A stretch of DNA of 64,000 nt, taken from contig NC_092679.1 in NCBI RefSeq assembly GCF_964355755.1, positions 13,499,432-13,563,431 of the forward strand, written 5' to 3'. A program made the position numbers and the translations under genes. The notes beneath the pieces were generated by a model that did not search any database, was not told the origin of the DNA, and saw nothing but the letters and a program-made list of their open reading frames with translations. This DNA comes from Antedon mediterranea. Its lineage: Eukaryota > Animalia > Echinodermata. Below, piece after piece: positions 1 to 64,000 of the stretch. Each line of letters starts with the position of its first letter. Within the stretch, counting starts at the first letter, position 1.

Positions 1-121
1 TCAACAACCATTGAGCCTAGGAAGTTGAAGTGATCGATAACCTTTATATCCTCACCGTCGACTTGAACTTGTTGGTCATTTCTTTTTGCACAAACCATCA
101 CTTTTGTCTTGTTAACATTAT
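1..121 (-). mobile_element. LINE (RTE-like) reverse transcriptase fragment running off the window edge
   Basis: Minus strand translates NVNKTKVMVCAKRNDQQVQVDGEDIKVIDHFNFLGSMVV, the RT C-terminal N..KTKVM...F.(Y/F)LGS pattern. Confidence 0.75.
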
Positions 122-3100
122 GGAACTGTCCAGTATCCCTTTTAGGCTAATTTACACAGTCAAGCGGTAATGGTAAACTTGTATGTGTCTTGTTTGTTTG
201 TTTTTTATTTGTTGCTTAATCACCAAAATTCAAAAATTCATATACAAATGACAAAATGAGAGCAAGATGATAACTCTAGCTCTAGGGCTTGTTTCCATAG
301 GACCCCCCCCCCCACATATATGAAAAATCTTAATTAACAGGCTAATTGTAAATTAAAGTTGCATTTCAGAAGATGTTTTTCAATTGAATTTATGGTTTCC
401 AACATCCTTTAAAGTTTTTCATTCCATATTTTTATTGCATCAAAGTAGATGTTTTGAAGAATATTTTTGAAGAATATAATTATTTAGAATATCTCGTGTG
501 TTGTAATAATAATTGAATAAAATTAAATTTGTGTCCCACATAGAATCTCTATGCTGAGCGCATTTTCGCTCCATGTTTTGTGTAAATGGAAAAAAGAAAT
601 AACATAGATCCTATATTTTTGGTTTCTGCTTTACAATTCACATTGTGTAAATTGGCCTTAATAGGGGTGTCCCAAAGGAGGGGTTGTAACAAGTAAATGC
701 TCATATGATGTATTTTCTAGCAAGCAAGTATATTGGTTAAAAGTGGTGTTTTTTGGGCAATTTACAATTAACTGATGTTAGTAACAAAACAACTTATATA
801 ACAGTTCTTTAAACGTTAAGTTCCTTAATCTTGATAACTTCATTGATATTTTATTTGAGAAGAAAAAATGCACATTCAAATAAAACTATGAAACATAGGG
901 GAAGTTATAGATCGATAATTATTAGGATATAGATCAATAGTAATAATATCAATAAATAAGATATTCAAAATTGGGTTTATAGTCAAAACCATCTCAATTT
1001 TGATGCTATTAAAGGCAATTGCACAAAGCAGAAATTTACCCCCTTTTCTAAGGGCTTCTGAAGGCCATGCAGAAAAAATATCTTGGTTAGCATACTTTAA
1101 ATTAAATTAAAGGTGATAAGAATATCTTGTATCTGATGAGGTAATTGATTGTGTCAGCTTGCTGAGAAGATGGTATTCATAGAATGTGCCATTTACAATT
1201 TCATTAATTGATTAATGATCTCTGGAATTTAAAGAAAAACAAAACACACCACAATCATACAAAGTATTACTTAAGAAAAACATAAAGTTTATGATTCTAA
1301 GTAACAAATATAATTGGTAATATTATACAGGGGTTTGTCTAAACAGAAAATTAGATAATAATCTGATTAAAAGTTACCTGATGTCAAAATATATATATCA
1401 CCGTCACAAAACCTTGAATATTTATACATAATAATAAAATAAATATTAGTAAATTTGTTTATCAATAAATTTAGGCATATTGAACTATTTTACTTATTAT
1501 TATTATTTTTACATTAATTTTAAAATTTTGTTTAGCAATTGCTAATCATTTTTGTATAGAACATACTTTTTTTTATTGAATGTTTTGTTATAAAATTCTA
1601 TAGCTTTTTCCTTTGCCACACTGGCAAAATTATTCCCTAAGGCTGTGTTTATACAACTCCCTAAAGTTGAATCAGTCTTTAATTTTTAGCGTGTTGCACA
1701 GGCCGAGGTCAACCCCACAAAAACCTTGCAGTTATACATGAAATCGTAATACCGTGTTATACCGTAGTTCATAATCCTAAGTTGTACAATATACTTGCAT
1801 GCATTATGAATTAATATGAGTTTATATTAAGAATTTTAATAAAGGATGATTTCGTTTAAAATTTAGTTTATTCAATTATTGATTTTTTAAATCTGCTTTT
1901 GAAATTAGAAAAAAAATGTTTTAGAATTAGGATAAAACTATGCTACATTTTGCCAAATTATGCTAACATTTGATTAGCGTTAATTTTAAGTGCTAAATCA
2001 GTTAAAATATGCAAAAAAGCACAATTATCTACTAGATTTGGTCAACATTTTCACCGCACATACTTTTATTTAACGAGAGGTCAAAACAATACCCTGAGGA
2101 CACTTCCAACACGCCAACAGCAACCGGGAATCCACAAAATTTTAGGATTCAGCCAAGTAGCCTTTTTTGCAATTAAAATCTCATTACACGGAATCTCTTC
2201 GATGTTATACAACACACTTTTTGTAGGCGTGTGGAATATGCGTGTAATAGCGTGTTGTATAAACGCGCCCTTAGTTAGATGCATTGTTCCCAACAATTCA
2301 AAATGATTAAAATTCAAAAGTATCATCAGACAATTGAATTATACGAATGCTATTCACAACAAATTTGGACTTTTAGAAGTTCTAGGCTTACATATATTGG
2401 CTTTTGGTGGTCGTAGTATGCAAAAATTAGAATATAACAGTTAAAATCATAGATGAAATTTTAAATGACATAATTAATTATAAGTAAGTTTCTATTTGAG
2501 TTATGACACTGCAGATTAAATAAATTAAAAATGTTTTAAACTTTGCTGCCATATATCATTCATTTCATTGTTGATTTATTCTTAACATTCCAAAAACAAC
2601 TATAAAACAAAGATACTGCCTCAGCAGCTGTTTGATTACCTTGTGTAAACTCTGAATTTAATACCTTGACAATTATTTAATTAAAAGAAAATGTTTACCA
2701 ATGATGTGTTAGTCCATGGATGAACCTTCATGGTTATTCAAATTACAATGCAAATTTAATAAAGTAATATATGTACCGTCATTTTGAACAATGTCTTCTA
2801 GAATTCTATATTTAGAATCTATTATCATGATTTTTATAAGGGGGTGGTGGTCGACAATAATTATTTTAATTGATGTTTTATTGGGGAGGTGTTCCGGGCG
2901 TTTATTCAAATAAATACCGTCCTAATTGGTGTAATTAATACATTATTCCGCGACACAGTGAGCCGTTTTGACCTAAGAAGGAAGACGTTTTAGACGGCTT
3001 GCAACATGGGCAGAAGTATCCCAGGGCCCTAACGGGACACATAGCGCACAGTATACATAAAGTCCTGGCAGCTTACTCAACAACTCGGCTATCGGGGTTT

Positions 3101-4871
3101 CACTCGATTTCAAACAACAGCTCTTATCATCAGTTCTCCTGATGTAATTTTATATACTTAATCCCCAAAATATACTCTTATGTTTTATGAATATATTTAA
3201 TTGATCTTTATTAATGTACTACTGTACCTTCATACGTGCGGTCTGAAAATAAACAAAAAACTAAAATGGCTATCACCACCAACGGCCAACCAAGTTGAAA
3301 CCAACCATACAGGAAGTTGCACTGTGATTGACACACCTTACCATGAACCCAGAAATTACCTCTACCGCGCGTAGAGGTAAAAAGCTACCGATGAAATCAC
3401 AAATTTTGTTATAAAACCTTTTATAATATCTTCCTAAGATAGAAATATGGAACAATATCGTAATAGTGGAAACTAATGTTATCGCGGTACATCTGAGATA
3501 GATAAGGTTGCTATCTAAGGCGGAGATTTGTCCCGAAGTTTTTCCATTGTGCTCGCCTATGTCAGAATTAACCATAATTTATATATAGATTATTATTATT
3601 TATTGTTAGAGAAATAATAACATGGTCATAAAGGGCAAACATCAAAAGGGCAAACATTGAAAACTGAAAGTAAATGGGCAGGTACCATAAAAGGTTTCAA
3701 TATTATTGGATTTGGATATGTAACATAAACACTTTGTTGATATAATAAAGTTAGTGCAGTACACCACGTAATATACTGTAGTTCTGAAAAAACTCTTTTG
3801 TTTCTCGACGTATTGATCAATATACTTTGTATCGTATATTGAACGAAATGTGGATAAACTCACTGAGGAACACTCAAAACTATGTATATGGTGTACCGCA
3901 AACTTTATATCAGCATTTGATTTTGACATGAAAACCTTCAAACAATATAAACACTTTTCTTATTTGGTGGCTAGATTGTGCATAAAAAAAATTTTTTTTT
4001 TCTTTCTTCTTGCATAAAATTTGTTTTGTGTTTGTTAATGATGCTTTGCTGTGTGGCAAAGCCATTGTAAACATTTTAGGAAGATCAAAAATGGTAAATA
4101 GTCAAATTGCGAATCTATATATCACTGTAGGCATTAATCAGGGAATAAATCCTGTAGAAACCAGCATCTCTTCAAACTGTATTAAGCCTGTGCACCTTAA
4201 TATCCCATTGTAGCTAAAGTTGATTAATACTTAATAATGCTGTCGCATTTTGCACACACAGTGCTCAGATCCATTCTTAACATACTGAAAACAGACAGAC
4301 GTTAGGGAGTATATGAAACAGCATCTCTAAGTAAATTAATATTGTATTCGGTCTTTTTCCTCAAACTACTTTCCTCGTGGGGTTTTATTAAACGTTGATT
4401 TATTATCATTGTTTGAGCTGGAGTTAGTAGATACGTAATAATACACTATACCATACATCATTTACTAATAAGCTCATCGACTCATAGATTCTTATTATTT
4501 GGATCCCATACTTTAGTTTGTCAATTAAGTACAAATTTAAAAAATGTTTCATGTTGATGTATGCTGTAGAGTAAAGAAAGGTATAAGCAATAAAAACATG
4601 TCTGAATATTGTATTCATTTAAATAATTACCCTTGTTTCTTGATTTACCAAGCAACAATGCTGTTTAATCAAAAAGTCATTCTGTGGACGTTCAGAAACA
4701 AATAAAAGAATTACTGATTGAGGTTCAATAGCTGCAAATTTGTATGGTACATTGTGAAAACGAATGTTGATAAGCAAACAAGCAGACGCAAATAGAAATA
4801 TAACATATTAAAAGTATAAAGCTTTGCCTCTTAATTCATTTTAAACGTATGTATATTTTTGCATGTCTTAA

Positions 4872-5490
4872 AGACACCTTCCCTACAATTTGTGACGTTT
4901 TGTAAAAATAATACATATATATTACTTTCAAAACATTAAACCAGGTCATTCCTTGTCCTAAATGTACGTTTTATGGTAAATTATGATAAAAAGTGAGAAA
5001 CAATGCACTACCTAAGTAGCTGGAGGCGACTGACCTCTCGTGGACGGTCTTAGGCCTAGCCTAGCTAGGCTTAGTTTTGTAGGCCTAGCTGGTAAACATC
5101 GGTAACGTACGCTAGCTATATACCTAGCCTGACGTTGTATAGTTGCTGCATTAATTGTCTTTCTATTTTTGCCAGACTCCGTTGATACAAATTGGGGAAA
5201 ACCCGGTATTTTCGCTGAAAAGTTAGGAGTCTTCCATTTGTTTTGGCCTCACGATCGATCGAAAAGTGGGTGAATTACAGAAGAAAAACAGAAATATCAA
5301 TCCATGCGCAATGCATTTTGGGATTTATAGGGGGCCGCTATAACTATTAGAATCGACTTATTTTCCACATTTTTAACCATTTAAAGACGAAAAAAGTTAT
5401 CGCAATAGGACCACATAGTATTATTTTTACATTAAATATAGTTTGTGATCTTAAATTACAGTAGATCTAAAAAACGTAGGGAAGGTGTCT
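4872..5490. mobile_element. Non-autonomous DNA transposon, Kolobok-like MITE
   Basis: Perfect 15-bp TIR AGACACCTTCCCTAC / GTAGGGAAGGTGTCT flanked by TTAA on both sides, AG...CT termini. Confidence 0.8.
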
Positions 5491-8172
5491 TTAAACTCAA
5501 TTGAACTTTGACCCCCCAAAAATAACTGCAAACAATACAATACTATATACTGTACCTCCATGAAATGAACATTGCCACTAAGCCAAATTAAAATTTAAAA
5601 AAAATACTTTTTACTGAAAAGTTCAATTCACATTAGTGAGGAGCTTCAAGTCAAATATTTATATCTTAGCTAATTACAGTACTGTAGGTGATGATTAAAG
5701 ACTTCATTTTCACTATGCTGTAAAAATAATAGTATTACAAATTAGGATTACAATTATCTTCATTTCTTCATCATAGTTTATATCAAATGAAACAATTCAA
5801 ATTAAATTTAATTTGTGTTTACCAAGGCCAAGTATTAGCCTGCACAGTTACAACTGAAAATGCAGAAACAAAAGATTCACGGCTGTGGAGAGGTTAATTC
5901 ATTTCAACACAGAAACTGCTGTGGCAAAAATGCGATAAAGCTGGATTAAACTCCTTCACATAGAAGGTGATATTGTGGTAATCTTTTTTAAAGAAAAAGT
6001 TGCAAAATTAGCGTATTTACAGAATAAACCCTGCAAAAGACCACATATTTTCAACATTTACAATTGTTTTACTATGTTTGCTGGATATACCAGGCATTAC
6101 AGAGCAGATTTGTATATTTAACCAACAGTTTATAATATAAAGGCATATACAGTAGTTCTCCTGAGCAATAATGGATAACTACATGTATGCCCCTTCAGTC
6201 AAGTCAACTCATTCTGCCATGCCATCTGTCACATGACTTCCTGCCAAATATCTCTATGGTGGATGAGCTGACCAACATAGAATTCATCTTCAACGCAACA
6301 CAAGAAAATTCCCTTCCAGTAATTGTGTTTGCGTCTGCGTGAAATCAAACCTGCTTAGTTGCGCGTAGTAGTTGCCATAAACTTTTACCTGGTTCATCCT
6401 GCGTACTACAAGTTGTACTATGTTTCTCCTAAGTCCTTGCCTTGCGTTATCATGAATTGATTTCCCATAGCAACATTTGCAGCAATATTGCGTCGTCGGT
6501 TGCCACTTGTGATTTACGCAATACAAAATGCTGCGTTAATATGTCGCTGCTGGAACCAAGCTTAAGGATATAGTTTCTTGATGTGTGATAGTGTGATAAT
6601 CCATATACAGTATCTCACCTCAAACAAAACATTGCCTGTGTCCTTAGGCAAGACACTTTACTTATATTTGCTTCTATCCACAACTTTGCACTGATTATGG
6701 CTGCAACATTATGAAGTATATTTTACATGTTTGACCAAAATAGCTGGGGTAAAAATGTGAAAGCATCATTTGAACATGTATATATGGAATGTGTACTTTA
6801 TAAATGAATACAAAAATGAAAATATTATTTCCATACTGGGATTTGGTGCAGGTGAACCTGATAAACAGCACGCCTCACACATCATGAAAGATGCCCTGGG
6901 TTCCGAGTGCGACCATAAGCCATAATAATGCCTACACTTCCTAGACCTCCATTTTAAGTCATTATTCGAGAAGACTTTATCACCTATATTAGGAGAGACT
7001 TAAACTTGTGCCAACATTATGACTTTGGTTTGCGGCCATGTGACTCTCCCAGCCAGAGAAACTTTTTAGCAAGCCCCATAAGTAGCCTCTTTCTAGCTGA
7101 CATAATTTAACATACAGCTACTCTTTGCTGTCTGCCACCTGCTGTAAGGTTTTGTAGCTTAGCTAACCCATATATCTCAGCTAATAGGGTGACAATTATC
7201 GACATTATTTGCACTCAACTAGCATCAAAATCATTGCAATTGTTGATAATTGACACTAGAAAATATGAAGCTCATTGTTGTTGAATGGTGCTGTCAGCTG
7301 TCTGGCAACAGCAGACATCTGTTCAGCTGTGTAGTATACCACACGCAACTATGTGTAATTGACATTAGAAATCTATACAACAATGTATATGTAGCTGTAT
7401 ACATGTTTGAGAGATCCTTACAGGTGATTCAAACATACCCAGTAGCATAAAAAGTTAAATGAATTGTTTGACTGAGCTCATCGCACTTAGATATATACTG
7501 TATATGTATATATCGCACTTTTTATATAGCCAAATCTTTAATCTGTGTACACTCCTATCTTGACCAACTTTTTAATTTGGAAAGACTTTCATTCGGAGTC
7601 GATTGCTTACAGCATCACTCAATAAATTTTCCTGATCTACCTACAATTCTATTCTTCTAAGAATTGACAATTAACAAAAAGTATCAACTATAGCTAGGTA
7701 TATGACAGATTAGATTTTGAGGATTAAAGAAAACAATGGAAAATCAGTGTAGGGTCTAATAAGCAAGTTACGCTAGTTAGATTTTCACAATGATTTCCAA
7801 ACTTTTCTTGAAATTTTCTATTTTTGTAATTTTAGATAACTTATTGGAATATTTTTTTTACTTGTTGTTTGTGTAATACTAATACAATTGCCAAAGGACA
7901 TAAATTGTAACAAATTGGATGAATCAATATACAGTACCTTGGCAGGCATACAAAGACAGATAGCGGAGTCAAAGTACAGCTAATACTATTTACCAAATAA
8001 TACATTATTAGGAAAATTGATGTAACAAAAATGTTTTATTTATGTCTTGTTGTCTTGTAAAACTCTTAAATCACAAAACTAAAATGAAATCATTAATTTA
8101 TTCATCAGGCTCTGTTGATCCATTGTTTTGGGTTAAGCCTCGTCCAAAAATTTTCCATTTTCTTCTGTCATG

Positions 8173-8241
8173 TCATTTTCGTCTAGGTTGCTGTGTTAGT
8201 GATTTTAGTGATTTCATCTTTTCTTTTGTCTTTCTCTTATT
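8173..8241 (-). CDS. Possible alternative terminal exon encoding a basic tail (NKRKTKEKMKSLKSLTQQPRRK*)
   Basis: Acceptor tttatttgatttaaAG, phase 0, purine-rich exon-like sequence, AATAAA on - at 8097-8102. Phase-compatible with DTD1 exon 5 or exon 7. Confidence 0.4.
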   Translation of the reverse strand, partial: NKRKTKEKMKSLKSLTQQPRRK

Positions 8242-8626
8242 CTTTAAATCAAATAAATTCTCTTTAAATGATTAATTTCAAATATTTAAATTAATTCATC
8301 AATTGCGTTCTCTTTAAAGGGGAACTAAAGTGAACATTCAATATTTATGACTTCTAAAAAGCTATTTGAATTGAAAAAGAATTTGTTTAATGCTCTATTT
8401 GAGCGATTTTGTAAATTTATACTGCCAAAGAATTGTTAATGCTAGCATTTTCACTGCTATAGCGCTGCTCTTTGATGTTGTAAAACTCAACGAGATGTTA
8501 TCAATAAAGTGTTTCAAATTGATTCTGGATCAATGCTGAAATCATGGTAAGCAAAAGAATGTAGTTTAGCATTTATAACCATTCTAAAAATAAGACCGAA
8601 AAGAATTTATGTTTGTTTATAATTCG

Positions 8627-8915
8627 AGTCAAATGGCCGAGCGATTAAGGCAGTGGTGCCGTTTTCTGTACCTAAAGAGCCAACAATATCAGCATGGGTT
8701 CAATGTCGACTCGCTCCTAGCTGGTAGTGGAACAAGTTTTCTCGGATAAAACTATAACCTTTGCCTGTGTACATTTTAAAGAACCTAGGTAGGGGATTAC
8801 ACCAGTGAACTGGTTCATAAAATAGACTACCACCTATCTGATAGGACAGTGATTAATTCACTATTGGTAATCCTTGGCCACATGTGCAAAAAGACAAATA
8901 CATTTTTTTAATAAT
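8627..8915 (+). mobile_element. tRNA-derived SINE
   Basis: A-box-like TGGCCGAGCGATT, B-box-like GGGTTCAATGTC, (TAA)n tail. Related copies at ~22040-22236(-), ~29222-29415(+), ~61850-62105(-). Confidence 0.7.
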
Positions 8916-9982
8916 AATAATGTTGGAGGAAAAAAAAAAATTTTATCAAATCTAGGGTCAGGCTAATTGAGCATTACATTTGTTTAATGTAATTTCATAC
9001 ATAATTGAATTTCTTATATCATGTACCCTCAATTTTGTTTAAATTATAGATTTTTGCTAAGTAACACAAAATCAGCTTTAAAAAATGAAAAAACAAAAGA
9101 AAAACCGACCAATCCTTTTTTTAATGTAACAATTATTGTTACATTACATACAAACAAAATAGATGTGATATTTATAGATTTTTTTTAGAAGAATAGTAAG
9201 GCTATAATATTTAATATGTCAATGAAAATGTGTTATACATAGTTATAAAAAACAATTTATTAAAGCTGAATTGTTAAAAGAAAACCTACTGTAGGCCTGG
9301 GGGAAATTTACTAATTGTTATTACACAAAATAAAGAATTATTCTTCATCACTGAGAGTGTAAGTAAGTACCTAGATTTATAGAACCTGTAATGTTGCCTA
9401 TCTATTGAATGTCCAACATATCAATCAATAACATACAGTACTAAAACAACCTACGGTTTTATCTCATCCTCCTCATACGATCTGTTAGTCGTTTGTTTAT
9501 AACTCTTAATCGCCAACGGAGCCTTGCTTTGTGGTTGTCAGTATGACAACACCGATTTAAAAACTTGCATGAATTTTAATCATTAAAAGCTTACGAGAAA
9601 ACTACAGGCAGTATCAGTAAACAATTATGATAGAAATTTACTAAATTTAGCTATGAAATGAATAGATGGTAATTAATTCTGTCTTCTGAAATATAAACCT
9701 AGCAAGACATACTACAGTATGTAGTTATGTAACTGTTCTATTTTCTGTATCGATATTCTAATTTGCTATATAGATAAATGTACATTTATGTCTTGGTGAC
9801 TCACTATTCAATAAGCAACGGATTTGAAGATATAATGAAAATTCTAACATCATCTTTAGATGCTTTTAAAAATATTAGTCTGCCAAGTGGAATGACATTT
9901 CATGTACAAAACAAAAAACACAATTTGCATAATATGTCTTTGTTTTGATAAAATATTTCCTAGAAACCATGTAAAAAACCAC

Positions 9983-10018
<36 letters not shown>
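9983..10018. repeat. (TAT)n microsatellite
   Basis: Directly visible run of TAT/TTA triplets. Confidence 0.95.
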
Positions 10019-10021
<3 letters not shown>

Positions 10022-10528
10022 ATGGAATTGGGTTAGCATCAAATTTGTGTTAAAGAACGAAGTTTTTTTTAATAGAAGTTATTGTGGAGGTGTATTATTC
10101 AATGAAATATTGTTTGAATTTTTGGGGGGATTTAGCATCACCCAAAAGAGATTAAATGAATTTATACTGCTCATAAATGTGTTTCTTTGAATGTACAGTT
10201 TGTAGCATTAGAGGAATAAATTACAATTTTAGTTGAAACTGCTTAAGGAAATTTAATTTGAAGTATTAAATTTGCCCTATAGTATTAAAAAAGCTTTCTC
10301 ATACATATTCATATAAATATGTTATTGTTAGGTTTACTGAGGTGATACTTGATGCAGCTAGAGTCTTTTATGCTGTATTTTGTATTTTTAGATTTTTTTG
10401 TACATAATTTATTTAAATGAACATTTTTATCAGAATGTAAATTTGACACAATTCAGATTTTTCTGCAATGCAATTTTTTTTAATACACTAAATTTTAATT
10501 GAATTGAACATATCCATATCTGATTTGT

Positions 10529-10671
10529 CTAATCTTTGTCTTGTGATTCAGCTTGCTTTGTTGGTAATACATTGCATGTAGTAGAACTAAGGCCTCTGCA
10601 ATCCAGGTCTAATTTTTCCAATCCTGGAACTTTGTGACGAAACAGAACGTTTTTCTTTTGTAAGAACTCTT
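10529..10671 (-). CDS. Putative terminal coding exon of the DTD1-PAH isoform
   Basis: Acceptor tttcatgttcAG. The phase-1 frame is open for 46 codons (E-EFLQKKNVLFRHKVPGLEKLDLDCRGLSSTTCNVLPTKQAESQDKD*). AATAAA on - at 10408-10413 is weak support in AT-rich DNA. Confidence 0.55.
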
Positions 10672-11077
10672 CTGAACATGAAATTATTTAGTGAGGTTAT
10701 TATAACAACATATCTAGGAAGATCATCAGATATATTGATAAATCATCTCCACCCGATAAGAAACCCTATTGATTGAAACTTAAAGTATCCTTATGTTTTA
10801 CCAGATATGTTACACTATAAAATAAAAAAACTAATTTGGTTGACTTCCAGTAAGGTCCATACATACTGAATTACCTTAATAGATAAAAAACAAGGCATTG
10901 TCATCATTATTATTATGAAAGGTCTAAAACCCTCTAAAAATAAAAAAAAAATCATGTGTAAATGCCACAAAGCATCCCATTAAAAAGGTATGATGATATA
11001 AATAGAAAGATATAATAAAAGGTCAAAGCTTTTAGATCTTAAGTGAAAAAGTTTAAATTTCCCATACAGAAATTTAC

Positions 11078-11099
11078 CTTTGCGAAAGTCAGAGCAGAA
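11078..11099 (-). CDS. Putative 22-nt microexon (FCSDFRK+G)
   Basis: Acceptor ttctacttttctaccacAG, donor AAG|GTaaat. Phase 0 to 1 exactly bridges exon 7 to the long open frame of the 10529-10671 exon. Confidence 0.55.
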
Positions 11100-11359
11100 C
11101 TGTGGTAGAAAAGTAGAACAGTTTAGGTATGGACATAAACTGCTTTGAAACATAAGTTAAATTTATACTGGTTTACAAAATCAATAACAACATGAACATG
11201 TTAGTTAATGGACAACTATATTCAGTACACTATATTCATAAAGTTTTAAAAAACTTATAAAACATGGTGAGTAGAAGAGTTCTTGCTTTTGTGATCTTAA
11301 AATGAATAATAGATGACATTTGAATGCATAATATTCTAAAATGGTTATTTCTATGGTTC

Positions 11360-12083
11360 TTTTGTTATACAATTCATGTAAACAAAATTTTCTTGAACTA
11401 AATGCCAAAAAAACTAAAGAGGTTATTGTCGATTTTAGAAGGAAAAATAAAACTAATCATGTAAATATTGAAATCGATAATGAAATTGTTGAAATAGTAG
11501 AAAGTCATAAGTACTTGGGATTAATAATTGATAATAAACTAAATTGGCAGAGCAACACTAAAGAACTCCGTACCAAGGCTAATAAGAGAATGTACTTTAT
11601 ATACAAAATGAAATGGTTTAATGTTAGTTCTCATCTCATTCATATGTTTTATTCCTCTGTTGTTCCTTGGTTTTCTCATATCAATGTAAACAGTAAAAGT
11701 CAAATTCAGAGATTAGTAAACAAGGCCAGCAGAGTTATTGGTGTAGAAGTGAAATCTTTAGATGAAATGTTTAATACATTCATACTTAAGAAATTTGACA
11801 TAATTATCAAGACCCATCACACCCATTACATTCAGACATCATTATAAGTAGATCAGGAAGGGTTAGACTGACACAGGAAAAAATATCCACAAACCGTTTC
11901 AGATTTTCACCAATGTACGTAGCATGCAATTTATTTAACAAAAACTTTTCAAGATAGTCACTTGTATCATTTGTATTTATTTATAGTTATCACATCGTAT
12001 TATTTATTCTACTCAGGTACAAAACATATCTCGAAATTGTTAACAATTTTGACAATAAAGTTATCTTGTATCTTGTATCTTGT
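11360..12083 (+). mobile_element. 5'-truncated LINE (Rex/Babar- or CR1-group-like) 3' end
   Basis: ORF 11341-11847 has LELNAKKTKEVIVDFRRK...HKYLGLIIDNKLNW, typical of the RT C-terminus. Frameshifted near its end; finishes with AATAAA and a (TCTTGTA)n tail. Confidence 0.88.
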
Positions 12084-12569
12084 AATATAGTTTAGATGTT
12101 GATAGGAAACATTTTGAATGATCATGAAAACAACACATATAAAAAACATATATCTAAACACTCCCACCTGCATGTAGAACTCTCTTAAAAGAGAAACGAA
12201 ATTAAAATTGCCTAACGCAAGATTAATAAAGAATTTGAATTTGCCTTTAAACTCTTGTTTGGAAAGAATGTTACTTTAAGATGACATAGAAAACTGGCAG
12301 AAACAAAAACAAATGGCACACCATCAAGAACGCCACAAACAAAATTAATTCTTAACAACATATAGTTATGGTCTTGTATCGACTAGTGAGATCACATTAG
12401 CACTGGACAGACTTGATTAATTAAACACTTTCGTTCCAAAAAAACTCAAGGCCAGTGCGTATTACAATAATATTTTTCAAGTTCCGATAATATAATATAT
12501 AGTGCTATAAACTCTTTAGAGTATTATAGGTTTGTTTTGTATGCACCATAAAAGAAAGTAGTAACTTAC

Positions 12570-12774
12570 CCGGGTTGCGTCAACATGTTCCTTCAATCTT
12601 TCTAGTGTCATATTAATTGTAGATTGAGGTAGTTGTACACGTACTTGATGTGCATCGTTGTTCTGGACCGAGATGGAATGACCAGAAGGTAGGAATGGAG
12701 AAAACCCACATAGGAGATCTTTATGACCAATGAAATTTTGGCAGATATTTAACATCATTTTGGCAATTGATGTG
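12570..12774 (-). CDS. Putative DTD1 exon 7: C-terminal half of the PAH domain
   Basis: Strong acceptor tttcttttttatttAG, donor CGG|GTAAGT, 205 nt, phase 2 to 0, in frame with exon 6. Encodes STSIAKMMLNICQNFIGHKDLLCGFSPFLPSGHSISVQNNDAHQVRVQLPQSTINMTLERLKEHVDATR, containing the PAH signature F.GH.DL..GF..FLP.G..I. Confidence 0.8.
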
Positions 12775-12984
12775 CTAAATAAAAAAGAAAATGAAATTAA
12801 AATCCATATGTTTCAATAAAAAAAAAAAAGATAAATGCATACATATAAAAAAGAACACTTTATAAATTAATGAACTCAATTTTATAGTAGACTGCAGAAT
12901 TCCAGTAAAGTCTGGTAAAGGGCAACCACTTTACTCATTCCGATAACTATGTTCTTTAACCTTATCATTTTGCCACTAGACTAC

Positions 12985-13986
12985 GGGCCTGTTCAGACCT
13001 ACGGAGTTATGCTTTCGTATTGTACGCGGCGTACAAGTCCATAGGTCTGAACCAGGAAAAGATTAGTGGAAGCCACCTCGTACGACACTGATATTTCGTA
13101 CGCTACGAAAGCTCAAGGTATGAGTTTAGTGGACGTCGCTTACAATACGAAAGTCACGCATCGATGAATATGACCTAGGTTATATATCTAGCCAATCAAA
13201 TTACAATATTCGCCACATCACATCGTGACATGTGCTCCTCATCGTATAGCCAAGCTGATCCATTTGTTGTGATCGGTAAACATGCGAAAAAATCATACCT
13301 TTTGTTTGTTGTTACACTAGGTATACAGTATTATTATTATTAATATTATTATATTAATTAATTTAAAATGTCATCGAAGCGTGCGCATTGGCGAGAAACC
13401 GAAGTAAAATACCTTATTTCATTGTGGGGAAGCCCTGAGTTTAGAGATCGGTTGGAAGTGAAAAACTGGCGTAAAAGCACCGGCAACAAGATGTCTGTGT
13501 TCAACGAGATGGCGGACACGTTAGCAGATGGGCCATCCTCATAATATTAATAAAGAAGGATTTAAATTATATCCAAACGAAATTGAAGGGGTCGTCGTAT
13601 AAAGCGGCGAAAGACCGAGTAAATAAGTACAAGTACGGGATTTGAACATTTTTCTGCCATAAATGATATTTTAGGCCTAGACCAAATATAAACCCAAACC
13701 CCAAAACGATCGGCTGGTTGGTATGCCTGACAACCCATCGATAATTCCGAGCCCAAGTGTTCGGTCTAGGCCTGTAACTCCTACCCCAACCACTACTACT
13801 TTTAATAACAACGAAGGTAGGTCTATACGTGCGTTAGAGTTTGGTTAATCACCAGCGAGTGACATCATATCCGTTTGTAACGCAACTTCGTTGCAATGAA
13901 TCTGAACACTTTGCTCTTACGACACTCATTAAAATATGACCTTGGCTGTGATACGAAAGCATAACTCCGTAGGTCTGAACATACCC
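12985..13986. mobile_element. PIF/Harbinger deletion derivative with truncated Myb/SANT-like ORF
   Basis: ~36-bp TIR GGG(CC/TA)TGTTCAGACCTACGGAGTTATGCTTTCGTAT, flanks TAC/TAT. Internal 58-codon ORF 13368-13544. Confidence 0.85.
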
Positions 13987-14174
13987 TATATAGCTGCTGT
14001 CATGTCAAAAATCATTCTGTGTAATGGCAGAAACACAACATGTTTAATAGGTGCAGTCATTTGGCACATCGTTAAATCAAGAAGTTGTTTTATTGCACAT
14101 TACATAACAACTTTTTTGATGGAACAATTATTATTTGCTTGGCTATGTTGGCAAAACCTGATTCAAACAGAACT

Positions 14175-14503
14175 GGTACAAAACAGACCAGAGTTCTTTT
14201 ATAATACAAAAAAGACCTAAGTTCTTTCATGGTACCAAACAGACCTCAGTACTGTTCTGCTATGGTAAAAAGCAGACCCGAGTTCTTCCATGGTACAAAT
14301 CAGACCCGAGTTTTTCCATGGTACAAAAACAGACCAGAGTTCTTCCATGGTACAGAACAAACCAGAGTTCTTTCATGGTACAGAACAGACCCGAGTTCTT
14401 CCATGATACAGAACAGACCCAAGTTCTTCCATGGTACAGAACAGACCCAAGTTCTTCCATGGTACAGAACAGACCAGAGTTCTTCCATGGCACAAAAACA
14501 GAC
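14175..14503. repeat. 28-bp minisatellite, about 12 copies
   Basis: Unit CATGGTACAGAACAGACC(C/A)(A/G)AGTTCTTC in direct tandem; explains the overlapping ORFs at 14229-14573. Confidence 0.95.
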
Positions 14504-17500
14504 CTACTTAGGTCTTCTTAACTTTAGGAGTCAAAAGTTAAGAAGGGTGGCACAAAATAATACTTTCAAGTAGACAGAAGTTTCTCAAGTCAGGAGCTGG
14601 GTGGAAATATTGAACACATGTGGGTGATTTATCCAACCTCCATCCACCATTAAATTGTTGACAGGCAGATACATGCAATTGGTCCTCCAAAATTCAGAAC
14701 CTCTGAAGGAGGATATGGAGATATTGAAATATTAATGGAAAAAAACTAATGTAGTGACAAAACACTATAAAAAGGATTTAAGTCAGAGGACATCTGTGAT
14801 CCAATGAAGTTGATCCAAAATTCTTTGTATGAAAAACACAATTTCGATGCATGTTTGTAAGAAATCCTGTCTAGATTATTCTATTGCAGTTATTACATTT
14901 TCTTTTCTGCTATAACAAATATGATATAGTTTGGTACAATGTAGAGAAGTTTAGCAGTCATTTGTAATAAAAATTGTTTTATGATTAAAAAAATAGCTTG
15001 CTAAATAATTGCAAATAAAGAAAAGGTAGTTCCTACAGATTAATGACTTTGACATGGATGGTCCTTGAGAATAAAAGAGGTTGTATGTTTGAAATCTACA
15101 CAGCTAATTTTAATTGCAGATGCATGTAGAATGGCAATATAAACTGTGTCATGTCATTAAATGCCCAGGCACCACTTTGTAAGCTTACAATAATGACAGC
15201 TAATATATTTAAAGATATCACAAAAAAGCTGATTGAAAATGTATCAACCTCTTTTCTGATACAACAGTCTCAGAGATCGAGTCACATCATTCATTGCTGT
15301 AAAATTATGTGCATCATTTAATATACTATATTACAAGTTGTGATAACACAATCCAAACATATACGTAAATCATTTAAAAATATATTTTGTGATAGGAAAG
15401 GTAAAAACAGATGATGGATATTTGTTAAAAATTATTCAACGTGATCGTACAGAGGATGCTACAGGGAAAATGTTTGCTTGTGTAGGCAGCAAGTGATAAA
15501 TTTCACTCTTCCCTGGTGTAGAATAACCAAATGCTACACATACTATTTTTTATTCATCGTTCTTGATTCAAAGAACCTAGCGCCAAGATACTTTAAAAAA
15601 AGTATGTTTTACAGTATTCTTCCTTTCAATAGCCCCATCTTTAAAGCTCAGGTACAGGCATGAATTTTAAATATAATATTTGGTTAATTGTACATAAATC
15701 AAATATTTGTAACAGAAATCAAGACGAAAAAACATGAATTTCCCTTAATATGGTCAAATACAAAAGTTAGCAAAATTCTTCCATAAAAACCAGAAAGACT
15801 TTTTTTCAGTAGTAGGTAGTTAACCTAATGTAATATTAAACATGTCTTGTGACTCCCTAGAAGGTGAAAAAAGATGGTGGATATACAGTGGATAATTTTT
15901 GCTATAGCATGAAAATAAAAGTTGAATAAAAATACCAGAAATGTAATATTCAAGTTATATTACCTATATTTAGTCATCTGATAACATTTTTTACCACACT
16001 GTTTATTTTTCATAGCTTTTTAAAATGCCTCTCTATTTACAAAATTTGTGTACAAAAAAATAGAGATTTTACTGTTTAATTTGAACTATCCCCCCACTGA
16101 TAAGAAAGTGCTTATTTTCAACAAGCTCTGTAACACACATAAAATCCCAAAAATTATGAAACATAGGGGAAACTATAGATCGATAATTATTGGAATGTAT
16201 GATCAATAGAAATTTTTTGCCCGCACCTGGCCTTTAAAGTTCAACAGAAATGTCCTAATTTTGAGAATTCAGACCGTGTTCATAATATATTATTCATATT
16301 TGCTTATCAAAACTAAATACAGTATCAAAAAAGATTTTATTTCAATGCAACTGCGTAAATTTGCGTAATCTTAGATGAATATTTTTCACTCGATGTTGCA
16401 TACTGCATTTAAGCAATTAACGAAAGAGATACAAACAAACAAGTTAAGTCTAAAGGGAATTTCTGTAAAAAGATCAAAGTTGAAGTGTATGTACTGTATA
16501 TTATTATCAAGATAGGGCATAGTGTAATCAAATCAATTTTAATTCAGCATACACTAAAGTGATTATGGATTGGCAATGTTATCATTGTGTTTATGCCTAC
16601 AGACTATTAATGGCATTCGTATGTTCCTCATCATCATTTAACTATGTGTTTAAAAGTGGAGGACAAATTAATAAATAAAAAATTATATTTTAAGAGTAAG
16701 ATTCTAAATAGTATTAAAACCACATTGATTGTGTTTTACTTTACTTTGATTGTGTTATTAGAGTAAAGGTTAGTAGTGGGTTGCTATATTTCTAAGCATA
16801 ATTTTGTAGGGCTGTTGAAATAGTAGCCCACCAGCTCACCATCAGTTTCTAAAAATTGTCATTTTTTAGTTATTAGAAGAGCATGAAGAATGAAAGAAAG
16901 AAGACTGTCATGGACCTGTCAAATAGCAGATGACAATCGTAGGCAATGCAGGTAGTAGGTATATTAATAGGCCACTGTCAATTTAAGATAGGTTACCAAT
17001 AGAGAGTGTGGGGTTATTAATAGACAGAAGTTGGGGTGGGGATTATTAAGTAATAGAGGGAAGCAGGAAGGTACAGTATTAATTAGTCAATGTCTTATTT
17101 AAAGTTGGAGATGTTAGGAAACATCTGAACTAAATCAGATTGGGCAACATGACAAATAGTAACACCAGAATACTGGACTTTTAACAGATGATTAACAGAA
17201 AGATTATGCACACAAACACGCATTTAGGATTGAGAAACAACATTTTTTTTTTTACTAAAAAGGCATTTAAAATGAAAGATCATGTTGCTTCATATGCATC
17301 TAGTACTTGGTAGGAACTTACCAGTGTTGAGTGAAGTGAACTGACTGCTGGGCCAAAGAAATCCCAAAGAAAGAGTGACTCCATACAATCTTGACGTGAC
17401 GCATATTGAGTGAAATTGACTGATGAAAACATTGAAACATGTAAGATTTATATGAGTAAATTATGACATCAATAAACAATGACAACGCTTTGTATATCAT

Positions 17501-18437
17501 AGTGTCAATCAAATGGAGTATTGGAAGTCTACACGTCTCTGTTCCTGGCGGAGAACTTTAGTATCTGTGTACCGTAAAACCTTGTAAAGAAACCAATGGG
17601 CTTCTATCTTTAAAACTCTTTAGTTAGACTTCTTTTCGAGATGGGCTTCTTTTCAAGATTACTTTTGCAAACAAAAGGCTTCTTTTTTAAATGAATGCTG
17701 TTCATTGTGTGAATTGCTACTAAAAAAATATGATTTTTGAGACATTCAATGGCAATTTTACATAGTTGGCAAGGAGACAGACAAGAGAAAAAAACCATTT
17801 AGAAAATCAATAAATATTGATTGTTGAGATAATTAAGGATTGTAAGGTCATTAATATCGATATGATAACACGATCATACAATTATTTTCCTTTGACATTC
17901 AAATAACAGTCTATCTTGAAAAGAAGCCCATACAATATTAAAAAGAAGCTAAGTAGACCTGATTTCGAGATGAGCTTCTTTTCAAAACTTTTTCAACCCA
18001 CAGAGGGGAATTTTTTTTCGAGATGGGGTCCTTTTTAGTATACCTTGTAACATCATTGCATACAGTTTTAAATCTAAAATAAGTATGAAAAGAAATTAAT
18101 TAGTGTGCATTTAATGTTTCTTCAAAATGATAAATGCATATTGGATACTTTTAAAAATGAGATATAATATTATAGTGTGTATCACAAAATCAATCAATCA
18201 TGCAATTCAAAAGCCTTTAGTGTTTCTAAGAACTGTGAGTTATGAGTAGCATTAATGATCGATATGATGAAGGTCACATTTTGCCTATTAATGATTTGTT
18301 TGTTTTGTGAATGAATATCTTACAGGAGATGATAAATTAATAGCATGGCTTTAAGATTTTTTCCACAAATCACTGTTATTTTTGCTTAATATGAATTTGA
18401 TTGACATTTTTTTGCCAAATAAAATACTGTAGCTTGA

Positions 18438-19556
18438 ATCATCATCATCAGGCATCCTTCATATCAGTCAAGATTGACTATGGAGATGACATTGGAGAGA
18501 ATTTCATCCGTTTTCCAGTGAGTCTGTGTGAGTTCCAGTGGCTGATCTAGATTTTCTTTTCAGATACCTTTCTTCATTTTCCATACGATATCTTTCTTCA
18601 CTGTGTACAAGTCCTGCCTTCATACAATCTTTCCATGATTTTCGGTCATCAGCCTTTTTTTCCCAGGTGTTAACATTGATGTCCATTGAAGTCTCTTTTA
18701 CATGCATCTTTGAAACGCAAAAGTGGATGTCCTTTGGATCTTTTACAATTCGCTAGCTCACCGTACAACATAACCTTTGGAGTTCTTGTATCGTCCATTC
18801 TTCTGACATGACCAAGCCATAGTAGTCTTCGCTGTCGAATTAATGTAAATATCGAAGTAATGCCACATCTATCAAGGACACCGTTGTTTGTTACCCTGTC
18901 CTGCCATCTGATATTTAAGATAGTCCGGAGACAGCGGAGGTGAAAGACATTTAGTTTCTTTTCTTGTCTAGCATAGGTTGTCCATGATTCAGCTCCATAC
19001 AAGAGGACGCTAATGACACATGCCATATACACTTTTATCTTCACAGCCACTCTAATATTTTATTTTCCCAAACACGTGTAGACAACTGACTGAGAGTACT
19101 AGAAGCTCTTCCGATTCGAATGTTTAGTTCACAATCTAGAGAGTTGTTAAAAGTTATAACTGAACCAAGATAAGAAAATTTACTAACATTTTCAAGTAGA
19201 AAAATGTTGACAGTAAAATTGTTTTGACCAGTTGTTTTAAACGGTAAAATCTTCGTTTTCTTTACACTTATGTTGAGACCAAAGTGTTCACAGGTACATG
19301 AAAATTTATCAAGTAGAAGTTGTAGACCATAAGGAGAATGGCTGCAGAAACAGGCATCCTCTGCATAAACAAAATCATGAAGAAGAACATTAAATATTTT
19401 TGTCTTAGCTTTAAGTCTGGCTGGGTTGTACAGCTTGCCAGTAGATCTACAATGCAATAAAACTCCTTCCATAAGATTAGGTTCAAATGCTCTTTGGAGG
19501 ACGACTGCAAAGTAAATCCCAAAAAGAAGAGGGGCAAGAACATCTCCTTGTTTTGT
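18438..19556 (-). mobile_element. 5'-truncated RTE-clade LINE (RT domain to 3' end)
   Basis: Frameshifted ORFs with KQGDVLAPLLF, degenerate YADD (YAED), FSYLGS, LLYGAESWT, LRTILNIRWQDRVTN, WLGHVRRM; (GAT)n tail at 18438-18450. Confidence 0.93.
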
Positions 19557-22039
19557 GGGTGTGTAGTATATGATCATGGAAAATAATACAACAACCCCTC
19601 CCTTGGGACATCCCTATTTTGGAGACAACCCTATTGAGGGACACTTTCTATATAGTAGTATATGTTTTTACACTGCGACAACCCCTATTCAGGGAACATT
19701 CTTATAATAATGAGACACATTGTTGGGTCCCCTTGAAAAGGAATTCCACTATTATTAGTTGTGCTACCATTTTTTTCCCTGTAATATTTTCTTTTATAAC
19801 ATGGGTTCAAGTACCGTATGTAGCCAATCAGATGCTTTAAACTGATTCACGTGTGCACTCTTTATTTTTTCACTGTCATGCACTGGAGTCTGGAGTGCAA
19901 AAAGTGCACAGCAATAAAGCATACCAGCACTCTGCATGTAAATCGCATTGCAGAATACCGATCGCACTAGGCTGACTGCACAAGCAGGTCGTCTGCACTG
20001 CGGGCCCATTTAAAAAACAAAAAACAAACATTGTATCACCTTGTATATTTTGTCAGACGACTGTTTTTTTATATGACTAGGCTAGCTAGATTGATTCATT
20101 ATGTTGAATTGATTGATTGTATAACAAATTTAAATTACTCAAGAAAATTACATTTCAAATAGTATTTTCACAAATTGATGATTCAAGTTGCTCTTTCAAC
20201 TATTCTTTCATTTGATACTCTCTGAAATTGTATAATCCGTAACAAAATGCAGAAAATTATAATTTCAGATATCTCCATAAAATAATGATAAGGCGGGCGA
20301 GGATTAGTGCATCCTACATGAAAATTACATTTGTAATGAAGTGTTATTTCATCTTGAACAATCATCATTAGCCAACTAATCCGTTGGATTGGGCACTTGT
20401 CAAGTGGCGTGGGATGTTACGCAGCAGAGAGTCTTAGGTTCTGAATAGATGCCTTGTTATCTAGTCTAATGGATAAAAGACCATTACTAATTTAACTCAA
20501 TATTACTGTACATGTGACCAAGGCAATCTCCAGAGATCAAAGGGTTTATTTGTGGCTGCGACATGATCAGATCCACACCCCAGTGTTTTATAATATAGCA
20601 TAATATAAAAAAAACATTATAATTTACTAAAAAATCATTATTGTCACTTCATGAAAAAGCAAAATTCATTTCACATGTATGTAGACTTTCCGTAGTCATA
20701 ATAGTGTTAATTAATTTATGTAATACTGGGTATTTATATTTTGCTCTAAATTTGTTATAATTGTGGCGTGGTGTTAAAATATAAAAGTTGGCAATTACGG
20801 TACATGTATCGTTAAAAAATCCGCACACTATTCTTTATCTCTTTATCGTAAAACGCAATGTACTAGATTTTCACCTAATGATTATCTTTTCGTGACTGCA
20901 CGCTTAACTTGACAGAAAAGAACTCATCATCTTCAGATACGAAACAGAGAAGGCAGAATTAGAATTGATTTAAGTTGAGGCTAAACTCTAACGCTGATTG
21001 AAAATAGATTGCTTTTCGATGAAGAGAATAATTTTGTTATTAAATATTAAATGACGCTATCAACTAGAACGTCAAGTTTGCACGTACAGCCTATTTTATT
21101 ATTGTCATTATATTGTAAAATGAACTAGGTAATTTTCAATCTACAAATTACTTTACTTTCATTTTTTTGTCCACTACTTCTAATCATACGTGAAGTGAAG
21201 AAGAGAATTGGCAGCGCTATTGGAATTTCACCGCAGGGGATGGTTTATGAGAGCCACCCTCAATTTTTTATTTTGTACGCAAGAATATTTTTTTCGTAAA
21301 CTGAACTTGCATTAGAACCATTATCACCATTAGATTCACTTTTTTGTGCACATGATGCTAACTTAACCAATCAAATTGCAAGGACATACTATTAAGGTGT
21401 TATAGTAGATACATTGGCATCTGGGTTGTTTATGCGGCTATATTCAATTCAGTTCAGAATTCTGAGTACAAGCCTCAAGGCTCAGAGACCTTGAATCTCT
21501 TATATATGTCTTCTTGTAAGTAACATTAACTTGGATTTAAAAGGCATAGTGTACAAGGTTTGATCTGGGCGAAACCATCACTAATGCACAACAACATGAT
21601 AATAGTGCTCTTGGGAAACACAGACCTTTCAAACCAATTCAAATTAAACTCGCATAAAATACTCTACAAAGAGTATACGCTTTTTCTACGGCAATTACAG
21701 TTGTTGGAATTAGGCCAAGAAACTTCGGGCAACATACAGTAAAACAAATAAAGATTATTAAATGAAGTATATGAAGAAAAGTTGATTACTTCTCAGACTC
21801 AACTTATATACAGTATTTTGTTCGATATTTGTGTTTCATTTTCACTTTTTCAAATTTATTAACGTGAACAAAAAGCGGTCAGCTTTTCCATTTCCAAATC
21901 ATTTGCTGTAGTGAATTCTAGTCCCTTGAGCTTTTAATGAAATTGGTACTTTTCATAGCTTTTCTTCGTTTTTAAAGTGAACATTTTTGTAACCAATCAG
22001 TCGAGCCCGGAAAATTCACTCGTTTAATCATATTTACCA

Positions 22040-22236
22040 AAAGTCTTTAGGCACATGGCCAAGGATTATCAATAGTAAATCACTATTAACTCCTTAATCA
22101 TACTGGACCTACGTTTTATAGTCCTTATCTGAGAAGACTTTTCCACAACCAGAATTATGATCGAGTCGCCATCGAACCCATGCCGATATTGTTGGCTCTT
22201 TAGTTACGGTAATTGGCGTCCCTGCCTGAAATTAAC
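22040..22236 (-). mobile_element. tRNA-derived SINE copy
   Basis: Reverse complement resembles the 8627-8915 element (TGGCCGAGTGGTTAA...AAAGAGCCAACAATATCGGCATGGGTTCGA). Confidence 0.7.
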
Positions 22237-22584
22237 CACTCGGCCATTTCACTCACGCCTTACTATTGCTAATATAAAGTGGATCTACACTTTGAGCTGA
22301 TTAATCATCTATGAAAATATTCTACCCACGACATTGAAATGTGAAATTTTATCTTTAAAATCAGAGATTGCACAAGTTTTTTCCATCTCATTTACATTAA
22401 AATGCCAATCCTAAAACATGTTTTAAGCCCAATGGCAGCTTTAAAGAGGTATTGTAGACACGTACATGTTAACATTTGAAAGAGAAATAGTGGTAGAAAT
22501 TTAACGTCAGAAAACTTGGCAAATGCTCTAAGTTTAAATAATACAAAATGCATAGCCTCCAGTCTATGATGATTCTTACACTTA

Positions 22585-23511
22585 CGCCCGTATTCTTAAA
22601 CCGGACTTTAGTCGTAGTTCGAGCTAAAACTAAAAAAATGACGTCATTTTAATTCATAAACCGAACTTCAACTAAATCACCGACTAAATCAGGCCAACCT
22701 CGACTAAATCGAGACGGATTTTGATCGATTTTTTTAGTCCTTGAGGGGGCAGACTAAATGGTCGACTAAATGTTTTTTAAACGATGTTTATAAAAAACGT
22801 AACAGTCATTGAGTTGTTATATTGGCCAGATATTGAAGAATGAAATATCTATATTTATATTAGCTTAATTAAATATACATTGGTATAAATTATAATAATG
22901 AAAATCATCTTTATTTACAACTGTATACAAATTACATTATTTTCTTCGCGCAAGTCCGACTTGAGCTACGTCACGCCATAGCGACAATGGGAGATGCGGC
23001 AATTCACCACGCGATGGAATGTTTAGGGGGCCTAGCGCTTTCTTGTCACGCTATGAAGTGCGTGGTTCGTGGCGATCATACTTTGTTGGGGGCCTAGAAA
23101 ATATAAAAGTTACCGTACCGCCATGGTTCCTAAATATATTTTGAAGATTTTATTTGTTGTTAATCAAATATACTTCACTGTTAAATTAATACTGATATTG
23201 TTCTAATAATTAACGATTAAAATTATTTTTCATGTATATAGTCCTGATGCGTAAAAAGTGTTGTAAGAAATGGAAAGTGATATCAATGCGCAAAATTTCG
23301 TCTGCTCCTCAAATACTCTCTTGTCATTGGCCAATGTATAGCCTTTGTTACCCAGACGTGTGCAACTCGACTAAAAGCTCGACTTCATTAAGTCGAACTG
23401 CAAACTTCGACTACTTCGTTTTTGAATCGAATTTGAAGTAATAGCTCGAACTACGACTTTTCCAAGTCGAACTTCGAACTACGACTAAAGTCCGGTTTAA
23501 GAATACGGGCG
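22585..23511. mobile_element. Harbinger/Tourist-like MITE
   Basis: Perfect ~38-bp TIR CGCCCGTATTCTTAAACCGGACTTTAGTCGTAGTTCGA, TTA target-site duplication, subterminal CGACTAAA repeats. Confidence 0.88.
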
Positions 23512-23959
23512 TTAGTGTCATTACATTTTGACAAATTTGTGAAATGGTTCCAACATACAAGAAAAACAATCATTTCTTATTTTCAACAAAAGCGGTAAGA
23601 ACCGCCACTTAAAATCATATTAATAAAAGTGGTAGACTACCATGTAAGTCAATACATAGAATGTTGTTTTCTCATACATCCATTATCAGTATGCCGATGA
23701 TTAAGATAAAAAGAATTATCTGTATTATTTGATTTTATCTATAAAAGGGTGCGCTCATATACCCTGTAGAATTGTACAGAATCTTTAATAAAATGCCTTG
23801 GGTAAACCTGATAATGTATCAAAGTGATTATTAAAGAAAAAAAGTTACTTTACACATTCAATATTACACTAGAATTTCATTACTAAAAATCAAACCCAAA
23901 AATCGATGTTTATCAGTGCAACAAACACAACATTTTAATTCAATTAAAAAAACATTGAT

Positions 23960-24880
23960 TTATAGTACATTCAAAAGACAAGTAACAAAAACAATAATGG
24001 CAAGAGATATTTTATAAAATGGACAAAGGCAGGATCCCAAAACGATGAGAATCTTGTGGTGGGATTGCTTTTATAAATTAATTAAAAATAGATATTTATG
24101 AAAAAATAAATAAATTAATTAAAAATAATGAATATATAAATTATTAATACCGGTAGATAAAAGTTGAAAAAATTAAGTAAAAATGATGAGCAGAAAAAAG
24201 TACAGCTGCAGGGCATACTGTAGTAATGAAAAAGATGACAAAATGAATAAATTAAATCTAGCAAGTCACGGAACGAGACAAAAAGTGATTTTTAATTTTC
24301 TTGGAGAATGAGTAGCAGGTGGCAGCACAAGAAATTGAGGGGGGTAAATTGTTAAAGATAAGTGGTCCAGAATATCTAATGCTGTGTTAAAAATAGTTGG
24401 ATAGGGATAATAAATGTTATAAATGTTGTGTCATATTTATGGTATTATTGGAAACGAAAGGGTTGTAAAAAAGACAAGGGAGAATGGAGTGAGTAGCCGA
24501 AAAACCAAAATCACCTTGCTGGGATAGGTTAATGTCTGAGAGTTTAAGAAGATTGAGTTTGAAAAATAAATGGGAGAAAGGCGATAGCTTTTTTTTGTAG
24601 AATAGAGAGTTTATTGATGTTTGTTGGGTAAATGTTGGCCCAGAAAATAATACCATAGCTCAAATGAGAAAGGATGAGTGTGCAATAAAGGGTTTTGAGA
24701 ATACATAAGTTAGAAGGAAGGAAGAAAGCCTAAAAATGATCCAAAATTTTTAAGACACCTTGATTTCAATTTTCTGGATATGAGAGGCAGTTGTCGATGG
24801 TAACGGCAAGAAATTTAATAGACTTTACAGAGAGGATTTTATGATTATTAATAATGATTTTAAGTGGGGACACATCAATG
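23960..24880 (-). mobile_element. Degraded LINE (L2/CR1-group) 3' fragment
   Basis: Minus strand retains SIRYSGPLIFNNLP-type C-terminal motif amid stops and frameshifts; boundaries approximate. Confidence 0.6.
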
Positions 24881-27800
24881 CCCACATACTGTAACATATG
24901 AGCGAAGAATGTTAACATTTATAGTGTTGAATAATTGTGTCTATTATATGTGGGATTATATAGTCTGTACTGTACAGTAGGCATAGCATTGGTGAAATTA
25001 CGGGACTTTACATTCCCATTTTTTGACATGATGTCATCAAAACATGAAGATGAAAATTCATTGTAGATACTTGAAAGTGGTTTTCGCCTGCTGTTAGATT
25101 TATACTACTATTTTCCATATCAAAGGTTTCAACCTTTCTGGCACTCTATTTGTGAAGAAGAGCTCAATCACAAAGTTTGCAAATAAAAATGTCTGATTAC
25201 AATTGCAAATTATACAATATTTACTCAACAAAATCTCATTCTGTATTGAAGCTGCATGAAACCTATGCATCTATGAAGAAACAATAAGCCCTTATTGGTT
25301 CTTTAAAAGATCATCTATTTGTTAACCAAATTGTCTTACAAATTAAAAAAAAAACGTAAACAGGTGTAACTTTTGTAATTTTATGAAGAAAATGTACCCT
25401 GCGATTATCATACTCTAAGACAAGTATGAAATTAACACTGTACTGTATTAAAAGGTTAGAAGGATGTAAAATCTATGTTATTATGCTTTTAAGCCAGCCA
25501 AATTGGAAGAGGTAAACACATACTTAAAATAGCAACTTGTTTATCTACAGAAAGCCCTCATAATTAGAAAGTGAGTACATTTTTTTAAAGTTATTATTTT
25601 TTAATCCTATTTATAAACCATTATTATATTTTATGAAAAGTTAGACAATGGAGGCTCAGGAAAAAAACTTACCAATAGGGAGAAATTGTTTTCTTGTGCT
25701 TGTTTTTTCACACTAGCATGCCATGCTACTATTTAGGAATCCAGTCAAGAAGTCATTCTACATAGCCATGCAACATTCCTTGAACTGTTGGTGGCGCACA
25801 TGGTTATGATAACAAGAGCAGATATTGCGAAAGGTAACTTATTACACTCTGTATATTAGTTTTAATCATTTTCAAAATAGAAATGATAAAAATACAAAAT
25901 ATGTTTTTGTTGATGCAACAATACAAATGTAAAAATAGTTTTGTTATTTCTTTTATACCAGCATTAAACTAAACAATTTTGAAATAACTAAAAATACTGT
26001 TCTAAATAGTAATTTGTTATTATCTAAATTCAATGTATTAATTTCATGCGTCAATACATATAGAAAAACGTAGATAAAGCGGTTGAAATAATTGCTATTG
26101 TCTTAAAATTGTGTTTTATTTTGAATTATCCAAATATAAAAGATTGTTTTTGAAATGTTGATGTCACTCATCTAAGTCTCTAATCTGGTCAAGTAACACT
26201 ACAGCGAGATTGTTTGTTAAACTGTACACAGACAATTTTATATTTGTCCCTTTTTTCTGAATTTCTTCACCTTAAAGACTTTCTTTCAATGTTCAATTTA
26301 TTAGATAGAATATCTCATCAGGATCATCTTTTTAAAGTTTAGTTGGCCAAAGTAAATTTTTTAATACCATGGGACGACATCAGGCAGATTATAAGCACTT
26401 TCCTGTTTTAAAAATCCTGGGTCTGCCTCTTTCGTAGGATATGTGTAGCATTTTAGAATTATGAGTTACTCAACATCATATGAGACAATGATGGATTAAC
26501 AAGGATATTTGCTACAAGAAACATGTTTACTGTGGTTGTTGAGGCTAATGCACTAGTATCACAAACGACAGCTGCTTGGTAAATGATGAGGTTCGGTTAC
26601 AATTTCATTGGCTTTTGTGAGTACATCCGGAAAAGTAATTTGTTTGAGGCTAATATGAAGAATCAACTTAGATTACCTACGTTCTTCACTATAAAATAAA
26701 TGACTTTCTAGCTTTCTTAAATTTTCAGAATTATCGGGAATCACCTTGTCCTTGGCAAAGAAAAATAGTTATCTAATTACTTGCAAATTATAATTTGTGT
26801 CTATGGAGTCAAGAGAATCGAAAAAAAGAAATTGGTTGCCAATAGGGAAACCAGGGTTTAAAATTTGGTTTCCCTCTAATACTGTAGTTTGTTAGTTGCC
26901 CCTCCTTTTTTTCAAATTTGTTTTCTGATTCTACAAGCTCTGTAGTAAATCAGTCGTGAGGTAATTTCCCAATTGATCGTAATCAAAACGGTACTGGGTA
27001 TAGTCTACTAGTTTTTCTGTTTCCTACCAGTACATCCATTCATAGAAGCCTTGATGAAGTAAGCCGACCTGGTGGTAACCATAGAACGGACCCGAGATAA
27101 CGACTATACTTCGGCTTTAGTCGATAGAAGATTGAAAAAATTGTTAGAGATAGAGTACATACGATGTTTGATTATATGTGTATGTGATTTGTTCTTTTAT
27201 TCTAATGATGTTCTGCATAAGGAAATGGAGATAGTAGTTGAATGATGTTTTATATCAATTAATTAAATTATCGTAGATTGTATATTATGCGATAAATATT
27301 ATTTAATAAATTTCTGATATAATATTATTAATTAATTATTATAATATTAATAAAAAGATATTTGTTAGTATAAATTTAAAAAATATAGATATAAGGAAGA
27401 AAAGCAAAGAGATTATGGAGCGACTGTACCAGAATATACAACACTATAAGTATTGTAAAATTAATATACTAAAAAATTTAGGCGATCTTGTCAAAGGTCA
27501 AGAGCCTTCAGCCTGCCACGTTTCGATATTCAATATTGAACTTGACCTGACGTGGTTCCACAATATCTTTATATGAAAATGGTAGAGTGGATATTCACTG
27601 AAAATTTCAAAATCGTATTCTATTATAACATCAAGTTGTCCACTTTTAAACTTAAAAGTAAATAAATGCTTATTTTGAATTCAAATAAATATGACTGACA
27701 AATGCTGACATCCTACCAAAATATATGAAATAATATCAATAACAATTGTTTGTTTTGCGTTTACGTTTTTGGGTTGCATCCACGTTTGTGGGTTGCATCC

Positions 27801-29221
27801 TAGTGGGAACTACATTTTAAAAACATGGTACAGTTATAGTTGGGGATCGTCTGCTGGCAGGTTGATCATGTTAGGTACTGCACTTACAGCTGAGCCTGTG
27901 AGTTTGCTGAGAACAAACCCAAATAATAAATACATTTAAATACCTTTTAAATATTAACAGTTTTTAATGATCCATTTATTAAAATAATTATCAATATTCT
28001 ATGTAGAAACATGAATTGCATACTAGAGATTTAACTAAGGTATAAATATGAAAATCATAAAAATGCATTTTATGGAAATCACATTACAAACTGTACTGCA
28101 GTAAAATTAATTATCGTCGTCTCTCAAAATCTTTTGTTTACATCATAATTATTACGATTCTATATGTCAATGCAAGATTATTACAATCAAAAGAGGAGAA
28201 AATTCTGTGCATCCATGTGGATCGTCAGAGTGTCTGGAGCCGGCCAAACTGCAATGTTTGCCGTACTTAAGGATATAAATATAAAACACGCCAATCTGGT
28301 TTAATGAACGGTGTGCTTTGCGTGCTCAAGCCCAATTAATGATCATTCACAAAACTTAATTAAATTAAGCACTATTGAGGAAAGTGGATTTGTTATGTAT
28401 CCATGGAAACAAAATAAGGAAGTAGATTTACAATGCATGGTGAAAATTGAAATTGATTGTGTTGTTTAAGTAGAATAATTGTGTGTGTTTTTGTTGTGGT
28501 ATAAAGACAGTAAGAACGTCAAAATATCAGGAAAAATGACATAATGATTATCATATGTGTACAGTACCTCGCAGAAGAAAAATATCAATTGAATAATACT
28601 TTTATTACTGGAATGGTTTAGTCACATTTAAATTTAATATAAAAAGTAAGGATAAATATTCCTACATGGTGACAGTGTTCTCCCGAAGCAGGTTTTGCCA
28701 GCAAGATTTGCCGGACTAAATATTGTAGGCTCCTACCGGTATAAAAAAATGGTGCAAGAAAATAATAAAATAAAAACTTATCTATTAGTGGTAAGTTAGG
28801 CCTAGCCATTAAAAACATACACTAAAAGAGCAATCGAAGGCTATATATTTTGTCAATTGGATACACAAAGTACAATGTTATTTTACTTATTTGTATAGAT
28901 TACTTTACATCTAATAGTTATATCCATAATTCGGCACTCCGCTTTAATTTGCCGAAGTTATTTCTATATTGGGAGAAGAATGATACTGTAAGATTGGGTG
29001 TACCATATTCCCATACCTCAAGATATGAATTCTTTTTTTCCAGATTTGATTTAAATTTTATTAAAGAATCTTTAATAATTTACTGTACAGTAGGTCTAAT
29101 TTTGATTTAACCGATTTGATTTTTTGATAGCAGTTTTTATTATCATTTATATTATTGTGATATTTATAAATAATTTTACTTGTACAGTATTTAAGTTTAT
29201 TATTGTTTTTACAGTTTTTAG

Positions 29222-29415
29222 TGAGCGAGTGGCTGAGCGGTTAAGACAGTGGCTGTAGCCATAATATTTGAAAGGATTCAAGCGTCACTAATTGCTCCAT
29301 GGTTCTGGTGGTTGAACATTCCTTCTCAGATTTGGATTTTAAACCGTAAGTCCAGTGTGCACAAAATGTTTATGTACAACCTAGTACATCTTTTAAGACG
29401 AGTAGGGGGTTAACT
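29222..29415 (+). mobile_element. tRNA-derived SINE copy (truncated)
   Basis: GAGCGAGTGGCTGAGCGGTTAAGACAGTGG head and body similar to 8627-8915. Confidence 0.65.
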
Positions 29416-29429
29416 CTCTTTGTGAAAAT

Positions 29430-29981
29430 TTAGTAAATGCTCAACGGATGTTAAGATTACTTTGTTTAAGTCATACTGTATTAGTATGTATTGTGCGGCC
29501 TTATGGTGCGATTTTAATGTAAAAACTATGAAGTCATTACAGGTCTGTTATAATAACGCATTTAGAAAGATTTTAAAACGCTCAAGTTGTTTGTTTGTTG
29601 TTAAGTTAACCATGTTCCATCCTTCTATGAGTACATTCGGAACTCAATTTTTTGTTTCAAAACAAAAATTGAAAAAAGCTGTAATACTTTAATAACATGT
29701 GTTTTTTCTCGAATTCTAAAATATTCAAAGTTGCACAGAAAATAGATTGAACTTCTGTATACATAAAGTTCATGTATACCTTTACGTATGTTAACTTGTT
29801 ATCAGTATAACCATTATAATGTTCTATCACTCCAGTTGAAAACCGACGGTTTTCCGACGGCATTATGATGTGCGACATGTGGTATAGATGTTTTTACTTA
29901 CTTACATTTATTTTTTGAAATATTGTTATGTGTTATGATATGGACTTTGTTCTGAAATAAAAGTGAATTGAATTGAATTGA
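29430..29981 (+). mobile_element. LINE 3' fragment
   Basis: LFKSYCISMYCAALW...LQVCYNNAFRKIL is a post-RT LINE motif; ends with AATAAA plus (GAATT)n tail. Confidence 0.75.
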
Positions 29982-30149
29982 AAAGCGCCGTATTTTGACT
30001 GATACCCTTTAGGGAAGAAGCATGTAGTGTAAATCTAATAAATGAGTCCACATATTATTTGTAATACTTGTAATTTAATATAAGGCACAATAAAAATAAT
30101 GTATACTGTAAAGATAAAGGTGAGTACCGTGTTCCCTGAACGTAGGGGA

Positions 30150-30350
30150 ATGAGCTGTTAGGAGCTCATTGTACTAAGCCTCGGCATTATGTGGTAGGGT
30201 GGCCAGTTCCTTTCCACGCCGCCTTTTTTCTCCCTAATATTTTCAACCAGGTACTCATTTACAGCTGAGTGGACTGGGAGTTGTCGGGAATTGAACCCGG
30301 GTCTATCTGTATGACAGTCAAGTGTGCTAACCACTCGGCTATCCAACTCA
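30150..30350 (-). mobile_element. tRNA-derived SINE, second family
   Basis: Minus strand has A box TAGCCGAGTGG, B box GGTTCAATTCC, then CCACTCAGCTGTAAATGAGTACC, a central-domain-like motif common in invertebrate SINEs. Confidence 0.7.
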
Positions 30351-33300
30351 TGTATACTGTAATGTAATTTATTCAATCAAATTTCTGATTGTAGGCCTAA
30401 CAAATTGGATGAATAAAATATTTCTTATCTTATCATACCAAGCTGGCGACAGGTATTCTAACATTAACACTATAACAGAAAAATAAAATTAAATTGAATA
30501 GAAATTATAGTGAAGATTAATACTAGGAAAAACATTTTATTCTTTGTTAATTTCAATTTTTCAACAACTTCTACAAATGATATGATCTGTGACAAATGAC
30601 ATGAGCCAGAAGCTACAGAATTTCTCTGTAAGTAACGCAAGTATGCAGGAAACGTGTACCGCATTTATTTTTTTATTATTTTATTTATTAATTTAGCATC
30701 CATTTAACAAAACATTTAAAATATATAACAAAGAAAAAAAAAAAAACAATTGGAATATTAAAATTGAATAAAACCAAAGTGAATGGATGCAAGGTCAATT
30801 TATTTCCAATGGGGTAAATTTCAGGAGAAATCGGAGATGTGAAAATGAACAAGGATCATAAGACAGCAAGTCGCTTAAAAACCAGAACAAATCCATATTA
30901 AACTTTAGAAAAGACATCTGTAGAACACCCACAAAACTTGTTTAAAACTGTGAATTTTAATCTTGATACTTCTTAAAATAATAGTGTTTTACTAATAAAT
31001 GACAGAGTGGCATTTAGCATGAACCCATTAGAGAAAAATACTTATTATTTTAATGGTCTGATGGATACAAGTGGGCGTTAAAAAAGTAGTGTTTTTTTGT
31101 GTATGAAAATGTAATGTGTTGTACAGTATTAATATGTTGTTCAGTATACCTGTAGTTGGAATGAGGGTATTGGGACACTATAAAGGGAACATTTTCCTGT
31201 AACAATAAAAATGTAACACTACAGCCTACAGTACCCTTTCAGGGGACACGCTATTAGGGGGCACTTGTTGGGTCCTGAAGGTGTCACCTTAATAGGGGTT
31301 CTGCTTCATATAGCTTATTGGTAACTGTTAATTTTTATTTTATTGCTCAATCTTATAGTTTAAAGTTTCCTATTTTTGTTTAAAGTATTTTTTTTTACTT
31401 GAGTTTAAATCTAACCCTAGCCAACACAGAGACAAGAGTCTAGAAGGACAATAAGTTACTTTAAGTCTCATCCAAAAACAACTTGGAAATTTTGTTCATG
31501 TTATACTGTACTTTTAATACAACAAATTCTTCACGCTTTTGACCTTACTGTCTGGATTGGTTTAGAAGCTAGTTGAAATTAGCCTTCTTATCCAACCAAC
31601 CAATACAAAATAATTCTTAAACTAATAATTCCCTTAAAATCTCAAAAACAAAACAAAAAATCAAAGGGATAAATGTGTTTGTTTAGGATGACTATAACTT
31701 GCACATGATGGTATTACATATTTCAAAAGCAAGGGACTTTTTAAAAATTTTCTGTTGAATGAATGTTGTTTAGAGTAGGAAGTGTTGTTAATCAGAAAAG
31801 CAACATCCGAAGGCGTATTGTAATTTGCACAGATTAATCTATTCAAAGTAAAATTAACAATAGAGAGACATACTGAAAAAATGTCTCTATTATACTGTAA
31901 AGTATAACACACTGACTCTATCCTTGCCATGTGATTCTATCTAGCTGCAACGTTAATAGTAAATTACAATCTGGCCGATGGTAATAAACTGTTGAGAACC
32001 ACTGGCCTTTAAAGCATTTGACATTTGATTTTAAAATTTCTATTCACACTGCTGACATTTTTTTAAAAACTAAAACATATATCATATGCAAAATAATGAT
32101 AATGTGAAGAGTCATTATTGCTGTACTTTTTTTCTTTTGTTTATATTAATCAATAGTACCTCCCAGAAGCTTGGAAACTTAAAATGTGCAGCTGCGGCGA
32201 GCTGAGTTTTACTTGACTATACAGATCATACACACCTATATCTATGTCATTTGATTGGTTAATTTCATATCAAGTATTATGACACAGCCGATTATATTCT
32301 TGCAATTTGATTGGTTAATTATACGTATTACGTGTCATTTTTAATTAGCCCTACCTAATAGAAAAGAAATATGTAATAGTTATAATTAACACGCTCTAAT
32401 GCACATTCACTTTTTGAGAAGTTTTGCGTGGCGATATGGTTGATTAATCGCACTCGGAAAAATTGGTTGGTTGTGCGCGCCGTATATAATTTTTTTGAAC
32501 GATTGATAATATTAATAACCTTCCCACGACCTGTACATCCTCTCCTTCCTCAAAAAGGGAAGATCCAAACAAAGCTAAAGTGTCGGGCTATGGTAGAGTT
32601 ACTGAATTACAAAATGTCTGTTCACTAATGGCCAGTCGTGTGTCCTCAAGAGAAGCACTTACCTACTCTATTTAGCTTCATAAAAAATAGGACTACTAAC
32701 TGCAACAGATTAAAATGTAATCAAGTATAATAAGAACTGGGTTAAGAATTTAAAACCTCTTTATTTTCTAACTCAAGTGACATATAAACCAACTGTAGAG
32801 GGGGCCAGACAATTACAGATAATCAATGCTAAACTAGATCATGTCCAATAATAGTTGTATGGATTTAATAGCATGATATAAACACATTATACGAAACAGC
32901 ATGCTTAAAAAAGACTAAATAGGTTAGATTATCTGACTATGCACTCCCACGCAAAAAGAGACCAGGTATCTTAAACGAACATATAGTGTTTGTCTGGCTT
33001 TTTAGTAATCGCTACATGATGCCACATTTACTTTTATATTGTACTAAATATGGAGGTGTTGCATGTTAGAATATGGTAACGAAAAACAGTACATAATTTT
33101 TAATCTCTGTTTCATTCGTCAAAATGTATTCATTTTGGCAAGGTCAGATCAGATTTTGAAAAAACAAAAATATAACAATCTTCGGACTGGAAGGAAGGGG
33201 AATCCTTGAACCGTTCAAAATGACCCGGATCAATAGATGACGCACACAAGACATATTTTCACCGGGCATCCTCTGCCTAAACCACCACTGATCGGCAATA

Positions 33301-33859
33301 AGATAAGGAAGGAGAGGAGGATCCCACAGATGTTAACAGCGCGGATCCCTTCCTGGGCAGCCCTATGAGTGTGCTGGTTACTTTCCAGTACTTGCGTTTT
33401 ATTCGGGAAGATGTTCGCTAATGGCTTTAATTGCTGATCATCTCGGAGCCGATTCTTAGCAGCCCGGGGTAATAACTTTTAATTCAGAATTAGATGCTGA
33501 TAATTTGCAAATTCACTCATCAATACAGACTGTTTGTCAGACCAAAAAGGGGAAGGGAGATGGGGGAATGAAGGGATTAAAAGCAATATATAAACAAACC
33601 TGACATGTGTATTCTCTTGTTGAAGTAGAGTTTTAAGTGCATTTTTGGCTTAGAATCTCACCTCACAGATGGTGAGCTATTGTCATGTAACTCAGACGTT
33701 GTAGTTTACGCTGAGGCATAATAAAGCTTTGAACAAGAATGACAGCAACAAGCGGACACGGTTCACAGCACAGTCCACCTGTTTAGACGCCCGTGCCACA
33801 CAACACTCAAATTAATTTGCATTCATCACTCTCTACCATTAAATAAAAATATATTTTAC

Positions 33860-34020
33860 CTTTTATTTTTATAATTGTTCAGAATTCGAAGTAGTTTTGC
33901 TAGACAATCAGGCTCTTCTGAAAATGCTGATGATACTTTTTTAATGTAATTCCTAGTCTTCTCTGTTGTTCTTTCCTTTGGTTGTGCTTTAACAACAGCA
34001 ATTGGAGTTTTTGATCCAGC
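33860..34020 (-). CDS. Putative DTD1 exon 6: linker plus N-terminal half of a PAH domain
   Basis: Acceptor ttttgtattcatctaaaaAG, donor AG|GTaaaa, 161 nt, phase 0 to 2. Encodes AGSKTPIAVVKAQPKERTTEKTRNYIKKVSSAFSEEPDCLAKLLRILNNYKNK, matching the PAH helix 1-2 pattern Y..KV...F...P......L.I...(F/Y)K. Confidence 0.75.
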
Positions 34021-35043
34021 CTTTTTAGATGAATACAAAAAGAAAAAGTTATTTTAATTTATAATAAATTCATATTTATTGTTTAATTAAAGAATAGTGA
34101 TGTTCCGCCACATCACAAGTGTCGCCATCCAATCGAATTTGAATTATACCATGGTCTAATCATTAGAATATCTGCATAAATGATCAAGTGTGTTAAAGAG
34201 TCGCTATCCAATCAAATTTTAATGTTGGTCCTTTTCTAATTTCTTTTTTTTGTTCCTATTCTTATACCATTTCCTGTTTCTCGTGTCTTTGTTTTTATAT
34301 TTTTTAAATATTTAAAAATACATTTCTTTCTCTTGGCATCATTTCTCAAAATGTTGTTCTCTCAAACTTGCATTAAGCTGGAGTTTCTAAAAATCATTAT
34401 AAATATTGAAATAATGTTTGATGATAATGGTTTGGTTTAAACATCCAAAAATACCAAACATTCTAAACAGTTTAATAATTAAAAAATATAGGCTGAAATT
34501 TCTATATTTATATAACAGTAACCATTAGAAAGTTAAATTTGTGTTGATCAACAATAGAATATGATGATGATGACATATACGTTATTGCTTAATACCATAA
34601 ACGCTGTCTTTAATCAAGCTTAATGTTTTTAGACAAAATTAATAACAGTAAAATCACAAATCCGGATTCCTTCTAAAATATGATTTCAAGGAATTGGAAG
34701 ACAAAAATGTCAACAACCAATATACTGATAGTTAGTAAATTATAAAATTCATTAAAGTACAACACCTATTAGAGAGACACTTTCGGGATTTTACTTATTA
34801 TTTATTGATTAGAAACTCGACACAAATAGCAAAAAATACATCAATATTCATTGAGAAAACAATGGAACAATAATGATAAAAATAACCGGGGTTAATGGTG
34901 TGTCCAGAGAGAATAATGGGATGATAGCCAGACACAAAAGTGTCTGTTAAAAGGGTGGGGGGGGGGGGGGAGGGGTTGTCCTATGATTTAGGGTTGGTTG
35001 CAGTGTTAAAAACTATTCCCCTAATTTGACGGGAAAGTTCATT

Positions 35044-35389
35044 AGGCATTTCTCTCCCTTAGCAGAATCAGTCCATTTCACCCGGGTTTTTGAAAAAATC
35101 CGGGTAATAAATCTTGGTCTGTTTTAAACAATTTACGAGTTCTGATTGTTTATCTTGACACACATGAGAGGCCAGCTGGAGTGTGACAGATACTTCACTA
35201 CAGAAATTGCTGAAAACCATGTAGGAATTTTCATGACCTGTCCAGGTGACCTTGTTGTAAATGACCTAATAGTACCCTTGGGTTGTATTTAATTGGCAGT
35301 TAATATAATCAAATTACAATTGTGTGTTTTATGGGCTGACACTCTGGACAGGCATGTGGACCATTTCTGCTAAGGGAGAGTTTTGCCTC
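35044..35389. mobile_element. MITE
   Basis: Imperfect TIR AGGCATTTCTCTCCCTTAGCAGAA / TTCTGCTAAGGGAGAGTTTTGCCT. Confidence 0.65.
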
Positions 35390-37684
35390 ATGTTCCCTTT
35401 AATAGTGGTGTACAAATGAGGGTCTCTCTGTAAATACATTTATTAGATTTATATAGAACTACCACAATGTTATCTATCTGTCTATTATTATGCGACACTA
35501 ACACTTTCTTTCAGTATCATACTATAGTTTATAGAGTACATCTGTCATTGAAAGTATTCTCACTTTTAGTATTGTTGTGATTTGACAGGGCTACGTGTAA
35601 GTAAAGAAGTAAAGTTGGAACTCCAAAGAAGTATTAATTATGCTTCCTGTATTATTGGAATTGAGTATCCATTTTTTTTTATAAGAGAATATTCTAAAAA
35701 AACACATCTAATTTTACAAGACTCAACATATCCATTGTACTTTTTTTTTAAAGTTTTTAGGAGCAGCAGACGCTTCCATAGTCAGACGGAGTTTTGTCTT
35801 AATATTAGTAAAAATATATATATTTTTGCACATATGGCGTTTCATACGTGTATTACTTGAGTTTGGATACTTCGTCTGGGGAAACACGCACAAGTCACAT
35901 GGTTTGACACCAAGAATTCTTGGTGCATAAATTATCCAGTTGACTAGTTTAAGCCGCATGCCATTGGCTACTCATTCGTACGCAGTTTTAATATTCATAT
36001 TTCAGAATTCCAAAGACTCAACATCTAAGACGATGCGCATGCGCTATGTTACGTTTAGACAATGTGTACTTGGATTGATGAAAGTTTCTGAAGGCTAGAA
36101 ATGATTTTATATGCCAAGTAGTCTGGTAAACATTTGATGGGATTCTTCCCAAGACACGTGAAAACTCGTCTTGATATGATAGGCTAGCTTCTCCGCCAAA
36201 TCAAACATTGAATGGATCATTTATTATGCGGAGATAATTTGATTTAATTCCCACCCAGATCCTGTCCTGCTATGTGTGGAGGAGTAGCCCTGTTGTGTGC
36301 CGGTCGGTGGTGGTATGTACCTTATTGGCGTTTTATTTGACAGGTCATACGTACGAGTTGAGTAGCCCTACGAAGGAGGCCTAGGCCAGGACTAAACAAT
36401 TAATAAACAAAACAACTTGGCAACACGATTTTATATTTCCACAGTTGTTCAGTTTCGATCGTACATTCAGCACTGTACGTACGTACTCGATCTTTTTTCA
36501 TTTTGAAACAAAATGATCATTGGTTGATTCGAAATACATATTTACACTGCCCGCCCCATATAGCCAAATACGGTATGATAACATACGTCATTCTTATCGG
36601 ATGTTTGCGGTCTGCAAATCGATTTCTATACATGTTTCACAAGTCTGTATTTTCAGACAAAAATCGCTGTCGAAATAAAAACAAATAAATAAAAAAAAAA
36701 GACAATACAGACTTGAGGCAAGTCTAACGCTTCCAGTTCATCACCTCTTGTAAAATAGATTCCGATGATGATGATATTTGACCTTTGTAAACCAAAAACA
36801 TTAAAGAGTGAAACACACCTTTAGGTAACAAACTACATACAACATCACCTTTTATTTCACACAGTGAAAAAACTATATTTATGTTAATGACACAACAGGG
36901 ATTAGACGTACAAAATGTAACAATATCTCTGTTATGCTAATGATTTAACTAAGTTATTTTTACTTTATGCATAAAATAATATGTATTATGGTTTATTATT
37001 TATAGATATAACTTAAGCCCAATAAATTGACTTGACTGAATTGACTTTTTGTAACTTTGTGTATATTTTAAACATATTTTATTGATATTTGTATCGTTAA
37101 ATAAGAGAGAGTCAACCTTACTGTAATATATTATGGGCCTGTGGCCTAAATATGAAAAAAAGGCAGGCACCATTGCCTGGAATGAATAAGTTGTATTGAA
37201 TTGAATATGATTTGATATCCTGATTTATTACACATTTGCAATCGCAAACTAAGTATAGTTGATGCGCTATAGTATACATGGTTGACCACATAAATACCAG
37301 GGAAATCCACATGCACGAAATTCTTCGGTGGATTTCACATTTTTACAATTTGTTACATTTTGCAGATGTGAAAGTGATATAAAACTGCCAAAATATGTTT
37401 TTTAATACTGTAAATCCTTCAGCGGTTGAACAACAATCACGAAATCGCCAAAAGCGCAAAATTCTTGATGATGTTATTTTAGATATTGACTTGCTTACTT
37501 ACAGTGAATCAGGCCTTTGGGGGCCAATTGCTGTCTATATCGACAAAAATATTTATAAAATAGATTCAATAAATTCTGTATTCTTTGAAACATTTACATT
37601 TATAATCTCTGATTATTTATATTGTTTGTTCAGATGTAATTTCAACTGACGGAAAAAAACTCCTGCGTCTCATTGAAAACAATA

Positions 37685-38100
37685 GGGACTTTATGAAACC
37701 CGACGGGAAGCCACATGACGGTGCTCATGAATAATTTATGCATGAGCTTTAACAGAGTGGGCGGAGCTTAGCGTGAAATTCCGTCGTCTTAACTTTTTGA
37801 GGACGATAAAGTTGCCATTTTCCTGTTTACTGAGAACGACTAGAAATAATGTACAATAACCTTAAATATACAGTTCAAATTACACTTGGAAGGCTAGGCC
37901 TATGGTGTATCACCAGAGCCAATTGATTCAGAAGAGCCCTGCGACACGAGACGGGGCAGGGAGAGATGCTGCCGGTCGTCGTCTTTCGCGCAAGGGTGCG
38001 TAACTAATATAGTGGCTATGTTGACTGTATATGAATTTACGCTCTAGCGAACACTGGATATTCGTCGTCCTCCCCTAACCGTCGTGTTTCGTAAAGTCCC
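37685..38100. mobile_element. MITE next to the DTD1 exon 5 donor
   Basis: TIR GGGACTTTATGAAAC / GTTTCGTAAAGTCCC flanked by TA. Confidence 0.8.
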
Positions 38101-38133
38101 TAATGAGGAAATTCCTCAGCGATCGTTGGTTAC

Positions 38134-41100
38134 CTTTCTTTCTAGAGTTGACGGTTTCTTTGGCGTCTCTTCAACAGCATCTGCAATGGGCGAGTCAATT
38201 TGTATTGTGACTGGACCATCATTTTCTATATGGACTTGCATATAAGCACCAAACTGACCATCTAGTAAAGTAATCAAAATATTAACAATCATCTAGCAGT
38301 TTGTTTCATTACAACAAAATCATGATTTTAAGCTTTGAAAATGTCTTTACACGATGGGTTCGGTCCGGTGCCCTGAGAAAAATATCATGGAAAATGGGTT
38401 TAGTGGTAAAGCAACCCTCTTAGTGCCACGGGCGGCGTTAGAAACCCCATTTAAGATCGTTCACACCAAAATCCGTACCAGTTTTGAACAGTGAGCATGA
38501 TGAACTTGTTTGACACGCTCAATGCTCACAATATTTTTCTGAGGGTGCCGTACCGAATCCGGACGCTATGTGAAAGCAGCTTTAGGGTTCCTCGCTCCTC
38601 ATTTGTACAACATGGACTGAGATGGAATAGAACAGTGGATGTTGAATAGCGAATCTCTCAACTTATGAAAATATACTGCCCATTCAACTCATAAACATTC
38701 ATACTAGTATTAAGTATTTTTGATTTAGCTTTTTGCTTATTTTGTTAGTATCTCTACACAGATCCAGCCACTGATACTCATAGCAGCATTTTCATTTTTT
38801 CAGTAATTTGATTTATTATATAATTATTATAATATATTTTTTTAGCTCTGACAGAAAAATGATCAACACATTGTTATCCTTTTATACTCATTGGGATATA
38901 AACTCAATATAAGTTATTTATGTACTGTGTACACATGACCAACAGCTTTTACATTTAAAGAGAGAATTTAAGTATCTTGCCCAGGATAAAATCAATGGGA
39001 CAGACATGCTAGTCATACCTTTCAAGCCATACTCTTAAATATGACAATTATTAATAATAGTACAGGATAAATCTAAAATGTTCACAACATCTTTCAAAAA
39101 GTGTTTTTTTATATTAATCTTGGAAAAAGATTGATGAGTCTTAATACCCACCTACTCCCACAAATTGCAAATAAATATGCATGCTTGTTGTATTTAAAAT
39201 AACTTTATATTATTTGCAACAATTATATGATGTAAAGAACATTAATTATCCCTCAAAAAATAAAATACATTAGTAGAACCTTAAAATTAAGGGGACACAT
39301 TGAATAGAGGTTGGCCAATTAAAACATATATATTTGCCTCATTCATTTCATGAACACCTGAATAAGAGATCATGTCCCAAATGTCCAATTCTTCAGATAA
39401 ACTTGGCATACATTTTTAGATAATATTTTGCATCCTAATCTGGTGACTTCATAGAAAATTAAAATTATTCATGTATACAGTGTACACAAAAATAAAAATC
39501 ATAATATTTTTTTTATATGCCTCTAATAAAATTTGTGTACAAAAGAATAGGGAAATAACTGTTTAATTTATCTAATAAAAAAAAAATCTGTAAAGCACTG
39601 TCTACACTATCAGTATCAAACTAGTTTGTGTGATATGTCCAAGTATGGTAGTGATATTACCAAATATGATAGTGGTATGACATCATCATGTCCATATATG
39701 GGCACATCACAATTTGTTTGTCACATAAAGTTTGATAATGTAGACAAGGCTTTACATAGGGGGGGGGGAGGGGAAGACTATAAATCGATAATTATTGGAA
39801 TGTATGATCAATAGATTGTTGCAAATGTGACACCTGCTCTTTAAGATGATCACTTCAATATCTTCTGTCGCTCCTACACATTTTTCTAAATTTACCTTTG
39901 CATCATCTGCCTTAATATTAGACTGAAATAACTTTTTTTCGTTAGCAACATTAATTAACAATGCAGAGGGTAATTTCCTTTTATTTTCAAATAGTGAGTT
40001 AAAATAGTTACATATCTAAGTTTAGAATCGCACAAATGGCCAGATGGTAAATAGATAATAGTTTTTAAACAAAATTATTAATAATAATAGTAATCACCAA
40101 TGATACATTTACCAATGGTGACCCATTAAAAGGAAAATTGAACTGACTTTATAAAGATATATTGCCCCCTGAAAAAATAATCAAGCACTTTTTTTAATAT
40201 GCCATTTAAATGTAACATATTTACACTTACAGTATTTAATTTGACAAAAAAACTGTAGTTTTGGGATGAATTTAACCATTTATTTGATTTTTTAAAGTGA
40301 AATCACTATTTGTTCGTTTTTTTTAAAGGAAATGAATAACTTTATTAAAACTGCAAAATGGCATATTCAAAGTCTGATTATATTAATCTTCAGCCTTATA
40401 CAAATAGCATAAACTATACCTTTGATCAATTCTGGTTTATAATCTTTGCCTAATAGTTGTAGAAATTCTTCATAAAACAGTTTTGATTTTTCTCCTGGCA
40501 TAGCACAATGGAAGTCTGGTTTATTTCCCTTTAGAATTGCGTATAATGTGAACTGCAAAGAAAATTGGACATGCTATTGAAAAAATGATAGTTTGTTGTT
40601 GTAGTAGATGCAGAATTCACATTCACATCGCCTAACAAACTCAAGAGTGTTTTCCTCAATATGCACATAGCTCGCGGCATCCATGACAACAAAATTCCCT
40701 AATGATGTACGAGCGCGCGCAATCAGATGGGAATATGAACTAAATCCGGACCGGACCAGGTGTGGAAGAACAATATACAAACGTTGTTTGGAAGTTCACT
40801 CTGGAATGGCCTACTGTACCTGAATGAATTAAGAAAACAAAACAATTACAACCGTTTTAAATCACTTAAGATTCATTTAAGTGAATTGTTACCGGTGGTC
40901 TAGGATGGTTGCAGTGAAAATAATTAAATAAAAATGGTATAAAAAGTTATAATTAATAATGAGATTGAGAACATGCTTTGAATTGAAGTTTAGTTTCAGT
41001 TTAAGTTGTTTTAAAATTATGTTTAAATGTGCCGTAGGGCCCGTCGGAAGAGCAGTTTTATTTTATTACTGAGAGGGCTACCCTACTGAAAGAAAACGAA

Positions 41101-44100
41101 ATAAAAATAAAACCATCATGTCGCTATAAACTATGTTCAAAAGCAAATATGTTTAATTATATAATATTATATTATATATTGTATTCTTGCAATTAATTGG
41201 TTTATCACATGTCATTTGGAACTAGCCCTACCTGTGATAAGTGATAATGCGTTCTAATGCATGTAGTTTTCAATAAACATTTTGAGAATTTTTGCTATGC
41301 GATCATCAGTTAACTGTAATCAACTTGTTGTGCGCACTGTCTATAAATGTTCTAATCCATGTCTAAAGTTAGAGCCCTGCCTTTTAAATGGCCTAGGTTC
41401 CAGCCTAGCATTCCTCAATGATTTACAATGGATAAATTGAATAAGGTAGGTGTGTAATTAAACAAATAATGAATGTTTTTTATTCGTTGGTTGGAGAGAA
41501 TATTTAATTGGAAGAGAAATTGACTGCTCTATTTCAACTCGGCTTCCGCCTTGTTAAAAATAGAGCAGCCAATTTTTCAATACATGAAATATTCTCACAT
41601 CCAAATCATAAAACATTCATTATTTGTATACCAAACATGTGCATTAGGAAAAACCCTGGCACTACAGACATATAGACAAAGTTAATAATGTAATACCATG
41701 CTACAGTGCACTAACCTTACCTGACTAACACATAGAATTTCAAACTGCTTGTCTTTGACACTTTTACACCATCGTTTACCACCATCGTCATCAAATACAC
41801 GCAAATTTAAAACCTTTCTTGCACTGAAAAAAAACTCAATTAAATGTTAAAATACTGAATAAAACTATCTGTAACACATAGCCTTTATTATAGACCATTG
41901 CTATACCGTGGTCTAACCTGTAAAATTAAAGCCTCCTCAAAAGAAGTCTTGAACTGTCTTAAACCTCTGTTTATGTCAACATAGCATCGCCGATACAGAC
42001 CTTGGTATTATTTATTGTGAAATACAATGTACAAGACATTGAACAAGTTTGGATGATGCATAATAACGATGATCTTATATAGAAAGATAGATTTTCTCAC
42101 ATAGAAACGTATGTACTGTTTTTGTGGCTTGAGCAAGCATGACAAACATTACCTTATTTGGTATTCTACACAAACAGTGCGCCCTCAATTTGTCACTTTT
42201 CACGGCCTTAGCGAAGACTGTTTTATAGCAATGGTCTAACAGTGGTGGCTTTAATAAGACCATCTATCTGATAAAGTCGGCTTTAATCGGGGAGTTAAGA
42301 CCATCAGTTAAGACTGTTTTATAGCAATGAACTAACAGCGGTGGCTTTAGTAAGACCGTCTATCTGATAAAGTCGGCTTTAATTGGGGATTTAAGACCAT
42401 CAGTTAAGACTGTTTTATAGCAATGGCCTACAGCGGTGGCTTTAATAAGACCATCTATCTGATAAAGTCGGCTTTAATCAAGGAGTTAAGACCATCAGTT
42501 AAGACTGTTTTATAGCAATGGTCTACAGCGGTGGCTTTAAGACCATCTATCTGATAAAGTCGGCTTTAATTGTCAGTTAAGACTGTTTTATAGTAACCCG
42601 CTCCTGATCATTACTTACATGTATTCTCTTTCTTTAGGTGTATCATCTTTTGTAATTCCTACCAGAACACATAATCCACGTCCAATTGAACTCACCAGTT
42701 CACCACCAACTAAAACATGAAAGTACTGTATGTTAAATAGGAAAAACTGAAGACATAGCAGGGTTTGAGACTAGTTAAGCATCTCTACTTGATATTATGC
42801 ACAATTTCAATTGTATGACGCACTATACAACCGGGAGAGGTGAATAATTTGTCTGATGTTGTTTGTGCTTCATACTTATGTATGACCATGATGCACACCT
42901 GCATAACAAAAATACTTACCTTTAAGTGAGAAAGGCGAACACATTTTAAAACTAGAAAGCCACTCCGAGAGGGCATACCTCCGCCTACTGTAAAATTCTC
43001 CTACATAAGATTTCTCCGGTAAAAAAAAAAATATATATATATTTGTGTGTGTCTTAATGCTGTTTGTGATTTAGGCTAATTTCATTACAAGCATGTGTAT
43101 GCGAGTTTGGTGTAATGGTTATGTAACAAGCCTTTCAATTAACAATAGCTTCAGTTGACTAATAATAGAACAGCAACGCGAAAATCAAACGAGTGAATTT
43201 GAAAAGAAATAGGTTTTTTAAACTACTCGCATCAAAAAACGTGCACATTAAATCAAATTATGTTTTAAAATTACAAATCACAAATTCTAACTCTTGCCTC
43301 TTGTTAAAAAATGAAGTTTTTTGGACAAGTAGTTCTCGAGAAAATGCAATTTCAGTTTACTTGTTACTTTAAGACTGCTCGCCGGCTTTTGAAAAATTCT
43401 GTCCTATCTTTTAACACTAGCAGGTCTAAAAAAGTATAATAAAAAGTGGTCCAGAATTGGGACTGTGGTCCCAAAATTTAATGGAATGGTCCTTGACCAC
43501 ATATCTATCTGTCTATTCATTTTGGTAAAGATCTTGTAATTACTTTGAGTAATCCTGCTAACAAACAAACAAACAAACACACGCTACCGATTACATATAC
43601 CTCCTTGGCGGAGGTAAATTAGTAACGGACCGTAAAGAACAATGACGCACCATGACTCTCCCTTTGACGTTTCTTCAATGATTAATATTTGTCCAGGCTT
43701 GGCCCGTGGTGAGTGATGGACATTGACTCACCATTTAGATTTTTCGGACTCGCCGAGATACGAATTCAAGATCTTGACAACAGGGTACTGTACTCGCTAT
43801 GTATTTTGTATATTATTATTTAGAGATTTTCAAAAATGTCATGTGTGTATGTACTATGTTTGATGCTCAATTTGAAATTGCGGCTTGAAATTGCGCAAAT
43901 CGTTCAAATTGTGCACAACATACATACTGTACATGCATAGACTAAACCCACAATAACATTTTCAAGAAGAGAATCAACCCTCCTGGTTCCATATCCTCAT
44001 CACTAGCTACACCACCAGCTCGTCAATCGAATCAAAAAAATATAATATAAGCCTACATCACATATTGTAAGTAAGCATTTTACCTTTAACCGACCAATCA

Positions 44101-44484
44101 GAACTGAGAGTTGACGTCTTGCTCTACTCAAATAAATGTATTCGATAGATATCCACTTCCGTGCATACAAAGCCTCTCACTAGATTTTTTTACTGAGGGG
44201 TGTTATATTATAAGACCATACCATACTGACAAGTAAGAGCATGCAGGTGAGGCAGCCAGAGTGTGGGCTGGGCTGATCTGATTGATGGATGCTGATCAGT
44301 CTGTCTGGCTGACTGACTGACTGAGTCCATATGCATGGAGGGAGAGGTATTATACCTCCATCATATGGTGAGTCTGTGTCACTAAAAAAATCAATTAAAC
44401 TAAATCCAGTGAGTGAATTTTTCGTTCTTATTTAACGTTACCTGATACACTGGCCTTCGTGACACGTTGTATTACTACTTTCAT
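38134..44484 (-). CDS. DTD1: D-aminoacyl-tRNA deacylase 1, catalytic exons 1-5 (44442-44484, 42619-42709, 41721-41823, 40420-40552, 38134-38261)
   Basis: GT-AG exons with compatible phases splice to MKVVIQRVTKASVSVGGELVSSIGRGLCVLVGITKDDTPKEREYIARKVLNLRVFDDDGGKRWCKSVKDKQFEILCVSQFTLYAILKGNKPDFHCAMPGEKSKLFYEEFLQLLGKDYKPELIKDGQFGAYMQVHIENDGPVTIQIDSPIADAVEETPKKPSTLERK. The DTD family motifs SQFTL and NDGPVT (Gly-cisPro) are intact. Exon 5 ends in a phase-0 donor with no stop codon. Confidence 0.96.
38343..38582. mobile_element. Degraded MITE
   Basis: Inverted GGTTCGGTCCGGTGCCCTGAGAAAAATAT / ATATTTTTCTGAGGGTGCCGTACCGAATCC; ends approximate. Confidence 0.55.
39594..39753. mobile_element. Short (~130-160 bp) MITE family member
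   Basis: TIR-like CTGTCTACACTATCA / TGATAATGTAGACA. Further copies at ~47060-47190, ~50390-50517, ~61233-61370. Confidence 0.75.
41458..41630. repeat. Palindromic non-autonomous element (Crypton-like, tentative)
   Basis: Imperfect foldback ACAAATAATGAATGTTT ... AAACATTCATTATTTGT with a central hairpin around CAACTCGGCTTCCGCCTTGTT. Confidence 0.5.
41887..42606 (-). mobile_element. Truncated Harbinger-like MITE with an internal ~96-bp tandem expansion (~4 units, 42214-42600)
   Basis: Reverse complement of the 45164-45693 element; unit AAGACTGTTTTATAGCAATGGTCT...GACCATCAGTT repeated. Confidence 0.85.
43150..43618. mobile_element. Helentron-associated (HINE/DINE-1-like) non-autonomous element, tentative
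   Basis: (ACAA)n microsatellite followed by terminal hairpin ACCTCC-TTGGC-GGAGGT (43599-43615); left boundary uncertain. Confidence 0.5.
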
Positions 44485-44676
44485 CTTTGTTTAGTTCGAA
44501 ATGATGATAAAAAACAGATTTGAATTGTGAAAGATAGAAAGATAAATACACCGGTACACCTTCTGGCTCACCTAAAGGTGACCTATTATATGGTTCGATG
44601 AGCAAAATCGTTGCGGATCATCAAAATTAAAATAAGAGGAAGTTCTTATTTTACAATTATCCAACTTTATGTCTAT

Positions 44677-44686
44677 TGCGCATGCG
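44677..44686. promoter_or_regulatory. NRF1-like site
   Basis: TGCGCATGCG matches the NRF1/Ewg core GCGCATGCG. Confidence 0.55.
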
Positions 44687-44695
44687 TTTTTGCTT

Positions 44696-44709
44696 ATTCC
44701 TATGGAAAC
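44696..44709. promoter_or_regulatory. RFX X-box motif
   Basis: ATTCCTATGGAAAC fits the ciliary-gene X-box consensus RTHNYY-WT-RRNRAC at every position and sits upstream of a ciliary gene. Confidence 0.7.
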
Positions 44710-45163
44710 TCAAGCTTTCGTTGTTTTTGTCTTCAGGTAAAGCCAATGTATGTAGAATTTTCACACTTTTATAGTTGCATAATATTTATTTATTTAAATG
44801 CATTGTAAACATATGTAATTACTTTAAGGGGTTATGAAATCCTATGTAATATTTATGTATGTAATCATTGAAAAAACGTTAATATATCTAGGCTACCGAG
44901 CCTACTACTCAGCTAATTGGGCAGGCCTAGCTAGCTAGTATGCACAGCAACCTAGATTTATAAGGACCACCAGGCGAATCAGAGACGTTTCGACCCACTT
45001 TAATAGGTTGAACCGAAAGATTGTTACTAGGCCCTAGGCATGTTGTATTTTCATTTCATTCAAGTTTTTTGTCTCCATAAAAATACAATTCATTTATAAA
45101 AATAAATAGGCTAGCCTAGATAGATAGATAAAAATCTATTTTTTACACTACAGAAAAGTTCAG

Positions 45164-45693
45164 GAGCGGATTGCTATAAAACAGTCTTAACTAATGGTCT
45201 TAACTCCCCGATTAAAGCCGGCTTTATCTGATAGACGGTCTTACTAAAGCCACCCCTGTTAGACCATTGCTATAAAACAGTCTTAGATAAGACCGCGTAA
45301 AGTAACAAATTGAGGGCGTACTTTGCGCGTAGAATACCAAATAAGGTAATGTTCGTCACGCTTGTTCAATTCACAATCATAACAGTACGTACATTTCTAC
45401 GCAAGAAAATCTATTCTAGGGCTATATAAGAATAAAATCACCGTTATTATTTGATTTAACACTTAAAACTCGTTCTATTGGTTGTCTTTGACGATAAATA
45501 ATACGTAAAAGCAACAAAAAGAGAGGTTTAAGACTGTTTTAAGACTCCTTCGAGTAGGCTTTAATTTTAAAGACCGTTTACAGGTTAGACCGCGGTATAG
45601 CAATGGTCTATAATGTAAGACTACTTGCTACGTCACGAATTATAGCCGGCTAAGCGTTAAGACCGGTTATAGACCGCTTATAGCAATCTGCCC
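45164..45693 (+). mobile_element. Harbinger-like MITE with CAG target-site duplication
   Basis: TIR GAGCGGATTGCTATAA / TTATAGCAATCTGCCC, with CAG at 45161-45163 and 45694-45696. Confidence 0.85.
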
Positions 45694-45724
45694 CAGTTGA
45701 TTAATTCCAAAACCTTGAAGAAAA

Positions 45725-48700
45725 ATGACTGACGAGGAAACAGTGAAGCAAAGATCTCCAGAACCAATCAATGTAACAGTTCTGAGAGCCAGAAATTTGG
45801 TTAGTAGTTACATAAATTAATACCATGTTGATGTTTATCTGAATGTTTTATATGATTGATTCGATTGTATTCAACTACTGATTGCAATAACTAAACAGTA
45901 ACAGTATTCTTATCTGATCTAGGCCCTAGTAAAAGATACTATTACTACTGGTCAACTTTTATATTGTGCTTTTACAGTAGAAATGTTTTTGCAAATATAA
46001 GAAGTAAAAAAACTGTTTATGGTCAAGTGCAATTATTTATTAGAATAAGAAAAGAACTGTTTAAATCGAATGTTATATAACAAATAGAACAAATTTTACT
46101 ATTAGTATTGTTATTTTTAAGAAAAGAAATGCATTCTTTCCTAAATAAATAAATTTCAGTAAGAGTTGGACTCTTCTGTTAACTAGCGATAGAAGTGGTG
46201 GTATACAGTGATATAATATAGTGTATTAGCCATGAGCTGTTTTATTTTATAAAATAAACAAACACATATATTTTGGTTTCAGCGTGGTAGTAAAGGAGAT
46301 GCGTTGACGTCACTAGTTCGTGTTGAATGCGGTACAAATGCGCTTGGAGAATCAAGTAAAGTTGACTCTAACGCTGATGTTGCCGCTGAGTATAACTTTA
46401 ACACAAAAATTGATTGTACTTTTGAAGACCCAGTTGTTCTTGATGAAATAGCATTTAAACCTATCCTTGGTAAGTTAAGTGGTCTAGCCACAAAATAGTT
46501 TTTAAACCTATATTTGGTAAGTTAGGTGGTCTAGACAGAAAATAGCATTTAACCCTATCTTTGGTAAGTTAGGTGGTCTACAGTAAACAGAAAATAGTTT
46601 TTAAACATATCCTTGGTAAGTTAGGTGGTCTAGACAGAAAATAGCGTTTAAACCTATCTTTGGTAAGTTAGGTGGTCTAAACAGAAAATAGTTTTTAAAC
46701 ATATCCTTGGTAAGTTAGGTGGTCTAAACAGAAAATAGTGTTTAACCCTATCTTTGGTAAGTTAGGTGGTCTACAGTAAACAGAAAATAGTTTTTAAACA
46801 TATCCTTGGTAAGTTAGATGATCTAGACAGAAAATAGCGTTTAAACCTATCTTTGGTAAGTTAGGTAGTCTAAACAGAAAATAGTTTTTAAACATATCCT
46901 TGGTAAGTTAGGTGGTCTAAACAGAAAATAGTTTTTAAACATCCTTGGTAAGTTAGGTGATCTAAAACTGTAGACATATCTGCTGTAAGTTTCGTGGTCT
47001 AGTGAATATTATAAATTTGACACTATTTTTCTATAATAGCATGTTTGACTGTGCATCTAAAGGTCTGCCTACACTATCAAACTTTATGTGACAAAAAAAA
47101 TGTGGTGTCCCCAATAATGTCATATCACTACCATATTTGGGCACATCACACATTTGTTGTCATTGAACTAGTTTGATAGTGTAGACAGCTTTATGTCATG
47201 TTCTATTTCAGTATGGTCGACCATGTGCCTAATGGCCTGCATTTAATTGATGTATGATCGATACAGTAATATCCTCTACATCAAAATGACTATAATTGGC
47301 ACAGTTTACTGTACCAATAGTAAATACTAATTTACACGCACAAAATGGGTACACTGACATATTCTAGAAGTACTGTACCTGATATGGAATAGTATCCCAT
47401 CCAATGGAAGTTATTGTACAGTATATTCTGTTTTCTATGGCACCAAACTTGGAATAGGTTCCAGTCCTAGCCATATGTTTCCCTTAAATGTGTAATGTAA
47501 ACATTTAAAATTTTAATTAAAAAAACTTTCACTTTCTTTTTTTAGTCACTCTTGTCGAGGTTCTTCCCAAAGAGAAGAAACAAAAGGAAGAGCGAATAGC
47601 GCTGCTTGGACAATGTACTGTTGACCTCCTTCCAGTTTTAAAGGGTGAAGTCAAGTATAAGAGTACACTCATTGTTCACCCACTTGCAGGATCACCATTC
47701 GAAAACCTTCCCCCTGATAGCCCAAAGGTATGGTAGGCATCATTTAGTGTGCATACAAGTGTATCATTTGAATAGTGGGGGGTTTTATCTTTGTTGGCTG
47801 TACATTGAATAAAATTAAAATGACCCCATAATTAAAGTTGTTGAACTGATTTCCTCCATGCACATTTTGACAGGCATTTGATAAATTAATATATATAGGC
47901 ATATCAATTTGATCTCTGTCGCATGTACATATATGGTGTTTAAGAAGCAAACTTATAACATTCAAGAATCTGAAATAGGGAGGCCCCAGGCACTAAGTAT
48001 TTGATCTATAGGGTCCCACCCCTCACCTTGGGCGAAGTGAATTTAGGTAAATGATATCCCTAGATGGTCGGAAATGGTACTCTTGACAGTGTTTTGACTT
48101 TTTTCTTTTGACTGATTTAATTTCAAACCACCCAGTGATATACTGCAAATTTATCAATTAATTTAAGGTAAAAATTAAAAAATTTGATTTATTACATTTT
48201 TGGTCACTTTTTTAGCCGGAGTTGGATGTGGTAATCTCTGTGAATGAACCATTGTTGACCAATGACCAGTTGCAAGAGAGCAACCTGATGACAGTGACGG
48301 TTGAAGCTGCTTATTCAGTACCAGAAGCATGGAACCCAAGTGGTGCACATTTTCTTTACAATGTCACACTACCAATGCCAATAACGCATGATGTAAGGTT
48401 CATATTTTTCTGTGACATTTCAGGGCCAAAATCCACTAGTACAGTTGGTAAGGTTTTAACCTGACCACTTTTTCTCAGAGGCCTTTGATAACCTTGTGGC
48501 CTGCACAGAGATTGTTCTTTTTTCTTGCGATCACTACTGCTAATGAAATATAACATACTGTACTATAGAATATCGTAAATAAATTCACAATATGTTTTAG
48601 AATAAAAATAATAAAACTAATGCATTTCTGTTAATAGAGAGAAACAACCGTGGTTTTATCCAATGGTGTCTTGAAGTCTGCGTCTGACAAAGATCAACCA

Positions 48701-51700
48701 TCGAAACAGAAGAAATGGGCAGCTCCAGGTGCAGCCCAGGGAGCTGCTGTTTATATTACCGACCAGTAAGTATATATCTTCTACCTTCGAACACAAGGCA
48801 CACAGAACTCTAGTCAAACTGTTAGCAGCAATTCCATGTCTACAGATAATGACAGCGATTTTTAGTTGTCCTGTTTATCTGTTCATTTTCACTTCTTTTC
48901 TAAATTTAATAATTGACCATTATTTCTCATTTTTAGATTTGTGCAATCAATTAATTATGATGAGGAAGACGGTGAACTCAATGGCAAAGAGGTTGGTTTT
49001 TACTTATTACTGCACTTATTATAAAAAAAAACCTATTTATTGATTACCTACCATACTTTATTTCCTATTCTTATTTTTTTAATTTTAAAAGGATCGTGAC
49101 TTTCGAATCGAAGTTGAAACAGAAAAGAACCGCGTTATTTGGAACAGCGAAAGAAGATGTTATATGGATAAAACAGCAATCCAAAGGTAAAATCTCAATA
49201 CACACACAATGAATCACTGTATTAGACCTGAAACAGCTGTTTAAGTGAACAAATAATGATAATGAAAACAGCTTTTTTAAAAAAATGAATAATTTTCTCT
49301 TAAACAACAAGTGACATATTGTTTTTTTATTAGTATATCACAATATACTTGGACTGATGCACAGTATTTTCTGCTATATTTCTTACCTTCTCACAAAATG
49401 TAGAACATTAATTTGTAGTTCATATTCTAAAGCAGCTAAAAACTATAGTATAGCTGTCCTTTTAACACCCTAATTAGGGGATACTTAATACATGTTTTAA
49501 CACTATTCCAACCCCTATTAAAGGTCACTGACGGGTCCTGCAGGTATGCCCTTGATCAAGGCTCTACTGTAATCTAAACAAAATCAGTAATCTTTATCTT
49601 GTCTATTTTAGCCTCCAAAGTAAGATTGCGCAGACAAGAGTTTGGCCAGTTGAGATAATGAGAACACCTATGCCTGCTGCTGCCAAAGCTAAAGGCAAAG
49701 ACGAGGACAATCCAATTTACTTTCATGGAATTTCATATGTGAATTTTGCACCATTGCTATACCCTGGAGGTTAGTAGACAAATATAAAACACACATACGT
49801 ATATCTATGCCATTTGATTGGTTGATGTTGTATCACTTGCCATGCATTATGGTAATATTTCATGCTTCTGTTGATGACATAGGCTCGTGAATAATGCTCA
49901 ATCAAAATTCAACCTGTAGTATACAAAAAAAGAATGTTTATGTGTGAGAATATTTTATGAGACAAGTTAAATAGAATAGTCAATCTTTTAAAAAACATTC
50001 ACTATTTGTTTTATATACACCTACTGTTCTAATATAAACTTACATTCTATGACCTCATCTTGAATTATCATCCTAGGAAGCTAGGCCATTCAAAAAGGCA
50101 GCGCGCCAATTTGAATTAGGAAAGGTGACGATCACTAGAGTTTAATTATCAGCTGTCGAGAGGTGGACACTTGTTAAATTCTTGGATTCTATATATCATT
50201 TGATAAAGTTATTGTTCTTTATTTCAGTTAAAAAGATCAGAGGTGCATTTAGAATACATTCTTTCAATGACCAAGAACTATGTGAAAAGGTACATATATA
50301 TACAAGTCTCTTTAATGTAATGCATGGCTGGCATGTTTCTAATTAAGAATTATTCATTATTTTAAGTTAGTTTTTTCCCTTTCACTTCTTAAGCTCAGCC
50401 GACACTAAAAAAGTGTGATGTGCCCAAATATGGTAGTTGTATGAAATCATGTCCATATATTGGGCACATCACCTTTTTTTTTGTCACATAAAGTTTGATA
50501 TTGTTCACAGAGCTTTAAGGCATAAAGACATGAGCTGGCACTTATTTGATAAATAGCATAGATGTCTGCTATCAAAACAATTAAGAATCTAAATTACAAA
50601 TAAAAAGAGAATCTAAAACGTGTTTTGTAATTGTTACTTAGACCAAGCGCAAAGGTGGTTTAGCTGAAGAAGCTGTCCGGTTGGCTACTGCTATGCATAG
50701 AAATGCTTCACCATTTGTGAAAGCAGCTGGCAAAGCAGGCAAAGATGATAAGGCAGCCAAAGACCCAAACAAGAAGGTAAAGTATACAAATCTTTAGTAC
50801 CAGTTGTGGAAACAGTTCTGAAAATTGCAATGTCAGATTCACTTTTCCCAAAATGCTGAGTTTTCGCATCAGGACGGAAAGCGTAATGAGACGTTCAGTG
50901 TGTCTTCCCTCCTGTTGTTAAATGGTTTTCCTATAAGCAATGATGGTAAGCCTTGTCCTAGGCCGCATACCTCGTACACTTGACGGGCATGTTTGAGTAG
51001 GTTCTGCATTGTAAATCCTAATAAAACCTTATAGCTTGGAAAGTCTATTGTTTGAAAGAGTTACTTATATGAAACTGTGGAAATTCAGATTAAGCTATAT
51101 ATACCAAGTTCTTTATTGTTTACATGAACATTGTAAGTATACAGGTTTATGTCCCATCAGTGGGCAATGAGAGTAAACTAACTTGCCTAAGAATACAAGC
51201 AATATGGCACAGACATGTCTTTCACATGCTAGTGTGATATCCCTTACCTTTATGTCATATCGCTCTAAGGATCTTCCTCCAAAAGTAAAACTTATTCCAA
51301 GAAAAAGTTACTTAGGTTTTCTTGACAAATCTTTACAGCAACCTTCCTCAATGTTAAAGACAGCACCAGCTTCTGAAACTGTTGTAGAAACTGAGATACC
51401 ACCACAACAGAATCTAGAAGGTCAACAGTATGATGAGGCTAGAAGCTACATTTTTCTTGAGTTCTCATTGGATAAGCCTATAGTACCAAAGCGAGAGCCA
51501 GAAGAATTAGCAGAGAAGTAAATATAATGTCATTATTAGTTCCTTTTCATGCCATTGGGACATTATGCCACTATTTGGTTTCCATAACAAAATGATTCAA
51601 CTAGCAGCGTTGTTTGGCCACTGCTGTGATAAACACAAGGGGCTAAAGCTGAAGCTGTCTTTAATAGGGATTCTACTACTGTACTTAACTAAACTTTCTT

Positions 51701-54700
51701 TAGTTTCAAGTTTTATAAACATAATTTTCTTTTTCCAGAGTATCTGAGTACATTCCGCCGAGACCACTGTTTCCTCGCAGAACAAATGGTGCCCAGAAAG
51801 CAGTAGATGACTTTCATCAACAAGTTGGCTCTATTTCAAATTTGGTCCTAGAAGAGTTCAGAGGCTTGTTTGCAGATCAATTAGACAATGGTGAACTGCC
51901 GCAGGGTAATGAGGCAGTGGAAGATAGACGTAGAAAACTGATCTATGAACTCAATAGCAGTGGCAAGTATTTTGCCTTTAAGGAACAGCTTAAGGTTTGT
52001 TATTTTTAAATTCAGGCACAGGAGAGTATACTGAACTACTAACTCAATAAGAGTGGCACCTTTCACAACATACAAACATTTCAATAGGATGAAAGACATG
52101 AAATAATTAGGAGAGTTCGAGTTGAGTCATGAAAAGCAGGACTTTAACCTAAAATTTGTAAAAAAAACTGCAAACAGTTTGATGATGCAAAAGTGCTTGT
52201 TTCCTCTTTTCAACTTTGAATAGTGGACGGAATTGGCAACCACGAATCATTACAATCAGTTCCTCTCACACACAATACAATTCTGTTCAGTTGCTTGAAA
52301 GTTCACATAAGTGCTCTTGCGCAATTAGGTCCTTTTATCAAAGATGATTTGAGTTCTGTGTTGACATAATTTGGCAAAGTGAAGGATCTTTAAATAACAT
52401 TCAATTTACTTTACAGCATTCAGTGGTTAAAATTGTACGTGAGAAATACCTAAAAACCTCAACATTCACAGATAAGGAACAATTACAGGTATAACATTTG
52501 TTTAAAAAATTGTTTTATATTTTTTAATTGACCATTTAAAACAAAGTTTGAAAATATTCCATCAACAATAAACTTGTCCTTTACCCTTTATATTCTAATC
52601 GCGATCAAAAATGTGGCCGCTAGGCTATTCATAAAAAGGCAGACAAACATGGAAGTAATACATTTAAATTCAGGCTGTATATGTTTATGAATGCGACCTT
52701 TGTATTAGACATGGCTAAGCCCAATGGTTGTGATTTTAAGAATGTTTACTGTACTAAATTGATTGTTCTAAACAGGCTTTTTTGAGTGAGCTATATGTGT
52801 TTCTTGTTGATGAGATGCATACTGGAATGGGTAAAGTGCTCTCATTAGAAGATGAAACTCCAGTGCCATCACCACTCATGGACAGCATGCAGTTAAAACA
52901 TTTTGCCAGAGAGGCAGAAGTGAATGAGAATTATGAGTTGGCTGCAAAATATTATCAAGAGGTAAGTATACTCTAGTTTATAAAAAACCTTAGAATAAAT
53001 TTCCAGTCCACTGAATGTACTGTATAGACTTTGTTCAAAAAGTTTAAATGGGGAAATCAATATTCTCTCTCCTGAGGACTATGAAAGGATATTGATCAAA
53101 ATGTTGATTAACTTGACAGTTCTCTTCAAAACGTCAAGGAGCAGAATAATAATAGAATAATAGAATAATGCTGTTGTATAGGTGTGTGAAATGTTAGGTT
53201 GAAGATGAAGGAAGATTTGAGTGATAATTAAAATTTCTGGAAGTTAAACAGATAAATTAAAAGACACTGTTCTACAGGATAGTCTTTGATAGTAACTGGC
53301 TAGACTGCTCATAACTTATTGAGTCTCAAACTATATAAAGCTGTTTGGAATAAAAGGTTTTGTGCAATCTAGCACTGTTCACTGAAGTACGGCCAGTAAT
53401 ATATGATTACTTCTGGTTATGTTTTCTATAGAGATTGGCTCAGAACCGGAGTGACGCTGATAATTGGTTTGACTATGGCACCTTCTGCTTACTGATCAAT
53501 GACACCACAAAGGCAGAAGAGTGTTTTAAAGAGACAATCTCAATAAACCAACAGCATTTATCAGGCCTTCTCTTGTATGGAGCTGTTTGTGCAATGGAAG
53601 AACGTAATGACATGGCCGAGACGTTCTTTGAGGCTGCTACAGCAGCTTGTCCTGACAGTGTCCTTGCTTGGACAATGCTGGGTAAGAAGTGCAAGATGTT
53701 GACTGATTCTGTTGACAAATTTAAATTTCTGTGTAATTGCCACCTCAATAAAATCCAAATATTTCTTTTAGTGTTAGGTGTCAACCAAAGTATAAATACT
53801 GTGTTATTGTGTTGGCATGAGTGTAAACCAGATTGATCAAAATTTTAACTAATAAGAACCAACTATGGTGAGCTTCTAATGCATATAGTTTAATCAACGT
53901 CACCAGAATATCCAGGATTTTATGCAATCTGCATCAGTGGCGTAATGGCTATGAGCGTTACTGGCTAAACCCAGAAGTTATGGAGTCCCCTGAGCAGTGC
54001 CCAGAGGAAAAACAGGCATTAAAATATATCAAGCCCTCCAGCGTTTAGAGTACGCCACTGCCCTGTTTGTTACATGCTGTCTTACTAATGTAAGAAAAAT
54101 CTACAAGATTTGCTATTTAAGCGCTACTAACTATTGAAGCTATACTGGCTATTCATGCATCACTAACCTAATTGTAGATGTCCTGTAGTGATTATCTGGA
54201 AGCCAGGCTTAAATTACTAGTGTAAATTCGTCCAAAAAAACAACTCTCATACTCTCTGATACTTATTTTTGACTTTAGGTTTGTTTTATGATGGTGTTGA
54301 TAATGACATACAAGCAGAGTTTGCTTTCCTCGAGGCCCAGAAATTGAACTTTGCTCATGCTGTAGCAAAGCAAAAGCAACAGATAGCAAAAGATCAGGCA
54401 GAGGCCTCAATCGCTAAGCCCGTTCCTCCATCAGTCATTTCAGTAATTCCCGAGGCTGGCACTGGTGATGCAACAGTTGACAACCAGCCTGATACAGGTT
54501 AGTCTTGAAGGTGTGCTTGTCCAAAAAATAAAAAACAATTAATGATTTTTTAGCTAACAGCTAACAAATTAATTACAGGGATACTCATTTTGGTTATTTT
54601 GAGCTCCCACTCAACTTATTGAAGGGGCTGTTGTTAAGCCTGTTTTCCACTAGGCTAACTTGCCGCTCTACCCTTTCCACTACACGAGCAAATAGCTGTG

Positions 54701-57700
54701 ACTTTGTTTGGTTCATTGCTTATCTGCTGTGCTTCTCATTTCCTGAACTCTGATTTGTTGCAAACGCTTTGTTTTGAAAAAAACAATTACTGCTAATTTC
54801 ACTGAAGCGAAAAACTCAGAAGCAAAAAACTAGTATTCATCGCAGAGAGGAATTTGGAAGATGGAAAGATGAATATAAGCTGTTCGCACAAACAAGTGTC
54901 TAGTGGAAAATAGGCTTCAGCAGTGGTGTGTGGACTACATTGCTATGCATAAATCTATACAAACATTTTTAACATGGAGTAAAATATTGATCTGACCTGA
55001 TTGGAGATTCTCTAAACCTTAATTAAATCAGTGAATGTATTACCTCTGTAATTAAGTAAAATATTGAATAACTAATTTTTGAATAAAATAAAGGGGAGAT
55101 AGATTGATTTCCTACTAATTTTCTTTTGTTTTAAACTAATGTTTGCTTTTAATCCTGTAACTCTTGGTATGATTTTAGTTTCATTTTTGTTGGATTCTTC
55201 TCTTAATGTTCTATAGTTTCACCTACTAGTGTATTATAGAAACAAAAATGATAGAAATACAGTAAGAGAAATATCCAAAACAAACTTACTGGTAATCAAT
55301 GCTATGCAGTGTTCTCCTGAAACTATAACATAAAATAAACACTTGTCTAGTAGTGATTGGCTAGGATACCCAACAAAGATATTATAACAAGAGCAACAAG
55401 ACTATACTTTGATTGATAAAGGTTACTGTACCTTAGGATTCGATATCTTGCCTAATAATTGTTTGAAATTGATTTGGTTTTCAAATTGAGAGAACACACT
55501 GCTATGATTGAAGTGTGGCTCTAAAAAAAATTTGCAAATGATAGCCACATATGCATCACATTCATACAATGTTTCTAGATATGCAATCAAAATGACTATA
55601 CAAGCTATTAAATATTTCATTTAACAATGTATTATTTTGTTTACTAATTGATTGCTGTTTAAACTTTAACCTTGCATTTTTAAACGTTGCTTCAGGCAGG
55701 CCACCCCCAGTGCCACGAGTAAGCAAGACGTCTGCCACGCCAGATGGCAGACATTTATCTAACTCTCTGTCTAAAGACAGGCAGGGGGGAATTGGCAGTA
55801 AAAAACGCTTATCTATTTCTTCTTCAAAATCAGGTTTGATTATTAAACAATATTATTTTAGAATTTTACATTATCACACCTATAATATATACGGTATTTA
55901 GTATTTTCCATGGATGTGATCTGTTATCTAAGGTTGATTTTCTCAATAATGATGTTGCCAGCAGTATGTACTCAATTGAGATTCAAAAATTGAAATGACT
56001 AAAATGAGCCAAGAGATATGCTAAGCGCCATCATGAGTATTTTTTTGTCTGTTATTTCTTAAACTAATCTTTTTGTTTATTGAATATTGAAGCAAAGCCA
56101 TAGAGGTATTATACAAGAGAGTCTAACTCCAACTCAATCACATCCCAACCTGTCACATAAGTACATGTCCTGTTTACATAACTTCAGTGAACTAACTACC
56201 CAACAGTGAATCACTGTTGGGTAGTTAGTTCTCTAGTTGTATAGTACCTCTATGAACAAAGCTAAATTTCATACTCAATTTACAGTACATCCATGTTAGA
56301 TCCAGATCCACTAATTATTTAACACACACAAAAAAAAACGTTATTTGGCAACTCACCTAATAGTGTCACTTAGTTTGTTGTAACATTTTATAGCACTGTC
56401 ATTCACTGCAGTTCAACATCACTATTAATCATTTTACTATTTTCTTTTCTTGCTTCCATCCATTTGTGTTGCATATATGCTTGATCTCTATATATTATCA
56501 CTTGTATGTACATTCCTTTGCTACTTTGTTTCAATCACACAATTTGAAAAAAATAGCAAAACATTTTGCTCAACGTTTGTACGTGTAACATGTACTGCAT
56601 GATTAGTAAATTAAAGTAAGTTGCTTCTCCGTTCGGACTCGGACCTACAACCTCCAAAGCAAGCACTTCAACAATTGGATACTGCAGATTTGTAAAAATT
56701 TAGTAACTTGATTTCCGATGAATCGGAATTCAAGAATGTATCCATCTTTATTTTTTATTCACATAATGACATTTTTAATTGCATCCAGTAAGGCATGTCA
56801 AACCTGTAGTTACAGAAATCATGGGTACCATGCATCAATGTTATGAATGAATTTTATCAACATTTTTGCATTTCATAAGCGGTAATCGCAATAAAAACTT
56901 ATTACCGATACCTTGACAGTGGTAAAACAGCCATGAAAGCCCATGTGCGGACAGTATTAAGATTTCCTTTCCTGAGGTTCTGGTATTTTACTCAAATAAG
57001 TCCAGTGCGATTGCAGCTATAGTTGACATGAAATAATTATATATTATATATGTTTATGAAAGAAGATCTACTATATTATAGTAACATCTATATTGACAAG
57101 CTCTCTATATAAAGAATGTCCTAACCAAACTGATTTTTTCACTACAGCTGCACTAAGCAATGAAGGATTGCGTTCTAAGAGCCAAGGTAGTGTCAGTAAA
57201 GCAGGGAGCAAGCCTGTTACCCCTGAAGCACAAGAGCCGGTCAGGGAGCCTACACCAACACCTGAATTTAGCATATACATTATGGCTGCAGAATTCTTGC
57301 TTGAAACCAAAGCCATGCAGGTAGATATTGAACCAGATTGTACAATTTTAAAACACTACTGTATATCCTCGCAATTTTGATAGATTTATTTTGTATCACA
57401 TTGTTGGTAATTCTGTTCCATTCAATAGTAAAATAATATTAAATCGTTATTTTTAATGGCTGCTCATACAAAAATGTGTATTCATTGAAAAGAGAAACCA
57501 TGCAGTCTTTCAAAAACATATTCACCCATTGTACTATTGAATCTTTAACAGAATGAGTTTCTTTGCTATTGAATTAAAACAATAATATGTACTGTTTCAG
57601 CAACCTTTTAATTGTCATATTTCATTTCTAGTTCTGTGAGAGAGCTCTAGCCCATGAGTTACTTGCCCCTAAAGGTGGACCAAGCGCCATTTATTATATT

Positions 57701-59117
57701 GCATTAGCAAGACTAAAACTACAAAAGAAGGAGTTGGAAGAAGCAGAAGAAAGCATCAAAGAAGCACTAGTTATAAGCAATCAGGTAATTGTATACAACA
57801 GGTTTGTATTCATTTTTTGGACATAACAAGGGGTTGAAGAGGAGTATTCTTGTGCAATATCACATGTAGCGATGTTCAACGTCCTGCAGTTAAAAGTATC
57901 TATGGATAACAACAGTATTGATGTTACAATAATTTGTTCTCCCAGGATCCAGAAGCATGGTCAATTCAAGGACATTTACACTACTTACAAGGGAACATGG
58001 CTGAAGCAAGAAACTGCTATGAAAGAACATTATCATTTATTGCTGATGCGAAAGAAACACATGCAATATACCTACGATTAGCTTCAATATACCTACAAGA
58101 TTCTAAGGTGAGGATTTGTCTCATCAAGTCTGGTAAACAGGACCTGAGAAACATTTGCCATATTCCCTGTTGAGTGCTTTATATTCTATTGAGTAATTGT
58201 AAAGTTGCATACTTAATGGAAAAGTTTGCATTATTTAATGTTTAACATTCAAATATAAAATCAACCGATGTTCTATTAAGCACAAAAGACAAATATATAT
58301 TTGAAAGAATTTGAACAGCACAGACTGTGGGATGTGTAGCAATTTTAATCAAGGTGAACTGTACTACTGATACTGCATAGTTAAATAGGTTCCGACATCA
58401 ATGTCAACTATTCAACCATGGAGTAATTCCTCCATGAATCAACCAACTCTTACTTTGGAGTTCACTTTCACTTCAGTTTAATTTCTTATTTCTAGTTTCA
58501 AGAAGCAAAGAACACATTTTTACTAGCATGTAAGAGATCTCCATCATGTGTTTCCTGGCTTGGTGTTGGAATAGCTTGCTATCGGGTGAGTTAATTTTAT
58601 TTAGTTTGCTTTATACATATAATATAATAATAGTATTCATGAATGAAGGTTCCTATACGTGTTGGTAGTAGACAGGATAAGAATAAGACTATTCAATTTA
58701 ATTTCATGTCTATTATTGAACGAATATTTCATCAAGGTCAAGGATGTCATCTATGGTGACATCCAGAAAATCAGTTGGAACTTATATTTAGAACAGTGAA
58801 GTGTATTACTGTAATATTTTTTCAATAATGAACGTAATAATAATAACTTCACCACACATTACTAAAACTAATCTACACCTTTTCAGCTTGGTGAGTTATC
58901 AGAAGCAGAAGATGCCCTATCAGAAGCAAATATATTAAATAACAGTGACCCATTGGTATGGGGTTACCTTTCACTGGTGTGTCTGCAGACAGACAGGCAA
59001 CTTGAGGCAGAGCAGTCGTACAAGTACGCCCTCAAGGTCAACCTCCAAGATGAAGAGCTTCTTGCCGAGATCCATAGTCTTCAAGAACAGGTTGGATTTG
59101 GCAATCCACAGTTCTAA
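45725..59117 (+). CDS. CFAP70: Cilia- and flagella-associated protein 70 (TTC18), TPR protein, 22 coding exons, 1120 aa
   Basis: Exons 45725-45799, 46283-46469, 47546-47727, 48216-48392, 48638-48765, 48937-48991, 49092-49186, 49612-49769, 50228-50289, 50642-50776, 51339-51517, 51739-51994, 52417-52488, 52776-52961, 53432-53681, 54279-54497, 55696-55833, 57148-57320, 57632-57784, 57946-58107, 58496-58585, 58887-59117. All GT-AG and phase-consistent, 3363 nt. Recognisable CFAP70 motifs: [64 protein letters not shown] repeats, [11 protein letters not shown]-terminal VGFGNPQF. Confidence 0.95.
46446..46966 (+). repeat. ~47-bp minisatellite (11 copies) spanning the CFAP70 exon 2 donor
   Basis: Unit AAATAG(C/T)NTTTAAAC(C/A)TATC(C/T)TTG-GTAAGTTAGGTGGTCTA(A/G)ACAGA; the first unit is the true exon end. 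Confidence 0.95.
54637..54916. mobile_element. Harbinger-like MITE
   Basis: TIR AGCCTGTTTTCCACTAG / CTAGTGGAAAATAGGCT. Confidence 0.72.
56099..56254. mobile_element. hAT-like MITE with internal perfect palindrome
   Basis: TIR CATAGAGGTATTATACAA / TTGTATAGTACCTCTATG; 8-bp flanks AGCAAAGC / AACAAAGC. Confidence 0.75.
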
Positions 59118-60120
59118 GCTATCAAATTTTTCAGATAGAAATACCGGGCATTAAAGGAAATTAATTACTGGTTTTGTAGTCAAAAAGTAACTCTTTGTCA
59201 GTCTTCATTCAAGTACTGGACTTTTTTTATTTGAATGGTAAAAGTTATTAAAATGCAAGCTTGTTTTAATATAGAAATATGAAATAGTCAAACTGAAAAA
59301 CAATACACTGTCCCTAATTAAATTCTAGAATAAGACTAGCCTTTCAATTGCATTCTTCATTTCCAAATGATGGTAAGATCTCTTATTTACTTGGTTATTA
59401 GAATTTAGCAAAATCATTTTCAGCAAAAATTGGTGTTTGAAATATATTTTATCTCTACTGTAACTGGACTCCCAAATCTTGATATACCAGACTACAGTGT
59501 AAGTATTGACTACCATGCAACTTAATGTATATAAATGTAACTAAAGATTAAGTTGTACCAACGATGAAGTTGTACAGACGATGAAGCATAATATAATAAT
59601 TAAATTTATAATTTATTATAAAAAAAACTCCTGTATTTAAAATCACTTCAAGAGTACATTATAACTGGCTTCCCTTTCCATCAATAATTGTAAATAATAT
59701 TTTACCTAGTTTTGTGTTTGTTTCAATATTAATATATACAAATAAATTTTAACTTTATTTTAATTTGTATACCTACAAAATGGTATTACTGTAATCCCAA
59801 ACCAAGTTTCTGAATTATAAACTTTATTTTATAATATACAATTTTGAAAATTATTAAACCTATTCATTTGATATGTACATAAACAAACTAATTTTTATTT
59901 TTAGTAAAAGATGTGATATTAAAACGATAAGATAAACAATCAAGTATTATTGTCTACATTTGCCTCCATTTGTGTTTTTTATGAAATATGTACAAAGTGT
60001 ATTATTGCCAAAGAAAGAACCAAAAAAAAAAACAGGGAAGGAAAATGAAGCAAGAAAAAAAGAAACAGAAGAGAAAAAACATAATTAGAAAGACAGAAAG
60101 AAAGAATTAACTTCAAATCA

Positions 60121-60940
60121 TTCTTGGTTATGAATCACATGATAAACGTTGCTAAACTGGTGAAGAGGTAAAATTGTTACACAGCAAGTTATGAAACAGG
60201 TAATTTAAGCATTTAGTATGAAGTGATCTTTCTTAGTTATGAATCACGTGATAAACGTTGTTAAACCAGTGAACAGGTTAATTGTTACACAGCAAGTTAT
60301 GAAACAGGTAATTTAAGCATTTAGTATGAAGTGATTTTTATTGGTTATGAATCACATGTATAAACGTTGTTAAACCAGTGAACAGATTAATTGTTACACA
60401 GCATGTTATGTAACAGGTAATTTAAGCATTTAGTATGAAGTGATCTTTCTTGGTTATAAATCACATGATAAACGTTGTTAAACCAGTGAACAGGTTAATT
60501 GTTAACAGCAAGTTATGCAACAGGTAATTTAAGCATTTAGTATGAAGTGATTTTTCTTGGTTATGAATCACATGATAAACGTTGTTAAACCAGTGAACAG
60601 GTTAATTGTTACACAGCAAGTTATGAAACAGGTAATTTAAGCATTTAGTATGAAGTGATTTTTCTTGGTTATGGATCACATGATAAACGTTGTTAAACGG
60701 GTGAACAGGTTAATTGTTAACAGCAAGTTATGCAACAGGTAATTTAAGCATTTAGTATGAAGTGATCTTTCTTGGTTATGAATCACATGATAAACGTTGT
60801 TAAACCAGTGAACAGGTTAATTGTTACACAGCAAGTTATGCAACAGGTAATTTAAGCATTTAGTATGAATTGACCTTTCTTGGTTATGAATCACATGATA
60901 AACGTTGTTAAACTGGTGAACATGTTAATTGTTAAACCAG
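60121..60940. repeat. ~109-bp tandem repeat, about 7.5 copies
   Basis: Unit TTCTTGGTTATGAATCACATGATAAACGTTGTTAAACCAGTGAACAGG...GCATTTAGTATGAAGTGATC. Confidence 0.95.
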
Positions 60941-61470
60941 TATGGTAATTTCAATTTTTCTCAAGACCAGTAAAATATTATGGTATTGGTATTGGTTTTG
61001 TAAGAGACAAAGAGACCTCAGACGTTGCCCTTTTTCAATAACATGCTTCTTTCTAAAGGGCCATGTTTTGTCTTTGGCAGCTATTTACTATCCACTATAA
61101 AAACGGTCAACAAAAAGATAATAAAACATCAGTACAAATGGAGTTTCTTTTATTTTATTGAATAATATAAAAAATATCAGAGCATATTTGGTAAGTTAAC
61201 ATCTACAGAAAAAAACTCTTTTTACATGCTAATGCTCTGTCTACACAATCAAAGTAGTTTGACAAAAAAAGTGTGATGTCCCCAAATATGTTAGTGATAT
61301 GAGATCATCGTGTCCATATATGGGCAGATCACATTTTTTTTTTCAACATAAAGTTTGACAGAGCTTTTAAACATTTTCACAAGCACAACAAAAGATAATA
61401 TACAACACAAATAGAGTACATTATTTATTAAGTTTGTTTTGGCATACGAAATGAAACTTAATTTTATTTG

Positions 61471-61763
61471 AAGATATATTGTCCGCCTAAATTTTTTCAA
61501 ATTCTGTTGAATATGCCATTTTGATGTTCCATAATAGATTTATCTGTAAAACTGTAATTTAATGCAAAAAATAGTCAAATGGGCTGCAAGCCAAAGGGTT
61601 TTTGTTGAATTTAGCCATCTATTTGGTAATTTTATAAATGACAGCAATATTTTTTTCCCTGCAGAAATGACTACCTTTATTAAAACTAGAAAATGGCTTA
61701 TATTCAAAATCAGATTTTATTAATCTTTATTTTTCATGTTTTTTGGTGGACAGTACATCTTTA
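61471..61763. mobile_element. Kolobok-like MITE
   Basis: Imperfect TIR AGATATATTGTCC / GGACAGTACATCT followed by TTAA. Confidence 0.55.
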
Positions 61764-61849
61764 AAACAAAAAATCTTACACCTTTAATGCCACTTAGTGC
61801 TAAATAGGTTTTAATCTTCAGATCTACGACGTAAAAAAGGAAGTGTTTA

Positions 61850-62105
61850 TTTTTTCGTTTTACTGGGTGCCCTATTCAATCTGAGACTGTTCTCCCAGGG
61901 GCCAGTAACGATGAGTGACTGTGTGACAGCGGCTGTGTGTGTACTAGTACACACTGGGGTCACCCCCTACTCATCTCATAAGTAGGTTCTTTAAAGTGCA
62001 CATGAAAAAGATGTGTACACTGGACCTACGGTTTATAGTCCAATTATCCAAGAAGACTTGTTCTACAGAACCATGGAGCGAGTGAGGTTTGAATACTTGC
62101 CGTTG
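61850..62105 (-). mobile_element. tRNA-derived SINE copy
   Basis: Shares CTGGACCTACGGTTTATAGTCC...AGAAGACTT...CCATGGAGCGAGT with the other copies of the family. Confidence 0.65.
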
Positions 62106-62927
62106 TTATTTATACGCACTACGGTATGTATTAGAGCAATGGTAAATAGTCACTGACCAAGGCGATTTGCCATTGTGGTATGAATGGCCTATAAACCTAA
62201 TTGTATTCCGAATACGTTTTTAAATGGGCCTGTGTTTGCTGTATTGTGGTCGATAGGAGGCTTCTTACATGTTAAGTAAGTAGCATACACTATAAAGAAA
62301 GAGTGTTGCAACATGAACATGAAATTGACTCATTCTGTTAAAGACAATGCTTATTGGGTACATACTAAACACTAACTCAACCTTCGATTGGTCTAGTATT
62401 TTGAAGAAATGATTATCTCTTTTGGCAGTACCATCTCGTCAGATTGTTTGCTGTTTTCGATATCACTTAGGTACATACATTGAATTATATACATAATTAT
62501 GGAGTTTGAATATCTTTAGAGAAGAGTTCATTCAATATTGTCTGTACTGTCTTTATGGTACTGGTTCAGTCCTTTTAACATAACTTATAGTGCACAAATA
62601 TCTTAATATATAGTTTTTTAATATAGCTTTATAACAATTCAATTCTATGCAAAATGAACAATTTCTAAAAAGAAATAGCCACCATTTTTTCTGCTTACTT
62701 TAAAAGGAAATTTAAAGTAGTAAATTATAGTTTATACACATGCACAAGTACTTTCTTTAAATACGAAAGATGTGGTGTATGTATGTGGGTAGATTTCTCC
62801 ACAGGGTAAAGTTTTAACCACAGTAAATGACAACTTATCTTTGTAGACCAATAATATCTACAGTGAAACCATAAACATGTAGGACATGCTAATTTCTAAT
62901 ACAATTAAAACAAATAATTTTACCAAT

Positions 62928-63472
62928 AATGTATTGTCCCTTGAAACACAAAAAATGAAAAAAAAATATTCTAAATTTAAATTGGCCATATCAAAGTAAT
63001 GTTAAAGTTATTCACTTTAAGTCGAAAATTCGAGCCAAAAACAACAGTTTATGTAATTAACAGGTAAATTAATTAGATTACATTTCGTCTGAGAAATCGT
63101 CGCAAGTGAAAGTAAACAAAGATTTCAAACCATGAGTATGCATTATGCATGATGCTAATTAGGATTGTTTACAACTCATCACGGTTGAGAAGGTGTTTTC
63201 ACACAGATCGCGAGGAAGTTTTATGATTATGCATACAGAGTAGCCAAACAAGCGCATTGCATTATGGGATATGTTTTGATTGAAAACTTTGACTGGAAGT
63301 CAAAGTTATTTTTTGAACACAAAAACATCTGTATTTCGGTTAAATAATTTTTTTTGGGACTAATTTTTGGTGAAAGTTAATAACTATTATGATACTTCAA
63401 AATGACCCAATTTTTTTAAATTTAAAAAAAAAAATTTTTTTGGAATTAGTCAAAGGGACAATACATCTTTAA
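62928..63472. mobile_element. Kolobok-like MITE
   Basis: TIR ATGTATTGTCCCTT / AAGGGACAATACATCT followed by TTAA; same family as 61471-61763. Confidence 0.65.
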
Positions 63473-64000
63473 TATTAGGATGGCTCCAACTTTTCATTTT
63501 TTCTAATAGTTTTTCATCTTTAAAATATAATATTTTATATCTATTTTGATTATTATATGGATTTAGTGCAGGTTTCCTGTAGACATCTATATAGAAAATG
63601 ATGCTGTATTACACATTCCAGAAGACCTAGACTTTGATTTAAATGTAAATTTGCCATGTCGTGCAATTTATTCTGCCAATAGTTTTGGCTGTATTACTGA
63701 TATTCGATTGTTGTAAGTTTGATTGATATATTGTTGGGTCTGAATGACTTTCATTGCATAGCCCTTCTTGTTTCCATGGGCCAGCTCATCTTGAAGGTCT
63801 CTTTAACCTTAAGGCAAGGTTGCTTAATTAAAAGATTAACCAATTACAGTGTCCTGTGGATTCACCCCTGCTGTGACCCAGGCTTAGTTTATACATAGGC
63901 CCTGTACCGTATATATATGCAGTATATATACCACATAAATATCCCCATTGTTTGTGGATATTATACGGTATATTCCAAAATATAACATATATTTCGTAGC

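Follow-up and report, generated by a model that had tools for sequence, protein, structure and literature searches.

The DTD1 gene of the feather star Antedon mediterranea encodes a DTD1-PAH fusion protein, and this fusion is real: using splice-site and frame reconstruction, seven exons with AG/GT ends were joined on the minus strand of the window (the whole 64,000-nt stretch of DNA analyzed here) into a frame of 288 open codons, and these 288 residues were identical to residues 1-288 of a 331-aa A. mediterranea RefSeq protein. Our preferred reading, to which we give a probability of about one half, is that exon 5 runs in frame into two exons derived from Sin3 PAH1 in an ancestor of echinoderms and acorn worms, that the deacylase is likely active, and that the re-tuned PAH domain would serve as a docking module gated by the protein's own terminal helix. 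The features of the locus are, in window coordinates:

44442..44484, minus strand: DTD1 coding exon 1, 43 nt, with the ATG; encodes the conserved Arg7 and matches residues 1-14 of P0001
42619..42709, minus strand: DTD1 exon 2, 91 nt, phase 1/2
41721..41823, minus strand: DTD1 exon 3, 103 nt, phase 2/0; the SQFTL motif begins here (Pfam Tyr_Deacylase, E 1.9e-07)
40420..40552, minus strand: DTD1 exon 4, 133 nt, phase 0/1 (Pfam Tyr_Deacylase, E 1.6e-07)
38134..38261, minus strand: DTD1 exon 5, 128 nt, phase 1/0; NDGPVT (Gly-Pro) motif and linker, donor end without a stop
33860..34020, minus strand: exon 6, 161 nt, phase 0/2; conserved TP[IV]AVVK motif and PAH helices 1-2
12775..33859, minus strand: intron inside the PAH domain, 21,085 nt, phase 2; contains a reverse-transcriptase fragment
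12570..12774, minus strand: exon 7, 205 nt, phase 2/0; PAH helices 3-4, a predicted beta-hairpin and an extra helix
10529..11099 (11078-11099 and 10529-10671), minus strand: exons 8-9 of the preliminary description; open frame with no orthologue support, probably outside the gene

The preliminary description had extended the frame of exon 5 by the exons at 33860-34020 (0/2) and 12570-12774 (2/0), and the AG/GT ends and the phase-0 donor at 38134 bore this out. Exon 6 was confirmed to lack an in-frame ATG; followed upstream from the acceptor of this exon, the frame meets a stop after about 12 codons. Six alternative phase-0 acceptors between exons 5 and 6 were judged by eye, and none resembled a coding exon. 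Two sequencing runs over 30000-45500 gave DNA-like intron coverage, and the best-supported rows listed showed no exon-exon joint; on the junction this result is neutral either way.

The exons of the 9-exon, 342-aa model proposed earlier do join into an open frame. The final 54 aa of that model, however, found no match in any of 13 fused orthologues (best E 3.7), and its exons 8 and 9 are probably wrong. The RefSeq protein ends instead in a different, conserved 43-aa tail, which was 91% identical between Antedon and Anneissia at residues 289-312 and 76% identical at residues 313-325. The coding sequence of this tail was not found within the window, and to judge from the sequence the exon 7 donor would lead to a terminal exon left of it. 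With the C-terminus mis-modelled, the conserved terminal helix was therefore missed.

The DTD1-PAH architecture is already present in databases. Eleven named species, all of them echinoderms or acorn worms, have the same protein, which is also encoded on one sea-urchin-like contig. Among the 120 relatives listed, 10 covered 88-100% of the query, the named ones being all from echinoderms or acorn worms, and the remaining 110 listed DTD1 relatives carried no PF02671 annotation. Of the 10 fused proteins listed at full length, seven had both Pfam domains annotated (RefSeq/UniRef); Holothuria, Patiria, and Asterias amurensis come in through cluster members. Scanning of 20 proteins detected PAH in 12 fused ones, in 11 of these at or above the cut-off (up to 51.5 bits). 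Whole fused open reading frames of 318-329 aa were found on Logan contigs of 1,731-1,830 nt; because the Antedon exons span 32 kb, these contigs point to spliced transcripts. Incomplete database proteins (sea urchin, sea cucumber, sea stars) break off where exons 5, 6, and 7 have their donors. Three named sea-urchin gene models (174 aa in S. purpuratus; 245 and 761 aa in L. pictus) contain no PAH and part from the common sequence where exon 5 has its donor, which makes a short isoform or a local loss possible. The earlier view of a lineage-specific fusion of unfamiliar architecture thus stood in its restriction to echinoderms and acorn worms; the fusion is not confined to one species and was already deposited in RefSeq/UniRef. 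A published account of it was not found in the literature searched.

In the Pfam search of the spliced protein both domains expected by the preliminary description were recovered above their cut-offs, namely Tyr_Deacylase (PF02580; 181.9 bits, cut-off 25) and PAH (PF02671; 22.7 bits, cut-off 21.3, E 7.9e-05); exons 6 and 7 scanned singly gave no PAH match. The gap-free 67-aa alignment to Sin3 PAH1 was reproduced against four Sin3 PAH1 repeats with 20, 21, 21, and 23 identities, and acorn-worm PAH copies shared 29-32 of 67 positions with a Sin3 PAH1. Structure prediction returned the anticipated four-helix bundle (helices 181-198, 205-217, 223-233, and 238-243; pLDDT 84-88). The best fold matches of the modelled tail were Sin3 PAH domains, and the PAH model superposed on 2CZY with an rmsd of 1.5 over 68 columns; a Foldseek search with this modelled tail returned nothing at E up to 0.001, its top match being 2CZY at 0.014. 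Using a core-only PAH profile, repeat 1 scored best in 64 of 65 Sin3-like proteins, with means of 61.0, 50.6, and 10.3 bits for PAH1, PAH2, and PAH3, which together with the recurrence of both domains across echinoderms and acorn worms upholds the description of the fused domain as Sin3-PAH1-type. The sequence likeness to Sin3 extends past PAH1 into the following hairpin. The PAH domain was likely copied from Sin3 PAH1, as far as such sequence comparisons can tell. In the PAH tree (66 columns) PAH2 was set apart at 97/93, and acorn-worm copies were split from echinoderm copies, although grouping both was not rejected (p-AU 0.15); the DTD-domain tree likewise gave no decision on a single origin (p-AU 0.167), and in a larger tree the echinoderm PAH copies were undecided between PAH1 and PAH2. 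A search of representative proteins yielded 4,065 with E up to 0.001; the best 150 of them include one fusion cluster, and none of the 149 others had a DTD domain. In the ESM Atlas the tail search returned PAH clusters at scores under 0.9, while the acorn-worm protein gave no usable feature match and, by structure, only a chordate DTD1 cluster.

The intron in the PAH domain lies at codon 220 in phase 2, the equivalent of Sin3A residue 158, where human SIN3A presumably also has an intron, at codon 158; this human intron was not found in the literature searched. The human SIN3A intron after c.366 (codon 122, phase 0; PMC9816327) maps to residue 184, and the Antedon gene has no intron there. We infer that the fusion arose once, when a phase-0/0 exon pair was copied from Sin3.

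Of 26 positions invariant in 63 Sin3 PAH1 repeats, 11, which form the fold core, were retained in at least eight of 11 fused proteins, and 13 were retained in at most four of 11; new conserved hydrophobic or Cys positions appeared at 228 and 242. In Sin3 PAH1 the cleft receives SID helices such as those of SAP25, Tet1 or REST. Among residues with roles in Sin3 PAH1 (Ala126 and Lys155; PMC8115148), the equivalent of the pocket residue Ala126 was kept in nine of the 11 and is Thr in both crinoids, and that of Lys155 is Lys or Arg in eight of 11. The Leu127 equivalent was lost in all 11, and with the crinoid Thr this suggests that the cleft could have another shape or no longer be open.

DTD1 is a small housekeeping enzyme, and its catalytic motifs SQFTL and NDGPVT were present in all 13 fused proteins; Arg7 is present in P0001. 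The SQFTL and NXGPVT active-site motifs, the latter with the Gly-Pro dipeptide, are given as hallmarks of DTD in PMC5802732. Such conservation suggests that D-aminoacyl-tRNA deacylase activity has likely been kept in the enzyme half, and by analogy with its family the enzyme would form a homodimer with cross-subunit Gly-cisPro that hydrolyzes D-aminoacyl- and Gly-tRNA.

The terminal helix carries the motif hydrophobic-x-E-hydrophobic-hydrophobic-x-x-L, with E318 and L323 invariant in 11 aligned proteins, and follows a long, poorly conserved linker predicted to be disordered. AlphaFold2 placed the helix at pLDDT of about 80-88 after a linker at 30-50, and predicted that this conserved, amphipathic C-terminal helix packs back onto the bundle. 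The alignments behind the two models (pTM 0.46 and 0.66) overlap and are shallow, with 14 and 11 rows. Both superposed through the terminal helix on the CCM2 C-terminal domain (4YKC) with Z 8.0 and 7.4 (rmsd 4.0 and 3.4; 90 and 88 residues aligned), a Z range of 7-8 that is common for helical bundles; a shorter CCM2 HHD chain aligned to the bundle only. In Sin3-like proteins the helix motif, which was derived from the fusions, occurred in one of 149. The Sin3 PAH3 region was considered as a source of the helix, and its weak tail-profile match (20.8 bits) was judged a repeat match.

We propose the following. Sin3 PAH1 would have been copied into DTD1 before echinoderms and acorn worms diverged, and a dimer, as expected from DTD biology, would display two PAH modules able to bind short amphipathic helices. 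The protein's own C-terminal helix may fold back on the PAH domain, as modelled, and gate access for a partner helix, which would displace it and thereby localize or regulate the enzyme. Such a partner is probably not of the usual Sin3 PAH1 ligand set. A bolder version appears doubtful to us: that this was an Ambulacraria-wide invention in which a translation-proofreading enzyme took Sin3's first docking domain and then evolved a built-in blocking helix of its own. A partner helix would in that case switch the dimer into a complex of nuclear or regulatory kind, and tRNA quality control would be tied to co-repressor networks.

With the fusion genuine, its terminal helix might instead be a short SID-like, LD-like or export-signal-like motif and act in trans on Sin3, on an export receptor, or on the PAH domain of the other subunit or another dimer, leaving its own PAH open. 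The long, variable linker recalls trans-acting hub ligands, which are hydrophobic, acidic helices (PMC7788954), and the terminal helix has the helical LxxL core that PAH1 ligands require (PMC6168491); it lacks the small residues that PAH1 SIDs also carry (PMC7948954), and both models pack it on the bundle. Action in trans seems unlikely to us. Quite unlikely, in our estimate, is a closed domain whose cleft the helix fills permanently and which provides stability, spacing or a new surface interaction: the kept fold core amid drifting positions and the new residues at 228 and 242 would suit it, yet an exchangeable site is the better fit to the long, variable linker before the helix and to a pocket that keeps its Ala and basic residue.

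That the domain binds the repressor helices of Sin3 PAH1, competing with Sin3 or bringing DTD1 to chromatin, we regard as improbable. PAH1 ancestry, the pocket Ala in nine of 11, and the closer acorn-worm copies speak for such a decoy or tether, and bioRxiv 2025.06.17.658125 reports vertebrate DTD1 on chromatin; the same preprint reports that vertebrate DUE-B is dispensable for replication, a basic cluster was seen in the tail of one of eight fused proteins by a crude scan, and the loss of 13 of the 26 PAH1-invariant positions in most fused proteins argues against a decoy, which weakens that suggestion of the preliminary description. An annotation artefact, with DTD1 ending near exon 5 and the PAH exons belonging to a separate gene or to dead copies, is most improbable. 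Read-through of the exon 5 donor would stop the protein at 171 aa, with poly(A)-like hexamers 0.7-1.3 kb further, and the S. purpuratus model ends by such read-through; however, the same exon join recurs in the 11 named species and on short contigs, exon 6 has no start codon, and the PAH region is 61-68% identical between Antedon and Anneissia.

The split between echinoderms and acorn worms is older than 500 million years, and retention of the fusion in all five echinoderm classes and in acorn worms implies selection on a non-catalytic role of DTD1. In vertebrates the tail of DTD1 is different and its replication role is now disputed, according to bioRxiv 2025.06.17.658125; a second DTD1 tail with a recognizable binding fold offers a testable handle on a non-catalytic role in sea urchin and sea star embryos. 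DTD1-PAH is a candidate molecular marker for Ambulacraria and, if the Ambulacraria-wide invention is true, a clade-diagnostic domain fusion for echinoderms and hemichordates. It may also be a case, read from sequence, of a hub domain quitting its scaffold and shifting specificity.

Compared with known systems, the Antedon protein resembles ATD, the Animalia-specific tRNA deacylase (PDB 5XAQ), in its DTD-like fold (Z 16.2), but identity with ATD was rejected at 21% sequence identity, since it has DTD motifs in place of the PQATL and TNGPYTH given for ATD in PMC5802732. In both models the stretch that starts with the first PAH helix and finishes with the terminal helix aligns with the CCM2 C-terminal adaptor domain (4YKC), which is an alpha-alpha-hub carrying a tail helix. 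In a self-capped hub of this type the protein's own tail helix would fill the ligand cleft between helices 1 and 2. CCM2 has an HHD and not a PAH domain, no sequence kinship was shown, and the likeness is an analogy only, at a Z common for helical bundles. Work by Wang et al. from 2015 is said to place the CCM2 tail helix in the MEKK3 site, from which it gets displaced. To our knowledge animal PAH domains are known almost solely from Sin3-type scaffolds. With Sin3 PAH1 (PF02671; PDB 2RMR, 2RMS, 2CZY) the fused domain shares the gap-free 20-23 of 67 identities and the hairpin region, and differs in having mostly lost the 13 of 26 PAH1-invariant positions. The Sin3 co-repressor family is characterized by tandem PAH, HDAC-interacting, and C-terminal domains, and membership was rejected for the Antedon protein, which has one PAH repeat and no other Sin3 domain; further PAH-like exons were not found within the window. 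Reuse of PAH in a non-Sin3 protein is shared with plant WRKY19 and with ZNF598 (PF23202; PMC7948954), although these host proteins differ from DTD1; weak PF23202 matches occurred among the scanned proteins, and the word "deacylase" is absent from the text of that PAH review. The enzyme half resembles DTD1/DUE-B (PDB 2OKV), to which Antedon residues 1-149 are 68% identical (Z 19.9) with SQFTL, NDGPVT, and Arg7 in common; the vertebrate DTD1 tail is about 60 aa and low-complexity, according to bioRxiv 2025.06.17.658125, whereas the Antedon tail of about 180 aa is predicted to comprise a folded PAH domain, a hairpin, an extra helix, and the terminal helix.

Seven minus-strand exons of the window (G+C 33%), the first five encoding the DTD1 enzyme and the last two the PAH domain, were joined into an open frame of 288 codons, each with AG/GT ends.

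Exon 1: 44484-44442, minus strand, AG/GT-bounded chain, open frame
Exon 2: 42709-42619, minus strand, AG/GT-bounded chain, open frame
Exon 3: 41823-41721, minus strand, AG/GT-bounded chain, open frame
Exon 4: 40552-40420, minus strand, AG/GT-bounded chain, open frame
Exon 5: 38261-38134, minus strand, AG/GT-bounded chain, open frame
Exon 6: 34020-33860, minus strand, AG/GT-bounded chain, open frame
Exon 7: 12774-12570, minus strand, AG/GT-bounded chain, open frame

Using exon 7 as query, one protein was obtained from four candidates: an Antedon mediterranea RefSeq entry of 331 aa that carries two accession numbers. The 288-codon frame is identical to its residues 1-288. Pfam models were matched in this protein at 181.9 bits (Tyr_Deacylase) and 22.7 bits (PAH; cut-off 21.3), both domains for which the preliminary description had suggested an HMM search, and exon 6 contains no in-frame ATG, as it had observed. 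With the frame identical to the RefSeq start and both domains above cut-off, its claim of a DTD1-PAH fusion was right, and we put the probability that the fusion is real at about 0.95. The confirmation is partial, since the 3' end was incorrect: the last two exons proposed (11078-11099 and 10529-10671) do yield an open frame when rejoined, but none of the 13 fused orthologues matches them (best E 3.7). The RefSeq protein's C-terminal tail is conserved in Anneissia and is not encoded within the window, and the genuine last exon therefore most likely sits to the left of position 1.

Reading through the exon 5 donor (38116-38133, minus strand) gives five codons and then a stop, for a 171-aa product, and the S. 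purpuratus DTD1 model terminates at the same donor; a short DTD1 isoform lacking the PAH is possible. Head to head with DTD1 lies a CFAP70-like gene (45725-54000, plus strand), whose candidate start codon, picked by eye at 45725, is 1.24 kb away from that of DTD1; it has a TPR exon at 53432-53683 (plus strand; CFAP70, E 4.8e-25). Retroelement-like sequence was found in intron 6 (18673-19613, minus strand; RVT_1, E 3.1e-06) and intron 7 (11332-11844, plus strand; ALKBH8_N, E 5.6e-06), a repeat element seen by eye is common to intron 2 (~41880-42600) and the intergenic gap (~45165-45690), and tandem arrays occupy 14162-14570 and 46470-46960.

DTD1 and Sin3 PAH1 are each well known separately. 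The full-length query gave 466 matches, and among the best 120 listed (restricted to 182-580 aa) ten span 88-100% of it. These come from crinoids (two), sea stars (two), acorn worms (two), one sea cucumber and one brittle star, and the remaining two are Logan proteins. Precomputed PAH annotation was present on seven of these ten and on none of the other 110 best-listed matches (vertebrates, amphioxus, Lingula, molluscs, a fly, corals and others); the named rows include no pterobranchs, xenacoelomorphs or tunicates. Cluster members added fused proteins from Holothuria leucospilota, Patiria miniata and Asterias amurensis, for a total of 11 named species with the fusion. Our own Pfam scan found a PAH in 12 of 20 proteins (11 reaching the cut-off), the eight negatives being five outgroups and three sea-urchin models. 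The named sea-urchin models part from the common sequence where exon 5 has its donor, which counts against uniform presence of the fusion. The fused protein P0003 is identical to S. purpuratus DTD1 at 166 of 171 positions and joins the sea urchins with support 99/99, so the fusion is present in the fifth echinoderm class as well. Contigs of 1,731-1,830 nt hold complete fused ORFs, which suggests that they derive from spliced transcripts, and truncated database proteins end where the exon 5, 6 and 7 donors fall, so that the intron positions appear common to echinoderm classes. The architecture was already present in RefSeq and UniRef, mostly labelled "uncharacterized" or "DTD-like"; no description was found in open-access full text, a coverage that takes in few subscription papers. 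The fusion is ancient and clade-wide, is in databases, and is apparently undescribed. Another DTD1 fusion, the JGI record P0085 (411 aa, 1,590-nt contig, three members), has a C-terminus annotated PF21972 and PF00043 (GST-like), and could either genuinely connect DTD1 with scaffolds of synthetase complexes or be an assembly chimera.

SQFTL and NDGPVT are kept in all 13 fused proteins, whose enzyme halves share 70-93% identity, and the enzyme half is therefore likely active; it is also likely dimeric, as DTD enzymes are according to PMC5802732. The PAH aligns without gaps over 67 aa to four database Sin3 PAH1 repeats (20-23 identities), in line with the alignment first made by hand. AlphaFold2 predicts, in order, the four PAH helices expected from the preliminary description, a hairpin, a helix (residues 277-288 of the 331-aa protein), a disordered linker and a terminal helix (314-328) in which E318 and L323 are invariant and the hydrophobic face is conserved. 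The C-terminal domain of CCM2 can be superposed on both models as far as helix 314-328, and small compact domains across the first and last helices, although the underlying alignments are shallow and overlapping and the Z values obtained are common for helical bundles; judged from these superpositions rather than from contacts, the terminal helix packs on the bundle in the models. The 26 positions invariant across 63 Sin3 PAH1 repeats were scored in 11 fused proteins: 11, mostly fold core, are retained in at least eight, two in five to seven and 13 in at most four. The pocket Ala and basic residue that touch SAP25 in Sin3 PAH1 (PMC8115148) are largely retained, and the adjacent Leu is lost. 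On our reading of these data, the fused PAH kept its fold and a site, altered its specificity and likely gained its own capping helix. A self-capped docking mechanism, to which we give even odds, would have a partner helix push this cap off the PAH, and partner binding at the uncapped domain would tether or regulate the enzyme; partner, compartment and gating are what we infer.

Of 65 Sin3-like proteins (those of at least 900 aa with three repeats, out of 149 fetched), 64 gave their highest score against a profile of the fused-PAH core at repeat 1. Similarity to Sin3 continues into the hairpin that follows PAH1, with a weak extension upstream. Representatives P0132-P0137 carry 4-6 PAH-like repeats, exceeding the count that canonical Sin3 has in the search that returned them. 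In the PAH tree (35 rows, PAH3 omitted, 12 Sin3 proteins hand-picked) PAH2 is separate (97/93), the acorn-worm copies fall within PAH1, the echinoderm copies form a long branch and a single origin is not rejected (p-AU 0.15); the DTD-domain tree (27 rows, one row excluded for a variant motif) does not settle the deep branching (p-AU 0.167). One origin, which the trees do not establish, is better argued from the layout common to both phyla, with TP[IV]AVVK ahead of the PAH and the terminal helix behind it. Exons 6 and 7 form the phase-0/0 pair that exon shuffling would require. The intron inside the PAH interrupts the codon that corresponds to residue 158 of Sin3A, where human SIN3A presumably has a matching intron; the literature searched showed no printed record of it. 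The human SIN3A intron that follows codon 122 (PMC9816327) has no counterpart in the Antedon fused gene.
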